A stretch of DNA of 64,000 nt from IMG/VR virus record IMGVR_UViG_3300027759_000045, positions 124,001-188,000 of that record; one strand, given 5' to 3'. Of the stretch, positions 1-64,000 are shown one piece after another; position 1 is the stretch's first letter; the number at the start of each line of letters is the position of its first letter. The notes beneath the pieces were generated by a model. That model was given only the letters and a program-made list of their open reading frames with translations. It ran no database searches and was not told the DNA's origin. The translations under genes were made by a program, and so were the position numbers.

Positions 1-2
1 CT

Positions 3-629
3 CCGCTTGCCAATCGTTTCATCCACCAAGAGATGAAAGTGGACTTTGCCAGTTACCAGGCCTGGGCTGTTCAGCACAACATCCACAAAGACGTTGTGGG
101 CTATTTGAGCTTTGCCAAACAGGACCTGTACGACTTTGACGCCAAGAGTGCCAGCCGTGCCTTTGCTACTCCGCGCTCGTGGACTTTTGTGAGCCAGTTG
201 TTGGATGACGAGGACACAGACAACGACACATTGACCAACTTAATTGCCGGTACAATTGGCGAAGGTCTTGCTGTTAAATTTATGGCTCATCGTAAGATCA
301 GTTCTAAACTGCCCAAGCCCGAGGACATTTTGTCAGGCAAGGTAACCGACCTGTCTGTTAAAGAAGTCAGTGCCATGTACAGTTTGGTTATCTCCATGTG
401 CTATGAGCTCAAAGATGCAGTGGCCCGTAAAGTGCCAGACAAAGAGTTTCATAACATGTCCGACAACTTCCTGGGCTACATGATGAAGAACTTTGAGACA
501 GAACTAGTTGTTATGGGTGCTCGTATTGCTCTTACCACGTACGACCTGCCATTCCAGCCTACCAAGCTGAAGAACTTTGACGAGTTCCATCAAAAGTACG
601 GCAAGTACATTTTGCAAGCCAGATCTTAA
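3..629 (+). CDS. MoxR-like AAA+ ATPase, C-terminal part (5' end outside window)
   Basis: Frame is open from base 3 (PLANRFIHQEM...). PLANRF is an arginine-finger-type motif and ATPRSW a sensor-2 motif. It lies directly upstream of a VWA/metallopeptidase gene, the usual pairing. Confidence 0.85.
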   Translation, partial: PLANRFIHQEMKVDFASYQAWAVQHNIHKDVVGYLSFAKQDLYDFDAKSASRAFATPRSWTFVSQLLDDEDTDNDTLTNLIAGTIGEGLAVKFMAHRKISSKLPKPEDILSGKVTDLSVKEVSAMYSLVISMCYELKDAVARKVPDKEFHNMSDNFLGYMMKNFETELVVMGARIALTTYDLPFQPTKLKNFDEFHQKYGKYILQARS

Positions 630-641
630 TTAAGGAATTGT

Positions 642-1949
642 ATGAGCGCCAAAAAAGGTACCACCGCAGATTCTAAAGACAGCGACAAGTTTAAAGATCT
701 CATTGGTAAAATGGATCCCAAACTGGATCGAGAAGTACGAGAAATCTTGACCACTGCTCGTGTGGGCCTGTTGCTAAAGGCCAGTTTCTTTGGTAACTTG
801 GCAACTCGTTTAAAACTGGTCAACGCAGACGAGTGGTGTCCTACTGCCGCAACAGATGGACGTAATTTCTATTATAACTGTAAGTTTATTAAACTGCTCC
901 GTCCCAAAGAAGTAGAATTCCTGTTTGGACACGAAGTGTTGCATTGTGTATATGACCACTTTGGACGTTGCGGAGAACGAGATCCCATGTTGTGGAATAT
1001 TGCAGACGACTATTGTGTAAATGGTGACTTGAAGAAGCACGGTGTCGGCGAGTTTATCACCAGTGTGCCTTGTTTATACGACAAAAAATATGAAGGTCTC
1101 TGCGCCGAGGAAGTGTACGATATCCTGTATGAGAAAGCAGACAAGATCGACATTGGCAAGTTGATGGACCAGATGATTGACGAGCACCTGGATGGCGAAG
1201 GCGATGACGACAGTGGCGGTTCAGGTGAGGAAGGTGAAGACGGAGACAAAAAAGGCAAGGGTCGTCCTAAACTGAGTGCCGAGGATCGTCAACAGATCAA
1301 GGACGAGATTAAAGAAGCTATGTTGTCGGCTGTGGCCGCAGATGCAGATGGCGCAGGCAACTTGCCCGCAGGCGTTCGTCGTATCTTAAAGGACTTGACA
1401 GAGCCCAAGATGAACTGGCGCGAACTGCTCCGCATGCAGTTAGAAAGCACTATTAAGAGTGACTATACCTGGATGAAAACCGGCCGTAAAGGCTGGGACA
1501 TGGATGCCATCATGCCCGGCATGAAGCTGGAGCCCATGATCGATATTGCAGTGGCAATTGACACGTCTGGATCCATTGGTGAAGCCATGTTGAAGGACTT
1601 CTTAAGTGAGATCCAAGGCATTATGGAATCGTTTCCAGCATACAAGATCCATGTTGTTAGCTTTGATACAGAAACTTATAATCCTGTGCAATACGATAGT
1701 GACAACTTGGACACAATCTGTGACTACGAGCCAGCAGGTGGCGGTGGCACAGATTTTGATTGTGTGTACCAGTATTTAAAACACAACGAGATTGAGCCCA
1801 AACGCTTGGTCATGTTCACAGACGGATACCCATATGGTAGCTGGGGCGACGAGAACTATACAGAAACTGTGTTCATCTTGCATGGTACTAGAACTATTGT
1901 TCCTCCATTCGGGCAATATGCCTACTACGGTGAAGAAGAAGAAAATTGA
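642..1949 (+). CDS. Putative metallopeptidase (HExxH) plus VWA-like domain protein (DUF2201-like)
   Basis: TAATDG motif, HEVLH zinc motif, acidic linker, MIDAS-like DTSGS, GGGGTDF and FTDGY. SD AAGGA upstream. Confidence 0.85.
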   Translation: MSAKKGTTADSKDSDKFKDLIGKMDPKLDREVREILTTARVGLLLKASFFGNLATRLKLVNADEWCPTAATDGRNFYYNCKFIKLLRPKEVEFLFGHEVLHCVYDHFGRCGERDPMLWNIADDYCVNGDLKKHGVGEFITSVPCLYDKKYEGLCAEEVYDILYEKADKIDIGKLMDQMIDEHLDGEGDDDSGGSGEEGEDGDKKGKGRPKLSAEDRQQIKDEIKEAMLSAVAADADGAGNLPAGVRRILKDLTEPKMNWRELLRMQLESTIKSDYTWMKTGRKGWDMDAIMPGMKLEPMIDIAVAIDTSGSIGEAMLKDFLSEIQGIMESFPAYKIHVVSFDTETYNPVQYDSDNLDTICDYEPAGGGGTDFDCVYQYLKHNEIEPKRLVMFTDGYPYGSWGDENYTETVFILHGTRTIVPPFGQYAYYGEEEEN

Positions 1950-1961
1950 GGAGTGCCAGAA

Positions 1962-2102
1962 ATGATTGTTGTATTATTAATTACATTAGCAGTAGTGGTG
2001 AGCATCGTAGTGTTGTTTGCCACAATGCCTCCTACAGGATGCACAGGCGACTGTAATCAAGGTCGTAACTGTACTTGTCAAGACACTAAATGGAGTAAAT
2101 GA
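1962..2102 (+). CDS. Small membrane-anchored Cys-rich protein (46 aa, not in ORF track)
   Basis: Hand translation MIVVLLITLAVVVSIVVLFATMPPTGCTGDCNQGRNCTCQDTKWSK*. SD GAGGAG upstream; ATGA overlap with the next gene. Confidence 0.7.
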   Translation: MIVVLLITLAVVVSIVVLFATMPPTGCTGDCNQGRNCTCQDTKWSK

Positions 2103-2446
2103 TGGGATTCTTTAGTTGGCGCTGTGCCAAATCAGACAAGCCTGTAATGGCAGATGTTGCAGTAAGAAACACGCCGTGGGCATTTGCCTCGGATGTTATT
2201 GTGCTGTTTAAGAACGGCAATCGTGTCACGGGCACCTATGACGGCTACGGCCGAGTTGACGAATTTGAACTAATTGATTATCCTGAAGAACGATGGCGTA
2301 TGGTCATTGGGAAATTTTACAACGGAGAAACATTTGAACAACTGGCGCAGAACAAATACGATCAAGGACAAGGTTTCTTCTACAATGATGAAGACCTAGA
2401 AAAAGAATTTGGTGTAACAAATGAACAATCGTATTGCAGAACTTGA
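2099..2446 (+). CDS. Hypothetical phage protein
   Basis: 115-aa ORF coupled to both neighbours, SD GGAG, GxYDGYGR motif. Confidence 0.7.
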   Translation: MMGFFSWRCAKSDKPVMADVAVRNTPWAFASDVIVLFKNGNRVTGTYDGYGRVDEFELIDYPEERWRMVIGKFYNGETFEQLAQNKYDQGQGFFYNDEDLEKEFGVTNEQSYCRT

Positions 2447-2645
2447 AAAACAATGTTGGAGTCATCGTGTAGAAGGCGCACTGGTAGACGGTCAGTTGCA
2501 CTTTGATACAAAAAAGTTTGCCGAGTTGATTGTGCAGGAATGTATTGATATTATTGCTCCATATACTGTTAGAATGAGCAGACCTGGTGAAGAATACTTG
2601 CATCCTATACTAGAGATTAAAGAACATTTCGGAGTTGAAGAATGA
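2421..2645 (+). CDS. Hypothetical protein (MNxRIxxL...FAELIVQEC family)
   Basis: Paralogous to the next ORF at the N-terminus, in the FAELIVQEC core and at the IKxHF end. Confidence 0.75.
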   Translation: MNNRIAELEKQCWSHRVEGALVDGQLHFDTKKFAELIVQECIDIIAPYTVRMSRPGEEYLHPILEIKEHFGVEE

Positions 2646-2758
2646 ACGAACGAATTAAACAACTTTGGGAAGAGGCTGCTAAAACAACTCAAAGTGATTC
2701 TTGGGAAGAGCAGACAAAGTTTATGGAACGGTTCGCCGAGTTGATTGTGCAGGAATGT
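2520..2758 (+). repeat. 24-bp exact direct repeat GCCGAGTTGATTGTGCAGGAATGT (2520-2543 and 2735-2758)
   Basis: Read directly from the sequence; encodes AELIVQEC in both paralogs. Confidence 0.9.
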
Positions 2759-2845
2759 GTTCAGGTTTGTGAACAAGGTACTGCAACTCAGACTACCAGC
2801 AGTGGTGCCGCTTCTATGATTAAACAACACTTTGAGATCAACTAA
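2642..2845 (+). CDS. Hypothetical protein (MNxRIxxL...FAELIVQEC family)
   Basis: ATGA overlap with its paralog and shared motifs. Confidence 0.75.
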   Translation: MNERIKQLWEEAAKTTQSDSWEEQTKFMERFAELIVQECVQVCEQGTATQTTSSGAASMIKQHFEIN

Positions 2846-2846
2846 T

Positions 2847-3080
2847 ATGGGCTACGCTGAATACTTTGCCGACAAAAACAAAGATACTCCACGTCCAAAG
2901 TTTGATCTTGGGGCCAGAGTATTTGGACGTTTTACTGGAGTGCCATTTATCGGTACCGTAGTAAGAGAACAAGATAAACGTGTGTTAGTGCATACCGATC
3001 TTCCAGTCAAAGTTAAAACTGACATCCACCATGTTATATGGGTTCCAGTCAAGGATGTAAAGCAGTTGGTGGAGTTTTAA
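2847..3080 (+). CDS. Hypothetical protein, possibly a small SH3-like beta-barrel
   Basis: ATG 1 nt after the previous stop is preferred over TTG 2832. PKFDLGARVFG...FIGTV pattern. Confidence 0.6.
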   Translation: MGYAEYFADKNKDTPRPKFDLGARVFGRFTGVPFIGTVVREQDKRVLVHTDLPVKVKTDIHHVIWVPVKDVKQLVEF

Positions 3081-3156
3081 GCAATCAATTTGTCCTAAGT
3101 CACCAATTTTGAGTGCAATACTCAGTAAAAAACTTTTGCACTGCTATCTTTTTTAT

Positions 3157-3162
3157 TAAATA
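3157..3162 (+). promoter_or_regulatory. Putative T4-like late promoter core TAAATA
   Basis: TTAAATA lies 5 nt before ATG 3168 with no SD; the same geometry occurs at 36718 and 55165. Confidence 0.5.
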
Positions 3163-3167
3163 TCTAT

Positions 3168-3371
3168 ATGGAAAACAAAGAAATTACTATCTCCGATTTA
3201 AATCTGTTGAAAGATATCGTTGATCTAGCAAGCACTCGCGGTGCGTTTCGGGCCGCAGAAATGAAGGAGATTGGAGAAGTTTACAACAAACTAACCAGTT
3301 TTCTTGACGCAGTAGTAGCACAAGCCAAGGCCCAGGAAGAATCTGCGGCCAGTAACACACAAGGAGAGTAA
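3168..3371 (+). CDS. Hypothetical protein
   Basis: 67-aa helical ORF; its 3' end carries the GGAG SD of the next gene. Confidence 0.75.
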   Translation: MENKEITISDLNLLKDIVDLASTRGAFRAAEMKEIGEVYNKLTSFLDAVVAQAKAQEESAASNTQGE

Positions 3372-3373
3372 CA

Positions 3374-4123
3374 ATGGCATTTATGAAACACGTTGGTAAA
3401 CACGGTGACCGTAAGGTCTGTATCTTGTTCCGTCAGGTACCCGGAGAAGATCACATGAGTCTGGTTGTCTATCCTGAAACGCTACAGGCACACTGGCAAG
3501 ATTCTGTGCAAAAGGTATTGGAAAGCACAATCGGTCAAAGCGCAGAAGAATTTGCTGATGCACTACATCGCAGTTACTTCCCAGATGGTCGCCCTATTTT
3601 AGAAACTCTGCACCAAGAACGCATGATCAAGAAAGTGCGTTCCAGTGACATTATTATTACGCCAACTGGCAGTTCAAAAATCCGATTAGACGAACTGAAC
3701 AAAATGTTGAACGAAATGAAAACTGGCGAGGAAGCAATCAAACGCATGGCACTGAATGATGCCAGTCGCGGAATGGTGGCGCCAGAAGTCAAACGCAAAG
3801 CAGAAGCAGAATACAAAGCCGGACAAGCTGCCAAGGCAGCACCAGGTTATGTTGCTCCCCCAGTGCTTCGAGCTGGTGCTGATGGTGCATTGACCGATCG
3901 CGATATTGCTGCCAACATGTTGTCACAGGCACAGGCAATGGAAGCAAATGCCAAGTCAATGATTGCAGAAGCGGCACGTATGAAGAAAGATGCTGAACGC
4001 ATGGATCCCACAGTTAGTCGCCCCAGCAAAAGCAAATCAGTAGCAATCGAAGCAGTTGTGCCTGCCAAGCGCACACGTGGCCCTAACAAAGTTAAGACTG
4101 CTGTTGCTGATGGAACACAATAA
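3374..4123 (+). CDS. Hypothetical protein with Ala-rich coiled-coil and basic C-terminus
   Basis: 249-aa ORF with good SD (AGGAGAG). Confidence 0.8.
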   Translation: MAFMKHVGKHGDRKVCILFRQVPGEDHMSLVVYPETLQAHWQDSVQKVLESTIGQSAEEFADALHRSYFPDGRPILETLHQERMIKKVRSSDIIITPTGSSKIRLDELNKMLNEMKTGEEAIKRMALNDASRGMVAPEVKRKAEAEYKAGQAAKAAPGYVAPPVLRAGADGALTDRDIAANMLSQAQAMEANAKSMIAEAARMKKDAERMDPTVSRPSKSKSVAIEAVVPAKRTRGPNKVKTAVADGTQ

Positions 4124-4412
4124 AGACTTCCTGACTGCTTGGGAACACATTATTGCCGACGTATCCAAAACTGATGTACCGTTAGAATGTATCAAGAAAG
4201 TAATTCTTAAATTTCACGGTGGTCGTCAAAAGACGTTTAACTTGTCTACACTGCAAAAGCAAGGTATGAGTGTGGATGAAATTGAAGTGATGTTGACTCG
4301 TACCCTTGCAGAACTAGACGACGAAATTCGAGACATAGACTTTGTTGTAGATGTTGGTGCTGTGGCCAGCCTGGTTCAGCCCGAAACTAACAAAATTCTA
4401 AATGGTTTATGA
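4110..4412 (+). CDS. Hypothetical protein
   Basis: In-frame ATG 4110 (MEHNKDF...) is preferred over 4056; ATGA overlap with thyX. Confidence 0.7.
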   Translation: MEHNKDFLTAWEHIIADVSKTDVPLECIKKVILKFHGGRQKTFNLSTLQKQGMSVDEIEVMLTRTLAELDDEIRDIDFVVDVGAVASLVQPETNKILNGL

Positions 4413-5101
4413 AAATACAACTTGTATCGTATAGCCAACCAACCCAGGAGTTTGCTGACCAGGGTGTTGCAGATGCGCAAGAACTTATTGCGTATTGTGC
4501 CCGTGTCAGCAATCCTGCTAATCAACTAAACACAGAAACCAGTGAACGACTAATCCGGTATCTGGTTAAACATCAGCACTGGAGTCCGTTAGAAATGGTT
4601 TCGGCCTGTATGGAAATTACAACCACACGTGACATTGCAAGACAAATCTTGCGACATAGAAGTTTTAGTTTCCAAGAGTTCAGCCAACGTTATGCTGACC
4701 CCACACAGGAACTAGACGAAGCATTTACCCTGCGTGAAGCACGATTCCAAGACACAAAGAATCGTCAGAACAGTGTAGAGTTAGATCTGTCAGATGAACA
4801 GCAACGTTTGATTGCATACGAATGGGAACGTGCTCAGAAACGTGTGCTGTTTAGTGTTAAACAAGAATATTCTTGGGCAATTAAAAATGGCATTGCCAAA
4901 GAGCAGGCCCGTGCTGTGCTACCCGAAGGTCTTACTATTAGCCGTATGTACATGAATGGCACACTGCGTAGCTGGATTCACTACATCGAACTACGTGCAG
5001 CCAATGGCACACAAAAAGAACACATGGAAATTGCAAGAGCTTGCGCTCTAGCCATCACTGCAATCTTTCCAATGGCAGCCAACTTGGTTGCTAACAACTG
5101 A
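4409..5101 (+). CDS. thyX: FAD-dependent thymidylate synthase
   Basis: RHRSFSFQEFSQRY (RHRx7S) signature, HWSPLE, EQARAVLP and TQKEH motifs. Confidence 0.95.
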   Translation: MKIQLVSYSQPTQEFADQGVADAQELIAYCARVSNPANQLNTETSERLIRYLVKHQHWSPLEMVSACMEITTTRDIARQILRHRSFSFQEFSQRYADPTQELDEAFTLREARFQDTKNRQNSVELDLSDEQQRLIAYEWERAQKRVLFSVKQEYSWAIKNGIAKEQARAVLPEGLTISRMYMNGTLRSWIHYIELRAANGTQKEHMEIARACALAITAIFPMAANLVANN

Positions 5102-5116
5102 TCCTTGTGCTACACT
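5088..5116 (+). promoter_or_regulatory. Putative sigma70-type promoter TTGCTA-17-TACACT with extended TG
   Basis: Hexamers at 5088-5093 and 5111-5116, 17-nt spacer, ATG 5 nt downstream. Confidence 0.5.
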
Positions 5117-5121
5117 AGTGT

Positions 5122-5457
5122 ATGGCAATAACAAACACTTATCCAGACGAATACAAACAATGGCAACCTGAACAGGTTAAAATCATTGGAGACCGAGCTG
5201 TAAAGTTTAGTGACGTGTGCGTACACCAGATACGCATGGGCGATGTAGAGGATCCTGATTTGTATGTGGCACAACCTATATATGAATGGCAGGAATCAGA
5301 TGCTGGTAAGTTCATCATGGAACATGCGGTAGAAAAACCTTATTGGACTCGTCAAGCAGATATTGCCAGTTACGGGCACTTGTATCGTATAATGGCTAGA
5401 CTCAGCGAGCAAGATCAAACTTTCTGGACTCTTAAATGGGGAGAATTTAAAAAATGA
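5122..5457 (+). CDS. Hypothetical protein
   Basis: 111-aa ORF with GDVEDPDLY motif; ATGA-coupled to the epimerase. Confidence 0.75.
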   Translation: MAITNTYPDEYKQWQPEQVKIIGDRAVKFSDVCVHQIRMGDVEDPDLYVAQPIYEWQESDAGKFIMEHAVEKPYWTRQADIASYGHLYRIMARLSEQDQTFWTLKWGEFKK

Positions 5458-6422
5458 AAATACTAGTAACAGGCGGACTTGGTCTTATTGGACACAATGT
5501 TGTGCAACGATTAGAAGCACAAGGACACGACGTTGTCATTACCGACACTCGTACCAACTACGGTATTATTCCCCAGGCTGAAGTTGACTACTTGATGTCA
5601 GAACGTTTGAAAAAGATATCAGGCAACAACATATATCACATTGACATTACCGATGCTGACAATGTTGATTGGCTAGTAAATAAACACCAGCCTGAAGTGA
5701 TTATTCACATGGCCAGTTTCCCCCGACAGAAAGTTGTCAATGCTAACCCTGCCTGGGGTAGTCGTGTGATGAGCGAAGGTCTTATTAACATCTGTGAGAG
5801 TGCCAAAAAACACCATGTCAGTCGTGTAGTGTACATTAGCAGTAGCATGGTATACGGCGACTTTGATGATCAAGTTGAAGAGGACTACAATTGCCGACCC
5901 ATTGGCCAATATGGCATCTTAAAATTAACAGGAGAAGACATTGTCAAAGACTACCATCGTCGCGGCGCTTTTGATTACGCTATTATTAGGCCTAGTGCTG
6001 TATACGGCCCCTTGGATGTGGAGGACCGAGTTGTTGCAAAATTTATGCTCACAGCAATGCGAGGCGGCGTTCTCCGAGTTAATGGGGCAGGGGAGACGTT
6101 AGATTTTACCTACGTAGATGATGCCGCTGATGGCATTGTGGCTGCCGCAACACTTGAACACGCACGTAATGATACATACAATATTACCAAATCACATTCA
6201 GTGAGTTTGTTACAAGCCGCAGAAATGATTGTGAAGATTGTGGGCCAAGGCACCATTGAATGTCGCGACAAAGATGCAGACTTTCCCAGTCGCGGTGCAT
6301 TAAATATCACCAAGGCCCGGGCTGTACTAGGATATGATCCCCAAGTGGATGTAGAAGAAGGATTCGAAAATTACTTCAACTGGCTTAACAATTCCGTTTA
6401 CTGGTCTCCGAAAACAGTATAA
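5454..6422 (+). CDS. NAD-dependent nucleotide-sugar epimerase/dehydratase (extended SDR)
   Basis: MKILVTGGLGLIG Rossmann motif, SSSMVYG, YGILK (YxxxK), RPSAVYGP and DFTYVDD. Confidence 0.93.
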   Translation: MKILVTGGLGLIGHNVVQRLEAQGHDVVITDTRTNYGIIPQAEVDYLMSERLKKISGNNIYHIDITDADNVDWLVNKHQPEVIIHMASFPRQKVVNANPAWGSRVMSEGLINICESAKKHHVSRVVYISSSMVYGDFDDQVEEDYNCRPIGQYGILKLTGEDIVKDYHRRGAFDYAIIRPSAVYGPLDVEDRVVAKFMLTAMRGGVLRVNGAGETLDFTYVDDAADGIVAAATLEHARNDTYNITKSHSVSLLQAAEMIVKIVGQGTIECRDKDADFPSRGALNITKARAVLGYDPQVDVEEGFENYFNWLNNSVYWSPKTV

Positions 6423-7479
6423 CAATCTCCGTACAGAGATTCTAGACGTCACCGACGAAGTTCTTCGCGGTGGCCAACTCATGAACGGCAACAATACTGC
6501 AGAGTTTGAATCATGGTTGGCTCGAAAGAACCATGTACGCTATGCAGTAACTTGTCATTCTGGCACACACGCACTTGAGATATTGGCCGGATATTGGGCC
6601 ACGGAATCTCCTGTGCCGCATCCTCCTACTGTGTTAATTCCTGCAATGACTTACGTGGCCACTGCCAATGCATTTATACGTGCAGGATGGGATATACACA
6701 TCATTGACACAGATGCACAGGGATTAATCGATCTTACTAAAATTCCCACAGGCATAAGTTACCAAGCAGTGGTGTTGGTCGGTCTATATGGCGCCGCTGT
6801 CACACATCACGGCAGTGTTCGTACCTGGGAACACTGGATACAACATGATACTCTCGTAATTGAAGATGCTGCCCAACATTGGTTAGCTGCCGACTGCACA
6901 AGGATAGGCAAAGGTGGTGCAGCCATCAGTTTTGATCCTATGAAAAATCTTGCTTGTTATGGCAATGGCGGTGCTGTGGTCACAGACAACTTAGATCTAG
7001 CAGAATATGCTAGATCGTGGCGAGACAATGGTAAACCTACACATAAGAACACAGGAACTAACAGTCGCATGAGCGAATTAGACTGTGCGCACATGTTGGT
7101 TAAATCCAAACACATCGATCGTTGGCAAGCACGTAGACAAAAGATCTCAGACCACTGGGCAGATCGGTTTAAAGACACTGGAATACGTTGTTTAATCAAC
7201 GACACCAATGCACACAATCATGCGTTTCATAAGTTTGTTATTGATGTTGACAAACGAGATATATTAAAAGCCAATCTTGCACTGTGCAAAATTGACACGC
7301 GAGTACACTATGCGACTCCATTGCAAGAAATCAGTTTGTATCGTATGTTTCCAGGACCTGACATGTTGGCAGCAAGTTCTAGTCTAGCTCGGCGTGTACT
7401 AAGCCTGCCTATCTACCCCGAACTTACAGACCTAGAAGTCGAATACATCAGCGATCAGGTTGTAAACTGCGTCGCATAA
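6370..7479 (+). CDS. DegT/DnrJ/EryC1/StrS-family PLP-dependent sugar aminotransferase (start uncertain: ATT 6370 or 6391, or ATG 6481)
   Basis: SGTHAL, TYVATANA, IEDAAQ, SFDPMKNL (PLP lysine), GNGGAV and LSLPIYP. Family-like sequence IPFTGLRKQY continues upstream of the first ATG. Confidence 0.92.
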   Translation: MTSTGLTIPFTGLRKQYNNLRTEILDVTDEVLRGGQLMNGNNTAEFESWLARKNHVRYAVTCHSGTHALEILAGYWATESPVPHPPTVLIPAMTYVATANAFIRAGWDIHIIDTDAQGLIDLTKIPTGISYQAVVLVGLYGAAVTHHGSVRTWEHWIQHDTLVIEDAAQHWLAADCTRIGKGGAAISFDPMKNLACYGNGGAVVTDNLDLAEYARSWRDNGKPTHKNTGTNSRMSELDCAHMLVKSKHIDRWQARRQKISDHWADRFKDTGIRCLINDTNAHNHAFHKFVIDVDKRDILKANLALCKIDTRVHYATPLQEISLYRMFPGPDMLAASSSLARRVLSLPIYPELTDLEVEYISDQVVNCVA

Positions 7480-10279
7480 ACGCATAACTGGCCAACCAAG
7501 ACCACTCATAGCTCTTCTTCAAGTCTGCAAAGTTGCCGGCTACTTGGTCGTAGTATTCCACAGCATCTTCGGCGCCCCATTGACTCCATTCGGCATTTTT
7601 AGCTTCACCAGCATTGCTGAGCCACATGTTAAGTCTGTATTCACTTTCGACATCGGGTAAACTGGCTTTTAATTTAAGAACTTCACGGAATGCAGTGCGC
7701 CAAGCTGTCCAAGGTGTTTCATTATAATTGGCTACACCACTAAGCACGGGCACAACTTCGTGCGGTTGATCTAATGTAAAGTCCAATCCTGCTCCAGTAT
7801 TCTTCAACACCATTTTTTTGTTGTAGGCAATCATGGCTTGGTGACCATATGTTAATCCATTTACAGGATTGTATGCGTGGAAGATATAGTGTTTGGGTTG
7901 TTGCATACGATCAGGTTGCCAGGTCCAATCAAACATTTGATTCACTTCTAGCTTGGCAAACACAGCAAAGAACCAAGGCGTGGTGCTGGCTCTAGCAGCC
8001 GCATGATACGCTGCCACTCGTCCATTTACACCTTCTACCACATGAACGCGGTTTGTGTACCTTGACTCGTTGGCCAGATATATTGTCATCTGCAAATAAT
8101 TAGATCCAGCATTAGGTTCGCCATTGCTGATAAACACAATGTCCAATGGTTGATCTGTTAACTTGCGATGTGTTCGATCTATGTGTGTGTAGTCATACAA
8201 CTGTGTGCGAATGTCACCTACTGCTACTCTCGGCACAATTACACTAGTGGCACCTGAACTTAGTGGCACAATAGTTTTGGTCTCTTTGCGCCACAAAGGC
8301 ACAGTAAACACATCAGAGCACACAGTGTCTACAGTGGTAAATGTGGCCAATGGACCCGACCATGTTGTGTTTTTAACTACATCAACATGACTGTCTTCTG
8401 TGTGTTGGATCACAGGCATGGGTCTGCGTGGAACACGAATTTTAGGCACATAGTTTACACTGTACCATTCCAGCAGAGCTTTCTTTTCTGCACGAGCCGC
8501 AAATGTAGGAACATGCATATAAAATGTATCTCCAAACTTTTGTTCATTGCTGGCAAATACATGTAGCATGGTACTTTGCCATTTTTCTGGATGCCACGAA
8601 AAGTCAAAGTCTGTGTAGTCACAAATACTGCTACACACCCATACAAACTCATGCTCACCAACAAGACTCTTTGCCAACCGTATCAGAGTATCTCTATAGT
8701 TGTCAAAGTAACGCACCTTCTTTATGGCTCCGGGAACTTGTCCTCCAGCACCATCCAGGTGATCTATTTCAATAACAGGAACTGTGACTGTTTCAATCTT
8801 GATCTCTACATGCTCAAGGTATTTGATTTCTGTTGCGCCTGACACATGATACTGTGGACCACCGGTCTTTTGCCATTGTGTAGCAAACTGATAGATGTAA
8901 GCGGGTTCGCCAGGATCCGGAACCCAAGTGAAGTCCACGTGTTCTTCACGCACACCCTCAGGTAGCACCCACATTGTTTTGTTGGGTAATAGTGCGGCTC
9001 TGGGGTAGTCCATGTACTTGACGGGCAATTCTTGATCCTGGGGCTCAGAACAATAACGCAACATGGGCATTTTCTCTGCAGGCCAGTGTTGATTTCCAAA
9101 CACATATATCATAGGCGGCTCTCCTGGATCGGGCTGCCAAGAGTAGTCGAACTCATAATCATGATGACTGATGTTGTCCCAGTGTAGCTGTGTTTCCGGC
9201 AACTGAGCACGTGGGTAATCCATGTACTTGTGTTCAGTAGCACCAGGCACAGTGTATGTAACAGTGGGCATGATCTCTGCTGAATGCCACTGATTACCAA
9301 ACACGTAGATGTAGGGTGGATCTCCTGGATCTGGAATCCATGAATAATCCCAGTCGCACTGTTGTATAGTGTGCCACTTGTTGTCTTGCCGTACAGGTAA
9401 TTTAGCCCGGGGATAATCCATGTACTTGCGTTCAGTGGCATGGCCCACACAGTATTCCACTGTGGGCATGATCTCTGCTGTGTGCCATTCATTGCCAAAC
9501 ACATATATGTAATCTGGATCTGTAGGATTGGGTCTCCAACTATGATCAAAGTCAGCAATATCGTGCAACACGCCGAAGTCTGCAGGACTAGATGCTACAG
9601 TAGCCACAATATTATCTACATACTTGATTTCTGTGCTGCCAGGCACTGTATAAACTATAGTAGGTTCTAATACTCCAGGATTCCATTGATTGCCAAACAC
9701 ATACGTATAAGGAGGATCAAAAGGATTTGGTTCCCAAGAATAATCAAACTTGCTCACTGCCAGGTTATGCGCAAACAACTGTGGCTGTGGTAATCTCGTT
9801 GTTTTTAAATCCATGTATTTGCGTTCTGTTGCTCCAGGAACAACATACTCTACACTGGCTTTATATTCAGGCGAGTTCCACTGATTACCAAATACATAGA
9901 TATAAGGTGGCTCTGCTGGATCTGGATGCCAGGACCAATCCCATGCCTCTTGATCTATTGTTTCGTGTATTTTCCATGAATCTTCATTGTTAATTCTATG
10001 CAATACTACATCAGTGTGATAGGTTGTGTCTGTATAACCTGCCGCAGGAACAAGATACGTGCCGGAATCTTTTTGCCACTGACTTGCCCATGCATGTCGT
10101 TGGTGTGCTTGCCAAGGCACAGGTTCCCAAAGAAAATCAAAGCCAGAGTAGTCCGATAAGTAATTTACAAACCAAAAGAAACGTGTGCGACTCTGCTGTT
10201 GTGCTTGTTCAATGGTATCTACTGCCTGCTCATGCGCAAACAAATTGGGCTTTTTTCCAGAATAAAATACATCAAACAT
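7448..10279 (-). CDS. Trp/Pro-rich repeat protein with C-terminal glycosyltransferase-like domain
   Basis: Six tandem repeats of about 65 aa. The C-terminal domain aligns by eye with the 30134-31060 protein (VEGVNG..AAYHAAA, NPVNGLTYG, AWRTAFREVLKL). Confidence 0.75.
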   Translation of the reverse strand: MFDVFYSGKKPNLFAHEQAVDTIEQAQQQSRTRFFWFVNYLSDYSGFDFLWEPVPWQAHQRHAWASQWQKDSGTYLVPAAGYTDTTYHTDVVLHRINNEDSWKIHETIDQEAWDWSWHPDPAEPPYIYVFGNQWNSPEYKASVEYVVPGATERKYMDLKTTRLPQPQLFAHNLAVSKFDYSWEPNPFDPPYTYVFGNQWNPGVLEPTIVYTVPGSTEIKYVDNIVATVASSPADFGVLHDIADFDHSWRPNPTDPDYIYVFGNEWHTAEIMPTVEYCVGHATERKYMDYPRAKLPVRQDNKWHTIQQCDWDYSWIPDPGDPPYIYVFGNQWHSAEIMPTVTYTVPGATEHKYMDYPRAQLPETQLHWDNISHHDYEFDYSWQPDPGEPPMIYVFGNQHWPAEKMPMLRYCSEPQDQELPVKYMDYPRAALLPNKTMWVLPEGVREEHVDFTWVPDPGEPAYIYQFATQWQKTGGPQYHVSGATEIKYLEHVEIKIETVTVPVIEIDHLDGAGGQVPGAIKKVRYFDNYRDTLIRLAKSLVGEHEFVWVCSSICDYTDFDFSWHPEKWQSTMLHVFASNEQKFGDTFYMHVPTFAARAEKKALLEWYSVNYVPKIRVPRRPMPVIQHTEDSHVDVVKNTTWSGPLATFTTVDTVCSDVFTVPLWRKETKTIVPLSSGATSVIVPRVAVGDIRTQLYDYTHIDRTHRKLTDQPLDIVFISNGEPNAGSNYLQMTIYLANESRYTNRVHVVEGVNGRVAAYHAAARASTTPWFFAVFAKLEVNQMFDWTWQPDRMQQPKHYIFHAYNPVNGLTYGHQAMIAYNKKMVLKNTGAGLDFTLDQPHEVVPVLSGVANYNETPWTAWRTAFREVLKLKASLPDVESEYRLNMWLSNAGEAKNAEWSQWGAEDAVEYYDQVAGNFADLKKSYEWSWLASYAFMRRSLQPDR
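8810..9950 (-). repeat. Six tandem coding repeats, consensus [FW]DYSWxPDPxxPPYIYVFGNQW...PTVxYxVPGATExKYMD
   Basis: Seen directly in the translation; ends are approximate. Confidence 0.9.
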
Positions 10280-11393
10280 GATAAGAATAGACGAGATTTA
10301 TAATAATACCTTTTGGCCTTGGTTACATAAAAATAAACCAGGTACGAGATTGTTTTTTTGTGATCCGCCGGGAAGAACCGACCCGGATGCTTTATTTAAC
10401 TTGGGCAGTGATGACATTGTAGAAACCGACTACGTGTGGATGCACGATCAAGAACCGTGTTGGACGGAAGAATATCGGCCATTGTTTGATGATGTAGCAA
10501 GACGGAATACGGACTTGTGGTGGCATCAATACAATCAAGTAAAACCAGAACAATTTGGACATGTTGTTGTAAGCGAGCGCGGCGAGTATGTTGAGCAACT
10601 TTGTGCCGCATATGGATGGAAAAGTCACTATTATTTTTACCATGGGTGGGCTTGTCAAGACTGGTTCCGTGGATATGATAAGTCATTCTTAATTCCTCGT
10701 GCAAGAGATCGTGCGCCCACAAAAACTTTTATGAGTCCCAATCGTATCGTAGGCGGCAAGCGTGATCATCGTGTGTTGTTTTTGTATAATATATTCAAAC
10801 AAGGGTTAGAGCATAATCATATCAGTGTGCCACGAGTATGCCAATACGAAAATGTTGACATAAGTGTTGTGGCCAACAAGTATTGTAACACATATCCAGA
10901 TATTTCGCAAGTGTTTGAAAGTGCCGCTTTACCGAGATTGTTTGAAGGAGAAGAGTCACAACAAATGACCAGTTGTTGGCTAGGCAACTATGCAGAAGCA
11001 CAAGACAGTTTGGTATATGTTCCTACCGAAACTGTATACTTTGGCCGCAGAACACACATAACAGAAAAAACATTTAAAGCAATTGCATTAGAAATGCCAT
11101 TTGCATTGGTTGCACCTGCCCACAGTTTGGAGTATATGCGCAGTTACGGATTTAAAACATTTAATGACATATTTGACGAAAGTTACGACACCGAAACTGA
11201 TGACGTACTGCGTGTAGAAAAGGTTACTCGATTATTAAAAGACTTAGACAATCAAAGTGCGAGAGAACGTCAATCAATACATCGTGCATGTTTACCTATA
11301 GTGGAACACAACTTCCGACACTTTTACATGGGCGGATTAACAAATATATTATGGCCGGAACTAACTGGCATGCTCCATGGCTTACGCAAATAA
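10278..11393 (+). CDS. Glycosyltransferase-like protein (ET...TEK..K...PF family), paralog 1
   Basis: ETVYFGRRTHITEKTFKAIALEMPF...GFKTF...DESYD resembles the GT10 donor-binding E...Y.TEK motif. Confidence 0.55.
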   Translation: MIRIDEIYNNTFWPWLHKNKPGTRLFFCDPPGRTDPDALFNLGSDDIVETDYVWMHDQEPCWTEEYRPLFDDVARRNTDLWWHQYNQVKPEQFGHVVVSERGEYVEQLCAAYGWKSHYYFYHGWACQDWFRGYDKSFLIPRARDRAPTKTFMSPNRIVGGKRDHRVLFLYNIFKQGLEHNHISVPRVCQYENVDISVVANKYCNTYPDISQVFESAALPRLFEGEESQQMTSCWLGNYAEAQDSLVYVPTETVYFGRRTHITEKTFKAIALEMPFALVAPAHSLEYMRSYGFKTFNDIFDESYDTETDDVLRVEKVTRLLKDLDNQSARERQSIHRACLPIVEHNFRHFYMGGLTNILWPELTGMLHGLRK

Positions 11394-12564
11394 CTTTGTT
11401 GCTGACCGCATAGTTCGTAACAAAGCATATCCAGCACTGGCACGTTGGTCGGCACAGCCATACACCTCTGAGTGGAGACAATTTGTACAGCATTGGCCCA
11501 ACACAGTTCCTGCTGAGTTGTACGAACATTTCAACACACACAGCATAGAGTACAAGTTATCTGACTTTAACAATATCGTTACAGGATCTTACTACACAGT
11601 AGGGCTAGGTTTTTTTAACTTTGATGTTGACTACTTTGCCTTAATGACGGAAGTAGTGCGACGTCAGTTACGCCGCGAAGAACTAACTGTGCTGTTTTAC
11701 TATCACGAAGGCGACAATCCATTCCGTATCCGAGATCGACTAGATGAACTGTGTCAAAATCATTTGCTGCCGCCTAACTGCTACCGGTTTGTCAGTGGCA
11801 ATACAGCAGCCAATGGCATTCCAGGCTTTGCATATTTTCCAGATCACGAACTTCTATACTGGCATCGTAATCAACAAATACCCCCAACACCCGTACACTC
11901 AAATAAACGATTGCGCGACTTTACAGTACTAAGCAGAACACACAAATGGTGGCGTGCCACTGTGATGACAGACTTGCATCGTACAGGGTTGTTGAACAAT
12001 AGTTATTGGAGTTACGGAACTGACGTTGCTACAGACGAAGCCGAAACTGACAATCCTATTGAAGTTGACACTCTTGGAATCAGGACAGATATTGAACAAT
12101 TTTTAAGCAACGGCCCGTACACATGCGACACACTTACACCGGAACAACACAACGATCATCACTTAATAGAAACCAATCATTTCACAGATAGTTACTGTAA
12201 CATCATATTAGAAACACATTTTGATGCAGACGGGTCAGGCGGTGCGTTTTTAACTGAAAAAACATTCAAAGCAATCAAACACGGACAACCTTTTGTTGTG
12301 GTGGGCTGTGCAGGATCCTTGTCTGCATTGCGAGACCTAGGATATCGCACATTCGATCACGTTGTGGACAACAGTTACGATACTATACAAGATAATACTG
12401 AACGTTGGATTGCAGTGCGCAACACAATCACTCAATTAAAGTCGCAAAACTTACACGCCTGGTTTGAATCCTGTCGAAGTGATGTTGAACACAATCAACA
12501 GTTATTTTGTAGCACAAAAGCCGGCAGATTAAATACTCTATTAGAAAGAATACACAATGATTAA
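11377..12564 (+). CDS. Glycosyltransferase-like protein (TEK family), paralog 2
   Basis: ETHF...FLTEKTFKAIKHGQPF...GYRTFDHVVDNSYD. Confidence 0.55.
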   Translation: MAYANNFVADRIVRNKAYPALARWSAQPYTSEWRQFVQHWPNTVPAELYEHFNTHSIEYKLSDFNNIVTGSYYTVGLGFFNFDVDYFALMTEVVRRQLRREELTVLFYYHEGDNPFRIRDRLDELCQNHLLPPNCYRFVSGNTAANGIPGFAYFPDHELLYWHRNQQIPPTPVHSNKRLRDFTVLSRTHKWWRATVMTDLHRTGLLNNSYWSYGTDVATDEAETDNPIEVDTLGIRTDIEQFLSNGPYTCDTLTPEQHNDHHLIETNHFTDSYCNIILETHFDADGSGGAFLTEKTFKAIKHGQPFVVVGCAGSLSALRDLGYRTFDHVVDNSYDTIQDNTERWIAVRNTITQLKSQNLHAWFESCRSDVEHNQQLFCSTKAGRLNTLLERIHND

Positions 12565-13576
12565 TTCCTACACCAGTTGGCAACCCTTAGAAGAAGTTAT
12601 TGTAGGTCGTGCATACAGCCCAGACTACTTTGACTTCATTGAAGATCCGCAAGTGCGTAACCAATTACAACAGATCTTACACGAAACAGAAGAAGATTTA
12701 AATAACTTGCAAAAGACAATTGAAACTTATGGTGCTCGTGTACGTAGACCTAATTTGCCGCCCAAGGATCAATTTGTATGGTGGCAAACAGAAAACGGTG
12801 GTGCACCGCTGCCTCCACTGACTCCGCGTGATTGGCAAATCAGTCTAGGACAAAAGTTACTGCGTGTGTTGCCAATGGAAGAACTGGACGACATTTGTGC
12901 AGAATATGCAGACCAAGTGATCAGTCCACACAACGGTCGCTGGGATGCTGACTGCATTCTTAACCAAGCAAGTGCCAGTTGTATTGTACGTGTAGGGCGT
13001 GACGTATTCTTTGACAACAGTGATTATCTAAAGCCAGAACAAACTCGTTGGATTGTGGACAACTGCTTGGGCCCAGAGTATCGTATACACGAAGCAGTAA
13101 CAGACGGCCACGGCGATGCTGTGTTTGCTATTCTCAAGCCTGGTGTTATCTTGTCCAGCAAGCACGATGTTAACTTAGACTTAGCCAAGGACTTTCCAGG
13201 GTGGGAAGTGCTAAAGATTTGGGACTCAAGTATCTGGGCCGCAATGGAAATAGGCAAGTTCAAATACGAACAAAGTCCCGGAGCATGGTATGTGCAAGGG
13301 CAAACGCCCACACAGGAGTTTACCAAGTTTGTAGACACCTACTTGAACAAGTGGACCGGCTTTGTTGCTGAAACAGTATTTGATGTCAACTGTTTAGTGC
13401 TGGATGAAGAAAATGTTATCTTCAGTGCTTACAATAGAGATGTGTTTGATTTCTGTAAACAGCATCGTATTAATCCTATTATCAGTGAACTGCGTCACAG
13501 TTACTTCTGGGACGGTGGCATCAGTTGTTGTACACAGGATTTGACACGCCGAGGCGGTTTAGAAACATATCTATAA
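12557..13576 (+). CDS. Amidinotransferase (glycine/inosamine-phosphate amidinotransferase superfamily)
   Basis: N-terminal NSYTSWQPLEEVIVG, TPRD, HGDAVF..LKPG, FDVNCL and C-terminal GGISCCTQDL.R with the catalytic Cys. Confidence 0.85.
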   Translation: MINSYTSWQPLEEVIVGRAYSPDYFDFIEDPQVRNQLQQILHETEEDLNNLQKTIETYGARVRRPNLPPKDQFVWWQTENGGAPLPPLTPRDWQISLGQKLLRVLPMEELDDICAEYADQVISPHNGRWDADCILNQASASCIVRVGRDVFFDNSDYLKPEQTRWIVDNCLGPEYRIHEAVTDGHGDAVFAILKPGVILSSKHDVNLDLAKDFPGWEVLKIWDSSIWAAMEIGKFKYEQSPGAWYVQGQTPTQEFTKFVDTYLNKWTGFVAETVFDVNCLVLDEENVIFSAYNRDVFDFCKQHRINPIISELRHSYFWDGGISCCTQDLTRRGGLETYL

Positions 13577-14607
13577 TGTTTGTCATTCCAATTGCTAACC
13601 AGCACTCGTACAATTCAATACCGCGTAATGCAGATTTAAAATTAACCATTGACAATCACTGCAATGCGCCCAGTCGCCAATTGGTTATAGACTGGAAAGG
13701 TGATTGTTTTGTATGTGGGTGCGAAGCATGGTTACCGATCAGTGTGGGACAAATTTCAGACTTTGATTCATTGGCCAGTGTATGGAATAGTAATACAGCG
13801 TTGGCATTACAAGCAGATATTGATTCCGGTGCATATACACATTGTGCTGTTGATCGGTGTGGTGTGGTACATGCCAGCAAGATAGACAAAACACACGTGG
13901 TCAGTATCAATGTTGACGAAAGTTGTAACCTACGTTGTCCCAGTTGCAGACCTGCGGCAATAATGATCAACTCAGGTCCCGAATATGATCAAAAACTAGC
14001 ACAGGTACAACACATACGCCGATTGTTAGAAGAGTTTGCAGAGCCCTGTCACATTGTGATGAGTGGCAACGGAGATCCATTGGCCAGTGCTATTATGCGT
14101 CCATTGATACGAGAGTTTCGGCCCGGCCACAATCAAACTATTCGGCTGTTCACCAATGGCCTATTGCTAAAAAAACAACTAGATGATTCTCCTATCCTTG
14201 ATCACATCACACAGTATTTTATCAGCATAGATGCAGGCTCTGCTGGTGTGTATGAACGTGTGAGATTAGGCGGGCAATGGTCTCAATTGATTGCTAACCT
14301 AACTTGGTTGCAAGACACTGCTAAACGTACAGGTGCAGAAGTACTGTTAAAGTTTGTGCTACAACAAGACAACTATCAAGACATGCAGAACTTCTGTCGA
14401 CTATGTGTTGATATGGGCTTTAGTGGTGTTATCAATCGACTAGAAGATTGGGGCACCTGGGCCGATTACGCTGTGCATGATGTGATTGGTAACGCCGAAC
14501 ATACAGATCATCTGGCGGCCATGTATTTCTTAACCAGTGCATACTCAGAGTATGCAGGGCGTATACAGTTTAATCCCAGTCTAGAAGAAATGTGTCATGC
14601 CCAATAG
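13576..14607 (+). CDS. Radical SAM enzyme with N-terminal Cys-rich (SPASM/twitch-like) domain
   Basis: CNLRCPSC, GNGDPL, TNG and ISIDA. ATG 13576 overlaps the previous TAA. Confidence 0.88.
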   Translation: MFVIPIANQHSYNSIPRNADLKLTIDNHCNAPSRQLVIDWKGDCFVCGCEAWLPISVGQISDFDSLASVWNSNTALALQADIDSGAYTHCAVDRCGVVHASKIDKTHVVSINVDESCNLRCPSCRPAAIMINSGPEYDQKLAQVQHIRRLLEEFAEPCHIVMSGNGDPLASAIMRPLIREFRPGHNQTIRLFTNGLLLKKQLDDSPILDHITQYFISIDAGSAGVYERVRLGGQWSQLIANLTWLQDTAKRTGAEVLLKFVLQQDNYQDMQNFCRLCVDMGFSGVINRLEDWGTWADYAVHDVIGNAEHTDHLAAMYFLTSAYSEYAGRIQFNPSLEEMCHAQ

Positions 14608-15385
14608 ACTCAAAACTTCCGCGGCGGTTATCGTCATTGATGCATGGCCAGATCTGGTTGGCCACTGGCCTTATTCAATGTTAAAAAACCTAACAGAGTT
14701 TATTCAACAAGATTTTGTGAAGTGTATAGTAGTCGCATCTTACTCAGAATACACAGTTCACGGAACAACAGCAACGCCGATAGAGTCGCCAATTTGGCAC
14801 AACAGTCGACAGGTTTTCAATCCCGATCTCAATCCTGCTGTTCCGGCCTACACAGGTTCAGCCTGGTTGGCACAAGAACATGCACAGATAATTTCTAACA
14901 ACCATCATGGCCCTGTTGTAAATCAATTTATACTTCATGATACACCGGTCACTAATCCGGCTGTGTTAACTATGTCTCTTAGACAGGATCAGAAAATGTT
15001 TGCGGCCTGGACTCTGGACCAGGTGGTATATTTGCTCAATTCACAGTATCCCGACGTTGAAAATATATATCTGTGTGGTGGATCATTTGAACAGTGTCTA
15101 TCCAATCGACCGGTGGGGGTGAAATCACTGATGGTTGCAATGAATTTAAATCAGTTTAACAATGTTCAACGTTTATTAATTCCACCTAAATGTGTTTACA
15201 CCGACAGTGGCAAATTATTAAATGATGAATTAGAACTGATCGATCCAAACTGGTATTATAATCAAGTACAAGACTTGATTCATGTACAACTCCGACCGTT
15301 GCGTGAACAAACTACTAGTAAAGATGTTCTGGCAGCATTAGATCTTGAACAGATGGCAACCAACAAGCGGCATGGCTTAGACTAG
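14597..15385 (+). CDS. Possible isochorismatase/cysteine-hydrolase-fold protein
   Basis: AAVIVIDAW near the N-terminus and IYLCGGSFEQCL match the family's Asp and G-x4/5-C pattern. Confidence 0.45.
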   Translation: MPNRLKTSAAVIVIDAWPDLVGHWPYSMLKNLTEFIQQDFVKCIVVASYSEYTVHGTTATPIESPIWHNSRQVFNPDLNPAVPAYTGSAWLAQEHAQIISNNHHGPVVNQFILHDTPVTNPAVLTMSLRQDQKMFAAWTLDQVVYLLNSQYPDVENIYLCGGSFEQCLSNRPVGVKSLMVAMNLNQFNNVQRLLIPPKCVYTDSGKLLNDELELIDPNWYYNQVQDLIHVQLRPLREQTTSKDVLAALDLEQMATNKRHGLD

Positions 15386-15407
15386 AAACTAAAAAAGACG
15401 TGGGCTA

Positions 15408-16673
15408 TTATAGGTGTGTCAGCCACGGAAACAACAGTTTCCAATCGGTGCCACGACGGCGATCTATTTCAGTTAGATAAACTTTCAAATCAGCAACACG
15501 TTCTGCGTTGCGCGGTCCTGCCACAATCTGTTTCATAATGCCACGCATGTGTTCTTTAGCACTGACTTCGCTGGGATTGCGTTCTCGCATTGCGGCCAAC
15601 AGACGCTCGAAGTCCTGTTCAAACACACCTGGTCCAAATATGTCTGGAACCATTTCAGGCGGTGTCATTACACTCATGAAACTGTAGCTAATAGGATTCC
15701 ACGGGTTTCGACGATCGTTCCATTCGTTTATCTTTTCTACTAGCTCAGGTGCTGTTTTAATTGTCAATGCCGACACTGCACTGTTCACGCACATCACAAC
15801 CCAGTCTTTATCCAGTAGATATTCCCAGTTTTCTGTCCACTCAGCCAAGTCTAGTCCCCACCGCACATACTCTTCTTGTGGTCCCCAGGCATCTATACTA
15901 CCTGTGATTTGCAATCGTTTTAGTGCGCCAGACTCAACCATCTTGCCAAATCGATCAATGTAGGCTCGGAACTTTTTAGGAGGTACCTTTAGGTTGGTAA
16001 TAATGTTGAATGTGAGTTCGGGATTGGGGTGACTCTCCCAGAAGTCCATGCTGATGTCAAATTCATCCTGGAAGAAAGGCTCGCCGCCTAGTATTTGATA
16101 GTAGCGTATGTGTTTGTAACGATCTTTCTCTTCAAGATAACGCCAAAAGTCTGCTAACATGCGCTCATAGTTGGGATTAGATTGTGTGTTATGCCCAAAG
16201 TTTACATTGCCTTGTGTAAACACACCAAATCGTCGGTTCTCTTCTTCCCATTTTGTACTAAAGTGACTGCCGCAATACAAGCAGGCCATGTTGCATACAT
16301 TGTTGAAATATACTTCTAATATGGTAGGTACAACTTCTAATGTAGCTGGATCTTCAAACAACTCGTGTGGAGTGCGATCTAGGTCATGACGAGCATGCAA
16401 TTGATATTGTCTATCGCTCATGCCGCCGGCTGTTTCAATTTTCTCACAGTATTGACAACCACCCTGTGGCCATTCGCCACGCAACATCATTTGCCTGGCT
16501 TCTATTTTGTTTGGCAGGTTATGAAAACTTTCAAAATTATCCGGAGGTATGGGTTGTTGGTCTGTGCGATGGCAACTGGCACTTGTGCCTTGATTTAAGT
16601 ACACAGTACTCCATGCCCACTTGAGCAAGCATCCTGTGTCTGTTTTGATTGGAAATACTTGTTTATCAGTCAT
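15408..16673 (-). CDS. Radical SAM enzyme with N-terminal twitch-like domain
   Basis: CLLKW...SCHR...CQYC, then CNMACLYC and GGEPF. Confidence 0.9.
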   Translation of the reverse strand: MTDKQVFPIKTDTGCLLKWAWSTVYLNQGTSASCHRTDQQPIPPDNFESFHNLPNKIEARQMMLRGEWPQGGCQYCEKIETAGGMSDRQYQLHARHDLDRTPHELFEDPATLEVVPTILEVYFNNVCNMACLYCGSHFSTKWEEENRRFGVFTQGNVNFGHNTQSNPNYERMLADFWRYLEEKDRYKHIRYYQILGGEPFFQDEFDISMDFWESHPNPELTFNIITNLKVPPKKFRAYIDRFGKMVESGALKRLQITGSIDAWGPQEEYVRWGLDLAEWTENWEYLLDKDWVVMCVNSAVSALTIKTAPELVEKINEWNDRRNPWNPISYSFMSVMTPPEMVPDIFGPGVFEQDFERLLAAMRERNPSEVSAKEHMRGIMKQIVAGPRNAERVADLKVYLTEIDRRRGTDWKLLFPWLTHL

Positions 16674-18181
16674 GAGCAGACTTTTACTCCGTATAATTGT
16701 TCAAATCTATCTGCGTCTGCACGATCATTTACCATGGGTTCACCACGTATGTTAAGACTTGTGTTAAGCAACATGGGACAACCTGTGTTCTTGTACCATT
16801 CTTCTAGCAGTTGTCTTATTCCGGAGCCATCCTTGGGAACAGTCTGTACCCTACTAGTGCCATCCCTATGAACGATAGCAGGAAATATGTGAGGATGCCT
16901 ACAGCGAGCGATGACTTGCATATACCTACTGTTATGGAAGCCATGAGGCATATCAAAATACATATCAACATGTTCCTCCAAAATGATTGGCGCAAATGGT
17001 CTGAATTGCTGTCGTCTTTTAATATCATTTACACGGTCCTTTATATCTGCACCACGCGGGTCTGCCAATAAACTACGATTGCCTAGAGCTCTAGGGCCAA
17101 ACTCTGCACGACCACTAGCAACACCCACAATTTTATCACGTAGCAAACAAGCCACAACGTCGTTGACAGGATAAGCACCAGGAATATCACTACCCAGATA
17201 GGCGTTGGTCCAATGTATCTGTTTTCCGTATGCCAGTGCTGCTGCCCCCAGGCTACTGCCAGCATCACCAGGACAAGGCATAATCCAAATGTTATCAAAG
17301 TATTCTCCTAGGTTGCGGTTAGCACTACAGTTGAGAGCAACACCGCCCATGTAGACCAAGTTGTTACTCCAGCCAAAGTCCCTGGCTCTACGCATTACTG
17401 AGTTGATCAGCTGTTCTGCTATGGCCTGTGCGCCAGCGGCAATATCAAACTCCGTTAAGCCTTCTAAGTACTGGTTGTCTATGCCGGTGTGCAGATTTTC
17501 ACGAAAGCGTATGGTGTCTACATCTTCTACCAATGCTTGCATTTTAACAGCGTGACCAGCATTGCCATATGCAGCCATGCCCATCAAGATATATTCTTCA
17601 TCTAATGGACGTAGGCCAACGCTGCCAGTAACTGCAGAGTAGAACAGTCCAATTGAATGTGGATAATGTTGTGTCCAAAGTTTTTTATACTTTGCCATGC
17701 CTTTTGAATCATATTCTGCTCCCCAGATAGTTACGGTGTCTAATTCGCCAATTGCATCAATTACAACCACTGTGGCCCTGTTATAGGGGCTGGATTGGAA
17801 TCCAGCGGCGGCGTGACTATGATGATGGGACATATATTTTCTAGGACATTGTAGTAGTCGCTGCCGATGAACAGTATCAGATAAGTGTTTACGCAGATAC
17901 TGATCCAAAGTAAAATTCCCAAAATTAAAGGCTTCCTCATATTGTCCCGAATATAGTTGTTGTAGTTTTTTGACCCACGGACGTTCATAGTATGCAATCA
18001 CATCCGGAGTTGCGTATGACATTGCTTCTGCAATGATTGAATCATTTAGATGTGCGTCGTTTTTGTTTTTGCTGTAGCGTTCTGCATGGCCAGCAAAAAG
18101 GACGCTGCCGTCAGACTGAATTACACTGACGGCAGCATCGTGAAATCCAGCACTGATACCAAAATATGTTTTCAACTTCAT
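16670..18181 (-). CDS. Carbamoyltransferase, NodU/CmcH/TobZ family
   Basis: HDAAV, ERYSKNK, HHHSHAAA, DAIGE, GGVALNC, GDAG, GRAEFGPRALGNRS, FRPFAP and LNTSLN.RGEP. Confidence 0.95.
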   Translation of the reverse strand: MKLKTYFGISAGFHDAAVSVIQSDGSVLFAGHAERYSKNKNDAHLNDSIIAEAMSYATPDVIAYYERPWVKKLQQLYSGQYEEAFNFGNFTLDQYLRKHLSDTVHRQRLLQCPRKYMSHHHSHAAAGFQSSPYNRATVVVIDAIGELDTVTIWGAEYDSKGMAKYKKLWTQHYPHSIGLFYSAVTGSVGLRPLDEEYILMGMAAYGNAGHAVKMQALVEDVDTIRFRENLHTGIDNQYLEGLTEFDIAAGAQAIAEQLINSVMRRARDFGWSNNLVYMGGVALNCSANRNLGEYFDNIWIMPCPGDAGSSLGAAALAYGKQIHWTNAYLGSDIPGAYPVNDVVACLLRDKIVGVASGRAEFGPRALGNRSLLADPRGADIKDRVNDIKRRQQFRPFAPIILEEHVDMYFDMPHGFHNSRYMQVIARCRHPHIFPAIVHRDGTSRVQTVPKDGSGIRQLLEEWYKNTGCPMLLNTSLNIRGEPMVNDRADADRFEQLYGVKVCS

Positions 18182-18279
18182 TTGTAGATAAAAGGATCTC
18201 GCTTGCGTAGTTCTTTTAGTTTTTTACGATAGCGTATTTCTAAACAAATACGATTGTATAAATTTTTAATCCAGTTCAT
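18178..18279 (-). CDS. 33-aa basic peptide ending DPFIYK, coupled to the carbamoyltransferase (not in ORF track)
   Basis: Hand translation MNWIKNLYNRICLEIRYRKKLKELRKRDPFIYK*. It starts 1 nt after the upstream stop, has SD AAGGA, and overlaps the downstream gene by ATGA. Confidence 0.75.
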   Translation of the reverse strand: MNWIKNLYNRICLEIRYRKKLKELRKRDPFIYK

Positions 18280-18280
18280 A

Positions 18281-19348
18281 TCATGTCCTTTGTATTATTT
18301 TAATTTGTTGGTCTGCATAATCTGCATCTGTCCAGTTATAACTGTATGTAGCTGTTGCATTGCTGGTGCGTATTTTATACACATCAAGATGCGTTCCCAA
18401 CATGTTCCATATATCTACATAGTTATCTGTTCCAAAACTACGGATCAAATCTACCTGAGCCACCTGCGGATGTCCAATGGTCAATGTTTTATCGTCTGGA
18501 TCAAATCCATTGTTTATTAACCATGTTCTAAAGTCTGCCAAATGCTTCTTTTGCCAGTCATGTGGGCCAGGATTGTTTGCCCACTCTATATCAAAATCAC
18601 CAGCAGCTTCAAGTTGACTACGCATGGTTGTGGTTGTTAAAGTATCAATGATCATATTGGGATTATAGTTGGCCTCGTCCACAAATACTTCCCAATGGTG
18701 TTTGCCCACAGCCTTATTTACGCCTACAAAAACTCCACCCAGTGGCCTATTGATTGTTTCAATTCCAAACAGTTCATAATCTTGTTTATCTAATAGAAAT
18801 CGTGGTGCGTGTAACCAACACATGAGTTGACTAGGTCGTTGCCATGCAGGTGCATAAAGTGCTTTGCGCATACTGAGAACAAGACTTTCGTATTCATGAC
18901 ATAACAAATTTAATTGTCTTATATGCCATCGTGTAGTAGAATCTGCTTTGGTATAAAAAGGACTCATTGCACCCGATACACCTTGTAAATCTTCAAAGTA
19001 ACGATGTAGATAGTTTAACTTATCATGTATTAACGTTGTATCAGGCGTAATAGTATTAGCAGTTGAGAAATAATCGTCAATTTGATATCCAATGTTGGCA
19101 GCATTAATGGCAGCAATACTACTGTTCATTTGTTCAGTCAAGTATTCTGCGTTGCGCTGACTTTGTGTAAATCCAAAAAAACAGTAATTCTTTTCCAAAT
19201 GATAATTGTCACGGATCAGGGTATTTAATGCGGCAAGCCATTTGTGACTCAGGCTGTTGTCCGCCACATCTATATGCACAGTGAGCAGACTATCTTTTCC
19301 GCGCAGGTCTATTTCAATTTGATCTATCATTGTATATTCATCCACCAT
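18281..19348 (-). CDS. Hypothetical protein
   Basis: 355-aa ORF in the operon; LNYLHRYFEDLQG and LNLLCHEYE His/Glu helices could bind metal. Confidence 0.75.
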   Translation of the reverse strand: MVDEYTMIDQIEIDLRGKDSLLTVHIDVADNSLSHKWLAALNTLIRDNYHLEKNYCFFGFTQSQRNAEYLTEQMNSSIAAINAANIGYQIDDYFSTANTITPDTTLIHDKLNYLHRYFEDLQGVSGAMSPFYTKADSTTRWHIRQLNLLCHEYESLVLSMRKALYAPAWQRPSQLMCWLHAPRFLLDKQDYELFGIETINRPLGGVFVGVNKAVGKHHWEVFVDEANYNPNMIIDTLTTTTMRSQLEAAGDFDIEWANNPGPHDWQKKHLADFRTWLINNGFDPDDKTLTIGHPQVAQVDLIRSFGTDNYVDIWNMLGTHLDVYKIRTSNATATYSYNWTDADYADQQIKIIQRT

Positions 19349-20625
19349 TTTAATACATCAGGCCGGCTGCTCAGTATGTCTGTCATTGTGACTTGTTGTG
19401 TACGTATCTGTTCTAATTTTAACACACGTGCCTTGCCTTTTGCAATACCTGCGGCATACTGATCCGGCCATTGTTCAGCAAACGTAGGGCGTGTGCGTAG
19501 TTGAATTAACATGTCTCGCATCACTTGTGTGCGACATTGCGGTAACATTTCGTCAATCCAATCATGTAGCAATTCACGCGGCAATGCTAACGGACTCATA
19601 ACAATGTCAGGACCGAAACTGAATATCACTTTGGCCAACAGTTCTACTCCATACGTTTGCGCTAACGTTTCCATTGCACCAATCTCAAACATGCCTGGAA
19701 GAGTCAGCGTAAAGTCCAACCGCATCTGTCTACGATTTTTTTGGTACTTTAACCCTTCTTCAAAGTTTTGACAGAACTGTGAATAATCAAGTCCTGTTCT
19801 GATGTATTCTCCGATGTGTCCGGTTCCGTCAAGGCTGGCACAAATCTGCCAGTCACGTATGTTGGTCAAAATGTCACGATATAAATTAACGCCACGATAC
19901 TCAATGCGACTAAGATTGGTGTTATATCTAGCATATAGCTTAGGTCCATCTCCAAGTTCTACAATTCTTTTCATATACCGCCAATGTTGTTCATACATTA
20001 AAGGTTCTCCGCCCACCCAATAAATCTCTTCTACACGGTGTTGTTCTACTGCTTCGGCAAATTCTGACTCAATTTGCTCATCTTGAAACTTGGTTATTTC
20101 TTGACGTATTTCTGTGCGCATCCAATTGTTCTTAGGATTGTGCCAGTTGGTCATGTCATGTGTCTTTTGCTCTGTTTCCCATGCACTACTTAACATGTCT
20201 CCGCAGGTTCTACATTTAAAGTTACACAGGTTTGAGAAACGGTAATCCCAACTAACTGGTTTCATCGTGGTATACCCTGTGCTGTCTGTAGTAGTAACTG
20301 CATCGTCATATTTGTGTTTGAATAAATGCCAAAAATAACTGCGGTAAACATCAGTGTTTAACAGTTTACTATTACACACGTCGCATTCTGGTAATGTTTC
20401 GCCTGCCATCATTCTACGTCGAACTGATCGCATGTGATCACTGTTCCAGTGTTGCTCTAGTGTAACAGGCGTGTACCGGCCAGAGCCTGCAGATGTGTCA
20501 ATATACTGCTCAAAACTCTGTGCAGGTTCTCTGGAAGCGCAACACATACGCCGTTCTGTTTGTGGACTTAGATACGTGTGTGTCCATGGCGCCATGCACA
20601 ATGTATCAGGCTTTGTTGTAGTCAT
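19327..20625 (-). CDS. Radical SAM enzyme with N-terminal twitch-like domain
   Basis: CMAPW...MCC...CDVC, then CNFKCRTC, GGEPL, YNTN and ASLDG. Confidence 0.9.
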   Translation of the reverse strand: MTTTKPDTLCMAPWTHTYLSPQTERRMCCASREPAQSFEQYIDTSAGSGRYTPVTLEQHWNSDHMRSVRRRMMAGETLPECDVCNSKLLNTDVYRSYFWHLFKHKYDDAVTTTDSTGYTTMKPVSWDYRFSNLCNFKCRTCGDMLSSAWETEQKTHDMTNWHNPKNNWMRTEIRQEITKFQDEQIESEFAEAVEQHRVEEIYWVGGEPLMYEQHWRYMKRIVELGDGPKLYARYNTNLSRIEYRGVNLYRDILTNIRDWQICASLDGTGHIGEYIRTGLDYSQFCQNFEEGLKYQKNRRQMRLDFTLTLPGMFEIGAMETLAQTYGVELLAKVIFSFGPDIVMSPLALPRELLHDWIDEMLPQCRTQVMRDMLIQLRTRPTFAEQWPDQYAAGIAKGKARVLKLEQIRTQQVTMTDILSSRPDVLKWWMNIQ

Positions 20626-21826
20626 AATTGATCAATGCCGCAAACTCTGGTGCCACATCTGCTAAGTTTTGTTTTCGTTTGTAATCAAAGTCGCGCAGGT
20701 TCATTCGCAACAGATTTCCATCTAGGCTATTGCCACGATTCATAAACTCAGCCGCACTCACAAATTCTTTAAGTATCTTAGGCGGAACGCTTGCAGAGGT
20801 CAGTTGTTTAGTAATTTCTGCTTTGGCCGATTCTGGCAGTGTGCTGATACTAAAGTAATAGGCATCGTGCATCATGTTCCAGTAAATAAAATCAAATCCC
20901 TGTTGTACAAGCCAATTGGCCACTGTTTCGAGATAGTACACATTGAATACATTAATGGTGCAACAGGCCTGCAGAGTAATGTTGCTGTTGCGGCTGCGTA
21001 GTTGACGGAAACGTTCAACATTCTCCACAACTTCTGTCCACACAGCATTAGTGCGTTGATATTCAAAACGTTCAGCAACATCGTCGATGCTGACAGCAAT
21101 CTCTACATGTTTGAAATGTTTCCAGATTGCCTCACCTTCATCTGGATATTGTGTGCCATTGGTATTGTAATGTATTTCGACTTGTGCGGCACGTCCAGTA
21201 TCTACTAACTTTTGTAGCAGTTGGAAATGTTCTTTGATCATAAAAGGCTCGCCGCCAGTAAATTCAATGTAGCGTATGTTGTCCAGGTGCTGGTCTAGGT
21301 CTGTCCAGAACTCTGCGCTTTCTCTAGGCCAGGCACCGTCCTTCAGCATTTGATAAGCAAAGTTGCCACGAGTGTCTTCTGCACGATTATATTTAATTTC
21401 TTCCGCGGCGAACTGGCTACTGCTCCACGAACCACAAATGCGACATTTTAAGTTGCAGATGTTGCCCAGTTTAAGATCAAGGAACATCAATGGCATAGCA
21501 TCCGTGGTCCAGGAAACATCTGTGTCAATCATGTGCTTGAGTCTGTCTAGTGTATGCATACGTTTACTTGTGCGACCTGCACGTTCTTCGTTCCAGCAAC
21601 GCCGGCAGTTTTGCGGCTTTTTGCCAGCAAGAAAGTCTTCACGCAGAGTTTTCATTGCTTGACTATTTTGTATTTCAACTAATCCAGTAGAGGCCAGTTT
21701 ATATTTGTCACCAGCATCGTTGGTAATTTCATCCATGGCCAAACAGCATGGTCGCACAGTGCCAACAGGACTAGCCTCTAGACTGATCCAGGGTAACACG
21801 CAAAAAGTGTCATGTGGTATGTTCAT
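20606..21826 (-). CDS. Radical SAM enzyme with N-terminal twitch-like domain
   Basis: CVLPW...PCC...CRRC, then CNLKCRIC, GGEPF and YNTNGT. Confidence 0.9.
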   Translation of the reverse strand: MNIPHDTFCVLPWISLEASPVGTVRPCCLAMDEITNDAGDKYKLASTGLVEIQNSQAMKTLREDFLAGKKPQNCRRCWNEERAGRTSKRMHTLDRLKHMIDTDVSWTTDAMPLMFLDLKLGNICNLKCRICGSWSSSQFAAEEIKYNRAEDTRGNFAYQMLKDGAWPRESAEFWTDLDQHLDNIRYIEFTGGEPFMIKEHFQLLQKLVDTGRAAQVEIHYNTNGTQYPDEGEAIWKHFKHVEIAVSIDDVAERFEYQRTNAVWTEVVENVERFRQLRSRNSNITLQACCTINVFNVYYLETVANWLVQQGFDFIYWNMMHDAYYFSISTLPESAKAEITKQLTSASVPPKILKEFVSAAEFMNRGNSLDGNLLRMNLRDFDYKRKQNLADVAPEFAALINYDYNKA

Positions 21827-23106
21827 TTAATTGCTCTTAGTTCAGGTAATACATCAAGCACATGTTCTCGTCTAATGCTGTCAAGCTCGTGCGTCTTGCG
21901 CCAAAAAGTGTCTAGTAGATGTGTGTTGTCAGTGCTGTTCATAAATGTAATAGCACTTTCAAATCCCACAGTGGCACGATTTAATTGATCCAATGGGCGC
22001 AACCATTCTAAGTGTTGCTCATACTTAGATTGTATTTGTTGTTTGTACTCTGCAGGTGCGATGTCGATACGCAAGTATGCAGGGTCTTGAAGTATGTTCA
22101 CGTTGAGATCCTGAGGTTTTAATAAACCTTTTTCTACCCAGTCTCTGTGAAAGTCAGGAAGATGCAGTGCATTCATTATACTCAATGTAGGACTGATATA
22201 AAAGTCTACCCTAGGGCATATTTCCATCATCTGTCTACGATTAGATTCTACCACAGCCCAGTCTGTGCCTTTACGTATATACTCACCTCGTGGACCCGAC
22301 GCATCAAGGCTTGCACCAACTGCCACGCTGTCAAATTTGCGCCAGTAATCAAACACTGTGCGGTCTTTAAGACGTGTCTGTGTAAAGTTAGTATTGTATA
22401 TTAGTCTAACATCAAAGCGACCACGACGTTCTAGTTCTTCTAGAATCCGGTAGTGCTCTTCCATCATCAAGGGTTCGCCGCCGGCAAAGTAAATCTGCTC
22501 CACGTGATCAATATGCTCAATCAGCTGTTCCCACAGATCAGTGGCAAAACGACCAGCATAGTTAAGAGGTTTGTTTTGACTGGCCCAAGCGGATCCTGCT
22601 AATTCTGTTTGATCTTTGTACCAACTTGAACTAAAGATATGCCCACAACTACGGCAACTTAAATTGCAAAGATTACTAAACCGCAGATCCCAATAGGTCA
22701 TTTCAAATTGATCAACATGCCCAGCAGCATCTGTATTGTCTACACGGGCAACATGGTGCCCGTGGTGCTTGTTGGCACTTTTACGTCCACTGAAAAATCC
22801 TGATTCTTCCTGTTCGTAGCAACGGCCACAGGTAGGATTAGGTGTTTCGGCCAGCATGTCAACTCTGAGTTGTTTTTGTTCGGCACTGTTCCATATTTCT
22901 GCCAGTGTGTTTGATCTGCAGTTGCCAATTTGGCCCACACCCATTTCGGCATGACAGCAAGGATATGCTTCGCCTGTGGGATATGCGTGTAAGTGTATCC
23001 AAGGGTAGATGCAAAATGTTTTGGAATCTTTTAATAAAAATTCTTCACGTTCTGAAAGTTCTGTTGGACGTACTAAATCTGTTGAATTATATTTGTATTG
23101 AGTCAT
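21823..23106 (-). CDS. Radical SAM enzyme with N-terminal twitch-like domain
   Basis: CIYPW...PCC...IGN...CGRC, then CNLSCRSC and GGEPL. Confidence 0.9.
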   Translation of the reverse strand: MTQYKYNSTDLVRPTELSEREEFLLKDSKTFCIYPWIHLHAYPTGEAYPCCHAEMGVGQIGNCRSNTLAEIWNSAEQKQLRVDMLAETPNPTCGRCYEQEESGFFSGRKSANKHHGHHVARVDNTDAAGHVDQFEMTYWDLRFSNLCNLSCRSCGHIFSSSWYKDQTELAGSAWASQNKPLNYAGRFATDLWEQLIEHIDHVEQIYFAGGEPLMMEEHYRILEELERRGRFDVRLIYNTNFTQTRLKDRTVFDYWRKFDSVAVGASLDASGPRGEYIRKGTDWAVVESNRRQMMEICPRVDFYISPTLSIMNALHLPDFHRDWVEKGLLKPQDLNVNILQDPAYLRIDIAPAEYKQQIQSKYEQHLEWLRPLDQLNRATVGFESAITFMNSTDNTHLLDTFWRKTHELDSIRREHVLDVLPELRAIK

Positions 23107-24445
23107 ACCATGTTGATAATGTTACGTCTAACGAATAACTGTCTTTAAATGTATCTTTAAAACTTTTTCCGCGACGTTGATCGTACTGTGTGTAAAACTG
23201 CTTAAAATCATTGTGTAACTTAGGCATATCAAATGCGTCTGAATGCGGAGTTTTTACTACATCTAAATAATCAATTAATCTCTGTAGGTGATTAATCTCG
23301 TGTTCGTGCAGTATGTCAGGAACCGCTTTCCATCGCTGTAGGAAATTAGATAAGTCAAGCATGTGACGTGTAAGCAATGCCCGGGGCAATACCAGTGGAC
23401 TTTGAAAACTGGGAAATCTCAATATATTTAATGTAAAGTTAACACGTTCACGACCATACTTTGATTTAAGTTGTACTACGTAATGCAGAAGCATTGGCAA
23501 CGTTGTCAAGCACAATGCATTAATGGTGGCCATTATGTGTACTGCACCCACATGACTGTCTAGTAATTTAACTACATTTTTTTCCCAAGCAGGATAATCT
23601 AGTCCATCTCGAATATATTCAGCGGCAGCGCCAACAGCTTCCATGGATGTGTAAATTTCCACATCCAATCCTTGAGTGCTTTCAATTAATCTATCCACGT
23701 CAACATCTGCACCAAGATTAGAATTAATTGCTAACCGGGTGGTCGATCTACCGGGATTGTTTTTAAACCAGTCAATCAATTTCCATGTCTCGGCACTCAT
23801 TAGCGGTTCGCCGCCGGTGATTCTCAGTTCTTGGAGTGTTTGGTGAAGGTCAGTTTCCCACCATTTAAAAAACGCTTCAACATAGGGATTAGTTTCACCA
23901 AGCCGGTATAGTTGACTGCTAGCGTGAGCATGAGTAAAGTGGTTACGCCCATCAGACACCAGGCCGACATAAGGTCCGCTTCGCTTGATATCATTGACCC
24001 ATGTGCTACTGAAAGCAGGGTTACAATAGCTACAAGCAAATTGGCAAGTGCGATCGAACGCAATTTCAAGTGTGCGAAGATTGACATCTTCGGTGTGTGG
24101 GGTGTTATATGCTTCATCTAAGGCCTTTATAGGATAAATTTTACTTTTGTACACACGGTCTGATACGGAATCTTTGCCCATGTCTTCGATCTTCCAACAG
24201 TATTCACAACCTGAGGGACGTTTCCCTTCCAACATCAGTCGTCGATCATCTTTTTTCTTTGCAGTGTTATGCAATGCAGATGGATTAATTTTTAATTGTT
24301 CAACATCGATTGCGTGTGCTGGAGGGTGATGACAGCTGGTGGTCTGGCCCGAACCTAGCCATATGGTGGCATTGTACCATTTGGCCGCACAAAAACTTGC
24401 ACTCTTGGTGTCTAAAATTTCATGTTTAAAGTCTAAATCGTTCAT
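23087..24445 (-). CDS. Radical SAM enzyme with N-terminal twitch-like domain
   Basis: CAAKW...SCHHPP...CEYC, then CQFACSYC and GGEPL. Start at ATG 24445 (MNDLDF) is preferred to avoid a 119-nt overlap. Confidence 0.88.
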   Translation of the reverse strand: MNDLDFKHEILDTKSASFCAAKWYNATIWLGSGQTTSCHHPPAHAIDVEQLKINPSALHNTAKKKDDRRLMLEGKRPSGCEYCWKIEDMGKDSVSDRVYKSKIYPIKALDEAYNTPHTEDVNLRTLEIAFDRTCQFACSYCNPAFSSTWVNDIKRSGPYVGLVSDGRNHFTHAHASSQLYRLGETNPYVEAFFKWWETDLHQTLQELRITGGEPLMSAETWKLIDWFKNNPGRSTTRLAINSNLGADVDVDRLIESTQGLDVEIYTSMEAVGAAAEYIRDGLDYPAWEKNVVKLLDSHVGAVHIMATINALCLTTLPMLLHYVVQLKSKYGRERVNFTLNILRFPSFQSPLVLPRALLTRHMLDLSNFLQRWKAVPDILHEHEINHLQRLIDYLDVVKTPHSDAFDMPKLHNDFKQFYTQYDQRRGKSFKDTFKDSYSLDVTLSTWYDSIQI

Positions 24446-25565
24446 TGATAAATTGTTGGAAACGGTTGGGAAATTCTTTGCGAGTCTGTGTGCGCACTTC
24501 TGCAAGATGTTGTTGATTGTATTTACACACATTATAGCATTCATTTAGGAAACTTGCAAGATCTTGTTGGCACAAATCATTAACTATCATTGTTATTCTT
24601 TCCATTCGATCTTGATGATTATCAATAGAATCAAAACTTTCATCAATCACATGTCCAAATGTTTGAAATCCCAACTTGTGTATATCTCGATAAAATCCTA
24701 CACTGGTAGCACAGATCCACGGATGCCCCATGGCCAATGGTTTGGCAATTTTTTCTGTTCTAAAACTATACGGATATTCAAACACAGTTTCAGTTACTAA
24801 ACTAAAGTAGGTGTCAATATACGGAGCAGGTTCTAAATAAATTTCTCCCCATTTGCTGCCAAACAGTTCGTTCTTGGCAAATTTGTGTGGGTAGTCGATC
24901 ACAATACTATTATTTTTAAAAAATTCAAATTCATATTCTGAAGGCAAGTGTTTAATAGATGCAGTTTTTCCCAATAGATCTTGCCTGTTTTCTATTAGTG
25001 TAAAATGCCTGCTGCCACCGGCACGACCATCTAACAGTGTCCAAAGTGCATGATCCAACAGATTCATTTGTCGAAATCTTTCAAGTAGATATTTTCTATG
25101 TGATCTTGCTCGCCCATTTAGAAATAAAAATTTGTAGGGTTTGTTGTGTTTGGCAAAGATTTCATCAGTACGTTGTTGTGCCTGAATGTTTTCATCATAG
25201 TCCAAGATGTGTGTAATAAAATGTTCGTGCAATAGATATGGATATTGAGATTCCATCTCGCCTCCAGTTAGCAACAATAGTTGACCTGACAGTACCAGGT
25301 CCTCAATCTTTAACACATGCAATTGATCCAGTATAGTTTTAGAACCTTCGGCGCTGTTGCCAAATATCACAGTTATGGTTGGATCCTGTGTCATTGATCT
25401 GACACGATCTGTGTGTTCTACCATTTGCTTACGGCCTAATAGATAGATTGAATTGGACTGCGTTTCGTGCAGGCCCAAATCCCAGAATTCATCATCCGAG
25501 TAAGGTTTCATTATACTGTAAACCTCGCTCATTGTGTCAATAATAAACTTACGATTGCCGAGCAT
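24426..25565 (-). CDS. Glycosyltransferase-like protein (TEK family), paralog 3
   Basis: FLFLNGRARSHR; ETVFEYPYSFRTEKIAKPLAMGHPW...GFQTF...DESFD. Confidence 0.55.
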   Translation of the reverse strand: MLGNRKFIIDTMSEVYSIMKPYSDDEFWDLGLHETQSNSIYLLGRKQMVEHTDRVRSMTQDPTITVIFGNSAEGSKTILDQLHVLKIEDLVLSGQLLLLTGGEMESQYPYLLHEHFITHILDYDENIQAQQRTDEIFAKHNKPYKFLFLNGRARSHRKYLLERFRQMNLLDHALWTLLDGRAGGSRHFTLIENRQDLLGKTASIKHLPSEYEFEFFKNNSIVIDYPHKFAKNELFGSKWGEIYLEPAPYIDTYFSLVTETVFEYPYSFRTEKIAKPLAMGHPWICATSVGFYRDIHKLGFQTFGHVIDESFDSIDNHQDRMERITMIVNDLCQQDLASFLNECYNVCKYNQQHLAEVRTQTRKEFPNRFQQFINERFRL

Positions 25566-26949
25566 GGTACTCGCATTCTGCCCACCAAGACCGCATTTCA
25601 GGAAAAGCTGTTAAAAAGTCAGTTCCTCTACGCCGATCATGTTCAGCAAAGAAACGATGGAAATCTGCTCGGGCAGTTGAATTATCTTTATGTTGTCCTT
25701 CACGCATCCACGCAACATCACGTTCTAGGCGTTGCACTTCGTAATCTTTAAATCCGTGCAGAGGGTTAGCTTCTGTAACCATGTTGGCCAACATGTAATC
25801 TCTAGCACGTTCTAACTGTTGTGCATAACTTTCTGGAAGTATTTGTAAACTTTGCCAAGCAGGTTCACGTAGTACTGGAGTATCAAACCACACACGTTGA
25901 TAAGTTGTTGAATATGTTTTTCTTAATTCCAAAATCCATTTTAACAGTGCAGGCAAACCAGTGACAGTTAAATTGTTCATAGTAATAATAAACGTCAGAC
26001 TATTGCGATAAGGAATATCACGTAAGAATTCTTCAACATTATTGGCCATGCGACCATAGTCCAGTCCGTGACGTAAGTATTCTGCTTGTGCAGGTATACC
26101 AGAGTCTAGGCTGACGTACTGCATGAAGTGTTCAATGTTGGGCGTACAAAGACGTTTTACATAACTTATGTACTTTTTAAACAGCGCATCTTCCACTGAA
26201 AAGTTTGACGTTACATTCAGGTGTAGTTTAGGATTAGGGTGTTCTAATACATAATCAAACACCCGATAAGTGTTTCGATCCATTAATGGTTCACCACCAG
26301 TCATACGAAAGTGCTCTAGCTGTGGATACAGGGTGGGCCACCATTCCCAAAATGCATCTACATAAGGGTTAGCTTCCCTGACAGGAATAGGTTTGCGATT
26401 GCCTACAAAATGCTCCGGCGCATTGTGTGGTTTACTGGTGGGATATGCACCGTGTCGTTCTACTTCTTCACCCCAACTACTACTGAACTGCGGTGAACAA
26501 TAACTGCACTTTAGATTACAAGCGTGGTTAAAATTAACTTCTACATAACTGGGAACAACGTCATCCTCATTGCCTACACTGTTTTTAATCTTTTCAAAAT
26601 CCACCGCAGCCCAGGCTTCTCCAGAACGATAGTGGCGATCACTCAGTTTGTCCAAGTTTTCCATATTCCAGCAATACTGACACTCCGTGGGCTTTTCACC
26701 GCGAATCATCATCATACGTTGTTGTTTTTTGTGTTCAGTGTTGTGTATTCCACCAGTGTGTTGCAAATCATCTGCAGTGATCTGATGCAACGGCGGGTGG
26801 TAACAACTGTTGTTGAGTCCTGTAGGCAGGTGCAGACTTACCTGTTTCCACTTGGCCAAGCATAATGCAGGACCAAGATCCTCTGCCATCTGTTCAGCAG
26901 AGTTTAAGAATCGACTTTTGTTGTCTACTGTTTCATCACCTTTGTTCAT
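25549..26949 (-). CDS. Radical SAM enzyme with N-terminal twitch-like domain
   Basis: CLAKW...SCYHPP...CQYC, then CNLKCSYC and GGEPL; close paralog of 23087-24445. Confidence 0.9.
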   Translation of the reverse strand: MNKGDETVDNKSRFLNSAEQMAEDLGPALCLAKWKQVSLHLPTGLNNSCYHPPLHQITADDLQHTGGIHNTEHKKQQRMMMIRGEKPTECQYCWNMENLDKLSDRHYRSGEAWAAVDFEKIKNSVGNEDDVVPSYVEVNFNHACNLKCSYCSPQFSSSWGEEVERHGAYPTSKPHNAPEHFVGNRKPIPVREANPYVDAFWEWWPTLYPQLEHFRMTGGEPLMDRNTYRVFDYVLEHPNPKLHLNVTSNFSVEDALFKKYISYVKRLCTPNIEHFMQYVSLDSGIPAQAEYLRHGLDYGRMANNVEEFLRDIPYRNSLTFIITMNNLTVTGLPALLKWILELRKTYSTTYQRVWFDTPVLREPAWQSLQILPESYAQQLERARDYMLANMVTEANPLHGFKDYEVQRLERDVAWMREGQHKDNSTARADFHRFFAEHDRRRGTDFLTAFPEMRSWWAECEYHARQS

Positions 26950-27634
26950 GTAACCATTTCTTCACTGTTGGTTGCAGAAATTCTGCAAATTCTTTGTTAG
27001 CTTGCGGAGTAGGATGTTCATGGCAAAAATATCCGTGTTCTTCCCACCAACACCATTCTTTGATCTGTTCGTCCCAGGCAAAGGTTGCGGCTCGGCCCGG
27101 TACAATTCCATTGCTGTGCATACGCCAGCCCACGTCTGACGCACCCCAGCCATGCTGGAACCATTTGCTATCTAGCTGTGTGGCAATCCACTTTTGCCAG
27201 CTTGCACACAGTACATCAAATCCAAATGCCTGTGCTAGTAACGGATCAACGTCACTGAGCCCGCCAATAAAGGTAATGGGATTGTTCACACGATCACGTA
27301 TCTCACTCATTATAGCATGATTCAGTGCTGTACGTATACTGAACATGTCTTCTTTTTCAATCCATTCATGCGGCGGGGCATTCTTTATGCGCCCATAATC
27401 ACGTCCGGGTTCGGTCCATATCCATACTACAGGAACGTTGTCGGGCACACGCATGGCAACCAGTCTATCCAAACAGGCTAGATTACCCTGCCCCGGAGCC
27501 AAACAGTGCTGATAAGGCCAAGGCCAGTGATCTGCCAGTCGTTCATCGCCGGGCAATGGCTGTTGATTACCTTTGTCATAATTGTCATTAGTAAAGCCTT
27601 TTAGTGCCCAACTGTCCCCGGCAAAGATATACAT
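26936..27634 (-). CDS. SGNH/GDSL-like hydrolase or acyltransferase
   Basis: N-terminal FAGDSW, APGQGN block and C-terminal HPT..AN..FA. Confidence 0.55.
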   Translation of the reverse strand: MYIFAGDSWALKGFTNDNYDKGNQQPLPGDERLADHWPWPYQHCLAPGQGNLACLDRLVAMRVPDNVPVVWIWTEPGRDYGRIKNAPPHEWIEKEDMFSIRTALNHAIMSEIRDRVNNPITFIGGLSDVDPLLAQAFGFDVLCASWQKWIATQLDSKWFQHGWGASDVGWRMHSNGIVPGRAATFAWDEQIKEWCWWEEHGYFCHEHPTPQANKEFAEFLQPTVKKWLHEQR

Positions 27635-28497
27635 TACTTTAGATCCTTTTTCTGTTGTGCAAAGATTTGATCACCATTGTACTGTTCTGGACAAAACTTA
27701 CACTGATCAATGGGCTGGTCTAGACTGTTCACAAACTGCTGTTTAGCTGTGCCACTGTCAGTGATCTTCAAGGGTCTGTAACTCAGCATGAGTTCACGGT
27801 CCTCTGCGCTGAGTGTGAGTGAGTGCTGTTGATCAAATTCGGGCAACACTGCCGCAACACCGCACTTGTACAGCTCACCACGTATGAAATGGTGGCAGGT
27901 TTTCATGTGGCAAATGTCATGTGCTCGAGCTACGTCACTTTGGTGCAGTGTTAGTGCGCCGTCTGTTTTGACAATGGCACCTTGGTGGAACCACCAATTG
28001 TATTCTATTTTGATGCGTACCCCACGTGCATCAGTAATGGTCATGTACTGTTGATAGGGGTTGTCTGTGTTAAACGTCACAGTGTGCGGGGCTTGACCAA
28101 AGTCTCGAACCTTTTGTATGATTTCTGATTTGTGCTGTTTGTTGTGTATGCCAACCCACAGCTCAATGTTGCGATGTTGCTCTAGTATGGGATAAAGATC
28201 GGCATGTCGATCCAATCTAAAGCCATTGCTGATAATTCTTATTTTCTTTCCAGGCCATAGTTGATTTATGCCCTGCACCCAGGCCAAGAACGTGGGGTTC
28301 AGTAGCGGCTCGCCGCCCAGGATGCCAATACTGCCAATATCAACTTGTTCGGCCCACTGCTGATATACTTCAGCATAGTCACTCCAGCGTTGATAGCCCG
28401 TGAAGTTGTAGTCATTGAAACGATTGCAACCTGCGCATGCTAGATTGCAAACATTAATGATATAAAACTCTGCGTAGGGTATGTGTAGCTTAGGCAT
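27634..28497 (-). CDS. Radical SAM enzyme with C-terminal Cys-rich domain
   Basis: CNLACAGC, GGEPLL and SNG; C-terminal C...C...LYKC...CKFC. Confidence 0.88.
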   Translation of the reverse strand: MPKLHIPYAEFYIINVCNLACAGCNRFNDYNFTGYQRWSDYAEVYQQWAEQVDIGSIGILGGEPLLNPTFLAWVQGINQLWPGKKIRIISNGFRLDRHADLYPILEQHRNIELWVGIHNKQHKSEIIQKVRDFGQAPHTVTFNTDNPYQQYMTITDARGVRIKIEYNWWFHQGAIVKTDGALTLHQSDVARAHDICHMKTCHHFIRGELYKCGVAAVLPEFDQQHSLTLSAEDRELMLSYRPLKITDSGTAKQQFVNSLDQPIDQCKFCPEQYNGDQIFAQQKKDLK

Positions 28498-29449
28498 GTA
28501 GGTCTTGCATTTGAATTCGTTTCAACAACTGATAGTTGTGTTCCAGCACTGATTGCATGTCTGCGTACATGGCGTCTAGTTCAGCAAGGCTTTTTTCAGC
28601 CAATTGCTCTATTAAGCGCACAATTTCTTTTAGTTGATAGTCTGGTGGATCTTCGCTGTAGCCTTCATCCCACCAGGCGTCAAATGTGCGAAATCCCAGG
28701 GCACGTAATCTAGACAGAAACTTCTGTGGCCCATGCACAACAAATGGTGTGCGCATCAGCATGGGGCGCCAGATCTTTTCATCAATATAAAATGTGTCCC
28801 CTGACCAGTAAGTTAAATTCACAATTTCCACAAAGAAGTTGGGATACGCTTTGGTAATGTTTAGTGTGACAGGATTACAAATGGGATATTGATCAATACT
28901 GTCAATTGTCAGCGGTGAGTGTTGCAGTAATTCCACAGCGTCTTGAACTTCTGCCCAGGAATGATTGTTGAACATCATGTCTTCCACGCCAATAAAAGGC
29001 CTGTGATACTGATTGGTCACTTGGGTGTGATAAGTCTGCATGGTTCGATCGCGATGATGTGCATACAAGTAACTGCCCAGATACAGTCGGGGCTGATTGC
29101 CATGCCCAATAAAGTGTCCAAAATGCTTGGCAATTGTTTTGTTGCTAGCAGGCGGACTATATTGTTGTGCGGCTGTGAGATATACCATTTGCGGTTTTAT
29201 AACAATGTTGTAACGGTCATGTGTTTCGGCCAAGTTACAAGTTGTGATATAAATGTCACTGGCACTGTAATTGAAACGACTGCACATATTATCCAGCAAA
29301 TCATACAGGCCCAGGCTGCGAGCACAGGGTCCTTCGCGTTTGGTACCAATATCAATGCGCGGCACGGCCTGTGACATGGCATGGGCAATGTCAATAATCA
29401 GTTGATCACGGTTCCAAATTGTGCTGTCACTGTTGGCAAATTCAATCAT
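28490..29449 (-). CDS. Glycosyltransferase-like protein (TEK family), paralog 4
   Basis: FYIDEKIWRPMLMRTPF...GFRTFDAWWDEGY. Confidence 0.5.
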   Translation of the reverse strand: MIEFANSDSTIWNRDQLIIDIAHAMSQAVPRIDIGTKREGPCARSLGLYDLLDNMCSRFNYSASDIYITTCNLAETHDRYNIVIKPQMVYLTAAQQYSPPASNKTIAKHFGHFIGHGNQPRLYLGSYLYAHHRDRTMQTYHTQVTNQYHRPFIGVEDMMFNNHSWAEVQDAVELLQHSPLTIDSIDQYPICNPVTLNITKAYPNFFVEIVNLTYWSGDTFYIDEKIWRPMLMRTPFVVHGPQKFLSRLRALGFRTFDAWWDEGYSEDPPDYQLKEIVRLIEQLAEKSLAELDAMYADMQSVLEHNYQLLKRIQMQDLHA

Positions 29450-30140
29450 TCATGTACTCCGCCACATGCTCAAATACTTCTGACTTTGACAGTACGTATT
29501 GACCAAATGGTGCGCAACTGTGTAAATCATAAGGCGGTACAGCATTGTTGGTCAACGCAACATCTGCGCAGAATCTCTGCATTATTTCTGCGTCAGACAC
29601 AGGCTCACTTACCAAATTGATTTCTCTAATGTCATGTTCAATCACTGTGGCAATGTCCCTGCACAGTCTTGACAGCGGATAATACTGCCTGACCACAGCA
29701 CCGTTGACACGATCCAAGTATTGACGATGGCGAATATCAAACAATAGATTTTTACTGATTGCAGGGTGAATCAAGGTACACAGTCTAATAACATGACAGC
29801 ATTCAAATTGAGTCAGGGCAAAATGTTCCAATGCCAGTCTGTTGCTGCCATACACAGAATCTGGTGCGTACACAGCGTCCACTGATCCGATCAGTACAAA
29901 TCTATTGGCCCTAACTGTGCGCAAGTTATCAGCAAGATATCCAATGCTGTCTGTGTCCCACTGTGGTTGTTGATTGGCCCGCAAGCGATTGCCTGATAGT
30001 GCCGCACAGTACACAGTGTCAAAATTACAATGTTGTATCTGCTCTATATTGGCAGAGTTGTAGGTTTGGTCAAATTCGAGGTTGGCACCTAACACTGTGC
30101 CAATCAAACCAGTGTGACCTATCAACACGTTCATTACCAA
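29442..30140 (-). CDS. Short NAD-dependent epimerase/reductase (SDR)
   Basis: VLIGHTGLIG Rossmann motif and YGSNR (YxxxK variant); may start at ATG 30134. Confidence 0.7.
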   Translation of the reverse strand: MVMNVLIGHTGLIGTVLGANLEFDQTYNSANIEQIQHCNFDTVYCAALSGNRLRANQQPQWDTDSIGYLADNLRTVRANRFVLIGSVDAVYAPDSVYGSNRLALEHFALTQFECCHVIRLCTLIHPAISKNLLFDIRHRQYLDRVNGAVVRQYYPLSRLCRDIATVIEHDIREINLVSEPVSDAEIMQRFCADVALTNNAVPPYDLHSCAPFGQYVLSKSEVFEHVAEYMND

Positions 30141-31060
30141 CCTTCTTGCTTCCTGATCACATCAATTTCTCGAACCATAACGCCTTGATTGTGCCAACCG
30201 ATACGATAATGATGTTTGAAAAACTTGCTGGCTTCGTCTTCGTACCAGACCATTGGCAAGTCTAACTGTGTACTTAGTTCTTCGGCTACGCGACCTAACA
30301 ATAGTTCCGGCTCAGTGTCTTTGACTGTGTCCCACAACTCGTTTAACGAATCAAACCATTGCACTTGTTTATGATCCCAATTGGTCAGCATGGTCATGTA
30401 CGTGCCCATTCGAGCACCAGCAATGGCCCATACTCCATGTTCAGCATCACGACCCACATTGTGCCACACAGTCAAGTTGTCTAAGTTGCGCTGATGTACA
30501 CGCTGTTTAAATTCTGCCACTGTGGGACGCACACCTTTGTTCAGGCACATCTTTACACCTTCGCGGAATCCTGCTCGCCAAGCATGAAAAGCTGAACCAT
30601 TGGGATATGTTGTACTATAGCAATCGTGCATGGCCCAATATAAGGGATCAAAACAAAACTCTACTTCGGTGGCGGCTGTGCCATCTGTGTTTTCATGTGT
30701 TTTCATTTCGTTGACAAATGTGCGTGTCCATGAACTCATGCCACCGTTGCCATACATCAAGCCATTGATGTTGTTACACGCTCTCCAACGGAACACTGCA
30801 CGTTCATAATCTGTAGTAGGAAATGTTAGTGTTTGATTGAAGAATTCAGGATGCGGCATATTATCGCCGTCGATCAAAATAAAACGTTCTGTTTCACTTG
30901 CGGCAGCGGCAGCTTTGTGTGCGGCATCTGATCCTTTGACTCCGTCAACACGTTTGGCCCAAGGCACCATGTTGCGAATTCGAACCCAGAATTCTTCCTT
31001 CTGTGGTTCGTCGTAGGTCAAGTAGATGCAGTCTAGGTCTGCTACATCAATTTGATTCAT
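30134..31060 (-). CDS. GT-A-fold glycosyltransferase-like protein
   Basis: Hydrophobic strand followed by a DxD motif (RFILIDGDN), GVKG..AAHKAAA and YGNGG. Confidence 0.6.
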   Translation of the reverse strand: MNQIDVADLDCIYLTYDEPQKEEFWVRIRNMVPWAKRVDGVKGSDAAHKAAAAASETERFILIDGDNMPHPEFFNQTLTFPTTDYERAVFRWRACNNINGLMYGNGGMSSWTRTFVNEMKTHENTDGTAATEVEFCFDPLYWAMHDCYSTTYPNGSAFHAWRAGFREGVKMCLNKGVRPTVAEFKQRVHQRNLDNLTVWHNVGRDAEHGVWAIAGARMGTYMTMLTNWDHKQVQWFDSLNELWDTVKDTEPELLLGRVAEELSTQLDLPMVWYEDEASKFFKHHYRIGWHNQGVMVREIDVIRKQEGW

Positions 31061-31394
31061 TTGATTTTAAACTCCATTTAATATGCGGTTGGTCTTCTGC
31101 AACAACAACAGAAACATTCTCAATTGAACATGGTGTTCCGGTTGTGCTGGGCGTTAACTTACTCGTGGGTCTTTTGTACACAACTGGCACTAATTTGCCG
31201 TCAACAACTCGAACATTGAACCTACTGAGTTGATATGTTTCTGCATCAATCTCTATATAATTACCTGGCAAGTCTTCCATGCTGTAAGATACTGGCTCAC
31301 CACGCTCATTGTAGTATAATCTAAAAAAAATAGGCACAGGGTCCGGTGCAGGCTCTGCCAGTGCCAGCCAAAAATTTTCAGTTGTTTCATTCAT
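31047..31394 (-). CDS. Hypothetical protein
   Basis: In-frame ATG 31394 (MNETTENF) overlaps the upstream stop; FRLYYNERGEP motif. Confidence 0.7.
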   Translation of the reverse strand: MNETTENFWLALAEPAPDPVPIFFRLYYNERGEPVSYSMEDLPGNYIEIDAETYQLSRFNVRVVDGKLVPVVYKRPTSKLTPSTTGTPCSIENVSVVVAEDQPHIKWSLKSNESN

Positions 31395-31701
31395 CTGTAG
31401 GCGGAATACCGTTTGAGTGTCGGTCTGTTGTTTTGTCAACATCTTGGAAAAGTCGTTTTTCCTGTGCTGTCAGTGTGTCTTTGTGTGTTCTGCGAGGATT
31501 ACCGCACAATGGACATTGTGGATTACCACAGTCCATCACATGATGTTTGGCCAATCGGTGTGGTTCTTTTACTGCTAGATCTTTGTTGGTCATGCCGTGT
31601 GCTTTGGCAATCTTAACTTGTCGGGCCACTGCATTTTCATCTTTTAATAGACGTTTACTTTTTTTAAATTTATCTTCTTCTTTACTCAAAGCAATCTCCA
31701 A
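31387..31701 (-). CDS. Small basic protein with putative Zn-binding Cys motif
   Basis: CGNPQCPLCGNPR. The true start may be TTG 31689, which has a GGAG SD and overlaps the upstream TGA. Confidence 0.7.
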   Translation of the reverse strand: MEIALSKEEDKFKKSKRLLKDENAVARQVKIAKAHGMTNKDLAVKEPHRLAKHHVMDCGNPQCPLCGNPRRTHKDTLTAQEKRLFQDVDKTTDRHSNGIPPTDE

Positions 31702-32459
31702 TCTTTATTATGATAATGCACAAGTCCCCATTGTGCTACTGTGTTGATCCGCACACCCGGATCGGTATTTTCCCACACTAGTTCTTCGGTCCAATCATCA
31801 GTATGTGTAGGAATTACATGTTGTTTCATGTGTACAATGGTTGGTCCAAGGCCTGCGGGCAGTGTGACCAGTTCTGGACCAATGATCAGTGCGGCCATGG
31901 CATATACCACATCTGTACTGGGAATTTCTTCTGGAAACTTTAACAAAGTCTTGTAGGAACTCCAGTTTGAAAAGATTTTCTCTACTAGATTAAAAAAATC
32001 CTGTGCTGTTTTGCTCACACGCCAGTAGGTTATTGCGTTGTACACATCGGGCAGGCAGTTGTCGTCAAACAGTCGACGATAGTATCTACTGGCTGCAGGC
32101 CGATCATAAAAGTCTCTGCAACCCTGACTGATCACAACATCACGCTTTTCAAACATGGTCCACCAGTGATCAACAGGGCTGGCAGCAATCATGTCTGCTT
32201 CTAGTTTGATTGTTTGTCTATACGGACTGGCGCGGAACACCTGCCAGTCATTGGCATAGCCACCTTGGTCTCCGTACGGCAGTTCAACCACATGAGTAAA
32301 CAATGACCAGTCACACCTGTTGTTAGTTAATATGGCTATGTTAGCGTCAGGATGCCATTGACGTATGCTCATGGCCAGCTGTTCTGCACAGTCAGTATAG
32401 CTGACTGTGTCTGTGTTTACAGCCGGAATCAAATATCCACGTTCAGAGAGGATTGGCAA
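31686..32459 (-). CDS. GT8-like glycosyltransferase
   Basis: SPYRQTIKLEADM (ExD at the DxD position), STDVVYA and VHMK. Confidence 0.65.
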   Translation of the reverse strand: MPILSERGYLIPAVNTDTVSYTDCAEQLAMSIRQWHPDANIAILTNNRCDWSLFTHVVELPYGDQGGYANDWQVFRASPYRQTIKLEADMIAASPVDHWWTMFEKRDVVISQGCRDFYDRPAASRYYRRLFDDNCLPDVYNAITYWRVSKTAQDFFNLVEKIFSNWSSYKTLLKFPEEIPSTDVVYAMAALIIGPELVTLPAGLGPTIVHMKQHVIPTHTDDWTEELVWENTDPGVRINTVAQWGLVHYHNKDWRLL

Positions 32460-33240
32460 CTATTGCTCCTAATTGTTGTTTGCCCATGGCATGGAAATCC
32501 TGTGTTAGCGTGATCCATCGTGCTTTTTTATCTGGTGTCGAAAAGTCTACTCTATATGAATCTATATCAAGTTGAGTCAATCGATGTTCTGGTGTGATGC
32601 TGGCCAGTGTTCCAGGAATCTCATCAACACACAGTGTGTGTCCATTTAAAGTATTTAACGCAATACTAAGTGCATGATCATTTCTGTAGGTCGCAACAGG
32701 ATTCTTATACAGGTTCCTGTAATGTGTCCAATTATCACGAATCATTTGCATTGAATCAAACAGTAATTCTGAGGCTGTGCTCCGACGGAACATCATCACA
32801 GTGGCCCACCACATGGGCATACGATGATTGCCAAAGTAGTTTAAATCTTCAAATGTTTGTAATCCTGTTACATCCCAGGCCCGGCGATAGCACATGAAAT
32901 CTTGACGGCTGTTTAATACAGTACGCAGTTGAGCACTGGTAATGACATAATCAGCATCGAGTACTAGCGTTTGATCCCAGGGACTTAATTGGTACGCATC
33001 CATACGATTGGTGTTATGCCAAGTTACATTGGTATCATAATCTGAAAAATAACGTTGACCACCACCTTGTGCTTGAGTGTTTACGACATAATCAAAGTCA
33101 CCTAGCGGGTTTTCATAATCAGTTACAACAGCCACAGGGATTCCAAGATGCCTGTGTATGTTTTTGGCAGACCATGCTGCCATAGAAAGATAATCAGTTT
33201 GCTCGTTGTTAAATGCAAATATTAATGCACCAGTGGTCAT
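32443..33240 (-). CDS. GT8-like glycosyltransferase
   Basis: SPWDQTLVLDADY (DxD), RNDHALSIA and FHAMGK; tandem paralog of 31686-32459. Confidence 0.7.
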   Translation of the reverse strand: MTTGALIFAFNNEQTDYLSMAAWSAKNIHRHLGIPVAVVTDYENPLGDFDYVVNTQAQGGGQRYFSDYDTNVTWHNTNRMDAYQLSPWDQTLVLDADYVITSAQLRTVLNSRQDFMCYRRAWDVTGLQTFEDLNYFGNHRMPMWWATVMMFRRSTASELLFDSMQMIRDNWTHYRNLYKNPVATYRNDHALSIALNTLNGHTLCVDEIPGTLASITPEHRLTQLDIDSYRVDFSTPDKKARWITLTQDFHAMGKQQLGAIVANPL

Positions 33241-33542
33241 CGTTGTTTATTAAGTTCTTCGTATTCGATCAACCAAGCATTCATTTGCTCTTGCCAGCGT
33301 TGCATGGCCAGACCACGCAGTTCTTCAGGCCGAACCAGTACCGGAGTTTCATACAAGTCTAACAGCACTGCATCACCTGGAGGCACAGTGGCCAAGATGT
33401 TTAAGAGTTCAGGGCCGGCACACCACATGCCGCTAGCGTGTGCAAATACCAGCTTGGCTTGATATTTTTCTTTTAGCAATCGTCGGGCGGCCACGTGATC
33501 AAAACGGGCACGACCGTGTGCAATTAGTTGTTCAGTATTCAT
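33237..33542 (-). CDS. Hypothetical protein, first gene of the glycosyltransferase/radical SAM operon
   Basis: 101-aa ORF, ATGA-coupled to the GT8-like gene. Confidence 0.75.
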   Translation of the reverse strand: MNTEQLIAHGRARFDHVAARRLLKEKYQAKLVFAHASGMWCAGPELLNILATVPPGDAVLLDLYETPVLVRPEELRGLAMQRWQEQMNAWLIEYEELNKQR

Positions 33543-33549
33543 ATTGTTT

Positions 33550-33578
33550 ATTATACAGGAAGTGTAGATAAAAGTAAA
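33550..33578 (-). promoter_or_regulatory. sigma70-type promoter TTTACT-17-TATAAT
   Basis: On the minus strand: perfect -10, 17-nt spacer, and ATG 7 nt downstream. Confidence 0.7.
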
Positions 33579-33596
33579 GGGCCCGGAGGCCCTTTT
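33570..33596 (-). terminator. Intrinsic terminator after the fibre gene (possibly bidirectional)
   Basis: Stem AAAGGGCC-TCCG-GGCCCTTT followed by ACTTTT on the minus strand, about 20 nt after the stop at 33617. Confidence 0.85.
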
Positions 33597-33616
33597 GGTA
33601 AACCGCTACAGTTCAA

Positions 33617-34612
33617 TTATGCAACTGCGGCTGCAATAGTTGGTGTGCCCCAAGCGGCGCTGGTTAGGTAAGTTGAGCTTGGTACAAACAGCGTGACCAA
33701 TGTGGTAGGCGCTGTTCCAAAAGTTGTAAATGGTGATGCAGTGGCAGTACCGCCTGTGATAACGTCACTGGAACCTGTGCCAGAACCACCTGGATCAACC
33801 CAGGTTGTGGTGATTACTAGTTGTGTTCCGGTGCCTGCTGTTTTGGCATTTACTGCAATAAACTGTCCGGTGTACGGAGCAGTATCTGCAAATTGTTTAT
33901 AAATTAGTGTGTCGGTTGTTAACAAGTTATACCAACCAGTTGCGGTAGTCAATGTAACTGGTGTACCAGTTCCACCTACCTTGGTAGTACCGGTATAATT
34001 GGCGGCAGCAATTGCCTGTGGGCTTAGTACACTGCCGGCAGTGATATAAATGTCGCCAACCAGTGTGTTGGCCAAGTCATTCCATTCTGCATCGGCCAAG
34101 TTGCCTGTTGATGTTTTGTTGGTTTCCCACTTGATGCGTCCGCCTGCGTTGAAGAAGTACCGAGCAGCATTGGCGCTGGCCCAGGTTATGGTATGTGTAA
34201 AAGTAATTGTCCACGGAGTTGATCCAGAACCTGTGTCAGTTGTTTTACTAGTGCTGCCAGTAAAACTAGTTGTTTGTGCGCCACTGGCAGCGGCATTGCC
34301 GCGAGCAGCAGTGAGATTTGTCACGTCGGTGTTTAAGTTGGCTAAAATTGCAATGGTGTTGCCAACAACAGGGTTTGATCTGCTGGTGATGGTGGTGCCT
34401 TGATGACTGGCCATAGCCGAAATTTTACTGTTCAATGTAGACCATTGGGAAGCAGTGATTGTTGCGGCTGCACTCACTGTGCTCAATGCAGTTTCGCCAT
34501 AGCCAGCTGTGGTGGCGCCTGTGGACCAAATCCCGTTTACGTTTGCTCCGTTGGTACTAACAAATCCGTTATAATCGGTTGCTAGTATTGTGCTGCCTAC
34601 AGTATATGTCAT
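33617..34612 (-). CDS. Thr/Ala/Gly-rich virion structural protein (fibre-like)
   Basis: MTYTVGSTI.ATDYN start, ARYFFNAGG motif, very Thr-rich; last gene of the structural operon. Confidence 0.7.
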   Translation of the reverse strand: MTYTVGSTILATDYNGFVSTNGANVNGIWSTGATTAGYGETALSTVSAAATITASQWSTLNSKISAMASHQGTTITSRSNPVVGNTIAILANLNTDVTNLTAARGNAAASGAQTTSFTGSTSKTTDTGSGSTPWTITFTHTITWASANAARYFFNAGGRIKWETNKTSTGNLADAEWNDLANTLVGDIYITAGSVLSPQAIAAANYTGTTKVGGTGTPVTLTTATGWYNLLTTDTLIYKQFADTAPYTGQFIAVNAKTAGTGTQLVITTTWVDPGGSGTGSSDVITGGTATASPFTTFGTAPTTLVTLFVPSSTYLTSAAWGTPTIAAAVA

Positions 34613-34624
34613 GTTGTTATCCTA

Positions 34625-35908
34625 TTAATTAATTTTTACAATTGCTTCTACTGTGCCTTGCTCAGTGGATGCCTTGTTGTCCAAGGATCTGCCAATAACA
34701 TTAAACGCTGTAGCTTCGCCAGGTTGAGCGGCTCGAGCAAGTCCGTTGCCGGCAGATACCAGCCTATCTCCTTTGCGTACAACACCGATGGTGTTGACCG
34801 GAACGCGACCTGTCATCGCAACAGGGGGGTGAGTTTCGTCAGTTCCAGCAACGGCATTCATTAAATAGGCTGCTCGTGTACTTATGACTCCAAACACACT
34901 TTCGCTTAATTCGTCGGTAACTCTGGTAATTTCGTTGGCGCCGCCTAGTTCAACCACTGTTCCTGCTGTCAACACTTCATCAGCGGCAAAGCGTTCTGCA
35001 ACGTCAGCGTAGTTGGCATAGATGCCGTTTGCACCCGACACAATACCAGTTGCACCATTGATCAACATTACCTGTGTTGGTGTACCTGCAATGTTGACAT
35101 TGAATGCAATGTTACCATTGGTAGTTTGATTATAAAGTATTGCCGCTGTTCCAGTGACACCAATACGGAAATCTTGATTTACACCAACTGCAAGTCCAGT
35201 ATTGTTTAACACACCAAACGTGCCTGTGGTAGTTTGATTGGTATTTCTTAACAAGAAGCCTGTTGAGTCAATACCGTCGAGCAATTGTGAATCTGTTGCT
35301 GTGCCCTGGAACAAGGGAACTTGTGCTCCTACCAGTGTGCTTAATGTAATGCCTGGGCGTACTGTTGTGAATCCTGTAAGCGGTACTTGTGGAGTAAACG
35401 CAGCATCTTTGCTGATAATGCCAACAATTGAATTTTCAACATACAATTCAATCACCACGTGACTGACAGAAGTGTTGTCTGTAATAGTAGCAACAATGGC
35501 ACCTGTGGTGCCTGTGCCTGCTGTGAACTGCGGACCAACCAACAAGAAGACAGTGCCTGTCCACACTTTTAACTGTGCATTTACAGTGTCATACCACAGA
35601 TCACCTGTCACATTGCCTGTTGGAGCAGTAGATGATGCGGTTGCGCCTGAAATAACTTTGAACGCAGCGCCACTGTAAACTTTCATCAATCCATTGGCTT
35701 TGTCCCACCAAAGTTGGCCGGTTAACGGCGCAGTTGGGGCAGTTGTGTTGGACGCATTCTCCAACAGGTGGATAAAGTTTTCGTCTAAAAATTCACCGTA
35801 GCCAGCGTAATTTTTACCAACTAGTACCATGTTACTAGAAGTGTTAATGGTACCATCTGCAATAGTAGCAAACAAGGTACCGTCAGTTAGATTGATTGTA
35901 TATGCCAT
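34625..35908 (-). CDS. Tail fibre/spike-like protein with C-terminal autocleaving-chaperone-like domain
   Basis: LVGKNYAGYGE..ENF..LLE N-terminus, G.LW[WY]D repeats and LDGIDS. The C-terminal YADVAERF...GVIST...PVAMTGRVPV resembles peptidase G2-type chaperones. Confidence 0.7.
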   Translation of the reverse strand: MAYTINLTDGTLFATIADGTINTSSNMVLVGKNYAGYGEFLDENFIHLLENASNTTAPTAPLTGQLWWDKANGLMKVYSGAAFKVISGATASSTAPTGNVTGDLWYDTVNAQLKVWTGTVFLLVGPQFTAGTGTTGAIVATITDNTSVSHVVIELYVENSIVGIISKDAAFTPQVPLTGFTTVRPGITLSTLVGAQVPLFQGTATDSQLLDGIDSTGFLLRNTNQTTTGTFGVLNNTGLAVGVNQDFRIGVTGTAAILYNQTTNGNIAFNVNIAGTPTQVMLINGATGIVSGANGIYANYADVAERFAADEVLTAGTVVELGGANEITRVTDELSESVFGVISTRAAYLMNAVAGTDETHPPVAMTGRVPVNTIGVVRKGDRLVSAGNGLARAAQPGEATAFNVIGRSLDNKASTEQGTVEAIVKIN

Positions 35909-35930
35909 TTGTGTCTTACTCCGTTAATTG

Positions 35931-35963
35931 TATTTATAATGCAATTATATCTCTATATTTATG
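35931..35963 (-). promoter_or_regulatory. T4-like late promoters TATAAATA (35931-35938) and CATAAATA (35956-35963)
   Basis: Exact T4 late consensus upstream of SD GGAG and ATG 35908. Confidence 0.7.
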
Positions 35964-36579
35964 CCGCACTAAGGTTTGTCAATGTCTGGATACGAATTGT
36001 GTAATCAATCTGTATCTGTCTATTCAAACTCTTTTGCACTGGATGAAATATTACATGGGTGATAAGACGCAAATTATCTGCTGATCCATTCCATGTTTTA
36101 AGCCCTAATTCGTCAAACACGTACTCACCGTTGAAGTTTGTACTGTTATCAAATGCCTGTTGTCCGGCTGGTTCGCCATAGTCCAACAAACATGTTACTA
36201 AAATATCTGTGTAAACTTTACCAGATGTGTGTAGCACTGTCATTTTATTGTTGGCAGTGTCAGTGTCGGCAGCAGAGTTGTCATCGACCACTTTGGCATA
36301 AGTTTCATTATACAATGCGGCATTTTGTCCTGTTGTGTTGGGCGGCAAATAGGTAATAATACCTGTGGGGTCCACACTGGATCCACCGTTGCCAAATGCC
36401 ATTTCATATATCCAGCCGCCGCCCTGGGCACTTGTGCGATTGCTCAGCGTTTGTGCCATGGCATAGGATATATTTTCGTAGTGTATTGCGTTCTTTTTAT
36501 CTACCAGTACTTCGCCAGTGACTGGGTTGTGGATTTTTACAAATCCTTCAATTTTGGCTAGTCCGGGCTGAATTATCAT
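35959..36579 (-). CDS. Virion structural protein (baseplate/fibre-attachment-like)
   Basis: MAFGNGG, LDYGEP, FDELGL and THVIFHPVQKS motifs; position within the tail module. Confidence 0.65.
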   Translation of the reverse strand: MIIQPGLAKIEGFVKIHNPVTGEVLVDKKNAIHYENISYAMAQTLSNRTSAQGGGWIYEMAFGNGGSSVDPTGIITYLPPNTTGQNAALYNETYAKVVDDNSAADTDTANNKMTVLHTSGKVYTDILVTCLLDYGEPAGQQAFDNSTNFNGEYVFDELGLKTWNGSADNLRLITHVIFHPVQKSLNRQIQIDYTIRIQTLTNLSAA

Positions 36580-36713
36580 GCTCGCTTCTCCACTATAACT
36601 TCCTTGGTTTTTGGGTCAAAAATACGAATATGTCCTTCAACAGAGATGGATCCTGTTTCAGTGGGTTTCTTAGCCGGTGTTGGTGGCTGTTGAGGTCGTG
36701 CGCTTTGATTCAT
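36576..36713 (-). CDS. 45-aa protein resembling the N-terminus of the downstream structural protein (not in ORF track)
   Basis: Hand translation MNQSARPQQPPTPAKKPTETGSISVEGHIRIFDPKTKEVIVEKRA*. ATGA overlap downstream, TAAATA promoter upstream. Confidence 0.75.
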   Translation of the reverse strand: MNQSARPQQPPTPAKKPTETGSISVEGHIRIFDPKTKEVIVEKRA

Positions 36714-36717
36714 ACTT

Positions 36718-36725
36718 TATTTATC
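36718..36725 (-). promoter_or_regulatory. Putative late promoter GATAAATA
   Basis: TAAATA lies 4 nt before ATG 36713. Confidence 0.6.
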
Positions 36726-36729
36726 TTGT

Positions 36730-39700
36730 TTAATCACCCCGTAAAAACCTTGCGGCCTGTGTTTCGGTGTCTTGCAATGCCACACCGTTGCTGGCTGTGC
36801 CTGCGCCGGGAGCATACCAGGTCACGCCTCTACGCACTAGAATAGTTACCTCAACTCCTTCTGGAGGTGCAACTTCGAACAATACAGCCACTGGGTTAGT
36901 AGATATAACACTAAATCCTGAAATTAATTGTATGCCACCAACATATACCTCAACCTGATTAGTTGGGTCGCCGGCGCCATAATCATAAGAACCGGGCTCT
37001 CCAGTCACAGTGCCAACATCATACGGTAGAAAATCGAATCCCTCAGCACTATCATACGTCAGAGTAATATTTGGTGCATAGAATATTGTGTCTGTTCCAT
37101 TTGCAATTATGGAATCACTAACAATGTAATTCTGAAACTGTGGTGGCAGTAAATTGCCACGTCCAATATTGTACACATCTGTGTCAGTTGCATGGTCTGC
37201 AACGCCTGTGCCAGCTGTGCCTCTGCGCAGTCCACTGACTGTGTTGGCCGCAGTGTCACGGTTACGATACATGATACGTTCACCATTTACAGTTAGTAAT
37301 CCCCATATGTTTGTTGCCAAATTGGGTTCATTCAGTGCAGCCGCATTGTGTACATAAATGATGTCATCGGTGGTACTGAGTGGTTCTACTAGATATGTGG
37401 TAGTAGCAGGAGTAATACGGTATGTTGCTTGCACTCCGCGCATGTCTTGGAATATGCGGAATGCCATTGCTTCGGGTGCAATGCTGTCAGTAAACTCAGT
37501 GATCATCACCACATCTGTGGCAGACATGACATAACCGTTGGCCAACACTATTGTGTTGTCAACAATAGTAAATCCATCGTTAACAAATATCTGGAGTCCA
37601 TTCAGTGTTACCCACAAGCGTTCAGGGTTAAGAATTGTTCTATTCAGATATAAATTATTGCGTGTAACACTTTGCACTATGGAATAATCATACGATCCAG
37701 ATTCATTGGTTACTAGTCCAACATCATAATCAGTAGTATCGTAAGGCTCCACAGCTAATGCAGTTCCAGATTCAGGACCAACATAAACTTGTGTTAGTAT
37801 ATCTTGTTGACGAGTATCATTCCAACTGGTCACTGCAATGATGTCACCATTAGATGGGATCATTCCAGTAAATGTATTGAATAACAATTGAGTGCCAACA
37901 ACTGATGCTTGTGTGCCTGTTGTGACATAAATTAAAATCTTTTCGCCTAAGGTCAATGTCTCAGTGAACATTACAGCACGTGGAGTGACAGGATCATACG
38001 GCTCAACTACAAAGTCTACTCCCAACACTTGCGGAATATTATTTACATACACATGAACTTCGTTGTTTGCAATAAGTGATTGTGAAAAACCCAGTCGTTG
38101 TGGTAACAGATAATCTGTTGTGCCGTCTGCTAGATATTCAATGCCTGCAGAAGTTCTAGCACGGACACCATTAAAAGTAACAACTATGTTGTCTGGGTTG
38201 GTGTACTCCATGCTGTTGGTCAAGTCGTACTCTAGTACACCTGACACACCTGTAATATACTGTGTAACTGGCACAGACCAACTGTAATCAATTTCGGTGC
38301 CATCTATTGTGGTTGGACCAATGGCACTGATCATCAGGTAATCATTGATACTGTAAGGTACAGCAAACACCACTTCAGTGCTGGTAGTACTGTAAGGCAC
38401 AAATGTGTAATCTGTGGTCAATTCGCCATTGGCAAAAATTACAAATTGGGTAATCAACGAGTACTCCACTGGTACCACAACTGAACTGCCAATTTCTGCG
38501 CCATTGTACGACCGCTTGAACAGTTGATTACCGCCGCCAATTTCATACAAGGTGATTGCTATTTCGCTGCCAACCGACACACCGGAATTCAAGGTGATAG
38601 TTTGTTCTGCCCAGTTTGCTGTGTAATCCACGTCAACGATCAAGTTGAGCCCTAGAGTTTGATTTGCAACTAACATTGTTGCAGGAACAGGAGCAATGCC
38701 AGCAAAACTTAAAGTTTCACCTGCTGAGGTAACTGTAAATTTGCGTACTTCTATACGGAAACCGTGACCGTCACGTGCCCAGTCAGCCCCTGGTGTGGTG
38801 TAAACACGCATGTCAAGTGTGTCAAATTCACTACCGGGCACCAGCTCTTCGGGTGCATAGCTGCTGAACACATCAATGTATTCACCGCCTTCAACGTTGA
38901 TACTAGTTGGTCGTGTGCCCAGGTAAGGATCTGTGTATGGACTTTCAAAGATAGTGTCCAGTATGGACTGATCAAATGTTGGACGACCTTCTGGTCCATA
39001 TGTTAAGTTATCAAACGGGGTTGAATCAAACGGTGCTACATCAAACCCAGGATATTGGTCGTAACCAACACCAAACACCTGCACACCTGGATACTCAACG
39101 CCATCAATCAACAATGGTAAACTCAATCCAGGCTGATTAACAGTGGGGGTGTAAAAGCCCATGGTACGATCAACACCGGACAGTGTGCTGGCACTTACTA
39201 AGGTCCAGTTGGTTGGATCAAATGTAGCACTTTGAACTCCAAAACTATCATCACTGGTTGCTTGCCACACACGGTTTGCATATCTAACTTGTGTTCCATC
39301 TTCGTAGGTTACATTTGGTTGCCATTCTTGAATAGTGGACACGTACTGGTATCTGTCATATTTCATTGTGGTTTTTATCTGACGTACCAGGTCGTTGCCC
39401 ATGACCACTGCCGCAGTGGCGCCAGATCCATTGCCACCTACAAAAGTTATGATTGGAGTAGTAATGTACCCACTACCGTAATTCACAATGTCAATACTTA
39501 CTATTTGTCCTGCACTGTTGACAATAGCAGTCATTTCTGCAGGAATGACAGCGTCACCAGTGATGGTAATTGTTGGCGTGACAGTGTATCCTGAACCAGT
39601 GTTGGTGATAACAACCGACTGAACTGTTAACGTGTAGTTATTATACCAGTCTGCCCAAGGAGTTTCTGCCCATATCTCAGCGTTTGATGCAGTATCTGCA

Positions 39701-42700
39701 TTGGGGTTGGTTGGACTGTTTGCAGTTGACTGTGTGTATGGCAACAGTACCGGTGCAATAAATTGAGGTACAGTTAAGGTTTCATCAAAGAACGCAGGAT
39801 TATCAAAGTCAGTCAATGCACCTGGATACTCATCGTTGCCAGTGTACTGCAAGTTGAACTCACGAATTTGTACATGATACGGTTTGACTTCTTGAATGTA
39901 ATTTAATACAAAGTCCTGATTGTCTTGACGATATGACTGGTACGGCAGCAACGAACGAATTTTATGGTTAACATCAATCAGACTGGTTTTTAGCAGCCAT
40001 CCTGGCGCAGAAAACTCACTCATGACAAACTCAAACATCAACATCAATGAACGATTACGATTGATTGCTAATTCGTCAATGAACAATTGCTGATTGACTG
40101 CCTGAACAATCTTGCGTGTTTCAATCACTGGTTCCTGATCGAAGTACTGTGCATCAAACACTTCGACGTCGAATCCAAAATTACCAAGTGAGTAATTCCA
40201 TAACGTTGCACTGAACTCAATGGTTCCGTCTTCAAGTCCCACGCGATCCCAACTTGTCAGTGTACGCTGATAAATTTCAAATTTACCTGCAGGTGCATTA
40301 GTTACTTTGACACTTGAGCCAACAGGTGCAACAGTGAATGTTATCCCGGATAGTTCTGCATAATTTGTAACAGTGGCAACAGGATTCACTGTGCTGTTGT
40401 AACCAGGCGTATACCAATTGATATAACTCCAATAACGGCTGGTATCGTAATTTTGTACACGTATTAGTCTGAGTTCTTTGGATCCAACTAGCGGTCCAGT
40501 AACAACATCATATATGGTCCAGAAGCCAAAGTTGCTGGAGTCTGTTGCTACCAAATATCGATAACCGTAGGGCACAACCGATAAGTTTTGGTAACCCAGT
40601 TCTGTCAAGTCAGCAACACGTGAGTTCCAATTGACAAATGTAGCAGTGCCTGTGCCTTCACCTGGACCGGTGGCCACAAACAAAACTCCAATTGTGTTAC
40701 TGGCTGCTCCGATTGCAGTAAAATTAGTAGTGCCAACATACGAAATTGTGTAGGTGTCACCGGTGTTGAATGTTCCAGCATAGTATGTCTGAGTTGCAGT
40801 TGGTTCAGCATCTTTACTGTTCAACAGTGTAAAACTCTTTGTTTCAGATATTGGATAATTTGCCAGTATTCGGTTGGCATATCCAAAATAGTTTTTCAAT
40901 GCTGCAAATCGATCAACAAACATGCTTTGTCGAGGTCTAAACTCAACACCGTAACGTTCTGCAGGACTTAGACTGGGATCTGGTACCTGAGACCCCAAGG
41001 CGTTGATGCCACTCAGACTATCTTGTAATTTTAAATACAAGCCAGCACTTAAGAAACTGTCAGCAACACCATCTGCAATCAATTCGTATTCTTGGTGTAC
41101 ATTGTCATCATTTTTAATACGGTCATACTCAATGTGCAAGATTGTATCTTGCGCACTGATCAAACTGATCACATTATAAATTGCAACAGTGCTGGCATTC
41201 AGTGGTGCCAGGTAAGAAATTCCACTGGCACGCGGATTAAAAATGTAATTGGCAATGGCATTTGTGCTTAATTTTTTGTTTGCTACGGTGGCCACTGTGG
41301 ATATATTACGTACCCAGAAATAATAACGAGTTGCAAAAATATTATCAGTATTAAGCTCAGAACGGGCTGTGTAACTCAACACACTCAGCGGAGTGCCTGG
41401 TCCTGCGTAGGCGGCAGGTGTTACATCACTTTCAATCCACTGATAAATGTCTACACTACTGCCCGGAAACGTCTGACTCCATCGACGACTTGCATATACA
41501 ATATCATCTTGATTGGGATCAATAAAGCGTACTGAATTAGTGTCCCACCAAATTTCTCCAATTCTTGCGGCAGCCCAGGGATTGCCAACGTTGCGTATAG
41601 GACCAATATTGTAATTGGCAGGATCCACTGCACCAATGTAATCAATGTTTTCTCTTGCAACACCAAGAATTTTACCTTGCAATGGATCAATAAAATCCAA
41701 ATACGATGTAATAGTGGATTCTAACTTGTCATACATGTAAACAGAATTTAACAATGCAATATCAACCACTGGCTGTTGTACATGTTTCACTGTCCAGGCC
41801 GGTGTTCTGTTGGCATTTTCAAACACGCTGACACGGCCATAGTTGGCATTACTGCTGTCTCCAAAATCACTTCCGGGTGATCCAATCAATAATCTGCCTG
41901 TCACATAGCTGACAGCAGTGCCGTATTGGTCCAGTTCAACAATGTTGTTGTCGTACATTTGTTGTCCAAATACAAATTGTCCTGGGTTAGTGACAGAATC
42001 AGTTGCGCTTGGAAGATAATCAAATGTGTATGTTACACCACTTTGCACGACCACAGTGGAGAACACTGTACTACGGTCGTCAAAATAAGTTGTGTTGTCA
42101 TCAAATGTAACTGGTTGGTACAAGTTACCTCTTGGCGCACCAACCACCAGGGTTGTTGCGGTTGTATCGATAACTACTTCAGCACCAAAATTTGCATCAA
42201 CAGTTGGTGCAGGGCTTGTTATGGTCTGTGTATAAACATAATCCACAAATCCAAAGTCAGCAAATACTGTTCCAACTACACCTGGCAGCACAGTTAACCG
42301 TGTGTTTGATAACACAGCCGCTGAATTTATAACATTCAGTGTTAATATTCCCTGTACCACACGTATGGTAGATTGTGCAGTGGGAGCGGTAATAAAACTA
42401 ATAATGCCAGTGCTGTTGTTGTACGTGTAATCAGTGTTAAAAATTTGCACTACGTTATCAACATACACCAATGGATTGTAAATGGCATATTTTGAATAAG
42501 TTACGCCAATGTCATATGTTTTTACAGCACCGTTGCTGACAAAGAATAGATCGCCTGCGGCAGAGGCTCGTACATTAGGCACACCAACGCCTTCGTTGGC
42601 AGTGTTAATGGCAGTAACTAGCCCGGCCACAGTGTTATTGGGACTAGCTGGTATTGCTATTTCATAGTTGTCAATACGCAGTGTGTCGCCACTTGTTAAC

Positions 42701-45700
42701 ACAGGGTTTGGAATCTGAGATGATATTACTCCGTACACACGAGATTGATTTACACTGCGTTGTACACTGCCGGCGCCCGGTAACACTGTGCCATCAATTG
42801 GTGCGCCAATGTAGATACTACAATTATTTGAGCACAGGTCAACTGAACTACCAAAACTTGCTTGATCAAATGGGGTGTTGATTGTGATCTGTTGTACTAA
42901 CTGGAAAATATTGCTTTCAATTTCAATTATGTCGCCCACTGCTAATGTTACAGTATCTTCCAATATTACGTTGCCGCCGGCGACTGTAAATTGTCCGCCC
43001 AATATTTGATCAGCATCTGTCAAGAACGCATTATTAAGCGTCACAGATACCGGAGTGTTGTATCCAGCGGGCAGTGCAAAAGTTGTCACGTCTGTTTCGC
43101 CAATGCCAACCTGATATCTTGCAACACTGCGATCGTACACGTATGTGCTGCCATTGATTAAAGAATTGTTTACATCTGTTGGTGCACCAATTACTATTTG
43201 TTGTCCATCTGTTGCTGTTGCTACACTTGTTCCAAATCCAGAACCTGCTGGACCAGTTATAGTTTCAACATACATGAAATATGAACCGGTTTCAACATCA
43301 ATCTTGACACCGGCAGCTGGTACTGTAACAAAAGTTAATGTGGTTCCTGCAAATGTGTAATCAAGATAGGGACGTTGTAGTACGTTGCTAACTTTGACAT
43401 TGAACGAATTCAGATTTGTAGCAGTGTACAATGTTGTGCTTAGATCAAACACAGATGTATTTGAAATCCCTGCACCAGAATATGTAAATTCAGTAATTGC
43501 CCCAAGCCCGTCAACTGCTGTTACCGTAATAATTAAATCATTTGCAGGTGATGTGCCGCCACCAATGGTGGCTGCGTTAATTGTAAGTGTGTCCCCATCT
43601 GCGTAGAATGCACCACGACTGGTTATGGTAGGGGTGTATGTTCCACGAATTCTCTCAACTGTGAACATTGCAAGTATACCAGAACCGTCTGTGGAGTCTT
43701 GTTCAACATCATAGTACGTGTTGGAATCCAGTGATGACAGCATGTTTCGTATTATCACAATTGGCAAATCTTGAAGCGGCGGAGTAGTAAATATTACTGA
43801 TGTCGAGTTTAAATTATAATCAACTCCGTACTGCTGGGTAGCGTTGTTGACCAGCACAGTGATCTGACCTGGGTGTACTAGATCAAACACTAAATTATCA
43901 CTGTAATTAAATGTAGTAGTCGCGCTGTTACCAATGTACGTGACTTCTTGAATTTCTAAATCAACACGACCATATGCATACACTGCGTCTTGATCTGGTG
44001 CACCAATGTATGCCCAACGTTCATCTCGGCTGATTGCTACAGCAGATCCAAAACTGCCAGCACTGGTCAGATAATCTGGTGCAATCAACAGTTGCGTTTG
44101 TAGGAATTCATTGCTGGCAGGTGCTCGATACAGTATCACTGCATACCCAGCACCGCTGTTGCTTTGAGGAGCGCCAACAATGGCCCAAGATTGGTAACCA
44201 ATATCCAATGCACTGCCATATCCTGCTGTGTCGGCAGCTCCTAGTTGTATCAATGGGCTTGCTTCATACAAATTAAGTTGCCCACGCAGGTACGGGTAAA
44301 TTGCACCAACACCACTGTCGTACAATGGCGCACCAACCAATGCCGCAATGTTTTCGTATGCCTGAGCAACACTTGAACCATACCCACTGTTCAGCACTGG
44401 ATCAGTTGACTCAAGTGCATAGCCGGCTGCAAAAACATCTTGTTTTTCAAGCACTGTCCACAATCCAGCACCGTTGTTATCTACCCAGGCCATAGCACCC
44501 GGAATCAAGTCGTTGGCAAAAGACAACGTGCCAATGTCACTGGCTTGAGCAACACGCATGGTGTCAAGATAAAATCCTATTCCTGATCCAGTTATGACAG
44601 TTTGATTACCGTTCGGGAATGTGTACGCCACAGTAAGTGTGGTCGGAGTAGGCGTAGTCAGTACGCGATATACGCCGTTGAAGGCATCATTGAAGAATCG
44701 AACAATTAATATATCGCCTAGAGATAAATTATGTATCTGAGTGAATGACACTAGACTGGCACCATCAAGGTTGTCAGTCACACGAGTAATTCTGCCAGGT
44801 ACCTGGGTGGCACGATATATGTTCCAATCATAACTGTTGGTTTTGGCCACCCATATTTTTGTACCATTACCAATGGTGTCTAAGTTGGCAGCAATAGTAC
44901 CAGGATCATCCAAGGAAAATACTGTTATATCAACATCATTGATGTTGACGTAGCCTGCACTTGGCAACGCAGTGTCAGTTATTTGAGTAGTAGTAGTTGG
45001 CAAAAAGTCTGGGGAAGTTAATTTATAACTTTCGCGCCACACGTCATTCAACAACACAGTTTGGTTTGCCAAACTTGATTCACCAGGTTGAATTATCTGC
45101 ACAGTGGCTGGATCACTTTGTAACAATGGTTCGTTTAGTCGCAACTCAACATAACTGCGATTTGCGTTTGCTCCGTATGTGCCGCGTAGCACTGCCCAGT
45201 TTTCGTAGATTTGATAATCTGCAGACTCTTTTTCAAGGCGGGCACCAGTGAACAACTCAGCACTTAGTATTGTTCCTTTGGCACCAATAAATTGTTGGTA
45301 CAGGTTAACTTGACTGACATCGTCAAGATTCAACGCAACCATATACTCTCTTGGCTGGAATCCGATTAATCCAAAACTCAATAGATCGTTATCGCCTTCA
45401 AGGTTTGCAGTTTGTGTGTTGTAACTGTTCTCCAACTGGTCTGCTTTGTTTGCAATGTTGGGCAACAGGCCTTTTTGTATCTTGGTATAGTCACTCTTGA
45501 CCCAGTCAGAATAGGCAAATTCTCGCTTGGGCTGAATAATATCCTGTGCAGACCAATAGAGGTTTTTGTACAGAACAATTTCGCCCTTGGCATACTTGAT
45601 ATTCGGCGCCCATTCTTTCACATTGTCTCGGTTAAGCACAAAGCCTTGTGCATTTAATGTGCCGTTCCATTCGGTGGTTGTAATAGCACTGACGTAGACA

Positions 45701-48700
45701 CGATTCTGTCGTGCGCCAGTGGGAGGATTATAAATTAAGTCGGCAAAAACACTGACGTTGTTGAGTATTACAATGTCTTCGTAGTTAACAAATTGTAATT
45801 TAACATAAGAAATTGCCTGGTTGTTTGTGCCATTTATTGTGAATCTGTTTTCTAATCGTTCAATTACCAAATTTCTAGCATCAAACGGCGTACGATTTTG
45901 ATCCAGCAACATGTTTTCTGGATTCTGCACACTGATGCTGTCAACCACTGCTCCGGGTCGGTCAGCAGTCAATTGCAGTGCGGCTGGATTTAAATTGATT
46001 AAACTGTTGACAGCCCAGCCTTGGTTTGCCCAATAAAGAAACTCGCTGGCCATCTGTTTCCAGTCCAGCGTGTAGCCGTTTTCTCGTGTGTCGAACACTA
46101 GACCCTGAGTGGTCAAGTATTGTCCATAGCTCAACAAGAAGTCAACCACACTTGATTGGTTGGTGAATACAAATCCATATGGAACTTGTACAATATCATT
46201 TGTGTATTGCCGCGGAACACGCACTGTGCTGCCGCCGGCGCTGATAGTTTGTAACTCGCCACTGGCGCGACTTGCATAAATGTCAAAGTACGGATCAGTT
46301 GTGCTGTAGCCAAATACTGCATATCCTGTATCAGTCGATTGAACAATCACTGCACTGTATGCCACACTGGCAAACGGTGAGTTTTTATACAACATCAAGT
46401 CATAACTTTCGTCGGGCAACAGTAAACTTGAATTCAAACTGTTAGGACTAGAACGTTCTGTGTATATTTTGAGATATTGTTTATCTGTGAAACTTGCAGT
46501 TCTCCAACACAACCGCACGTCAAGATTTGCCAGTGCTTCTTCCAGTGCCTGTGTTGAATTGATACCCAGCTGTTGATTGTAGTCAACGATCCAGTTGATA
46601 TAACTGGCCTTGCTGACAGGTGTAACAACACCGGTTGATATGTTAACGTTGCCGCCGTATACCTGGACGCCACTGGCATCTAGTCGATATCGACCATTGT
46701 ACAAATACTGTTCAAATTCTGTACTGTACTTGTAAAGATCTCGGTCTGCAAACAAACTAAAGAATTTTGCTGGGCGTGTCAGTGCCAACAGGCGCATCAC
46801 AGCAAATGGATAACTACTGCTGGTCCACCATGCGGCCTCAACAGGGCCGCCGTCGCCAACAACCCAGCTCTTACGGAATGCATTGGGATTGTATTGTCCA
46901 ACCACACTGTCCAATGGAGCCAGTAACTGGCCTTCTGTGCCTGTGGGTATAAAATAAGTTGACAAGTTTGGTCTTACGAAGTCGGGTTTAATATAATATC
47001 CGTCTGGATCAGCAACAATACCCGCCTGTATATCGTCCCATAACACCAAGTTATCCTGTGTGTATGGCGCAGGGCCATAGCGTGTTTCCCACCATGCAGG
47101 CTGTTGGCTAAAGCCCAACATTTCCCACGGAGTATAATTGGGACTCAGTGTATCATAGAAATATCTACTGATGCCGCGCCAGGCTCCCAGTAATGGCAAA
47201 TCTTTTTCTTTATCGCCGGCTTGGCTATAGTTGTAGGTAAATGGGTTGTTGGCAATGTACTGCTGTGTTTTATAATCTAGTTTGTTTTGTCCTACCCAGG
47301 TCAAGAAACTTTCGCCTAGGATGGTTGTGATCTCGGCCTGCGTGTAATCAGTTGTGCGGAAATATCCTGGAATGACTTCTTCGGGTGGGATTGGTACTGG
47401 GTTACCTTCGGTCTTTAAATTGTTAAAAATTCTGCGTTCAAATTCCAATAAAATATCATCGCGCATGTCACCAAAGGCAGCGGTAATACTGCCATCATGC
47501 CCACGGATAACAACAGTTGGGTTTACATAGTTTTCATCCAGGAACATTTCAGGTTTGTATGCCTGATATAGACCCATTTTGGTAGGAGTATTAGGAACAT
47601 AATTTCCAGCAGTGTCTGCATATTCACGAACAGTAACTACATCGCCAACTGCCAACGGAACAGTGACAGTGAGTGTCGGTCCATCTGTTGCCACTGTGTA
47701 GTCATAGTTTAGTGTCAGCAGGGTGTTGTTCAAAAACACCAATAACCCTAAGAAGTTTGCAGAAGTAAACGAGTGTGTTTGTAGTGTGTCAAATATGCCA
47801 ACAGTGATCGGTGTCACTGTGTATACAGTGTCTGTGTAGACATTGCCACTGGGCAACATATCGCTGTAATAGAAACTGTTTACATTGGTTTTACCAATGT
47901 TTAAATCAGTAACCACAGAGTCAAGAATTTCGCTTGTTGTTAAATTGCCCCATTCGCCGCGAATGGTATTTTCTAACAGTCTGTTTTTAAACTTGGTGTA
48001 TTCTCTATCGTTAAACTCCATTGACTTAAATACGTTGTACTCACTGCTTCTCATAAAGAAGCCAGCCAGAGTCAATGGTGCGCTTTGTTCCAGTATAGTT
48101 GTGCCGTACCGACCAATGTTGCCTAGGTCTCGTGTGTTGTTTGCGCCGTTGATATCACCAGTGAAGGTAATTAAGTTTTCGGCAATACTTTCATAATGTG
48201 TTCGTATAGTGCCCAACGTAAAGTACGGACTGTTAACGTTAAACGGGTTATTTGCCAAGTTGATTGGCACTTGATAAAAACCATTGTCGCTTGGCTCCGT
48301 ACTTAATACCCGAACTTCAATGATTGATCCTGGCGTGTAGATGTTATTCAATACAATTGTGGTTGTAGCATTGGTTCTGGTTACTGTGTATTCTGCAGGC
48401 AGTATATACTTGTTGGCCACAAAAAGTTGTATTGGTGGAACAACTGTGTTCTCGGGTATATTGATATTGAATCGTAATGGAGATCCATCGTAGGTGAACT
48501 GAAATTGTTGACGAATCAAACTTGGAGTCGCAGCCACTTTCCAACCAAGTTCTCGTTCGTAGACGACTCGACTGGCATATTGATACGAGTAACCTTCACT
48601 TATATTAACAGTCTTCGAAGTGTTTTGTTCAGCATAGATAAACTGGTCTGTGTAAAAATTATTATCAAATACAATGTCACCAATGTTGTTTATACTTAGA

Positions 48701-51297
48701 TAACGCAGTGGCAATCCTAACACAGTGTCTGCGGCACCCTGGCCAGTGGCATAACTGAATAACTTACTGCCGACAAATGTAGAACTGGGGTACTTGGCAC
48801 GGTCGCTGAAACTAATTCCAGCAGAATCATACACATTAAACAATGGCGCTTGGTTCGTGGCTGTCTTTTGTTGTGCTCTAATCCAAGTAACACCATCATA
48901 ATAATAACTGGTTCCTTGTGTTGTTAGTCCGCTGAGTGTGACTACGGTTTGGTCAATCAACACAGTTGAGTCATCTGCAGGAACTAGATTAATGATAGGT
49001 TGTGCAATCAAGGGCGCCACAGTGTCAGGTATAATAAAATTTACAACGTAAACTTTATTTCTGACGTCTGGATCAGTGTCTGCTGCGAAAATAACACGGG
49101 TGCCGTTGACAAATTCGTATCCGTCAATGCCGTAGCCCAGTGATCCGTTGATGGTACTCAGTGCATCGGTGATATTGAAATCAACAATATTGACCGGAAG
49201 TTTTCCTTGTGTTCCAAAATCATATAATCGTGTTCCTGCATTGAATTCTATAATAGGACGTTTAGCACGTTGAGAGTTGCTTAAAATTGGTGTTGTGTTG
49301 TTATAAGCCGCAGATGCATTGATGATATCAATATGGAACCAGCGATTACTGCGTGTCCAGGCATTTAAATCTGGACTGGCACGTCCGATTGTGAGATACT
49401 CTGGAATCAGTGGTGAACTCAACGAAGCATCATAGTTTCCAACATCAAATGCTAGACTATCAAAAGGAATAGATTCATTTTCAGTGTATGGCTCGGGTGT
49501 AATAAAATCACTGACCAGTAGTAATCTAATAGCTGTGCCTACACCTTCAACATAGTATTCTTGATTTTCGTACTCAGCTGGTATTGTGCTGCCACGAAAT
49601 TGAACCTTGAGTCCATTGGTGAACACCACACCATTTGAACTGGTATAGTTGGGTTTTCCAATGATATCGTTGATGTATGTTGTGGTTGCATTGGTTTGAT
49701 CAAGTAAACGAATTTGTCCAAAAATTCCAGGGTCTGTGCCGTCTTGATAATACAATACATCTTTGATTGCTGTCAGCAACGGAATTTCTTCAAAGTACCC
49801 AGAAGCATCTTTATACCAACCAGTATTCGAATACTGTGTACCAAAGGCAATAGTAAACTTTTCTAACTCGGCCACCGGCAATACTGGATTTAATTGAATG
49901 TACTGCTGCCCTCCTGATGATGTCACGTATGTTATTTGCCATACACTGTAACGGTCAGACTGCGTGAGTGGAATTGCCTGTGCAAATGCTGTGCTATCAA
50001 AACTACCAATTCCTGTACCAGACGCAGGCAATGGATCAAATTGACTAACAACTTCCCACCCATCGTCGCCAGTGGTTGTGTTGAGGAATACTAGTGTGCG
50101 GCCATTTAAATTTGTAATTCCATCAATCCCCGACGGATACTCTGCAAAAAATTCAGAAAGAAAAACATTGTTGATCTGACTAAATGTCAGATTAGTGGCA
50201 AGGTCAACAGGAGCAATGCTAGTTAATCCATAGTAAAAACTCTGTGCAGTGGCAGCAGGAACACTGAATGTCACTGTTCCAAGATCTTCACCGTTGTTGG
50301 TTACACCCAACACATCTCTACTAGAAATGTTAGGTGCATAAGGCAGTACACCTTCGACGCCAGGATCAGTCTGAATCCAGAATCCAGGGCCTGTGCCCGG
50401 AGTTCCGTCAACAATTGTCAGCACGCCTTGCATGTTAAACTGCGTTTCACTTGCGTAGTACAAGGTGTCGGGTGCGTCTTGTGGAACGGTAAATGTAATG
50501 TTGCCAGTGTTTGCACCGTTGCGACTTACACCAGTATTGTATTGATCAATGCGGCCTTGCGACGGAGTTGTTTTAATCCAGAATGGTGATACTACACCAA
50601 GATTTAAATTGAACACATAGGTGTTGCCACGCACCAGTGTCAGTGATGGATTTGGCAAGTAATCAATAATGTATGCTGATGTTGTGGCCGCTGTTACACG
50701 ATAATTTACTGTTTCTGTTGCATTCTGTGCCACAGTAAATGTGTAGTTGCCGTTGCGCAATAGCGTAATTGTAGGATTACTGCCGGTATAGTTTGAAAAT
50801 GTATATACACCATTTTCTCTTGTGACAGTATAATCTGCAGTCAATGGAACTGCTGTACCACCTACATCAACTGACAACGGGCCACCGGGTAGCCAATAGT
50901 ATTGGCTGTAGTTTACAAACTTGTCCCAGTTAATCTGCGGATCCCAGGTATAGTATTCGCTGGTATAAAGTCGCTGGCTTTGATCAACAAACGCACCTTG
51001 TGTGCCCAACGCATCGGTAATGCCTGGATAGGTAACTGCGTCTTTGATCACTGTGGAATCAGTTTTTCTGAATACAACGCCAGGTTCTAATTGATAGTCT
51101 CGACGAGATTCAGTAGGTTCTACAACATATCTATCGTCGGCATTTACACCTGGTCCCACACGTCGTCCAACATATCCTTGTGTCTTTTTAAACTGCGGTT
51201 CTTGAACCAACTGGTCCAGGGTGGCAGCTAAAAATTGCTTGTTTGTGGAGGTTTGGAATATTTCTGGTAGAAAATCTACTGTTCTCACTGTGGCCAT
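36730..51297 (-). CDS. Giant 4855-aa virion structural protein (baseplate-associated, multidomain)
   Basis: Uninterrupted 14.6 kb ORF coupled to the gp6-like gene. It has FG-GAP-like repeats, NP.LTL.RG.TY.F modules, GSGY motifs and CBM-like W.PN..Y..G..V.Y motifs. Confidence 0.85.
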   Translation of the reverse strand: MATVRTVDFLPEIFQTSTNKQFLAATLDQLVQEPQFKKTQGYVGRRVGPGVNADDRYVVEPTESRRDYQLEPGVVFRKTDSTVIKDAVTYPGITDALGTQGAFVDQSQRLYTSEYYTWDPQINWDKFVNYSQYYWLPGGPLSVDVGGTAVPLTADYTVTRENGVYTFSNYTGSNPTITLLRNGNYTFTVAQNATETVNYRVTAATTSAYIIDYLPNPSLTLVRGNTYVFNLNLGVVSPFWIKTTPSQGRIDQYNTGVSRNGANTGNITFTVPQDAPDTLYYASETQFNMQGVLTIVDGTPGTGPGFWIQTDPGVEGVLPYAPNISSRDVLGVTNNGEDLGTVTFSVPAATAQSFYYGLTSIAPVDLATNLTFSQINNVFLSEFFAEYPSGIDGITNLNGRTLVFLNTTTGDDGWEVVSQFDPLPASGTGIGSFDSTAFAQAIPLTQSDRYSVWQITYVTSSGGQQYIQLNPVLPVAELEKFTIAFGTQYSNTGWYKDASGYFEEIPLLTAIKDVLYYQDGTDPGIFGQIRLLDQTNATTTYINDIIGKPNYTSSNGVVFTNGLKVQFRGSTIPAEYENQEYYVEGVGTAIRLLLVSDFITPEPYTENESIPFDSLAFDVGNYDASLSSPLIPEYLTIGRASPDLNAWTRSNRWFHIDIINASAAYNNTTPILSNSQRAKRPIIEFNAGTRLYDFGTQGKLPVNIVDFNITDALSTINGSLGYGIDGYEFVNGTRVIFAADTDPDVRNKVYVVNFIIPDTVAPLIAQPIINLVPADDSTVLIDQTVVTLSGLTTQGTSYYYDGVTWIRAQQKTATNQAPLFNVYDSAGISFSDRAKYPSSTFVGSKLFSYATGQGAADTVLGLPLRYLSINNIGDIVFDNNFYTDQFIYAEQNTSKTVNISEGYSYQYASRVVYERELGWKVAATPSLIRQQFQFTYDGSPLRFNINIPENTVVPPIQLFVANKYILPAEYTVTRTNATTTIVLNNIYTPGSIIEVRVLSTEPSDNGFYQVPINLANNPFNVNSPYFTLGTIRTHYESIAENLITFTGDINGANNTRDLGNIGRYGTTILEQSAPLTLAGFFMRSSEYNVFKSMEFNDREYTKFKNRLLENTIRGEWGNLTTSEILDSVVTDLNIGKTNVNSFYYSDMLPSGNVYTDTVYTVTPITVGIFDTLQTHSFTSANFLGLLVFLNNTLLTLNYDYTVATDGPTLTVTVPLAVGDVVTVREYADTAGNYVPNTPTKMGLYQAYKPEMFLDENYVNPTVVIRGHDGSITAAFGDMRDDILLEFERRIFNNLKTEGNPVPIPPEEVIPGYFRTTDYTQAEITTILGESFLTWVGQNKLDYKTQQYIANNPFTYNYSQAGDKEKDLPLLGAWRGISRYFYDTLSPNYTPWEMLGFSQQPAWWETRYGPAPYTQDNLVLWDDIQAGIVADPDGYYIKPDFVRPNLSTYFIPTGTEGQLLAPLDSVVGQYNPNAFRKSWVVGDGGPVEAAWWTSSSYPFAVMRLLALTRPAKFFSLFADRDLYKYSTEFEQYLYNGRYRLDASGVQVYGGNVNISTGVVTPVSKASYINWIVDYNQQLGINSTQALEEALANLDVRLCWRTASFTDKQYLKIYTERSSPNSLNSSLLLPDESYDLMLYKNSPFASVAYSAVIVQSTDTGYAVFGYSTTDPYFDIYASRASGELQTISAGGSTVRVPRQYTNDIVQVPYGFVFTNQSSVVDFLLSYGQYLTTQGLVFDTRENGYTLDWKQMASEFLYWANQGWAVNSLINLNPAALQLTADRPGAVVDSISVQNPENMLLDQNRTPFDARNLVIERLENRFTINGTNNQAISYVKLQFVNYEDIVILNNVSVFADLIYNPPTGARQNRVYVSAITTTEWNGTLNAQGFVLNRDNVKEWAPNIKYAKGEIVLYKNLYWSAQDIIQPKREFAYSDWVKSDYTKIQKGLLPNIANKADQLENSYNTQTANLEGDNDLLSFGLIGFQPREYMVALNLDDVSQVNLYQQFIGAKGTILSAELFTGARLEKESADYQIYENWAVLRGTYGANANRSYVELRLNEPLLQSDPATVQIIQPGESSLANQTVLLNDVWRESYKLTSPDFLPTTTTQITDTALPSAGYVNINDVDITVFSLDDPGTIAANLDTIGNGTKIWVAKTNSYDWNIYRATQVPGRITRVTDNLDGASLVSFTQIHNLSLGDILIVRFFNDAFNGVYRVLTTPTPTTLTVAYTFPNGNQTVITGSGIGFYLDTMRVAQASDIGTLSFANDLIPGAMAWVDNNGAGLWTVLEKQDVFAAGYALESTDPVLNSGYGSSVAQAYENIAALVGAPLYDSGVGAIYPYLRGQLNLYEASPLIQLGAADTAGYGSALDIGYQSWAIVGAPQSNSGAGYAVILYRAPASNEFLQTQLLIAPDYLTSAGSFGSAVAISRDERWAYIGAPDQDAVYAYGRVDLEIQEVTYIGNSATTTFNYSDNLVFDLVHPGQITVLVNNATQQYGVDYNLNSTSVIFTTPPLQDLPIVIIRNMLSSLDSNTYYDVEQDSTDGSGILAMFTVERIRGTYTPTITSRGAFYADGDTLTINAATIGGGTSPANDLIITVTAVDGLGAITEFTYSGAGISNTSVFDLSTTLYTATNLNSFNVKVSNVLQRPYLDYTFAGTTLTFVTVPAAGVKIDVETGSYFMYVETITGPAGSGFGTSVATATDGQQIVIGAPTDVNNSLINGSTYVYDRSVARYQVGIGETDVTTFALPAGYNTPVSVTLNNAFLTDADQILGGQFTVAGGNVILEDTVTLAVGDIIEIESNIFQLVQQITINTPFDQASFGSSVDLCSNNCSIYIGAPIDGTVLPGAGSVQRSVNQSRVYGVISSQIPNPVLTSGDTLRIDNYEIAIPASPNNTVAGLVTAINTANEGVGVPNVRASAAGDLFFVSNGAVKTYDIGVTYSKYAIYNPLVYVDNVVQIFNTDYTYNNSTGIISFITAPTAQSTIRVVQGILTLNVINSAAVLSNTRLTVLPGVVGTVFADFGFVDYVYTQTITSPAPTVDANFGAEVVIDTTATTLVVGAPRGNLYQPVTFDDNTTYFDDRSTVFSTVVVQSGVTYTFDYLPSATDSVTNPGQFVFGQQMYDNNIVELDQYGTAVSYVTGRLLIGSPGSDFGDSSNANYGRVSVFENANRTPAWTVKHVQQPVVDIALLNSVYMYDKLESTITSYLDFIDPLQGKILGVARENIDYIGAVDPANYNIGPIRNVGNPWAAARIGEIWWDTNSVRFIDPNQDDIVYASRRWSQTFPGSSVDIYQWIESDVTPAAYAGPGTPLSVLSYTARSELNTDNIFATRYYFWVRNISTVATVANKKLSTNAIANYIFNPRASGISYLAPLNASTVAIYNVISLISAQDTILHIEYDRIKNDDNVHQEYELIADGVADSFLSAGLYLKLQDSLSGINALGSQVPDPSLSPAERYGVEFRPRQSMFVDRFAALKNYFGYANRILANYPISETKSFTLLNSKDAEPTATQTYYAGTFNTGDTYTISYVGTTNFTAIGAASNTIGVLFVATGPGEGTGTATFVNWNSRVADLTELGYQNLSVVPYGYRYLVATDSSNFGFWTIYDVVTGPLVGSKELRLIRVQNYDTSRYWSYINWYTPGYNSTVNPVATVTNYAELSGITFTVAPVGSSVKVTNAPAGKFEIYQRTLTSWDRVGLEDGTIEFSATLWNYSLGNFGFDVEVFDAQYFDQEPVIETRKIVQAVNQQLFIDELAINRNRSLMLMFEFVMSEFSAPGWLLKTSLIDVNHKIRSLLPYQSYRQDNQDFVLNYIQEVKPYHVQIREFNLQYTGNDEYPGALTDFDNPAFFDETLTVPQFIAPVLLPYTQSTANSPTNPNADTASNAEIWAETPWADWYNNYTLTVQSVVITNTGSGYTVTPTITITGDAVIPAEMTAIVNSAGQIVSIDIVNYGSGYITTPIITFVGGNGSGATAAVVMGNDLVRQIKTTMKYDRYQYVSTIQEWQPNVTYEDGTQVRYANRVWQATSDDSFGVQSATFDPTNWTLVSASTLSGVDRTMGFYTPTVNQPGLSLPLLIDGVEYPGVQVFGVGYDQYPGFDVAPFDSTPFDNLTYGPEGRPTFDQSILDTIFESPYTDPYLGTRPTSINVEGGEYIDVFSSYAPEELVPGSEFDTLDMRVYTTPGADWARDGHGFRIEVRKFTVTSAGETLSFAGIAPVPATMLVANQTLGLNLIVDVDYTANWAEQTITLNSGVSVGSEIAITLYEIGGGNQLFKRSYNGAEIGSSVVVPVEYSLITQFVIFANGELTTDYTFVPYSTTSTEVVFAVPYSINDYLMISAIGPTTIDGTEIDYSWSVPVTQYITGVSGVLEYDLTNSMEYTNPDNIVVTFNGVRARTSAGIEYLADGTTDYLLPQRLGFSQSLIANNEVHVYVNNIPQVLGVDFVVEPYDPVTPRAVMFTETLTLGEKILIYVTTGTQASVVGTQLLFNTFTGMIPSNGDIIAVTSWNDTRQQDILTQVYVGPESGTALAVEPYDTTDYDVGLVTNESGSYDYSIVQSVTRNNLYLNRTILNPERLWVTLNGLQIFVNDGFTIVDNTIVLANGYVMSATDVVMITEFTDSIAPEAMAFRIFQDMRGVQATYRITPATTTYLVEPLSTTDDIIYVHNAAALNEPNLATNIWGLLTVNGERIMYRNRDTAANTVSGLRRGTAGTGVADHATDTDVYNIGRGNLLPPQFQNYIVSDSIIANGTDTIFYAPNITLTYDSAEGFDFLPYDVGTVTGEPGSYDYGAGDPTNQVEVYVGGIQLISGFSVISTNPVAVLFEVAPPEGVEVTILVRRGVTWYAPGAGTASNGVALQDTETQAARFLRGD

Positions 51298-54200
51298 TAA
51301 ATTACTCCGCTGCCAGGGGCAGTTCTAAGATTTGTGCTGGTCAATGCTTCTATTACCTGAATGTCTGCCACAGTGGCTGCGTTAACAAAAATTTGATTAG
51401 GTGCTGACCGTATTTCGTACAAGTCACCAAAACTCTTTTGTGGGCTTATTGGAACCAACACAACTGAACTTACCACATCGCCGATGTTTTGATGCAGGTA
51501 TCCGGATAGTTCTGAGAAGTAGAACGTATCGCCGAAATTCCAATTTTCAATTGCAAAATAACTGTTGATAAAGGACACCACCAAACTCTTTATTTCGCTA
51601 ACGGATGCTGTGGATCCACTGGCACGAATCACCTTAATAGTTGCACGTAGTTCTGGTGCGGCCTTGAGGCCAAACAATGGTTTAAAGTCAACTGAGTTAA
51701 TGATCATGTTGTCTGAAATCATTTTATAGTCTTGTAGTCCTGCATACTCAGTAGTTAGTGTATCTAAAGATGGTGGTTCTGGCTCTGGAACTGTTCCTGT
51801 TGAGTCTACAATGTAGTTTCTATATGCTGTGTAGTATGCCTGCGTGACCACATAGACATCGATAATGTTGGTTGATCCTGGATCAATACGATTGGTCAAC
51901 GAACTGTTGTGTCTGTATTGGAAAAACAGGTCTTGTCTGCCAACGCGAGTTATGTAATCACGTGTTGTTACCAGTTCAGTGGTGCCGGTGGCAGTCAACG
52001 ACAGGATATAAAATGCTGGCGATGTTGTGTATGACAGTGTTGTGGTATCGTAAACACCGTATGCATAGAACACTTGTCCAACTATGTACTGTGATTTTAC
52101 CACTTCGATGTCACTCTGGGTGGCATACTGAGAATTTATAACTCCAGGTTCTACCAATACGTACCGTTGTAGATTGTTAAAGTCGACAATTTGTTGAAAG
52201 AACACATTTTTAGTTGTGGGGTTCACAGTGGGTGCAACAATTGTGTCAAAGAAGTCTGGATCATCTGGGACGCCGTCGGCATCGTTGTCTTGCCAGGAAA
52301 CCAGCACTTGATAGTCATCAACATAGCCGTCTGGTTGAACTGGTTGGTCAATGATCCGCATGGAAACGTCGCTTTCAAGCGGTAAATTTGAGTCTGGTCT
52401 GCTGTTGGTTTTTAACACTTTGACAAAGTCACGGATGGTGGTTCCGGTACGACTATCATAAATTTGTTCGTCACCGTAGAAGAAGAAGCGTGTCTGTAGC
52501 ACACTGCCAAAATAATAGTTCAGCGCACGGCTTGTAACTGTGTACGATTCGCCGTCGGTTATAAACTGCAAGAACCAGCTGGCATCTAAGTTTGCGCCAG
52601 TGGTGTCACCTTCGTATGTTTGGCTCCAGGTAGCATCAATAGCAAGATTATTTGCAGTTATTAAATACCAGGTTTTGGTTAGATTATTATAACCCAGTCC
52701 AAAGTTACGATACAATTCAATCTGTGCGGCAGCACTGTTACGCACATCTGTTCCTAGGTCTGTTACAAACAATGGAATAACTTGACTGCATACTGCGCCA
52801 GTGGGCACAAAATTATTAAGCACCACAGGTCCAACTCCGTTGCTAAAATTGCCAAGACCTTGATTTGTTCCGTCATTGTATATTGCCATGGCTGACGCCC
52901 AGATTATTAACTTTTCATCTGCTCGAGTTGGTGTGCCCAACACTAATGTATTATTGGCATCAAAGTAATAGCCCGAAGGAGGAACAAACTTAATCAAACT
53001 GCCAGTTTGAACATATTGCATGTTATTGCTGGCGTATTGTCCAACTGGTACAGGATTTCCTGCAGAATTTTTAAAATAACCTGTTGTTTCATTGGCCAGA
53101 GTTGTGCTTTCGTTCCAGGTCACTGCCAGTGGCAACAACGACAGGCGAGGGAAATTAGCATAGTAAAATTGTTTAGCAGGACTGTTGGCCAAGTTGACTT
53201 CAACTTGATTGGTGAGAACATCACCAATTTCATTGGTTGTCAGCCACGTGAATAGGAACGTAGGCAACGCATTATATTCGTACAAGGCACCATCACTGGA
53301 GAATGTGTTGGTACTTGAATATTTTCCAGTATTGTCAACTAGGTCAAGGTATCGACTTGTGCCAATTGACGCACGGTTCAGTGCTTTAGATTTAATAATT
53401 GAATTGTACTGAGTGAACGGAAAGTTGTTGTAGTCCTCACCATTGACCATGCGATTCTGTGTGTAGTACCGGGCCGGTGCACGTTGCTTGATATCATCAA
53501 TGGTTTCGCGAGCAAGAGCATTGCTCACTGGCTCAGTGATACCACATGTCATTGTGAGTGTTTCTAGTTGTCCAGTACGGCTGACATAACTGATGCTCAA
53601 TAAAACATTTTGCATCTCTTCAGGATTGATAATGTACTGCAATCCGTTTGATGCACGAACATAAGCACGGAAAGTGCCAACAGGAATTTCTGAGAATACA
53701 CCATCACCAAAGTTCATGGTAATTTGATCATTGGCTCTGCTGGTAACCGAGTATATTGATCGTAGCGTTGTGAGCTGTTCGGCTGCGGCAGTGTACACAC
53801 TTTCAACAAACTCCCACTCACGACTTATGTTGCCCACATTGTCTAATTGATATAGCCAACGGTCAGTGTTATTGACGCCTTCAATATTGATGTTGACTGC
53901 ACGGTTAGAAATTCGTTCAGGCAAGTTAAAATCTTGGTTTTGTAGCACACCTTGTTTGAACAAGAAAAAGAATCCGGTGTTGGCAGAAGCAAATCCCAGT
54001 TGGTCATTACGAAACAACACATTAAATTGTCCGTTAGGACGTGGACTAGGTTCGTATACATAGCCGCGGCCACTGGCTGTGGCACTGACTGCTTCAAATG
54101 GCATGTTGACACCATCCACAACAGAACTGTAAGGGATCACCGGCAAGAAGCCTGGCAACAAGTTGATTGTGTATTCGTCTGTACGAATTCCGTTAATGGT

Positions 54201-54731
54201 AGTTCTGTTGCCAGGACGGCCTGTGCGTTGTGTGTTGACCAATGCGGCATTTAAGATAGCAGTAAATTGTTCTTGCCAGTCAAAGTTAGTTGGGTCGGCC
54301 CAGTTAACAGTGATATTGCTCAGGTTAATGCCGTTGTAGTCCACAATGTTTTCTGTGGTTTGAATTGAAAATACTTTAAGGTATCCAGATGCTTCTGTGT
54401 TACGCTTGGGAGTGTAGCTGACCAAATTGGCAAGTTTAACCACACTGTCACGACGTTCAGCAGTGTCTAAATAATTTTCACGTGTGTTGAGATCAGTACG
54501 GAAGGCCAGTGCTTGACCCATAAACGCCATCACATCTAGTAGAGCAATAAATTCACTTGACTCAATGTAATCGTTGAATGTTTCTGGATAGTACAGTCGT
54601 ATGTAGTCAACAAAACTCTTGCGAAGAGTTTCAAAGTCATAACTTTGGAAGTTGGCTTCTTGGTAGGTTTGATAGATTCTTTTCCAATCCTCAACACCAA
54701 ATACCGCAGTTTGTCTAGTAGTTTTTGCCAT
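51297..54731 (-). CDS. Baseplate wedge subunit, T4 gp6-like
   Basis: YDFETLR, ENYLDTAERRDSVVKLA..VSYTPKR, FGDGVF and ETIDDIKQRAP..Y.TQNRMV..EDY; adjacent to the gp25-like gene. Confidence 0.85.
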   Translation of the reverse strand: MAKTTRQTAVFGVEDWKRIYQTYQEANFQSYDFETLRKSFVDYIRLYYPETFNDYIESSEFIALLDVMAFMGQALAFRTDLNTRENYLDTAERRDSVVKLANLVSYTPKRNTEASGYLKVFSIQTTENIVDYNGINLSNITVNWADPTNFDWQEQFTAILNAALVNTQRTGRPGNRTTINGIRTDEYTINLLPGFLPVIPYSSVVDGVNMPFEAVSATASGRGYVYEPSPRPNGQFNVLFRNDQLGFASANTGFFFLFKQGVLQNQDFNLPERISNRAVNINIEGVNNTDRWLYQLDNVGNISREWEFVESVYTAAAEQLTTLRSIYSVTSRANDQITMNFGDGVFSEIPVGTFRAYVRASNGLQYIINPEEMQNVLLSISYVSRTGQLETLTMTCGITEPVSNALARETIDDIKQRAPARYYTQNRMVNGEDYNNFPFTQYNSIIKSKALNRASIGTSRYLDLVDNTGKYSSTNTFSSDGALYEYNALPTFLFTWLTTNEIGDVLTNQVEVNLANSPAKQFYYANFPRLSLLPLAVTWNESTTLANETTGYFKNSAGNPVPVGQYASNNMQYVQTGSLIKFVPPSGYYFDANNTLVLGTPTRADEKLIIWASAMAIYNDGTNQGLGNFSNGVGPVVLNNFVPTGAVCSQVIPLFVTDLGTDVRNSAAAQIELYRNFGLGYNNLTKTWYLITANNLAIDATWSQTYEGDTTGANLDASWFLQFITDGESYTVTSRALNYYFGSVLQTRFFFYGDEQIYDSRTGTTIRDFVKVLKTNSRPDSNLPLESDVSMRIIDQPVQPDGYVDDYQVLVSWQDNDADGVPDDPDFFDTIVAPTVNPTTKNVFFQQIVDFNNLQRYVLVEPGVINSQYATQSDIEVVKSQYIVGQVFYAYGVYDTTTLSYTTSPAFYILSLTATGTTELVTTRDYITRVGRQDLFFQYRHNSSLTNRIDPGSTNIIDVYVVTQAYYTAYRNYIVDSTGTVPEPEPPSLDTLTTEYAGLQDYKMISDNMIINSVDFKPLFGLKAAPELRATIKVIRASGSTASVSEIKSLVVSFINSYFAIENWNFGDTFYFSELSGYLHQNIGDVVSSVVLVPISPQKSFGDLYEIRSAPNQIFVNAATVADIQVIEALTSTNLRTAPGSGVI

Positions 54732-54750
54732 AATAATCCATCTTGTAGAT

Positions 54751-54758
54751 TATTTATG
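54751..54758 (-). promoter_or_regulatory. Putative late promoter CATAAATA
   Basis: Intergenic, 19 nt upstream of the gp6-like ATG. Confidence 0.6.
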
Positions 54759-54784
54759 GCGAAAATAAACCACCCAGTTTATGT

Positions 54785-55159
54785 TTAGACGTAGCCTGCA
54801 GTTTGATTTTGCTGATCAAAAAACAGTGATAAGAACTGTGTTGTTTGTCCCGGCACTGTGTTTACTGCAAGTTGTATGAGTATACCGTTGTCTTGTGGAA
54901 ATAGTTCAGCAGATTCAATATAGATTCTTGGGTCTAGGCCAGCCACACGTTGTATTTCTGCCAGTATTGCTCGTTCAGTGTCTTGTGTTTGATTTTCAAA
55001 CAGATAACTCCAAATCACTGTGCCGTATCCCGGACGGCCAACCAATTGCCCTTGCTGTATATTAAATGCATTCAACAAGTCGCGCTTGATCAATTCAAAG
55101 TCCACAAGTGTAAACTTCTTTGGCTGGTTGATTGTGTTGAATCCTACAAATGTTGTCAT
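54785..55159 (-). CDS. Baseplate wedge/sheath initiator, T4 gp25-like (GPW/gp25)
   Basis: LIKRDLLN...G....P.YGT.I...LFE...DPRI pattern. Confidence 0.85.
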   Translation of the reverse strand: MTTFVGFNTINQPKKFTLVDFELIKRDLLNAFNIQQGQLVGRPGYGTVIWSYLFENQTQDTERAILAEIQRVAGLDPRIYIESAELFPQDNGILIQLAVNTVPGQTTQFLSLFFDQQNQTAGYV

Positions 55160-55164
55160 AGTAA

Positions 55165-55171
55165 TATTTAC
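55165..55171 (-). promoter_or_regulatory. Putative late promoter GTAAATA, containing the upstream gene's TAA stop
   Basis: Lies 5 nt before ATG 55159, with no SD. Confidence 0.55.
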
Positions 55172-56523
55172 CCTAATCTAGATTTGATTGCAGCCAATGG
55201 ATCAGGCGATTGTCCTAGTCTTAGCAGTGTGTTTGAATCTGTTCCTGTATAAGGTAATTTACCCAGTGCACCGCTTATGGCACCGCCTGCGCCGGTTACA
55301 CTGCTTAGAGCAGATGTGGCGCCGCTTATGGCACCGTTTAGTGATGCTGTTACACTTCCTAGGCCGCCGGCACCAGACGCCCTGGCCAACAATCCGCCAG
55401 CATCTAGACCACCAGACAGCAAGCCTTTAGCTTTGCTTGCGGCATCAGTCAATGCAGATGTGTCAACTGCTTGTGGGCTGAAGTCTGGCAATCCTATTTT
55501 ATCACTGCCAACTAGTTTGGCAGTGGCCGCATTTAATGTAGACCTATCAATGGTTCCTTTGAATCCTGCGGCCGGAACAATGCCGGCCACTGCGGCCGGT
55601 AATTTAGTGTCGCTGAAATTAACTGCAAACTCTCCTTGTTTGGCCAGTGAGTCCATCTGAGTTGTCAGCCCAGATGTTAATTTACTGGCAGCGCCTCCGA
55701 GTGCTCCGGCGGCACCTCCAACTGCTCCGGATAATGCGCCTGTGGCACCACCAAGTGCTCCGGATAGTGCTCCGGTGGCACCTCCAAGTGCTCCACCAAT
55801 ACCTCCAGACAATACATTGGCTACACCCGATGCACCGCCAGATAGTGCTCCAGATATTCCTGCTATTGCACCAGTGGCGCCAGATGTAGTTTTGGCCCAT
55901 TCAACTGCTGTGCCAACTCCATATTTACTGGCATTGGCCAATAGTCCACCAAGTTGCGCTGTGCCGTTATTGGCCAATGATGAAACACTGCCAAGATTGC
56001 TGGTGATACCACCAAGTGCTCCAGATAATGCCCCAGTGGCACCTCCAACTGCTCCGGACAATGCGCTGGTGGCACCGCCAAGTGCTCCGGACAATGCTCC
56101 AGTGGCACTGCCGAGTGCTCCAGACAATGCGCCGGCGGCGCCGCCCAGGCCTCCTGCCAATCCGCCCAATGCCCCAGTGGCACTGCCAAGTGCGCCCGAT
56201 AACCCACTGGTTAAACTAGATAAGCTGCCAGAAGCCAGACTGCTCAATTCTTTGGGGAGTTCTACTAGACCGGCAGTGGGCGATATTAAACTTTTTCCAG
56301 CATTTGCAGCCGCATTATATAACAGGCCGGTTGGTGCTTTTAAATCTGTGCCAGGCGTTACAATTTCTCCAGTTTTGACCAAGGTGTCAAAACTAGATTT
56401 CATTAGGCCAAACTGTATTTTATCCTGCAGTGGAGGATTTTTTAACAGGTCGGTTACTGCAGACACTCCATCTTTGCCGGTCCATACACTGGGACTTTTT
56501 AATACATCAGTTAATCCAATCAT
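55168..56523 (-). CDS. Gly/Ala/Ser-rich low-complexity virion-module protein
   Basis: SPSVWTGKDG N-terminal domain followed by 11-aa GALSGALGGAT repeats; SD AGGA and ATGA overlap. Confidence 0.75.
   Translation of the reverse strand: MIGLTDVLKSPSVWTGKDGVSAVTDLLKNPPLQDKIQFGLMKSSFDTLVKTGEIVTPGTDLKAPTGLLYNAAANAGKSLISPTAGLVELPKELSSLASGSLSSLTSGLSGALGSATGALGGLAGGLGGAAGALSGALGSATGALSGALGGATSALSGAVGGATGALSGALGGITSNLGSVSSLANNGTAQLGGLLANASKYGVGTAVEWAKTTSGATGAIAGISGALSGGASGVANVLSGGIGGALGGATGALSGALGGATGALSGAVGGAAGALGGAASKLTSGLTTQMDSLAKQGEFAVNFSDTKLPAAVAGIVPAAGFKGTIDRSTLNAATAKLVGSDKIGLPDFSPQAVDTSALTDAASKAKGLLSGGLDAGGLLARASGAGGLGSVTASLNGAISGATSALSSVTGAGGAISGALGKLPYTGTDSNTLLRLGQSPDPLAAIKSRLG
55690..56205 (-). 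repeat. Two arrays of imperfect 33-bp tandem repeats encoding GALSGA[LV]G[GS]AT
   Basis: Visible in DNA (gtggcac...agtgctccgga.aatgc units) and in protein; ends are approximate. Confidence 0.85.
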
Positions 56524-57050
56524 TGTGCTTGTCCTAAAAATCTAGCAGTGGTGCCGCATTTTAAATATCCAGCATCTTCCAGCTGTTGTGAACTCAGTCC
56601 ATATTTGCCAACACCCAGTTCATCAGTCACAACGTCGGCAGGTTGGCACACACTGGCCGCAACAGCGGCCATAACGGCCTGCACTTGCGATGTTGATAGT
56701 GGACCGATGCCTTCTGTCACAGTTGATTGACCCACATAGTCTGCCACTGTGATACCATTGTTGATGGGTACATTGGCCAGAACAGGCAACGAAGATATTA
56801 TGCCGCTGTTATAAATTGCCAGTAACGGTGTATCTGGAACACCTGCTGTGCCACGATCAAGACGAGATTGAGTGAATTGAATTGTTGTGTTTTCTCGAGA
56901 CTGTAATTGATCTCCTGATCTTAGCCCAACAAATGCGCCAGCGGCCAACTGTTGAAGATATATTTTCTCTGCTTGCACTAATGTAGAACCTGCAGGGCCG
57001 TCAAGTGTGACGAATTGTCCGTTTGGCAATGCAAATGTAAACTTAACCAT
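56520..57050 (-). CDS. Hypothetical virion-module protein
   Basis: 176-aa ORF overlapping the gp5-like stop; ends GVGKYGLSSQQLEDAGYLK.GT. Confidence 0.7.
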   Translation of the reverse strand: MVKFTFALPNGQFVTLDGPAGSTLVQAEKIYLQQLAAGAFVGLRSGDQLQSRENTTIQFTQSRLDRGTAGVPDTPLLAIYNSGIISSLPVLANVPINNGITVADYVGQSTVTEGIGPLSTSQVQAVMAAVAASVCQPADVVTDELGVGKYGLSSQQLEDAGYLKCGTTARFLGQAQ

Positions 57051-58572
57051 TTGAACTACCTGTTACTGTTCCGCTCCAACCTGACGGCAATGGCGGAGTA
57101 TTGGGCGGAGTAGTTGGTTGCCCTTCTTCCATGGCCACTTCAACTTCTACACCTTGATTATGGAATGGCCATGGTTCGTGTGTGGGAGCTCGTGTCACAA
57201 TACTTTCCAATCCTGTAGCAGAAATCTGCCAACCTGTGGCATTGTTAAACTCAGTGTCGGGCATTATGCGTTTTTCTAGTTTGACAGGAGGTTCTACATT
57301 TTCAGCAGATCCGCCGTTGAGATCAATTCCTCCAGCTCGTAATACCATTGCACCACCTGCGTTCCATGATCCGTTGTTGCTGACCATTGCAAGACTGCCG
57401 TCGGCACGTACACCAATGCGGGCTTTGCTGTAAAGAGTCATTTCAGTGTTGCTGGCCAGGGTTATTGTTCTTTCACTTTCTAGCGTTGTGCCGGTCATGC
57501 TTTTCATATTGATTGTGCCGCCAGCAAACATGTTGATATCTTTGTCTGCATGTAGATTAATTGTGCCTTGTGTGCGAACATTAACTGAGTTTGTGGCGTA
57601 CACATCAATTGTGCCTTCTTGTCCAAATTCTAACCAGGCTTGGCCATTGGCATGAATGATGTAGAAAAAGTTGCCGTCGTCACTCATGGTGATTTGATGT
57701 CCGCCAGCAGTGCGAATTCGCACTAGTTGATCGTCACCTTCTAAATTGCCGTCATCCAGCACAATGCTGTGACCACCTTTGCGTCCAATCACAGTGACGT
57801 CTGCCGCACTGATTGACCCAGCGGCAATGCGTTTTTTAATGTCAGATTCAGTTATACCGCCTTGGTATACTGCACGTCCCGGAGTGCTTACTCCAAACAC
57901 AGCACTGGGACTTTCTCGCTGACTGGTTGATCCTATCGGTCCACGTTGTGTATCGCCCAGTGTGCCTTGCTGGAACATTTCTGCAGCCAGAAAACTGTGT
58001 ACTGGCTTTGGCTGGTTAAAGAACTGTGGGTTATCATCAATTTTAGAATTGTTTGGATTGATTTCGGTCACTGGCAACACTGTGGCGCCATTGTAATAGC
58101 TTTTTTGATCACTGTTTTGCAAGTCAAACGCCTTGCTGGATCCGATTGCAGGAACCATGTGCGTTATGCCTGCGTTTGGAATGCAACCTATGTAGTATCC
58201 AAAGTTGGGATCACCGCCGGCAAATACACACAGCACACTTACTCCAATGTCCGGAGGAGTAAACCACATGCCGTAACTTTGTGGATTACCATCAAGGTAT
58301 CCGCCCACACTAGTGGTGTCGCCTTTCTTGCCAGGGCTTGGTGGAGTTGATCCATAAAATCCCGGGGCATAACCAACTGTGCGCCATAATGTTTTATTCT
58401 CAGGGTCTCCTCCACCAAATTGCTCAATGTAAACTTGTAGTCGCCCTTGTCTGGTAGGGTCAACATTATTTTTTACCACTCCAACAAATGGTCCAAACTG
58501 CGAAGGTATGCCGCCGCGGTCAAGTTTATAATTGGGCGCAACGCCTTTGGTTCTAATAATATTATCTGCCAT
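57043..58572 (-). CDS. Baseplate central spike, gp5/VgrG-like (OB-fold plus beta-helix; no lysozyme domain seen)
   Basis: GVVKNNVDPTRQGRLQVYI, PPDIGVSVLCVFAGGD and IRTAGGHQI, followed by short beta-strand repeats. Confidence 0.85.
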   Translation of the reverse strand: MADNIIRTKGVAPNYKLDRGGIPSQFGPFVGVVKNNVDPTRQGRLQVYIEQFGGGDPENKTLWRTVGYAPGFYGSTPPSPGKKGDTTSVGGYLDGNPQSYGMWFTPPDIGVSVLCVFAGGDPNFGYYIGCIPNAGITHMVPAIGSSKAFDLQNSDQKSYYNGATVLPVTEINPNNSKIDDNPQFFNQPKPVHSFLAAEMFQQGTLGDTQRGPIGSTSQRESPSAVFGVSTPGRAVYQGGITESDIKKRIAAGSISAADVTVIGRKGGHSIVLDDGNLEGDDQLVRIRTAGGHQITMSDDGNFFYIIHANGQAWLEFGQEGTIDVYATNSVNVRTQGTINLHADKDINMFAGGTINMKSMTGTTLESERTITLASNTEMTLYSKARIGVRADGSLAMVSNNGSWNAGGAMVLRAGGIDLNGGSAENVEPPVKLEKRIMPDTEFNNATGWQISATGLESIVTRAPTHEPWPFHNQGVEVEVAMEEGQPTTPPNTPPLPSGWSGTVTGSSNG

Positions 58573-60140
58573 TATGTTTCTCTGTTGATTTTTTGTACTG
58601 GTGTTGTTGATGTGGTGTTGGCCGCATTTGCATTGGTTTGAGCTGCTCTGGCAGCATTGGCCTGTGCGGCACGCTCACGCAAACTACCAGGCCTAATGTT
58701 AGGATTGCCTAGTTGCGTTCCTTGTGCCAGTATTGGATTTCCTGTGGCTGCTCCACCGCCGGTGTTGCTAAATGGCGGAGGAGGAGGCAATGCAGGTGGG
58801 CGCACAGCTGGGGGTGGCGGTGGGGTAGCATCGGCTCGTTCTACTGTGGCGGCCGCTGTGGCGATTTTGGCGGGAGCATCTGGAATTAACACATCAACTT
58901 GCACCCCTTTGATGTCCTGTTCAAATTTGCCTTTGCTAAATTTGCTAGTAACTTCTGTTGCCACGTATGTATAGATGGCCTGAGGTGCACCAGAAACATT
59001 TGGATTTGCCAGCCCAGTTCCTGTTAAGTCATAATCTACACCAGGACTCCATTGTAGGTCAAAAATAATTTGCTGTGCATCAAAATTAATTGAGCCGTCA
59101 GCATTAAACGGATTAAAATTATAGTTCAATGAACTGATACCAGTGGCCGCTTCTCCTTGCTGTAGCCAGGCTGGATCGCCAACAATGGTCAACTCACATT
59201 TGGCAATATCAGTTGGGCTATACAAATAGTCGGCAGCAGATGCACCTATTGAATTTGTCAGTCCTTCGGCACCTTGACTGCTACTGCCAGCCACTGCGGC
59301 CTGGTATTCACGTCCGGGTGTGTTTCTATTATTTTTTGTGTTGGAATCAGTGAGAATTTTTGGATTGTTGAATGTGTTTTTATATAAACTATTGAACTTT
59401 TGTTCGAATCTTAGAACTGATGTGTTTTGCCCAGTGAACCAATACTTGTAACTTTTGTGGCGTCCACGTATTTTACTCTCTGGAAAATATTCACTTTGCA
59501 TACTGTTTATAGGATATGCAGAAATTACATACTTGATATTATACGCATCATCTCCACGTTTTTCGTCAAAGGCAATAGGTGTAGTTTCTACAGAAATTTT
59601 ATACCACATTAAATTACCCAGGGGTTTTTGTGGTTTTGTCTCTTGAGAGACTTCATCAACAATATAAGCAGCCTGATCAGCAATGTATGTGCTGTTTTTT
59701 AATATTTCATCTAAGACAGTTATGATTGGTTGACCAGCAGTGATTCCAAATGTTCTAACATCATAATCAGCCGAGTTGCTTTCAGGATTCACTTTGTCAG
59801 CAGGATTTTTTGCCTGTTGCATTGGAAGTTTTGCTTTGTTGGGTTTTCCGCCTTTGGTAACAAGAGCGTCACCCAGTGCTGCCGGGGCAAACTCCACACT
59901 GTAAATGTTTGCCACTTTAAACACGCCTTCTTTTACTAAATCTGCTTCGGTCTTATTCAAAAATTCCATCAACCCAACTGCAATATTTTTCTTTACACTG
60001 GGGGCTGCATTGGCCTTGGGTGGTGCAGCCGCAGGTGCCGCTGGTGCGGCAGCCGCACTATCGTTAATGGATCGTACGCCAGGTTCCGCACTGCCGTCGT
60101 CGCCTACGTAATTTCCAAGGGTGTCGTATATTCCTGCCAT
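58572..60140 (-). CDS. Baseplate hub-like protein (gp27-like, C-terminal-type part)
   Basis: Directly upstream of the gp5-like gene. Y.YWFTGQN..V..F, ELTIVGDPAWL and Y...V.SKFSKGKFEQ are hub-type strands. Confidence 0.55.
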   Translation of the reverse strand: MAGIYDTLGNYVGDDGSAEPGVRSINDSAAAAPAAPAAAPPKANAAPSVKKNIAVGLMEFLNKTEADLVKEGVFKVANIYSVEFAPAALGDALVTKGGKPNKAKLPMQQAKNPADKVNPESNSADYDVRTFGITAGQPIITVLDEILKNSTYIADQAAYIVDEVSQETKPQKPLGNLMWYKISVETTPIAFDEKRGDDAYNIKYVISAYPINSMQSEYFPESKIRGRHKSYKYWFTGQNTSVLRFEQKFNSLYKNTFNNPKILTDSNTKNNRNTPGREYQAAVAGSSSQGAEGLTNSIGASAADYLYSPTDIAKCELTIVGDPAWLQQGEAATGISSLNYNFNPFNADGSINFDAQQIIFDLQWSPGVDYDLTGTGLANPNVSGAPQAIYTYVATEVTSKFSKGKFEQDIKGVQVDVLIPDAPAKIATAAATVERADATPPPPPAVRPPALPPPPPFSNTGGGAATGNPILAQGTQLGNPNIRPGSLRERAAQANAARAAQTNANAANTTSTTPVQKINRET

Positions 60141-60149
60141 ATGTTTTCC

Positions 60150-61589
60150 TTAAAAATTCCCGGGGGCAAATGACATGCCGCTGTCATTTACTAGATTATA
60201 ATCTGAACCGGTAGCCATCAAGGCTGTAGGACTAACTGTATCCTTAAGAGGTGGTGCTGCCGGAGGTGTGGATGGCTTGGCTGGTGTAGGAGTGGTTGTT
60301 CTTCCATCCGCTGGCGACACCTCGGCTAGTGCAACTCCTTTGGTCAACAGGTCTTTTACAGTGCCGCCCGAAATTTGAATACTTGATTTAACCACACCTA
60401 AACTACTGCCAAGCCCGACCTGGTACGGAACTGGTTGAGCTTGTATTTGATATTCAACCAACTTGTTAGACACAGAGAACTGAATGTCTTTCAACCTAAA
60501 AGGTATAATTTTTTCTACAACAGCACTTTTATTATCAGAGTCACTGGCCTGAACAATTTTTCCATTTTCGTCATAGCCGTAAAAGCGTATGACCAATGCA
60601 AAGTATGCTGATATGGGCTTGATGCTGTCATTTTTGTATAGTGTTGTTACTGCTTGTGCAAGGTTATTGATAAGTGTTATACTTGCTGTTTCAGTCACTG
60701 TAAAACTCAATTCTACTGCATTGTGTGCCAGGCCACTGCCCTTGCCTGTGATTTTACTTTTTAGTACAAAATTATCAAAGTAGTAATCTAAGCCAAAGAA
60801 TGGATTTCTTCCTGCAGACTTTGAAACACCGGCCACTGCGCCACTGCTGTTCAAGTCAGGTTGTACACCTTCAACTGTGGACGGTGCACCACCACTTTGT
60901 ATCAACAGGTTGTACTGACTCACTGCTATCTTGCTGGTTTTTTGTAAGGTAGTGTATTGTTCTGGAGTCATCAAATACCAACCAATGTTGTAGGTGTAAC
61001 TGGCATACTGGTCTAACACATTGTTCCTGGGTGTAAATGTTGATTGGTTGGTCTGGGCAGCTGATATAATTTGTTTGGTGTTGGCCGCTGTGACACCATC
61101 CTCACCAGTGGCACCCACACCAGGTTCGCCACCGGGACGGCCTTCTGAATCGTTGCCGGTGTTGGCTGGCGGAACACTTTGTGTTTCTGTCAGGGTCTTT
61201 ACCGGCGGGTTGGTTCCGGTTTCGGTATTCTGTGCCAAGGTGGCAGCTTCGGTAGTGGTCAATCGACCTGTGCTGGCCGGAGCCGGTGCAGGATTCTGTG
61301 TGGCACCGGCGGCGCTGTTAGCAACATCTGCGGCTGCTGACTGTGCAGGGGGTTCATCAGGAATGGCCGCTATCTGTGCTTGAACATCAGTTGCTCGTTG
61401 TTCTAATGTGGCTATTCTCTCTTGGGTTCTTGCTATAGTTGCTTCTTGCGATGTAATTAAATCAGCCAGTGCAGGATTGGCGCGACTTTCTGCCAAAAAT
61501 CCCCCAAGCCGCGTAAGTTCACCTTGCAACTTAACAATTTCTTGCTGTATCTGGGTAAGTTCAGATTGTAGCTCTGCTCTGGTTGCCAT
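60150..61589 (-). CDS. Baseplate hub-like protein (N-terminal-type part) with leading coiled coil
   Basis: Heptad coiled coil, low-complexity linker, then NVLDQYASYTYNI...F.VTE...I.FYGYDE.G domain. Confidence 0.5.
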   Translation of the reverse strand: MATRAELQSELTQIQQEIVKLQGELTRLGGFLAESRANPALADLITSQEATIARTQERIATLEQRATDVQAQIAAIPDEPPAQSAAADVANSAAGATQNPAPAPASTGRLTTTEAATLAQNTETGTNPPVKTLTETQSVPPANTGNDSEGRPGGEPGVGATGEDGVTAANTKQIISAAQTNQSTFTPRNNVLDQYASYTYNIGWYLMTPEQYTTLQKTSKIAVSQYNLLIQSGGAPSTVEGVQPDLNSSGAVAGVSKSAGRNPFFGLDYYFDNFVLKSKITGKGSGLAHNAVELSFTVTETASITLINNLAQAVTTLYKNDSIKPISAYFALVIRFYGYDENGKIVQASDSDNKSAVVEKIIPFRLKDIQFSVSNKLVEYQIQAQPVPYQVGLGSSLGVVKSSIQISGGTVKDLLTKGVALAEVSPADGRTTTPTPAKPSTPPAAPPLKDTVSPTALMATGSDYNLVNDSGMSFAPGNF

Positions 61590-61592
61590 GGT

Positions 61593-61892
61593 TTAAAATC
61601 CCAGCACTGAACGCAGTGTGCTCAACTTGGGCACGTAGATAAAAGTATCTATCACAAAATCCAACGGAGGTTTGGTCAGTGTGTTGGGATTGCGTTGATA
61701 AAACACCCACCATAGGCCTGAGTTGTCGTACAGGTCAAATGCCAACAGGTCTGGACGATACTGATAGGTCTGATTGATTGTGAATGGCAGGTCATCCGTT
61801 TGGCTGGGTATTGGTCTGTTGACCATGGTGTCCAAAAAGAACTGACTGTACCCTGTGGTATAGTACGGACTGGTTGCGTTGTAGGTTGCCAT
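61593..61892 (-). CDS. Baseplate wedge protein, gp53/LysM-like
   Basis: YQYRPDLLAFDLYDNSGLWWVF..RN motif. Confidence 0.8.
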   Translation of the reverse strand: MATYNATSPYYTTGYSQFFLDTMVNRPIPSQTDDLPFTINQTYQYRPDLLAFDLYDNSGLWWVFYQRNPNTLTKPPLDFVIDTFIYVPKLSTLRSVLGF

Positions 61893-64000
61893 TACCAGAA
61901 TCCTCCTTTGAGTAGGTCACCATTGGCATACTGACGTAGGCTGAACTGTTGGCTCTGTTGCTTGCGGCTTTGAACCGGCAGCAGTGATATGCTTATGTTC
62001 ATCTTTGTTGGCACATAGGTGGGACTGTTTTGACCAAATGATGCAGGTGCTGGTGGTTTGCTCATGCCACCTTTGGGTAATCCGGCGTTGGCCAAACGGT
62101 TGATGGCTCCACCTAGTACATTGCCCAGTATGCCACCACCCCAGGTTGTGCCAGGGCCTGTGGGATTGGTGCTTTGACGTTTGTTCAGCATGTTACTGTT
62201 GTTGACATTGGGACTGCGAGCACGTATATAGTCCACATCTACAGGCAGGTCGTAGGTAAAAGACTGCACCACACAGGGATGTTCGTTGAATTGGTATTCA
62301 CCCAGTCCGGTTAGATACACCAATGGAGGTGGTGTGCCACGTTGAGGATCTTGACCATAGAACATTTTTGTCACTGATTTAAAAAAGTGTATCACTGCCA
62401 ACAGATATTCAGCCTCTGTTGTGCTTTGTGCAGTAAATGGACAACTCAGTGTGACTGGTTCAACTGAACTGCTTTGATAGTAGTAGCCTTTGTAGTTGCT
62501 GTGTGTTAGATCATAACTTGCATAGTTGGCCTTGTACGAAGTGCCAATTGTGGGTGTGTAAGGAAATATAATTCCTGTGCCTTTTAGTGGCTGTAATATT
62601 CCAGGTTCTGGGGCATTGTACAAATAATCAGCACCTGGTGCTAGTCGTAACTTAACACGCCAATCACCGTTGTTGGGATTTCTGCGCTGGTTGGCAATGG
62701 TGTTCTGTGCTCGTGCCTTGTCCAAGGTGCCTTGTTTTATGGCAGCATTGAGATTGGTACGCTCTTCTTCTTCTTCAGGATTGGCGGCAAAGTCTCCAGA
62801 AGGTTGTATTGTGACTGGATCGTCGGCACCCACAGCCTCGGGATTGAATACATTTTCAGTAACCCCGGCAGTTCCAGTTGGATCAAAAATATTTTCTGCA
62901 TTTGGGTCAACTGTGGGTTCAACTTCTATGGCTTCTGTGGCTAGTATTCGTCGATTCTCTGCTTGTTCTAGTTCCAGTGCGTCTGCTTCCTCATCTGTCA
63001 TTACAGGCACATCTGTGGGTTCAAACTCTGTTGCTTCTTGTTCTGCTAGTGCTTGTTCTGCTTCGAATCTTGCCTGTTCAAATGGATCTGAGTTGGGCTC
63101 AACGTTGGCAGGATCAAATACTGATTCTTCTCCGGCGTTGATTGTCTCTCCTGGATCAAAAACATTCTCACCAGGATCAACTGTGGGGTCAACTTCTATG
63201 GCTTCTGTGGACAAGACACGACGATTTTCAGCTTGTTGTGCATCAAGTGCATCAGCTTCCTCATCTGTTAGAAATGCCACATCTCCAGGATCAAATTCTC
63301 GTGGTTCTCCGTCGAGTTCAAGTCCTGCTTCAAATCTTGCCTGTTCAAATGGATCCGAGTTAGGATCAACATTGTTGGGATCAAATACTGATTCTTCTCC
63401 GGCGTTGAATGTATTGCCTGGATCAAACACATTTTCAACTGCGTCAGCAGTTTTACCTGGTGCGTCGCCTCTGAAATACGTTCCACCGGTTTCTTCATTG
63501 ATTGCAAACCCGGGCTGTAGATTGCCATCGTCGTCATATGCAGGAAATTGACTTGGGTCACTTGCAGGATTTAATTCAGCAGCACTTTTTGGTACTGCTG
63601 TGCTGGCTGGTAAAACATCTTTTGTGCTTTTGAAAATTGAACCAATTGAACTTGCCAAGGATAACGCAGCCAATGGATTGGCTGCCGCTGCCCCCAGTGC
63701 CGCTGCCCCCAGTGTGTTTAGTAATCCAGATGAATTGCTTAATAAACTGCCCGAGCTGGGCGCTGGCGTTGACACATTGTATGGCAGTTGTTTGGCACCA
63801 GGATCAACCAGTGGACTTACGCCGCCATTACGATTGCCAGCTGATGCAACCGAGTCAGGAACACCCAGGCCGGTAGCTGGTGGAGTTTTTCCAGAGGCCG
63901 AAGTCACTGCCGCAGTGGCATTGTTTGTGGCCAACTGTGTAGCTTTTACTGCTGTGGTGGCAGCTTCAACTGCCGCCAGTGCCGCAGGAGACGGTGTTCG
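61892..64000 (-). CDS. Tail-tube-fold baseplate protein (gp48/gp54-like) with long acidic repeat N-terminal extension (5' end outside window)
   Basis: Frame is open to base 64000. C-terminal IFPYTPTI, THSNY, GTPPPLVYL.G.G.YQF..HP.V..SF.Y.LP and VPT motifs. Confidence 0.7.
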   Translation of the reverse strand, partial: RTPSPAALAAVEAATTAVKATQLATNNATAAVTSASGKTPPATGLGVPDSVASAGNRNGGVSPLVDPGAKQLPYNVSTPAPSSGSLLSNSSGLLNTLGAAALGAAAANPLAALSLASSIGSIFKSTKDVLPASTAVPKSAAELNPASDPSQFPAYDDDGNLQPGFAINEETGGTYFRGDAPGKTADAVENVFDPGNTFNAGEESVFDPNNVDPNSDPFEQARFEAGLELDGEPREFDPGDVAFLTDEEADALDAQQAENRRVLSTEAIEVDPTVDPGENVFDPGETINAGEESVFDPANVEPNSDPFEQARFEAEQALAEQEATEFEPTDVPVMTDEEADALELEQAENRRILATEAIEVEPTVDPNAENIFDPTGTAGVTENVFNPEAVGADDPVTIQPSGDFAANPEEEEERTNLNAAIKQGTLDKARAQNTIANQRRNPNNGDWRVKLRLAPGADYLYNAPEPGILQPLKGTGIIFPYTPTIGTSYKANYASYDLTHSNYKGYYYQSSSVEPVTLSCPFTAQSTTEAEYLLAVIHFFKSVTKMFYGQDPQRGTPPPLVYLTGLGEYQFNEHPCVVQSFTYDLPVDVDYIRARSPNVNNSNMLNKRQSTNPTGPGTTWGGGILGNVLGGAINRLANAGLPKGGMSKPPAPASFGQNSPTYVPTKMNISISLLPVQSRKQQSQQFSLRQYANGDLLKGGFW
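62840..63436 (-). repeat. Two ~270-bp tandem coding repeats plus a partial third
   Basis: Units start at 63436, 63169 and 62896 (ENVFDPG..NAGEESVFDP.NV.PNSDPFEQARFEA...TDEEADAL...QAENRR.L.TEAIEV.PTVDP). Confidence 0.9.

What the first reader, a model, noticed from the sequence alone, without database searches (positions are those of the whole stretch)
5454..33542. A ~28 kb phage-encoded pathway for a heavily tailored amino/guanidino/carbamoyl glycan, next to the tail fibre genes
Seen: one contiguous, mostly translationally coupled island with 2 SDR epimerases, a DegT/StrS aminotransferase, an amidinotransferase, a NodU/CmcH/TobZ carbamoyltransferase, 8 radical SAM enzymes, about 8 glycosyltransferase-like genes in three families, and SGNH-like and isochorismatase-like hydrolases. 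Established: these families work together in aminoglycoside biosynthesis (StsC-type aminotransferase and StrB1 amidinotransferase for streptidine, TobZ carbamoylation, and the twitch radical SAM enzymes BtrN and NeoN acting on sugar or cyclitol carbons). Inference: the phage makes its own NDP-sugars, attaches them and remodels them into an unusual cationic glycan. The most likely target is virion proteins, because Thr-rich fibre genes are adjacent. Host envelope, DNA bases or a free metabolite remain possible. I know of no characterised phage pathway with this composition.
Basis: partly seen in the sequence, partly recalled or inferred. Interest (0 to 1): 0.92.

Follow-up and report, generated by a model that had tools for sequence, protein, structure and literature searches.

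The report
Jumbo-phage glycan-building and tailoring gene island
A 347-kb uncultured phage, like hundreds of its relatives, carries a tightly packed ~28-kb set of sugar-making, sugar-attaching and radical-chemistry enzymes right after its tail-fibre genes; it probably decorates the virus particle with an unusual glycan, but the target is not proven.

Summary
The island is real and is fixed in a large clade of uncultured jumbo myophages. Tools confirm:
- one extended SDR
- a DegT aminotransferase
- an AGAT/StrB1-type amidinotransferase
- a TobZ/NovN-type O-carbamoyltransferase
- eight radical SAM enzymes, six of them in the uncharacterised NF033640 family, whose auxiliary-cluster 'twitch' domain is N-terminal
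- eight GT-like genes in three families: GT-B fold and GT-A fold by AlphaFold/Foldseek, and GT8-like by a marginal profile match

The second SDR and the SGNH-like and isochorismatase-like hydrolases got no support; they sit in rare, variable cassettes.

Anchored on a structural gene, 61 of 61 relatives carry the GT core after the fibre genes. The cultured Ralstonia phage RsoM2USA has a mini-version in the same order.

No island protein has a membrane helix. There is no cyclitol synthase, flippase or polymerase, and no room for precursor-peptide genes. A conserved terminator-like hairpin and a TATAAT element separate the island from the fibre genes.

Best reading (about 0.4): a cytoplasmic pathway that assembles and tailors a glycan on virion, probably fibre, proteins. 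Host envelope, DNA and a free metabolite are not excluded. I found no published description of this pathway.

The parts
5122..5457 (+). u111, a small conserved protein. Its stop overlaps the SDR start by 4 nt. Function unknown.
   Evidence: The order SDR-u111-ThyX is conserved in relatives. No Pfam hit.
5454..6422 (+). Extended SDR, an NDP-sugar epimerase/dehydratase-type enzyme. GxxGxxG and YxxxK motifs are present.
   Evidence: Pfam Epimerase 2.3e-44 and GDP_Man_Dehyd 3.7e-32. Sequence.
6481..7479 (+). DegT/DnrJ/EryC1/StrS-family PLP aminotransferase.
   Evidence: Pfam 5.3e-56. Paired with the SDR in most relatives.
7448..10279 (-). 943-aa protein ('BIG943'). It has six ~66-aa repeats (WxPDPxxPPYIYVFGNQW) and a C-terminal domain homologous to GTc (GT-A-like). 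It lies antisense inside a plus-strand block.
   Evidence: Repeats. Homology to GTc. Found in 69 of 80 loci. Homologues are 533-2567 aa long.
10278..11393 (+). GTa1, a GT-B-fold glycosyltransferase-like protein.
   Evidence: AF2 pLDDT 88.7. Foldseek PDB matches are all GT-B (OtsA, SenB, WaaG, SdgB), best E 2e-4. Viral paralogues include one fused to a UDP-Glc/GDP-Man dehydrogenase domain.
11377..12564 (+). GTa2, a paralogue of GTa1.
   Evidence: BLASTP 7e-12 to GTa1. Shares the invariant E-K (TEK) motif.
12557..13576 (+). Amidinotransferase (AGAT/StrB1/HsvA/SxtG superfamily).
   Evidence: Profile A2 against PDB: 6.9e-18 to AGAT. Catalytic Cys (GGISCCTQD) and His (GHGDA) align.
13525..14607 (+). 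Radical SAM enzyme with an N-terminal SPASM/twitch-like domain. Divergent from the six paralogues. Lies in a variable cassette.
   Evidence: Pfam SPASM at residues 46-112, then Radical_SAM at 132-288. Found in 18 of 80 loci.
14597..15385 (+). Lies in a variable cassette.
   Evidence: No Pfam or PDB match. Found in 1 of 80 loci.
15408..16673 (-). NT1, an N-terminal-twitch radical SAM (NF033640).
   Evidence: 224 bits against a cut-off of 170. Four N-terminal Cys plus CxxxCxxC.
16670..18181 (-). O-carbamoyltransferase (NodU/CmcH/TobZ family). HHHSH metal motif is present.
   Evidence: Pfam Carbam_trans_C 1.6e-48 and _N 3.7e-31. PDB NovN 3e-46, GdmN, TobZ 4e-35.
18281..19348 (-). U355, a conserved protein of unknown fold, always between NT2 and the carbamoyltransferase.
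   Evidence: No Pfam, PHROG or PDB-profile hit. Found in 53 of 80 loci. Has 75 invariant columns.
19327..20625 (-). NT2, an N-terminal-twitch radical SAM.
   Evidence: NF033640, 283 bits.
20606..21826 (-). NT3, an N-terminal-twitch radical SAM.
   Evidence: NF033640, 351 bits.
21823..23106 (-). NT4, an N-terminal-twitch radical SAM.
   Evidence: NF033640, 403 bits.
23087..24544 (-). NT5, an N-terminal-twitch radical SAM. The true start is probably downstream of the first ATG.
   Evidence: NF033640, 291 bits. 119-nt overlap with the upstream gene.
24426..25565 (-). GTa3, a GT-B-like paralogue.
   Evidence: BLASTP 1.5e-13 to GTa2.
25549..26949 (-). NT6, an N-terminal-twitch radical SAM.
   Evidence: NF033640, 302 bits. 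Present in 48 of 48 structurally anchored loci that reach it.
26936..27634 (-). Lies in a variable cassette.
   Evidence: No Pfam or PDB match. Rare in relatives.
27634..28497 (-). Radical SAM enzyme with an N-terminal core and a Cys-rich C-terminus. Lies in a variable cassette.
   Evidence: Pfam Radical_SAM 5e-9. Found in 1-7 of 80 loci.
28490..29449 (-). GTa4, a GT-B-like paralogue. Lies in a variable cassette.
   Evidence: BLASTP 7e-10 to GTa1.
29442..30140 (-). Unsupported.
   Evidence: No Pfam hit. No similarity to the SDR.
30134..31060 (-). GTc, a GT-A-fold glycosyltransferase-like protein. It is the most conserved island gene (72-97% identity).
   Evidence: AF2 pLDDT 83. Foldseek best match is PBCV-1 A64R, E 5e-4, prob 1.0; all matches have the GT-A/nucleotide-sugar fold. 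61 of 61 loci.
31047..31442 (-). u131, a conserved small globular protein of unknown function.
   Evidence: 80 of 80 loci. Alignment.
31387..31701 (-). u104, a basic CxxC...CxxC protein, present in a minority of relatives.
   Evidence: Sequence. 13 of 80 loci.
31686..32459 (-). GTb1, probably a GT8-like (GT-A) transferase.
   Evidence: Deep profile A8 against PDB hits only glycogenins, E 1e-3 to 2e-2. Invariant Asp of the DxD motif. 61 of 61 loci.
32443..33240 (-). GTb2, a paralogue of GTb1.
   Evidence: BLASTP 5e-5. 61 of 61 loci.
33237..33542 (-). u101, a conserved small protein and the first gene of the minus-strand island block.
   Evidence: 79 of 80 loci. Weak homologue in RsoM2USA at the same position.
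33543..33616 (-). Intergenic region: a terminator-like GC hairpin with a T-run, then TATAAT 7 nt before the u101 ATG.
   Evidence: Sequence. Hairpin in 59 of 73 and a -10-like hexamer in 57 of 73 relatives, with compensatory stem changes.
33617..36579 (-). Context: fibre-like genes fib331 (Thr/Ser/Gly-rich) and fib427, plus u206, a conserved gene with only weak sub-threshold Pfam matches.
   Evidence: Conserved in 61 of 61 loci.
36730..51297 (-). Context: a 4855-aa giant structural ORF with an FG-GAP repeat and a sub-threshold CBM5/12 match.
   Evidence: Weak homology to RsoM2USA ORF361, a virion protein by mass spectrometry (PMC8504454).

Best explanation
The island is a self-contained cytoplasmic pathway that makes an aminosugar donor, assembles an oligosaccharide with soluble glycosyltransferases, and then heavily tailors it.

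Proposed steps:
1. The SDR and the DegT aminotransferase convert a host NDP-hexose into an NDP-amino-deoxy sugar. No nucleotidyltransferase is encoded, so the donor nucleotide-sugar comes from the host.
2. Up to eight soluble glycosyltransferases of GT-B, GT-A and GT8-like kinds build the glycan.
3. Six to eight radical SAM enzymes of the N-terminal-twitch family perform H-abstraction chemistry on it, such as oxidation, epimerisation, deoxygenation or C-C/C-methyl formation.
4. An amidinotransferase converts an amine to a guanidino group, and an O-carbamoyltransferase carbamoylates a hydroxyl.

The most likely acceptor is a virion protein, probably the fibre proteins encoded immediately upstream or the 4855-aa structural protein. 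This would resemble how chloroviruses, mimiviruses and some mycobacteriophages glycosylate their own particles. Two hypervariable cassettes inside a conserved frame would diversify the glycan between strains.

Shown: the enzyme families, the folds of two GT families, the synteny and the absence of membrane proteins. Inferred: the substrates, the order of steps, the chemistry of the radical SAMs and the acceptor.
For: - Enzyme families.
- GT folds: and, marginally, 85.
- The core is fixed in the clade. Anchored on the structural gene u206, the genes GTb2, GTb1, u131 and GTc follow the fibre genes in 61 of 61 loci, and NT6 in 48 of 48.
- Order GIANT-u206-fib427-fib331-u101-GTb2-GTb1-u131-GTc-NT6-GTa3-NT5-NT4-NT3-NT2-U355-CBT, all on one strand.
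- The same order (giant virion ORF ... fib427-like, u101, GTb2, GTb1, GTc, N-twitch rSAM, GTc-like) survives at only 30-37% identity in the cultured Ralstonia phage RsoM2USA. Its upstream ORFs 361, 359 and 356 are virion proteins by mass spectrometry.
- No predicted TM helix in any island protein and no flippase, polymerase or initiating transferase. The acceptor must therefore be reachable in the cytoplasm.
- Two hypervariable cassettes (spacing -7 to 4239 nt and -17 to 4624 nt) sit in a conserved frame, as in surface-glycan loci.
- The best structural match of the most conserved GT is the chlorovirus capsid-glycan transferase A64R.
- Carbamoyltransferase and N-twitch rSAM are also linked in RsoM2USA's second locus and in marine virus AG-345-D19, there with the amidinotransferase.
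- Bacterial N-twitch rSAM genes have GT2, GT1/4 and PhyH neighbours.
Against: - No glycan has been observed; the acceptor is inferred from gene position only.
- A conserved terminator-like hairpin and a TATAAT element lie between fib331 and the island. The island is therefore its own transcription unit and may not be expressed late.
- The DxD of GTc is replaced by FAK in the BIG943 branch.
- Foldseek E-values (2e-4 to 5e-4) and TM-scores (0.3-0.4) are modest.
- GTb support is marginal.
- No member of NF033640 has a known reaction.
- Peripheral GTs of LPS pathways also lack TM helices, so the soluble nature of the enzymes does not exclude a lipid-linked acceptor supplied by the host.
- The amidinotransferase and the SDR/AT pair were not seen in all relatives within the fetched flanks (33-43 of 80).
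Confidence: 0.4

Rival explanations
1. Host-envelope remodelling. The phage makes tailored NDP-sugars and peripheral GTs that feed into the host's own lipid-linked LPS, capsule or S-layer glycan pathway. This would change the cell surface during the long infection, for superinfection exclusion or to prevent progeny being trapped on debris.
For: - Soluble GT-B/GT-A enzymes of LPS core and O-antigen pathways (WaaG is among the fold matches) also lack TM helices.
- A promoter-like TATAAT after a terminator suggests expression independent of the fibre operon.
- Variable cassettes resemble O-antigen loci.
- Carbamoyltransferases and LPS-type genes are common auxiliary genes in cyanomyophages and pelagiphages.
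Against: - No initiating phosphoglycosyl transferase, flippase, polymerase, ligase or any membrane protein in 28 kb.
- The position after the fibre genes is conserved even in a phage of a very different host group. This is hard to explain if the pathway must plug into host-specific envelope machinery.
Confidence: 0.17
2. A free cationic glycoside or pseudo-oligosaccharide, an aminoglycoside-like or other small metabolite. It is made in the infected cell and released at lysis, acting on competitors, on the host's translation or defence, or as a signal.
For: - The enzyme-family combination (DegT, amidinotransferase, TobZ-type carbamoyltransferase, twitch-type rSAM, GT-B including VldE/OtsA-like fold matches) is typical of aminoglycoside and aminocyclitol clusters.
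- A cyanophage trio of the same families has been called 'antibiotic synthesis genes' (PMC12801897).
- All the enzymes are soluble.
Against: - No cyclitol synthase (DOIS or inositol-phosphate synthase type), no resistance gene and no exporter in the island.
- Eight GTs are many for a small molecule.
- A strictly conserved position next to fibre genes is not expected for a metabolite cluster.
Confidence: 0.12
3. DNA hypermodification. The GTs and tailoring enzymes build a glycan or another bulky adduct on a modified base of the phage genome to evade restriction and CRISPR.
For: - Phage GT arrays that put di- and tri-saccharides on hydroxymethyl-pyrimidines are known (Pyle et al. 2024, cited in PMC12619734).
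- Radical SAM, PLP enzymes and carbamoyl groups occur in known base hypermodifications (my own knowledge).
- The island abuts a nucleotide-metabolism gene, ThyX at 4409-5101.
- A promoter independent of the fibre genes.
Against: - ThyX has the canonical RHRxxSxxxxSxRY motif, so thymidylate is made normally.
- No hydroxymethylase, TET/JBP enzyme, DNA-kinase or DpdA-type gene was seen in the window.
- Short palindromes AGCT, CGCG and TGCA are depleted (0.65-0.76 observed/expected). This hints that the DNA is still exposed to restriction.
- The rest of the 347-kb genome was not examined.
Confidence: 0.08
4. Radical-SAM maturation of proteins. The N-twitch radical SAMs act on amino-acid residues of fibre or other virion proteins (epimerisation, crosslinks, formylglycine-type oxidation), and the GTs add sugars as a secondary step or are unrelated.
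For: - Most SPASM/twitch radical SAMs with known function modify peptides or proteins. The best PDB match of the NT profile is a RiPP cyclopropyl synthase (8vpo, 3e-6), followed by SkfB and YydG.
- The genes lie next to large structural proteins.
Against: - The PDB similarity is limited to the generic rSAM core.
- No RRE domain and no room for small precursor genes; the only gaps are 22-99 nt.
- u131 is a conserved globular protein, not a precursor.
- In three virus groups the NT genes travel with a carbamoyltransferase, and in bacteria with GT2/GT1 and dioxygenases.
Confidence: 0.08

Closest known systems
Self-encoded virion glycosylation of giant viruses: chlorovirus PBCV-1 (A64R and partners) and Mimivirus fibril glycan clusters
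   Same: - Soluble, virus-encoded GTs and NDP-aminosugar enzymes (SDR dehydratase/epimerase plus a DegT-type aminotransferase) work in the cytoplasm, independent of host membrane machinery.
- The glyco-genes lie beside the gene of a glycosylated structural protein (Mimivirus; my own knowledge).
- GTc's best structural match is A64R.
- The GTa fold has a metagenomic mimivirus relative.
   Different: - The host is bacterial and the virus is a tailed phage.
- Giant-virus clusters have no radical SAM array, no amidinotransferase and no carbamoyltransferase.
- Sequence identity is about 12%.
Mycobacteriophage virion glycosylation (Freeman et al. 2023, cited in PMC12619734)
   Same: Phage-encoded GT operons next to structural genes; glycans on capsid and tail proteins.
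   Different: - Those systems are small (a few GTs and methyltransferases).
- They are found in actinobacteriophages and have no radical SAM, amidino or carbamoyl tailoring.
- No sequence relationship was found here.
Aminoglycoside/aminocyclitol biosynthetic clusters (BtrN, NeoN, StsC/BtrS, StrB1, TobZ)
   Same: The same enzyme superfamilies occur together: DegT aminotransferase, amidinotransferase (StrB1 4e-14), O-carbamoyltransferase (TobZ 4e-35), GT-B transferases and auxiliary-cluster radical SAMs.
   Different: - No cyclitol synthase.
- The radical SAMs belong to a different, circularly permuted family (N-terminal twitch).
- No resistance or export genes.
- It is located in a phage structural region.
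Ralstonia phage RsoM2USA ORF348-358 and ORF199-202 (all annotated as hypothetical)
   Same: - Homologous mini-module in the same order after a giant virion protein: SDR, fib427-like, u101, GTb2, GTb1, GTc (37%), N-twitch rSAM (35%), GTc-like.
- A second locus with an NT5-like rSAM (52%) and a carbamoyltransferase (45%).
   Different: - Two N-twitch rSAMs in the two fetched loci (one per locus), against six NF033640 paralogues here (eight radical SAMs in all).
- No GTa family, amidinotransferase or DegT gene in the fetched stretches.
- The carbamoyltransferase is about 90 kb away.
Cyanomyovirus S-SCSM2R ORF305-309 and marine virus AG-345-D19
   Same: - S-SCSM2R: DegT-like, amidinotransferase (31% identity) and radical SAM together (for the gene trio, for the amidinotransferase match).
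- AG-345-D19: amidinotransferase, carbamoyltransferase and N-twitch rSAM on 8 kb.
   Different: These are much smaller sets, with no GT array shown and no link to fibre genes shown. Their function is equally unknown.

Membership tests
O-carbamoyltransferase (NodU/CmcH/TobZ) | Two-domain architecture: a Kae1/ASKHA-like N-domain and a YrdC-like C-domain, both above the Pfam cut-offs. | tested here: met
   Carbam_trans_N 109 bits (cut-off 24) and Carbam_trans_C 165 bits (cut-off 27). PDB NovN, GdmN and TobZ, E 3e-46 to 4e-35.
O-carbamoyltransferase (NodU/CmcH/TobZ) | His-rich metal-binding motif in the N-domain. | tested here: met
   The sequence 'MSHHHSHAAAG' is present. Its assignment as the metal site rests on my knowledge of TobZ/Kae1.
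Amidinotransferase (AGAT/StrB1, guanidino-group-modifying fold) | Whole-length profile similarity to solved members. | tested here: met
   AGAT 6.9e-18, StrB1 3.6e-14, HsvA 5.6e-14, SxtG 2.9e-12, in three collinear stretches.
Amidinotransferase (AGAT/StrB1, guanidino-group-modifying fold) | Catalytic Cys near the C-terminus and a catalytic His. | tested here: met
   Cys in GGISCCTQD aligns with the Cys of AGAT's GGFHCWT. His in GHGDAVF aligns with PHIDATF. Both are invariant in 16 relatives.
NF033640 N-terminal-twitch radical SAM | Score above the NCBIfam cut-off (170 bits) over the full length. | tested here: met
   Six paralogues score 224-403 bits. 13525-14607 and 27634-28497 score only 35 and 27 bits, so they are not members.
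NF033640 N-terminal-twitch radical SAM | CxxxCxxC SAM cluster, plus a Cys set for an auxiliary cluster placed N-terminal to the core. | tested here: met
   Invariant C147/C151/C154 and N-terminal C32/C50/C93/C96 in all six. Pfam SPASM lies before Radical_SAM.
BtrN/NeoN-type sugar-modifying twitch radical SAM | C-terminal twitch domain and specific sequence relationship to BtrN. | tested here: not met
   The domain order is permuted. BtrN matches only the auxiliary-cluster domain, at E 0.04-0.06. This does not exclude similar chemistry.
Aminoglycoside/aminocyclitol biosynthetic cluster | A cyclitol-forming enzyme (2-deoxy-scyllo-inosose synthase or inositol-phosphate synthase). | tested here: not met
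   No DHQ-synthase-type or inositol-phosphate-synthase Pfam hit in any island ORF.
Glycosyltransferase, GT-B fold (GTa family) | Two Rossmann-like domains, with structural matches dominated by GT-B enzymes. | tested here: met
   Model pLDDT 88.7. 49 of the top 50 PDB matches are GT-B enzymes (the exception, rank 7, is a chain of a respiratory complex). Best E 2e-4, prob 0.99, TM 0.3-0.4. No sequence-level family could be assigned.
Glycosyltransferase, GT-A fold (GTc and BIG943 C-terminus) | Single Rossmann-like nucleotide-sugar-binding domain. | tested here: met
   Model pLDDT 83. All top matches are GT-A enzymes or nucleotidyltransferases of the same fold; A64R E 5e-4, prob 1.0.
Glycosyltransferase, GT-A fold (GTc and BIG943 C-terminus) | Conserved DxD metal/nucleotide-sugar motif. 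| tested here: inconclusive
   GTc has an invariant DGD, but the homologous position is FAK in the BIG943 branch.
GT8 (glycogenin/LgtC-like), GTb family | Profile similarity to GT8 through the DxD motif. | tested here: inconclusive
   With a 75-sequence profile, only glycogenins match, at E 1e-3 to 2e-2 over the first ~100 residues. One Asp of the DxD motif is invariant.
Virus-encoded virion glycosylation system | A glycan covalently attached to structural proteins. | not testable with these tools
   Needs glycoproteomics of virions.
Virus-encoded virion glycosylation system | GT genes linked to structural genes across relatives. | tested here: met
   61 of 61 loci anchored on u206. The same order is found in RsoM2USA.
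O-antigen/capsule-type surface polysaccharide locus | Initiating polyprenyl-phosphate transferase, flippase or ABC exporter, and polymerase (all membrane proteins). | tested here: not met
   No such Pfam hits and no TM helix in any island protein.
DNA glycosyl/base hypermodification system | An enzyme that makes the modifiable base (dNMP hydroxymethylase, TET/JBP, DpdA and similar). | tested here: not met
   None in the 64-kb window; only a canonical ThyX. The other ~283 kb of the genome were not examined.
RiPP maturation cluster | Precursor peptide gene and an RRE-type recognition domain. | tested here: not met
   No intergenic room, no RRE/PqqD Pfam hit, and the small proteins are conserved globular proteins.

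The most novel reading that the evidence does not exclude
A globally common clade of ~350-kb aquatic phages coats its tail fibres or particle with a strain-variable glycan. After assembly, an array of six or more radical SAM enzymes from a family with no known function (NF033640, permuted N-terminal twitch domain) rewrites the sugars, which are then guanidinylated and carbamoylated. This would be the first function for that family, the first radical-SAM-tailored protein glycan, and a new kind of phage surface chemistry that could affect adsorption, stability or evasion of host receptors and grazers.
Probability: 0.3. Interest if true: 0.88.

Novelty: new variant of a known kind. Interest (0 to 1): 0.74.

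Why it matters
Virus-encoded glycosylation is known from giant eukaryotic viruses and a few mycobacteriophages. Nothing with this enzymatic depth has been described for a phage: eight GTs, eight radical SAMs, amidino- and carbamoyl-transfer.

The island is not a curiosity of one genome. In all nearest relatives the GT core sits in the same place.

It gives a genomic context, and a cultured handle in RsoM2USA, for assigning a reaction to the uncharacterised NF033640 radical SAM family, which is also widespread in Bacteroidota, Bdellovibrionota and Elusimicrobia.

If the product is on the virion, it bears on phage adsorption, host range, environmental persistence and immune recognition. If it is a free cationic glycoside or a DNA adduct, it would be a new phage weapon or shield. 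Either way the enzymes are candidates for new sugar chemistry.

Tried and rejected
- DNA search of the island against 50,697 phage records found no match.
- Pfam, PHROG and NCBIfam gave nothing for 16 of the 28 island ORFs, even at E <= 10.
- PDB sequence profiles for U355, GTc and GTb (first, shallow profile) found nothing. The GTa profile gave only spurious TAL-repeat hits.
- Per-member Pfam scans of the GTa and GTb alignments gave only noise.
- A 5.8-billion-protein search with the GTa profile returned only unannotated close relatives. It showed abundance, not function.
- hhalign of GTb against GTc found no relationship.
- The first genome scan with six paralogues failed for lack of a conserved stretch. 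It was redone with an orthologue alignment.
- Literature searches for NF033640, 'N-terminal twitch' and jumbo phage + radical SAM + GT + aminotransferase found nothing relevant. The 'moraphage' paper describes a different lineage.
- The T4-type late promoter TATAAATA occurs once in the window, upstream of fib427, but is not conserved there (5 of 75), so I draw no timing conclusion from it.
- TGTATAAT is not enriched window-wide.
- Rejected: treating 'SGNH-like', 'isochorismatase-like' and the second 'SDR' as established.
- Rejected: calling the island an aminoglycoside cluster, because it has no cyclitol synthase.
- Rejected: assuming co-transcription with the fibre genes, because of the conserved hairpin and -10 element.

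Full report
WHAT THE WINDOW IS

The window is part of an uncultured jumbo myophage. Positions 25962-46579 are 100% identical to IMG/VR contig UViG_3300027759_000045, which is 346,856 bp long. Baseplate wedge, hub, gp25-like and virion proteins lie at 51-64 kb. The wedge and hub proteins are 31-35% identical to those of the Rak2/CBB/PA5oct/Atu_ph07/Phosso group. The island has no DNA-level match among 50,697 phage records.

CHECK OF THE OBSERVATION

From 5454 to 33542 there are 27 ORFs packed almost without gaps. Most neighbours overlap by 1-22 nt. The only spacers are 58, 22 and 99 nt inside the block and 74 nt at its fibre-side edge. u111 (5122-5457), whose stop overlaps the SDR start, is a 28th ORF that I count with the island.

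Confirmed by family models:
- An extended SDR, 5454-6422, Pfam Epimerase 2e-44.
- A DegT/StrS aminotransferase, 6481-7479, 5e-56.
- A two-domain O-carbamoyltransferase, 16670-18181. Its PDB relatives are NovN, GdmN and TobZ.
- Eight radical SAM proteins.

The 339-aa ORF at 12557-13576 has no Pfam hit. A profile built from 16 relatives matches the solved amidinotransferases AGAT (7e-18), StrB1, HsvA and SxtG, with the catalytic Cys and His aligned.

Six of the eight radical SAMs are paralogues. All exceed the cut-off of NCBIfam NF033640, 'twitch domain-containing radical SAM protein' (224-403 bits against 170). They are unusual because the auxiliary-cluster domain with its four invariant Cys comes before the CxxxCxxC core. 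BtrN matches only that domain, and only weakly (E 0.04). I found no paper that assigns a reaction to this family.

THE GT-LIKE GENES

- GTa: 10278, 11377, 24426 and 28490.
- GTb: 31686 and 32443.
- GTc: 30134, plus the C-terminal 240 residues of the 943-aa protein at 7448-10279, which are clearly homologous to GTc.

None is seen by Pfam or by PDB sequence profiles.

AlphaFold models settle two of the three families.
- GTa1 (pLDDT 88.7): 49 of its top 50 PDB matches are GT-B glycosyltransferases such as OtsA, SenB, WaaG and SdgB. Best E is 2e-4.
  - In the viral structure library it matches many uncultured-phage paralogues and a metagenomic mimivirus protein.
  - It also matches a protein fused to a UDP-glucose/GDP-mannose dehydrogenase domain.
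- GTc (pLDDT 83): it matches GT-A-fold enzymes. The best is A64R, the chlorovirus PBCV-1 capsid-glycan transferase (E 5e-4, prob 1.0).

These scores are modest, with TM 0.3-0.4. The DGD of GTc is FAK in the BIG943 branch.

For GTb I used the one exhaustive profile search. It found 2073 clusters. A deeper profile then matched only glycogenins (GT8), at E 1e-3 to 2e-2. That is suggestive, not firm.

NOT SUPPORTED

- The second 'SDR' (29442-30140) has no Pfam hit and no similarity to the first.
- The 'isochorismatase-like' ORF (14597-15385) has no hits.
- The 'SGNH-like' ORF (26936-27634) has no hits.

All three lie in variable cassettes and occur in only 1-5 of 80 related loci.

DISTRIBUTION

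Three scans of IMG/VR used the carbamoyltransferase, GTc and the neighbouring conserved gene u206 as queries.

The order is conserved:
- One strand: GIANT - u206 - fib427 - fib331 - u101 - GTb2 - GTb1 - (u104) - u131 - GTc - [cassette 1] - NT6 - GTa3 - NT5 - NT4 - NT3 - NT2 - U355 - CBT - [cassette 2].
- Opposite strand: AMD - GTa2 - GTa1 and AT - SDR - u111 - ThyX. BIG943 sits between GTa1 and AT and reads the other way, on the strand of the fibre-side block.

Anchoring on u206 does not presuppose the island. In that scan GTb2, GTb1, u131 and GTc are present in 61 of 61 loci that extend far enough, and NT6 in 48 of 48.

The two cassettes vary from nothing to about 4.2 and 4.6 kb. They often hold genes absent from this window.

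Among cultured phages only Ralstonia phage RsoM2USA has GTc.
- It keeps the same order at 30-37% identity: a giant ORF, SDR, fib427-like, u101, GTb2, GTb1, GTc, N-twitch rSAM, GTc-like.
- Its ORF361, 359 and 356 just upstream are virion proteins by mass spectrometry (PMC8504454).
- It has a second locus pairing an NT5-like rSAM (52%) with a carbamoyltransferase (45%).

A marine single-cell virus fragment carries amidinotransferase, carbamoyltransferase and N-twitch rSAM side by side. A cyanomyovirus has a DegT/amidinotransferase/rSAM trio (for the gene trio, for the amidinotransferase match).

In bacterial chromosomes the family occurs in Bacteroidota, Bdellovibrionota, Elusimicrobia and Acidobacteria at 36-45% identity. 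Its neighbours there are enriched for further rSAM/SPASM genes, PhyH dioxygenases and GT2/GT1 transferases.

WHAT IS ABSENT

- No island protein has a convincing transmembrane segment.
- There is no polyprenyl-phosphate transferase, flippase, polymerase, nucleotidyltransferase, cyclitol synthase, methyl- or acetyltransferase, or RRE domain.
- There is no space for small precursor genes. u131 is a conserved globular protein.
- The window holds a canonical ThyX but no base-hydroxymethylating enzyme.
- Short palindromes AGCT, CGCG and TGCA are moderately depleted.

A COMPLICATION FOR THE FIBRE LINK

The 74-nt spacer between fib331 and u101 has two elements:
- a GC hairpin, AAAGGGCC-TCC-GGGCCCTTT, followed by a T-run;
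- then TATAAT, 7 nt before the ATG.

In relatives the hairpin is present in 59 of 73 loci and the -10-like hexamer in 57 of 73. Stems differ by compensatory changes such as GGGGC/GCCCC, GCCCC/GGGGC and GGACC/GGTCC. The long minus-strand block therefore looks like its own transcription unit. Its timing is unknown.

INTERPRETATION

That this is a glycan assembly and tailoring pathway is well supported; I put it at about 0.8-0.85.

The acceptor is inferred. I favour virion proteins (about 0.4 for the whole statement) for these reasons:
- The position after the fibre genes is deeply conserved, including in RsoM2USA.
- All the machinery is soluble and cytoplasmic, as in chloroviruses and mimiviruses.
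- The locus has a conserved frame with hypervariable cassettes, which is typical of exposed glycans.

The rivals are host-envelope remodelling (0.17), a free cationic glycoside (0.12), DNA hypermodification (0.08) and protein-directed radical SAM maturation (0.08).

The chemistry proposed for the radical SAMs (oxidation feeding transamination, epimerisation, deoxygenation) is by analogy only.

NOVELTY

Virus-encoded glycosylation is a known kind. This composition, with its array of NF033640 radical SAMs plus amidino- and carbamoyl-transferases in a phage structural region, is not described in the searched literature. I rate it a new variant of a known kind, with high interest because of its abundance and because it offers a route to the function of an orphan radical SAM family.

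Noticed in passing
window 36730-51297 (-): A single 4855-aa ORF lies directly downstream of the baseplate wedge gene, whose stop overlaps its start by 1 nt. It has an FG-GAP repeat and a sub-threshold CBM5/12 match. It is conserved in 79 of 80 relatives. It is weakly similar to RsoM2USA ORF361, a >288-kDa virion protein found by mass spectrometry.
   Followed up: partly
window 33543-33616 (-), and the same spacer in L083-L162: A conserved terminator-like hairpin with compensatory stem changes, followed by TATAAT only 6-7 nt before the predicted u101 start codon. This would imply a leaderless or nearly leaderless first gene of the island block.
   Followed up: partly
window 7448-10279 (-): BIG943 lies antisense within a plus-strand gene block. 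Its start codon overlaps the divergent GTa1 start (10278/10279), and its 3' end overlaps the aminotransferase gene by 32 nt. It carries six ~66-aa 'WxPDPxxPPYIYVFGNQW' repeats of unknown fold. Homologues range from 533 to 2567 aa, so the repeat number probably varies.
   Followed up: partly
window 15408-26949 (six genes) and 13525-14607: Seven of the eight radical SAMs have the SPASM/twitch auxiliary-cluster domain N-terminal to the SAM core, a circular permutation relative to BtrN, anSME and the RiPP maturases.
   Followed up: partly
L165, L166 (Haliscomenobacter MAG contigs of 183 and 148 kb); L167-L173: 'Bacterial' MAG contigs carry NT4 homologues at 48-74% identity. They are probably contigs of this phage clade binned into MAGs of many phyla. 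The Haliscomenobacter case might hint at a Bacteroidota host but could equally be mis-binning.
   Followed up: no
BFVD entry A0A6J5TB28: A GTa-fold domain is fused to a UDP-glucose/GDP-mannose dehydrogenase N-terminal domain in an uncultured freshwater phage protein of 788 aa. This independently links the GTa family to nucleotide-sugar metabolism.
   Followed up: no
L225, L227, L181, L208 and other bacterial loci: Bacterial NF033640 genes often sit beside PhyH-type Fe/2OG dioxygenases (7 of 131 neighbouring ORFs), WelO5-type halogenases (2) and GT2 genes. This may be a tailoring toolkit for glycans or natural products.
   Followed up: partly
window 33-1949 (+): An ATPase fragment is followed by a 435-aa protein with an acidic linker and a vWA-like DxSGS metal site. 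Its best PHROG is labelled 'HNH endonuclease', which looks like a mislabel.
   Followed up: no
window 35931-35938 (-): The only TATAAATA (T4-type late promoter motif) in the window lies 22 nt upstream of the fib427 start, before a GGAG. It is conserved in only 5 of 75 relatives.
   Followed up: partly
window 23087-24544 / 24426-25565 (-): A 119-nt overlap between GTa3 and NT5. Homologues align from about residue 37-44 of NT5, so the true NT5 start is probably an internal Met.
   Followed up: no
whole window: No tRNA and no Rfam family in 64 kb. The palindromes AGCT, CGCG and TGCA are depleted (0.65-0.76 observed/expected), and AAGCTT, ACGCGT and AGCGCT are absent.
   Followed up: partly
L163 (RsoM2USA 123-129 kb): RsoM2USA ORF199 (carbamoyltransferase), ORF200/201 (unknown) and ORF202 (NT5-like rSAM, 52%) form a second small module far from the fibre-linked one. 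All are annotated as hypothetical.
   Followed up: partly

What the first reader, a model, noticed from the sequence alone, without database searches (positions are those of the whole stretch)
7448..10279. Trp/Pro repeat protein built around an apparently inactive glycosyltransferase domain
Seen: six ~65-aa repeats ([FW]DxSWxPxPxxPxYIYVFGNQW...KY) flanked by three related modules (FDFLWEP, FDFSWHP, FDWTWQP). The C-terminal domain parallels the 30134-31060 protein but has FFAVFAKL where that protein has FILIDGDN, so the DxD motif is lost. Inference: the repeat derives from a glycosyltransferase subdomain, and the protein is a sugar-binding scaffold or chain-length ruler working with the active paralog. 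A less likely reading is that the repeated W-x-P motifs are radical SAM substrates.
Basis: partly seen in the sequence, partly recalled or inferred. Interest (0 to 1): 0.62.

Follow-up and report, generated by a model that had tools for sequence, protein, structure and literature searches.

The report
Phage glycosyltransferase-like protein with self-derived repeats
A lake jumbo phage encodes a 943-residue protein whose tail end has a glycosyltransferase fold without the usual metal-binding motif and whose front is built of partial copies of that same fold; the family is large, unnamed and virus-only, but nothing shows the domain is dead.

Summary
ORF 7448-10279 (-) encodes 943 aa with six diverged ~66-aa repeats and three related modules. 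A repeat profile finds only these nine sites in the 347-kb genome.

The C-terminal 240 aa is homologous to the 30134-31060 protein (hhalign 99.9%). It models as a GT-A fold (pLDDT 95; Z 10-12 against solved GT-A enzymes). It reads F-A-K where the paralog reads D-G-D.

- The repeats do derive from the GT-A domain. The short repeats match residues 780-815 (hhalign 95%). The middle domain is a truncated copy of the GT-A domain (94%).
- The missing DxD is not decay. Most of the ~110 relatives aligned show [F/N/P][A/G]K there, with a nearly invariant Lys, and the other polar invariants shared with the paralog are kept.
- Metal-independent GT-A enzymes are known, so "inactive" is unproven.
- Repeat number runs from 0 to 29 in relatives.
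- The gene ends a conserved operon: DxD paralog, twitch radical SAM paralogs, carbamoyltransferase, then this gene. Amino-sugar genes lie alongside.
- Pairing with the paralog got weak support only (0.48 against control 0.00).
- The radical SAM substrate idea is not supported.

Verdict: an uncharacterised variant of a known fold.

The parts
7448..10279 (-). Whole gene, 943 aa (P0001), stop codon included
   Evidence: An exhaustive search found 906 representative homologs.
9965..10279 (-). N-terminal long ('A-type') module, aa 1-105, with FDFLWEP at aa 47-53. It is a partial GT-A copy.
   Evidence: phmmer links aa 1-105 to aa 523-598 at 27 bits, and the module is repeated in relatives. The repeat HMM scores it at 45 bits.
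9767..9961 (-). Short ('B-type') repeat 1, aa 107-171
9569..9766 (-). B-type repeat 2, aa 172-237
9371..9568 (-). B-type repeat 3, aa 238-303
   Evidence: Modelled at pLDDT above 90.
9170..9370 (-). B-type repeat 4, aa 304-370
8957..9169 (-). B-type repeat 5, aa 371-441
8783..8956 (-). B-type repeat 6, aa 442-499
8168..8767 (-). Middle domain, aa 505-704, with FDFSWHP at aa 558-564. It is a truncated GT-A copy that lacks the first strand.
   Evidence: hhalign against the C-terminal domain: 93.7%, E 1.9e-7, 169 columns. Modelled at pLDDT about 95.
7451..8167 (-). C-terminal GT-A-fold domain, aa 705-943
   Evidence: Model pLDDT 95.2, pTM 0.90. Foldseek E 4.5e-5 to WrtF, with all top hits GT-A enzymes. 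VIA-align Z 10-12 over about 140 aa at rmsd about 3 A.
7952..7960 (-). F774-A775-K776, lying where the paralog has D-G-D (the DxD site)
   Evidence: K776 is nearly invariant in the family.
7913..7933 (-). FDWTWQP, aa 783-789, inside the GT-A domain. This segment is the one the B repeats match.
   Evidence: hhalign of the B-repeat profile against aa 780-815: 95.3%, E 2.2e-8.
30134..31060 (-). DxD-bearing paralog, 308 aa (reads IDGDN)
   Evidence: An ortholog lies upstream on the same strand in 10 of 10 related large phage records.
16670..18181 (-). NodU/CmcH-type carbamoyltransferase. In many relatives it is the gene directly upstream of the P0001 homolog.
   Evidence: Pfam PF02543 and PF16861. 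Present in 67 of 80 loci. Synteny.
15408..26949 (-). Array of twitch-domain radical SAM paralogs (NF033640) plus unnamed genes, in the same operon-like block
5454..7479 (+). Gene for an SDR that resembles a 4,6-dehydratase or epimerase, and a PseC/DegT-like aminotransferase gene, converging on the 3' end of the gene
   Evidence: Present in 48 and 44 of 80 loci.

Best explanation
Shown: P0001 is the last gene of a conserved glycan-pathway operon of lake jumbo phages. Its C-terminal 240 aa is a GT-A-fold domain, paralogous to a DxD-bearing GT-A protein encoded upstream in the same operon. In this lineage the DxD has been replaced throughout by [F/N/P][A/G]K. The rest of the conserved polar set is kept: E721, D833, R865, E866, K869 and the NGL-YG loop.

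Shown: the other 700 aa were made by partial duplication of this domain. There are two long copies, running from helix 3 and the DxD strand onward. There are six short copies of the hairpin that follows the DxD strand (FDxSWxP plus two or three strands).

Inferred: the C-terminal domain is still a working ligand site. It is more likely a metal-independent transferase, in which Lys776 takes the place of the metal at the diphosphate, than a dead fold.

Inferred: the all-beta repeat array, whose length is freely variable between phages, binds or spans a repetitive acceptor. That acceptor could be a glycan chain or a repetitive virion or cell-surface polymer.
For: Fold:
- The model has pLDDT 95.2.
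- Foldseek and VIA-align matches are to GT-A enzymes, Z 10-12. The BFVD and Atlas searches agree.

Homology to the paralog: hhalign 99.9%.

A fixed trait rather than decay:
- Most of the ~110 relatives aligned at this site show xAK or xGK, and so do 61 of the 80 viral loci.
- In a 92-sequence alignment with a median identity of about 43% to P0001, E721, D833, R865, E866 and K869 are invariant. K776, H813 and D790 are conserved at 90% or more.
- The same E, RE..K and NGL-YG blocks are invariant in the DxD type.

Precedent: metal-independent GT-A enzymes are known in GT6, GT14, GT29, GT42 and WrtF, and some use basic residues in place of the metal (PMC12595478; PMC3961637).

Origin of the repeats. 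Seven of the ten best (weak) structural matches of single repeats are GT-A enzymes.

Pathway context:
- In several relatives the co-directional order is DxD paralog, radical SAM, carbamoyltransferase, then this gene.
- The carbamoyltransferase is present in 67 of 80 loci.
- An SDR resembling a 4,6-dehydratase and a PseC-like aminotransferase are encoded next to the gene.

Repeat number ranges from 0 to 29, with proteins of 435-2717 aa.
Against: - No activity, donor, acceptor or ligand is known for any member. All homologs are 'hypothetical' and none has a Pfam, PHROG or NCBIfam match.
- Coordinates of the model were not available, so it is not shown that K776 and the invariant residues line one pocket.
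- Conserved polar residues are also expected in a binding-only pseudoenzyme.
- The repeat array matches no known carbohydrate-binding fold.
- Nucleotidyltransferases of the same superfamily score nearly as high (Z 9-10).
Confidence: 0.45

Rival explanations
1. Pseudo-glycosyltransferase scaffold. The C-terminal domain is catalytically dead and works as a non-catalytic partner of the DxD-bearing paralog. The repeats serve as a glycan-binding platform or a chain-length ruler.
For: - The DxD is absent.
- The paralog is present in 11 of 11 large genomes and is always upstream on the same strand.
- The paralog is far more conserved, at 78-96% identity and a near-fixed length of 307-310 aa, as expected of the catalytic partner.
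- The complex prediction passed weakly: ipSAE 0.48 (runs 0.48, 0.63, 0.44), best control 0.00, partner pLDDT at least 83, and the runs share at least 77% of their contacts.
- Tandem or paired GT-A domains with one inactive member are known. Examples among the structural matches are the CHSY3-CHPF complex and mimivirus R699.
Against: - By the tool's own calibration, a pass at 0.60 or under is more often wrong than right unless the pairing was likely beforehand.
- The two chains are homologs, so a homodimer-like interface could be copied.
- The invariant Lys at the DxD site and the retained E/RE..K set argue for a live pocket.
- Loss of DxD does not imply loss of activity.
- Co-occurrence among related, syntenic phages is not independent evidence.
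Confidence: 0.3
2. Structural protein. The repeat array is a rod or decoration of the virion, for example on the tail or fibres encoded nearby, and the GT-A domain is a vestigial or binding head.
For: - The gene lies on the same strand as a baseplate and fibre module. That module includes a 4855-aa ORF and a Phage_base_V hit.
- The array is all-beta and of very variable length.
Against: - The conserved immediate neighbours are enzymes, not structural genes.
- There is no similarity to known fibre or decoration folds.
- Many family members have no repeats at all.
Confidence: 0.1
3. The repeated W-x-P motifs are substrates of the neighbouring radical SAM enzymes, giving a giant RiPP-like precursor.
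For: - At least seven radical SAM genes share the block, several with SPASM or twitch domains.
- The best solved relative of one of them is the peptide maturase SkfB, but only at E 0.007.
Against: - Homologs with 0-1 motifs keep 1-4 radical SAM neighbours, and those with 18-29 motifs have none within the flank. Spearman rho is -0.54, partly an effect of the fixed flank length.
- A repeat-less DxD-type homolog in a Bdellovibrionales genome sits beside the same twitch radical SAM type.
- The repeats model as compact beta units at pLDDT above 90.
- The W, P, Y and F pattern is typical of a folded core.
- Twitch and SPASM radical SAM enzymes also act on sugars (general knowledge; BtrN is the example recalled, not tested here).
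Confidence: 0.03

Closest known systems
GT-A fold glycosyltransferases of the GT2 type (WrtF 9omm, SpsA 1h7l, TarS/TarP, SunS/ThuS, STIV A197)
   Same: The alpha/beta/alpha fold is shared over about 140 core residues (Z 9.6-10.7, rmsd about 3 A; Foldseek E 4.5e-5). The paralog has its DGD on the strand where these enzymes have DxD.
   Different: No sequence-family membership: Pfam gives nothing for P0001 and only PF13641 at E 0.096 for the paralog. P0001 has F-A-K at the DxD site. It has an FDxxWxP hairpin after that strand and a helical C-terminal extension of its own.
Metal-independent GT-A enzymes (bacterial GT6 BoGT6a, GT14 C2GnT-L, WrtF)
   Same: GT-A fold without a functional DxD. In BoGT6a and C2GnT-L, basic side chains take over the role of the metal (PMC12595478, PMC3961637).
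   Different: In those enzymes the basic residues come from C-terminal elements, not from the DxD position itself. No activity is known here.
Catalytic plus non-catalytic GT-A pairs (CHSY3-CHPF 9q8z; mimivirus R699 and the LH3-type GT plus accessory domain)
   Same: Several GT-A-like domains in one protein or complex, one of them without a DxD. The structural matches are 9q8z at Z 10.7 (142 aa, rmsd 3.0 A) and R699 at Z 9.2, but the R699 match has an rmsd of about 13 A.
   Different: Here the extra copies are truncated fragments multiplied 0-29 times. Whether any copy is non-catalytic is unknown.
Polymer-directed GT-A enzymes with appended binding repeats (TarS, RmlT, GalNAc-T lectin domains)
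   Same: A catalytic GT-A head joined to repeated non-catalytic modules that engage a polymeric acceptor. This is a resemblance from general knowledge. TarS (5tzi) and RmlT are among the Foldseek matches, and RmlT also appears in the VIA-align list.
   Different: Their appended modules are unrelated folds (Ig-like, ricin-type). Here the modules derive from the catalytic fold itself.

Membership tests
GT-A fold (nucleotide-diphospho-sugar transferase superfamily) | Rossmann-like alpha/beta/alpha sandwich with the GT-A strand order | tested here: met
   The model of aa 505-943 has pLDDT 95.2. All top Foldseek hits are GT-A. VIA-align gives Z 10-12 over model residues 205-349.
GT-A fold (nucleotide-diphospho-sugar transferase superfamily) | DxD (or D/E-x-D) metal-binding motif at the end of strand 4 | tested here: not met
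   P0001 has F774-A775-K776 opposite D64-G65-D66 of the paralog. The same holds in the aligned relatives. The paralog and the bacterial homologs meet this feature.
GT-A fold (nucleotide-diphospho-sugar transferase superfamily) | Acidic catalytic base in the C-terminal half | tested here: inconclusive
   E866 (motif FRE..K) and D833 are invariant and shared with the DxD type. Their position in the pocket could not be checked without coordinates.
GT-A fold (nucleotide-diphospho-sugar transferase superfamily) | Glycosyl transfer from an activated donor | not testable with these tools
   No biochemical data exist for any family member.
Curated GT sequence families (Pfam Glycos_transf_2 and relatives) | Score above the family's gathering threshold | tested here: not met
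   No Pfam, NCBIfam or PHROG family matches P0001. The PDB sequence search and the profile search found nothing.
Pseudo-glycosyltransferase (non-catalytic GT-A partner) | Loss of catalytic motifs together with relaxed conservation of the former active site | tested here: not met
   The DxD is lost, but it is replaced by a nearly invariant Lys, and the other polar invariants are retained.
Pseudo-glycosyltransferase (non-catalytic GT-A partner) | Stable complex with an active paralog | tested here: inconclusive
   Complex prediction gave weak support: 0.48 against a best control of 0.00. Co-occurrence is 11 of 11.
RiPP-type radical SAM substrate | Repeat motifs associated with and dependent on the maturase genes; an unstructured core peptide | tested here: not met
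   There is no positive association between repeat number and radical SAM neighbours. The repeats are modelled as folded.
Known carbohydrate-binding modules | Sequence or fold match to a CBM or lectin family | tested here: not met
   Pfam finds nothing. The best Foldseek E-value against the PDB is 1.9. VIA-align over the wide library gives Z of at most 3.1.

The most novel reading that the evidence does not exclude
A virus-only GT-A lineage swapped its metal-binding DxD for a lysine and multiplied its own acceptor-side hairpin into an array of 0-29 units. The array acts as a processivity clamp or length ruler for a carbamoylated amino-sugar polymer that jumbo phages build on their own fibres or on the host surface. 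It would be an enzyme that made its substrate-binding domain out of fragments of its own catalytic fold.
Probability: 0.2. Interest if true: 0.7.

Novelty: new variant of a known kind. Interest (0 to 1): 0.55.

Why it matters
The family is large: 906 representatives at 50% identity, more than 4,400 sequences and at least 588 viral contigs. It is confined to uncultured phages of lakes and other waters and has no name or Pfam model.

It offers a clean natural case of new domains arising by partial duplication of an enzyme fold. It also offers a natural test of whether a Lys can stand in for the DxD-metal pair in a GT-A enzyme.

It marks a conserved phage operon for making a modified sugar. The operon holds a 4,6-dehydratase-like SDR, a PseC-like aminotransferase, a carbamoyltransferase and about seven twitch radical SAM paralogs. 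Neither the product nor the target of this operon is known. If the target is the virion or the host surface, the operon bears on how abundant freshwater jumbo phages recognise hosts or evade them.

Tried and rejected
- Pfam, PHROGs and NCBIfam on P0001 and on the paralog gave nothing usable.
- The PDB sequence and profile searches found no hit.
- The GenBank phage collection holds only a DxD-type 233-aa homolog in Ralstonia phage RsoM2USA, annotated as hypothetical. There was no DNA match.
- The repeat model found no significant match in the PDB by Foldseek or VIA-align.
- The Atlas searches returned only unnamed viral clusters of the same family and weak GT2 and GT92 leads.
- Tandem Repeats Finder found no DNA-level repeat.
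- The promoter and terminator scan found counts at chance level.
- Read laying (2,832 bases, within the operators' limit) on four freshwater runs showed identical pieces. This confirms the sequence in other samples. The contigs break inside the repeats, and all joints have sides of 33 letters or fewer, all but one at 30 or fewer, at 90% likeness. No statement on repeat-number polymorphism is made.
- The literature searches found no paper on this family or operon.
- Complex prediction with the paralog returned weak support and is not used as evidence of binding.
- The N-terminal module (aa 42-99) was modelled poorly (pLDDT below 50), probably because repeats were misaligned in my alignment. Its fold is inferred from sequence only.
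Full report
**Source and gene**

The window is bases 124001-188000 of a 346,856-bp IMG/VR virus record with direct terminal repeats, that is, a complete jumbo phage genome. Near-identical pieces occur in freshwater and lake metagenomes from 24 studies. The finding's ORF, 7448..10279 on the minus strand, is open and encodes 943 aa (P0001).

**Observation**

Pattern search and alignment confirm six tandem repeats of 58-71 aa starting near aa 107, 172, 238, 304, 371 and 442. They are 24-63% identical pairwise. Three related motifs lie at aa 47, 558 and 783.

The copies are old, because Tandem Repeats Finder sees nothing at the DNA level.

A profile of the repeats, searched in six frames across the whole phage genome, hits only this ORF. 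Six hits have E 1e-25 to 3e-34, and three weak hits (E 5-8e-3) fall exactly on the three related modules. After one iteration on family members, the HMM scores the nine modules at 91 down to 24 bits.

Across 623 repeat instances from relatives, these positions are 84-99% conserved: D, W and P of FDxSWxP; the Y and F of YIYxF; Q; the Y of Y.VPGA; and K-Y.

**C-terminal domain**

BLASTP aligns aa 712-903 with the 30134-31060 protein (23% identity, E 3e-4) and places FFAVFAKL opposite FILIDGDN. A profile-profile comparison of the two families gives 99.9% probability, E 2e-34, over 224 columns, with the same register.

An AlphaFold2 model of aa 505-943, made from a 92-sequence alignment, has pLDDT 95.2 and pTM 0.90.
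- Foldseek against the PDB returns only GT-A glycosyltransferases at the top: WrtF at E 4.5e-5, then PcManGT, RmlT, ArnC, SunS/ThuS and K4CP.
- VIA-align gives Z 10-12 over about 140 residues at about 3 A for model residues 205-349. The matches include B4GALNT1, WrtF, a Leptospira GT and STIV A197. SpsA follows at Z 9.6. Nucleotidyltransferases of the same superfamily lie just below, at Z 9-10.
- The BFVD and Atlas searches agree and otherwise return only unnamed viral relatives.

So the refutation condition 'no GT-A fold' is not met.

**Is the domain inactive?**

The DxD replacement is not peculiar to this protein. Most of the ~110 relatives aligned at this site and 61 of the 80 viral loci read [F/N/P][A/G]K there; the other 19 loci did not fit the search pattern.

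In an alignment of 92 sequences with a median identity of about 43% to P0001:
- K776 is conserved at 90% or more.
- E721, F800, Y811, G812, D833, R865, E866, K869, W886 and W926 are invariant.

The DxD-type family, made up of the paralog, its phage orthologs and bacterial homologs, has the same invariant blocks: YDE/NGE, RV.GV.G, NGL.YG and (A/T)WR..FRE..K. The only block that differs is the DxD itself.

A decaying pseudoenzyme would not be expected to fix a lysine at the metal site and keep everything else. A binding-only derivative could do so, however.

The literature shows that loss of DxD does not mean loss of activity. Metal-independent GT-A enzymes are known in GT6, GT14, GT29 and GT42, and some use basic residues in place of the metal. 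The best Foldseek match, WrtF, has G-A-D in place of DxD and works in EDTA (PMC12595478; PMC3961637).

I therefore treat 'inactive' as unproven and somewhat less likely than 'active in a different way'.

**Origin of the repeats**

Three results show that the non-catalytic 700 aa are made of pieces of the GT-A domain.
1. The B-repeat profile matches aa 780-815 of the C-terminal domain, which is the hairpin after the DxD strand. The match has 95.3% probability, E 2.2e-8, over 36 columns. The profile does not match the DxD-type paralog.
2. The middle domain (aa 505-704) aligns with the C-terminal domain from the RV.GV.GR strand onward (93.7%, E 1.9e-7, 169 columns). It lacks the first strand.
3. 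The N-terminal 105 aa match the start of the middle domain (27 bits) and occur in up to eight copies in relatives.

The corresponding segment of the DxD type has the same length, so it is native to the fold and not an insertion. Duplication out of the GT-A domain is thus the simpler direction.

A model of aa 1-520 has pLDDT 78.9 overall and above 90 for repeats 3-6. It shows three or four strands per repeat and no helices. It has no significant PDB match. Seven of the ten best weak rows (Z 2.2-3.1) are GT-A or GT-A-like proteins aligned to single repeats. That is suggestive only.

**Family and repeat number**

An exhaustive search finds 906 representatives, with lengths of 171-2248 aa. The core, aa 519-933, occurs alone in proteins of 420-450 aa.

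The word-indexed search finds more than 4,400 sequences. All are 'hypothetical', none has a Pfam domain, and some lie on contigs of up to 355 kb.

At least 588 IMG/VR contigs encode a relative. In 80 of them the gene is 435-2717 aa long and holds 0-29 FDxSWxP motifs. Relatives with 71-81% identity in the core differ widely: 668, 738, 1067, 1132, 1199 and 1330 aa.

The hits in 'bacterial' MAGs with the full core are most likely binned phage contigs. True cellular genomes, such as an 804-kb Bdellovibrionales contig and a 2.07-Mb Geminicoccaceae contig, hold only the short DxD type.

**Context**

Within 10 kb of the homolog in 80 loci, the conserved neighbours are:
- a NodU/CmcH-type carbamoyltransferase (67 loci);
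- a DUF2201 metallopeptidase/VWA protein with an ATPase (54 and 41 loci);
- two paralogous unnamed genes at 10278-12564 (51 loci);
- an SDR epimerase or dehydratase (48 loci);
- a DegT/PseC-like aminotransferase (44 loci);
- radical SAM paralogs (39-47 loci).

The radical SAM paralogs belong to NF033640, the family of radical SAM proteins with an N-terminal twitch domain. They score 224-403 bits against a cutoff of 170.

Gene order in relatives shows a co-directional array: DxD paralog, radical SAM genes, o18281, carbamoyltransferase, then the P0001 homolog. In the window's lineage a plus-strand block (10278-15385) has been placed between the carbamoyltransferase side and P0001.

A DxD-type ortholog is present upstream on the same strand in all ten related large records checked. 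A Bdellovibrionales chromosome has a repeat-less DxD-type gene between two radical SAM/SPASM genes, one of them with the N-terminal twitch layout.

Downstream on the same strand lie baseplate and fibre genes, including a 4855-aa ORF.

**Test of partnership**

A complex prediction of aa 505-943 with the paralog gave a median ipSAE of 0.48 (runs 0.48, 0.63, 0.44), against 0.00 for the best of three controls. Partner pLDDT was at least 83 and the runs shared at least 77% of their contacts. The tool's verdict was 'weak support'. By its calibration, such a pass is more often wrong than right unless the pairing was likely beforehand. The chains are also homologs, so I do not count this as evidence of binding.

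**Radical SAM substrate idea**

- Homologs with 0-1 motifs keep 1-4 radical SAM neighbours, and those with 18-29 motifs show none in the flank. Spearman rho is -0.54, partly an artefact of the fixed flank.
- The association with radical SAM genes also holds for repeat-less DxD-type genes.
- The repeats model as folded units.

The idea is not supported.

**Verdict**

The evolutionary inference, that the repeats derive from a glycosyltransferase subdomain, is supported. The functional reading, a dead domain serving as a scaffold, is one of two live options and not the favoured one.

The protein is best described as a new, virus-restricted variant of the GT-A fold, with a lysine at the DxD site and a variable array of fragments of its own fold. 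It ends a conserved phage operon for a modified amino sugar.

What it transfers or binds, and onto what, remains inference.

Noticed in passing
window 15408-28497 (-), also 13525-14607 (+): There are at least seven radical SAM genes. Five are tandem paralogs of NF033640 (radical SAM with an N-terminal twitch domain, 224-403 bits). The same type flanks a DxD-type GT-A gene in a Bdellovibrionales chromosome (L011 6542-7963). This is a conserved GT-A and twitch radical SAM association of unknown chemistry.
   Followed up: partly
window 10278-12564 (+): Two adjacent paralogous genes (371 and 395 aa) have no family match and share a ...TEKTFKAI... motif. From memory, the motif recalls the GDP-fucose motif of GT10-type fucosyltransferases. 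With 12557-15385 they form a plus-strand block. In relatives the block is absent or sits elsewhere, between the carbamoyltransferase and the P0001 homolog.
   Followed up: partly
window 10277-10279 and 7448-7479: The start codon of P0001 (minus strand) overlaps by 2 nt the start of the divergent gene at 10278. Its 3' end overlaps by 32 nt the convergent aminotransferase gene. There are therefore no intergenic spacers. Promoter-like and terminator-like sites are at chance level.
   Followed up: partly
window 36730-51297 (-): A giant 4855-aa ORF has an FG-GAP repeat and a weak CBM5/12 hit. It is followed by a 1144-aa ORF and a Phage_base_V protein (57043-58572). This is probably a fibre and baseplate module and a candidate target of the glycan pathway.
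   Followed up: no
window 33-1949 and 4409-5101 (+): An ATPase (phrog_1297), a DUF2201 metallopeptidase/VWA pair and ThyX are conserved next to the sugar genes in most related phages (41-54 of 80 loci; ThyX in 18).
   Followed up: no
related record G005 (holds L097), 272495-273385 (-): The ortholog of the DxD paralog in this 329-kb complete phage genome has one in-frame TAG. This could be a pseudogene, a sequencing error or stop-codon recoding. It was not examined.
   Followed up: no
L004 and L005 (Haliscomenobacter sp. MAG, contigs of 148 and 183 kb): Two contigs of one Bacteroidota MAG each carry a full-length family member (66-67% identity in the core). They are probably jumbo-phage contigs binned with the MAG, which may be a clue to the host.
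   Followed up: no
window 30134-31060 (-): The DxD paralog is unusually conserved in environmental data: 78-96% identity, a near-fixed length of 307-310 aa, and thousands of sequences. This is in sharp contrast with the length-variable P0001 family.
   Followed up: partly

Follow-up and report, generated by a model that had tools for sequence, protein, structure and literature searches.

The 64,000-nt stretch analysed here (the window) belongs to the ~347-kb genome of a freshwater jumbo myovirus that is distantly Rak2-like, and the phage origin taken for granted in the original prediction is confirmed by the presence of baseplate and virion genes. A cluster of 20 sugar-modifying and radical SAM genes, ~24 kb in length, starts beside ThyX and ends beside the virion genes (Table 1). 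The lineage that carries the cluster consists of freshwater jumbo myoviruses with genomes of ~320–350 kb. Synteny was counted in 52 related viral contigs, and the denominators 41 and 49 given below refer to those contigs with enough flanking sequence.

Table 1. Features of the sugar-modifying and radical SAM gene cluster (window coordinates; loci are the 52 related viral contigs).
Feature	Coordinates	Strand	Evidence and remarks
NAD-dependent SDR, epimerase/dehydratase family, 322 aa	5454..6422	+	Pfam Epimerase 2e-44, GDP_Man_Dehyd 4e-32
DegT/DnrJ/EryC1/StrS-family PLP aminotransferase, 332 aa	6481..7479	+	Pfam PF01041 5e-56
u943, 943-aa protein, no family assigned	7448..10279	-	In 46/52 related loci
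u371, putative transferase	10278..11393	+	Opens + strand operon; paralogue of u395, u379 and u319
u395, u371 paralogue	11377..12564	+	8-nt overlap with amidinotransferase start; BLASTP to u371 1e-13 over C-terminal 89 aa
Amidinotransferase homologue, 339 aa	12557..13576	+	PDB sequence, profile and fold matches
Radical SAM, N-terminal SPASM/twitch	13576..14607	+	Pfam Radical_SAM 1e-7, SPASM 2e-6; CX3CX2C; 12/52 loci
u262	14597..15385	+	Closes + strand operon; in only 6/52 related loci
Radical SAM, N-terminal-twitch (NF033640)	15408..16673	-	N_Twi_rSAM 2.6e-66; CX3CX2C; 11/52 loci
NodU/CmcH-type carbamoyltransferase, 503 aa	16670..18181	-	Pfam Carbam_trans_C 2e-48, Carbam_trans_N 4e-31; PHROG 'Nol-like carbamoyltransferase' 5e-93
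u355, conserved member	18281..19348	-	No library match; 49/52 loci
Three paralogous N-terminal SPASM/twitch radical SAM genes	19327-20625, 20606-21826, 21823-23106	-	Pfam Radical_SAM and SPASM; CX3CX2C; 44-50/52 loci
u485, radical SAM paralogue	23087..24544	-	CX3CX2C; BLASTP 3e-66 to 466-aa paralogue; 40/52 loci
u379, third u371-family paralogue	24426..25565	-	BLASTP to u395 8e-14, to u371 1e-7
Radical SAM paralogue, 466 aa	25549..26949	-	Pfam Radical_SAM 5e-5; CX3CX2C
Small radical SAM, Fer4_12 type, 287 aa	27634..28497	-	Pfam Radical_SAM 5e-9, Fer4_12 5e-5; cluster membership uncertain
u319, fourth u371-family paralogue	28490..29449	-	BLASTP to u371 3e-10, to u395 2e-9; provisional cluster end

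The CX3CX2C motif occurs in eight ORFs of the window, seven of which are mutual paralogues. The ORF at 15408-16673 scores 224 bits against NCBIfam NF033640, for which the curated cut-off is 170. The radical SAM gene that follows the amidinotransferase gene encodes 343 aa from the ATG in a TAATG overlap, or 360 aa from an upstream TTG. The N-terminal half of u943 consists of at least six repeats of ~65 aa and is followed by a conserved C-terminal domain of ~440 aa, which is 73–93% identical among proteins of 548–1585 aa. No match to u943 was found in Pfam, PHROG, NCBIfam or the PDB, and u262 matched nothing in the Pfam, PHROG and NCBIfam libraries.

The genes immediately upstream of the amidinotransferase gene had been described as glycosyltransferase-like, and this description could not be upheld. 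None of 22 members of the u371 family matched Pfam, and neither single-sequence nor profile searches gave a PDB match. The AlphaFold2 model of u371 is poor (pLDDT 54.7) and gave no significant Foldseek match, the non-significant top matches including GT-B enzymes at E 0.22 and above. Comparison of the u371-type neighbours with two annotated cyanophage glycosyltransferases by hhalign and BLASTP revealed nothing significant. As the searches with u371, u395 and u943 all ended without a significant match, 'glycosyltransferase' stays a guess for these genes. The u371-family proteins, which are encoded near amidinotransferase genes in 20 loci, may be transferases.

The amidinotransferase gene is a single intact reading frame with an ATG start and a TAA stop. 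Its product matched no Pfam or NCBIfam model, even when Pfam was searched to E≤10, and among the PHROGs only one unannotated entry was matched. In a phmmer search of PDB sequences, the 339-aa query found amidinotransferases only, namely AGAT (3.5e-14), StrB1 (2.3e-13), HsvA (9.3e-13) and SxtG (2.1e-10). A profile built from 62 family sequences strengthened these matches to 2e-34, 1e-31, 9e-35 and 8e-35, respectively, and at E≤0.01 it retrieved nothing beyond these four enzymes, hydrolases being absent. The AlphaFold2 model of the protein (pLDDT 91.8, pTM 0.92) has the pentein alpha/beta-propeller fold, and its best Foldseek matches in the PDB were 1bwd, 5wpi, 6u1r and 1jdw (E 3e-21 to 2e-19, TM 0.66–0.68). 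The hydrolases of this fold (DDAH, arginine deiminase and agmatine deiminase) occupied ranks 8–50, with a best E-value of 4.4e-10 versus 3.3e-21 for StrB1. The AGAT/StrB fold proposed from motifs is thus borne out by sequence, profile and model. Judged by these comparisons, the protein is clearly a divergent homologue of the AGAT/StrB1/HsvA/SxtG branch of the pentein superfamily, and its closest relatives appear to be transferases rather than the guanidino hydrolases (arginine deiminase, DDAH, agmatine deiminase and PAD).

The predicted C-terminal catalytic cysteine was located as Cys324, which corresponds in the alignment to the AGAT nucleophile and is kept in 62 of 62 relatives and in the corresponding motif of 119 of 120 close relatives. 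In the phmmer alignment, His185 and Asp187 fall on the His-x-Asp segment of AGAT; in the family alignment, His185 is present in 61/62 relatives, Asp187 in 62/62 and Asp92 in 61/62. Three alignments agree that the position of the AGAT triad Asp is occupied by Ser139 in the viral protein, and across the 62 relatives this column contains Ser (12), Asp (11), Asn (10), Ala (5), Glu (4) and others. A replacement acid was sought at residue 183, but no complementing pattern was seen, 38 of the 62 relatives lacking an acid at both 183 and 139. Furthermore, the residue preceding the Cys is Ser in the window clade, and His in AGAT and in 56/62 relatives. Given the Ser residues at these two positions, the active site would differ from those of the characterised transferases. 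On the combined evidence of sequence and model, the viral protein is nevertheless probably a real amidino-transferring enzyme.

The SDR and DegT genes lie upstream of the amidinotransferase gene in 41/41 related contigs and the carbamoyltransferase gene lies downstream in 49/49, so the predicted co-location with a sugar aminotransferase and a carbamoyltransferase extends well beyond the window. A u371-family gene abuts the start of the amidinotransferase gene in 48/52 contigs. In the window the coupling to neighbouring genes is equally as described, the upstream frame overlapping the amidinotransferase start and the downstream radical SAM gene beginning in the TAATG overlap. The constant content of the cluster comprises the SDR, DegT and O-carbamoyltransferase genes, several N-terminal-twitch radical SAM genes and two to four members of the u371 family.

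Across the clade, the amidinotransferase has the highest median identity of the cluster (85%), versus 51–72% for its neighbours and 72% for ThyX. Some loci carry a replacement DegT of 30% identity together with an amidinotransferase that is still 78–86% identical; in the converse case, SDR and DegT are 91% and 83% identical, respectively, where the amidinotransferase is only 68% identical. Hence, the two modules, SDR/DegT and amidinotransferase, recombine independently of each other and differ in history. The amidinotransferase is under purifying selection and is probably a functional enzyme of its branch.

The amidinotransferase subfamily comprises 694 clusters at 50% identity and occurs on at least 581 viral contigs. 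A scan of 185,579 species genomes for cellular homologues gave 15 loci, all on metagenome-bin contigs, and these are probably viral; the family is almost wholly viral. In a megablast search the cluster matched none of 50,697 phage records, and the sole tblastn match to a twitch radical SAM gene was in an unannotated region of Ralstonia phage RsoM2USA. Phage amidinotransferases as such are already known from database and paper annotations, where the function label is putative. Literature searches brought up no functional study for phage amidinotransferases, for a guanidino sugar pathway or for radical SAM proteins of the N-terminal-twitch family.

An SDR and a PLP aminotransferase, as in NDP-amino-sugar pathways, are both present and intact in the cluster. 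The best NCBIfam matches of the DegT protein, all below the cut-offs, are PseC (1e-37), WecE-type (3e-29) and ArnB (2e-24), and a Lys is found in the expected PLP motif. Those of the SDR, likewise below the cut-offs, are RmlB-like (3e-33) and GalE (8e-29). In the SDR, the active-site stretch is Ser-rich and GalE/UXS-like, and the YxxxK motif is intact. 4,6-Dehydratases typically have an acidic active-site pair, which this SDR lacks; from its sequence, it looks epimerase/UXS-like rather than like a 4,6-dehydratase, and the keto-sugar step of the pathway is therefore in question. No recognisable glycosyltransferase or sugar nucleotidyltransferase family was found in the window with Pfam. Known precedents are that StrB1 amidinates an aminocyclitol whose amine comes from a DegT-family aminotransferase, and that NodU/CmcH-type enzymes carbamoylate sugar hydroxyls.

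The link with sugar genes recurs in other lineages. At locus L009, a second amidinotransferase paralogue (31% identical) is set exactly between the SDR and DegT genes, and at L075 and L083 the order is GT1-like (weak), SDR, amidinotransferase and a DegT-like fragment. A UDP-glucose/GDP-mannose dehydrogenase gene lies two genes upstream of the amidinotransferase gene in six loci. In Synechococcus phage S-SCSM2R, the order is DegT-like, radical SAM, glycosyltransferase, 2OG oxygenase, amidinotransferase and GT2.

By homology with AGAT and StrB1, Cys324 would attack the guanidino carbon of the donor, most likely L-arginine, with Asp92 and Asp187 holding the donor and His185 serving as acid/base. 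Ornithine would then leave, and the Cys-bound amidino group would pass to a primary amine of the second substrate to give a guanidino product. We infer transfer rather than hydrolysis, arginine as the donor and an amino sugar as the acceptor, and this amino sugar could be either nucleotide-linked or transferred already. A sugar decorated with guanidino and carbamoyl groups would result, and its carrier could be a virion protein, the host envelope or another molecule. Given the constant SDR, DegT, carbamoyltransferase, radical SAM and u371-family content of the cluster, the leading candidate for the acceptor of this amidinotransferase-branch enzyme is an amine of a carbohydrate made by the phage, an assignment that we make tentatively and at less than even confidence. 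That the amine is specifically the one installed by DegT, as originally predicted, is possible, and this narrower assignment is likewise made at less than even confidence. Counting against it are the lack of a recognised family for the u371-type neighbours, the epimerase/UXS-like SDR, the independent recombination of the two modules, the minority of distant loci with a sugar-type neighbour and the variable triad-Asp position. The guanidino-sugar reading is plausible. A fuller scheme, in which a guanidino- and carbamoyl-sugar is reshaped by the radical SAM array and attached by u371-family proteins to a virion protein or to DNA, is doubtful.

Known amidinotransferase acceptors are few, and include glycine, lysine, inosamine phosphate, polyamines and toxin precursors. 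The viral enzyme might act on a small free amine, such as glycine (giving guanidinoacetate), lysine (giving homoarginine) or a polyamine, its sugar-gene setting then reflecting genome packing. The polyamine enzyme HsvA is as close to the viral protein as StrB1 is, JGI labels close relatives 'glycine amidinotransferase / scyllo-inosamine-4-phosphate amidinotransferase', and AMG surveys list viral copies as K00613. Among 79 distant family loci, a sugar-type neighbour is seen in 30 and none within the fetched flanks in 49, and the commonest partners are three small proteins of no known family, which share an operon with the amidinotransferase in 42/79 loci. Most of the distant relatives have no DegT gene near them. 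The amidinotransferase is also far more conserved than DegT and SDR, and its variation does not track theirs. However, its synteny with SDR, DegT and carbamoyltransferase genes is invariant, its reading frame overlaps those of cluster genes, the L009 paralogue sits between SDR and DegT, and no guanidinoacetate methyltransferase or polyamine gene is present in the window. A small free amine as the acceptor is rather unlikely.

The cluster might instead make an aminocyclitol small molecule resembling streptidine or bluensidine, with DegT as an inosose aminotransferase, a twitch radical SAM protein in the role of a BtrN-like dehydrogenase, the amidinotransferase as the StrB1 equivalent and the carbamoyltransferase matching that of bluensomycin. 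In bluensomycin, one cyclitol bears both amidino and carbamoyl decoration. StrB1 is the top fold match, inosose aminotransferases belong to the family that Pfam names after DegT, and twitch/SPASM radical SAM genes abound in the cluster; moreover, a similar gene trio in S-SCSM2R was termed 'antibiotic synthesis genes' by its authors (PMC12801897). Yet searches with Pfam, PHROGs and NCBIfam found no cyclitol-forming or -oxidising enzyme among the window ORFs, i.e. no inositol-phosphate synthase or inositol dehydrogenase, and no kinase or phosphatase. The best NCBIfam matches of DegT are NDP-sugar aminotransferases, and it is not obvious what a lytic jumbo phage would gain from an aminoglycoside-like product. 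Such a pathway is improbable.

It is similarly improbable that the amidino group goes to an amine linked to a nucleobase or nucleic acid, as a DNA hypermodification, or to lysine side chains of a virion protein. The cluster does lie between ThyX and virion genes, and a homologue was detected in purified virions of S-SCSM2R. Among the distant relatives, loci L016 and L081 have tandem amidinotransferase genes with GTP cyclohydrolase I, GMP-reductase-like, phosphoribosyltransferase, YhhQ-type (Vut_1) transporter, cupin and small radical SAM genes, a content that suggests 7-deazapurine metabolism, and those Campylobacter phages whose DNA is fully 7-deazaguanine-modified have an amidinotransferase gene among radical SAM genes. 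On the other hand, the window contains no gene for a base-exchange enzyme, a hydroxymethylase or a Que protein, adjacency in T4-like genomes may be incidental, and we know of no DNA modification that uses the pentein fold.

The protein is also very unlikely to be a deiminase- or DDAH-type hydrolase or any other non-transferase: the pentein fold and Cys/His/Asp chemistry serve hydrolases too, the aligned triad-Asp position varies and the window clade has Ser instead of His ahead of the Cys, but the PDB profile search gave amidinotransferases only, the fold E-values are ~ten orders of magnitude better for transferases, and the Pfam models of the guanidino hydrolase families do not match.

An amine on a phage-made carbohydrate is the preferred candidate acceptor. 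If the acceptor is a sugar, the cluster would encode the first viral pathway to a guanidino sugar and would provide a handle on the role of the many radical SAM genes in large phages, which has been a question ever since the Campylobacter phages were sequenced in 2010. Attachment of the sugar to a phage macromolecule would, if true, constitute an undescribed cationic guanidino-glycan or hypermodification in an abundant freshwater jumbo lineage, with a virus-specific amidinotransferase subfamily at its centre. Should the acceptor be a small amine, the gene would count as an ordinary auxiliary metabolic gene, and the glycine/inosamine amidinotransferase labels are still to be taken as putative. 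In either case, the subfamily is large, found almost only in viruses and missed by the Pfam and NCBIfam models.

Among annotated phage copies, A0A6J5LX73 from an uncultured Caudovirales phage (UniProt) is 32% identical to the window protein with a TM of 0.88. ORF266 of S-SCSM2R is 31% identical and adjoins KdsA/KdsB. ORF309 of the same phage was matched with an hhalign probability of 99.5% and is flanked by glycosyltransferase genes, a DegT-like fragment and a radical SAM gene. Together with the Campylobacter copies, ORF309 forms a separate, more AGAT-like lineage with 22–25% identity, and the context of the Campylobacter copies in CP220, CPt10 and CP20 is uninformative. None of the annotated copies is in an equally large cluster or beside a carbamoyltransferase gene, and their functions are putative.

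Of the characterised amidinotransferases, AGAT/GATM (L-arginine:glycine, 1jdw and mutants) aligns over the N-terminal strand and over the segments that bear the His/Asp pair and the C-terminal Cys, but ~40–50 residues before the aligned triad-Asp position are missing from the viral protein, and glycine as acceptor is not supported by the viral gene context. HsvA, the polyamine amidinotransferase of Erwinia amylovora (5wpi; fold 1e-20), and SxtG of the saxitoxin pathway (6u1r; fold 2e-20) act on a polyamine and a saxitoxin precursor, respectively, and their acceptors and gene contexts are unrelated to the phage cluster. The SxtG cluster likewise holds a carbamoyltransferase (SxtI), a likeness that is an analogy of co-occurrence only. 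A saxitoxin-like pathway was rejected, as nothing else in the window resembles that pathway beyond these two enzyme families. StrB1 of Streptomyces griseus (L-arginine:inosamine-phosphate, 1bwd) shares ~19% identity with the viral protein and differs in that the viral family has no conserved residue at the triad-Asp position and the viral clade has a phage context with radical SAM and carbamoyltransferase genes, no cyclitol-forming genes being seen in the window. It is nonetheless the best fold match (3e-21, TM 0.68), and the two proteins, of 348 and 339 aa, respectively, are both compact.

The product of the amidinotransferase gene, a single intact ORF, gave no Pfam or NCBIfam match, permissive thresholds included, and in PHROGs was matched by one unannotated family (2e-11). 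Searched as a single sequence against the sequences of solved structures, it matched amidinotransferases only, namely AGAT (E 3.5e-14), StrB1 (E 2.3e-13), HsvA (E 9.3e-13) and SxtG (E 2.1e-10), and the matches fall into three aligned blocks, an N-terminal strand, a His/Asp segment and a C-terminal Cys segment. With a profile of 62 diverse relatives (27–83% identity to the window protein), the matches to the same four enzymes rose to 8e-35 to 1e-31, and no other match was obtained. The AlphaFold2 model built from this alignment is confident (pLDDT 91.8, pTM 0.92), and its top PDB folds are StrB1 (3e-21), HsvA, SxtG and AGAT; hydrolases sharing the fold (DDAH, arginine deiminase and agmatine deiminase) first appear at 4e-10. 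Therefore, the original prediction of an amidinotransferase, made from motifs of the AGAT/StrB fold, was correct, and far beyond chance.

In the alignment of 62 relatives, Cys324, Asp187 and Arg331 are kept in all sequences, His185 and Asp92 in 61, and Arg91 in 60. The AGAT nucleophile aligns with Cys324 and the AGAT His-x-Asp segment with His185/Asp187; the catalytic roles of these AGAT residues are reportedly those seen in the AGAT and StrB1 structures of Humm et al. 1997 and Fritsche et al. 1998. The counterpart of the AGAT triad Asp is Ser139 in three independent alignments, and across the viral family this column holds Ser (12), Asp (11), Asn (10), Ala (5), Glu (4) and others. No compensating acid was found at residue 183, neither alignment column 139 nor 183 being acidic in 38/62 sequences; a spatial replacement for the triad Asp may lie elsewhere in the fold. 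The residue preceding the Cys is Ser323 in the window clade (119 of 120 close relatives keep it), as against His in 56/62 relatives and in AGAT.

The gene lies in a + strand operon, u371 - u395 - amidinotransferase - radical SAM - u262, in which all junctions overlap. The surrounding genes are listed below.

Features of the amidinotransferase cluster, those downstream in order
Feature	Position	Strand	Remarks
SDR (epimerase/dehydratase-type)	5454-6422		upstream of amidinotransferase
DegT aminotransferase	6481-7479		upstream of amidinotransferase
u943	7448-10279	-	943-aa repeat protein; start codon overlaps u371 start
Amidinotransferase	12557-13576	+	339 aa, ATG start, TAA stop
N-terminal-twitch radical SAM	15408-16673	-	NCBIfam NF033640; first of the downstream minus-strand genes
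NodU/CmcH-type carbamoyltransferase	16670-18181	-	
u355		-	
Four more radical SAM paralogues		-	
u379		-	third u371 paralogue
Further radical SAM paralogue		-	
232-aa gene		-	no assigned family
Small radical SAM gene		-	
u319		-	fourth u371 paralogue; last in list

The window holds eight CX3CX2C ORFs, seven of them mutually paralogous, and four u371-family genes. The eight-gene radical SAM array spans 13576-28497, with a SPASM/twitch N-terminal in the seven mutual paralogues, and u371, u395, u379 and u319 are interspersed among its genes; the u371 family may resemble a nucleotide-sugar transferase. The divergent starts of u943 and u371 share a CATG palindrome (10277-10280), and there is therefore no room for an intergenic promoter; the JGI start call for u943 lies further downstream (931 aa). 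The u943 protein, which matches no known family, has at its N-terminus at least six repeats of ~65 aa with a core rich in Trp/Pro/Asp, followed by a conserved C-terminal ~440 aa. Its homologues range from 548 to 1,585 aa and have a common C-terminal domain (73–93% identity), and thus repeat number varies widely. Ahead of the cluster (33-1949, + strand) lie a MoxR/CobS-like ATPase fragment and a DUF2201 metallopeptidase/VWA protein, a pair that also adjoins amidinotransferase relatives in loci L016, L044, L069 and L081.

An identical protein is encoded by a 346,856-bp JGI contig (3300027759, Ga0209296_1000007) and by three further contigs. Baseplate, tail and virion genes are also present in the window, whose baseplate wedge protein is 34–35% identical to those of the Rak2-like jumbo myoviruses Pectobacterium CBB, Yersinia fHe-Yen9-04, Agrobacterium Atu_ph07 and Xanthomonas XaC1; no nucleotide-level relative was found among 50,697 phage records. 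The 1,144-aa baseplate wedge gene (51297-54731) is separated from virion genes by a single ORF of 4,855 aa (36730-51297, - strand), whose product is presumably a giant protein of the virion or a fibre. Relatives of the amidinotransferase at 64–100% identity are carried by 52 IMG/VR contigs, many of 317–353 kb. At E<=0.001, a large protein collection gave 1,627 matching proteins and an exhaustive search 694 clusters at 50% identity; one conserved family motif alone retrieved at least 581 viral contigs. The same type of scan over one genome per species (185,579 species) gave 15 loci, every one on a metagenome-bin contig. These bins are assigned to Saccharibacteria, Bacteroidota, Bdellovibrionota, Legionellales, Chloroflexota and an archaeon, and because they belong to unrelated phyla, the loci (L089-L103) probably represent viral contigs that were placed in cellular bins. 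Among cultured phages, the family proper was found only in Synechococcus phage S-SCSM2R (ORF266, 31% identity), and the same search also gave two viral contigs from marine single cells. S-SCSM2R ORF309 and proteins of Campylobacter phages belong to a second lineage, closer to AGAT.

In the close clade of 52 contigs, DegT and SDR genes lie upstream in 41/41 loci with at least 6.5 kb of upstream flank, and the carbamoyltransferase gene downstream in 49/49 with at least 5 kb of downstream flank. A u371-family gene abuts the amidinotransferase start in 48/52 loci, and the adjoining radical SAM - u262 - radical SAM trio is variable, being present in 6–12 of the 52. The amidinotransferase is the most conserved product of the cluster, at a median 85% identity, the other cluster products reaching 51–72% and ThyX, beside the cluster, 72%. 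Three loci have a 30–31%-identical family member in place of DegT together with an extra SDR, and the amidinotransferase is still 78–86% identical; in L155, the identities are 91% for SDR, 83% for DegT and just 68% for the amidinotransferase. Judged from these sequence comparisons, the SDR/DegT and amidinotransferase modules recombine. Locus L009 (1-21017) has an 83%-identical amidinotransferase and a second paralogue (31% identical) between SDR and DegT. The u371 homologue L003:7722-8837 and the u262 homologue L105:9123-9911 are each split into two ORFs by a single frame break in contigs that elsewhere match the window at 100% identity, most likely through assembly or sequencing errors.

The distant set consists of 79 loci with 30–38%-identical relatives. 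The commonest arrangement (42 loci) is an operon shared with small conserved proteins, three at most (~165, ~144 and ~111 aa); the ~111-aa protein is DUF6614 and the others give only weak hints. Examples among L010-L088 are L066:8762-9256, L088:11113-11544 and L029:1742-2074; the ~144-aa protein weakly resembles the C-terminal domain of arginyl-tRNA-protein transferase (E 0.009). Sugar-type neighbours occur in 30 of the 79 loci (raw count): an SDR immediately upstream (L037, L075 and L083), in six loci a UDP-glucose/GDP-mannose dehydrogenase as the second gene upstream, and also u371-family genes and a carbamoyltransferase. Tandem amidinotransferase copies are present in L016 (4989-12361) and L081 (1796-9068). 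The block around them encodes GTP cyclohydrolase I, a phosphoribosyltransferase and a member of the GMP-reductase/IMPDH family, along with a transporter of the Vut_1 (YhhQ) type, a cupin, DUF6614 and a small radical SAM protein, a context that suggests purine or 7-deazapurine metabolism.

Judged by homology, its mechanism is most likely that of AGAT and StrB1. Arginine, which we infer to be the donor, would form a Cys-bound amidino intermediate, and the amidino group would then be passed from the Cys to an amine. Given that SDR, DegT and a sugar-type O-carbamoyltransferase invariably accompany the gene, and that nucleotide-sugar enzymes and annotated glycosyltransferases recur beside phage amidinotransferases, an amino group on a carbohydrate is the leading candidate acceptor, and a tentative one. 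In the original prediction, the DegT amino-sugar product is converted to a guanidino-sugar using arginine. Against a simple relay from DegT to the amidinotransferase, the genes called glycosyltransferase-like are putative glycosyltransferases only, the SDR is presumably epimerase-like (GalE/UXS) by signature rather than 4,6-dehydratase-like, the two modules evolve independently, and many relatives occur without sugar genes. Rival readings are that the acceptor is a small free amine, that the product is an aminocyclitol, that the enzyme is a hydrolase, and that the amidino group goes to a nucleic acid or protein.

The enzyme family is not new in phages, since it was preceded by several reports and labels. 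Campylobacter phages CP220 and CPt10 (2010) were reported to have a module in which five radical SAM genes occur with a putative glycine amidinotransferase (PMC2853527). In S-SCSM2R, an 'inosamine amidinotransferase', a DegT-like gene and a radical SAM gene were grouped as 'antibiotic synthesis genes', and the virion proteome contains ORF266 (PMC12801897). Viral K00613 is listed in AMG surveys, UniProt labels a 32%-identical viral protein 'inosamine-phosphate amidinotransferase 1', and JGI has a similar label on some 86–87%-identical proteins. No demonstrated function for the annotated phage amidinotransferases was found in the literature. What is new is the size of the subfamily and its restriction to viruses, the finding that no other gene of a large invariant cluster is as well conserved in this jumbo-phage lineage, and the altered neighbourhood of the subfamily's active site. 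AGAT, HsvA and SxtG have ~40–50 residues before the aligned triad position, whereas the viral proteins are without them.
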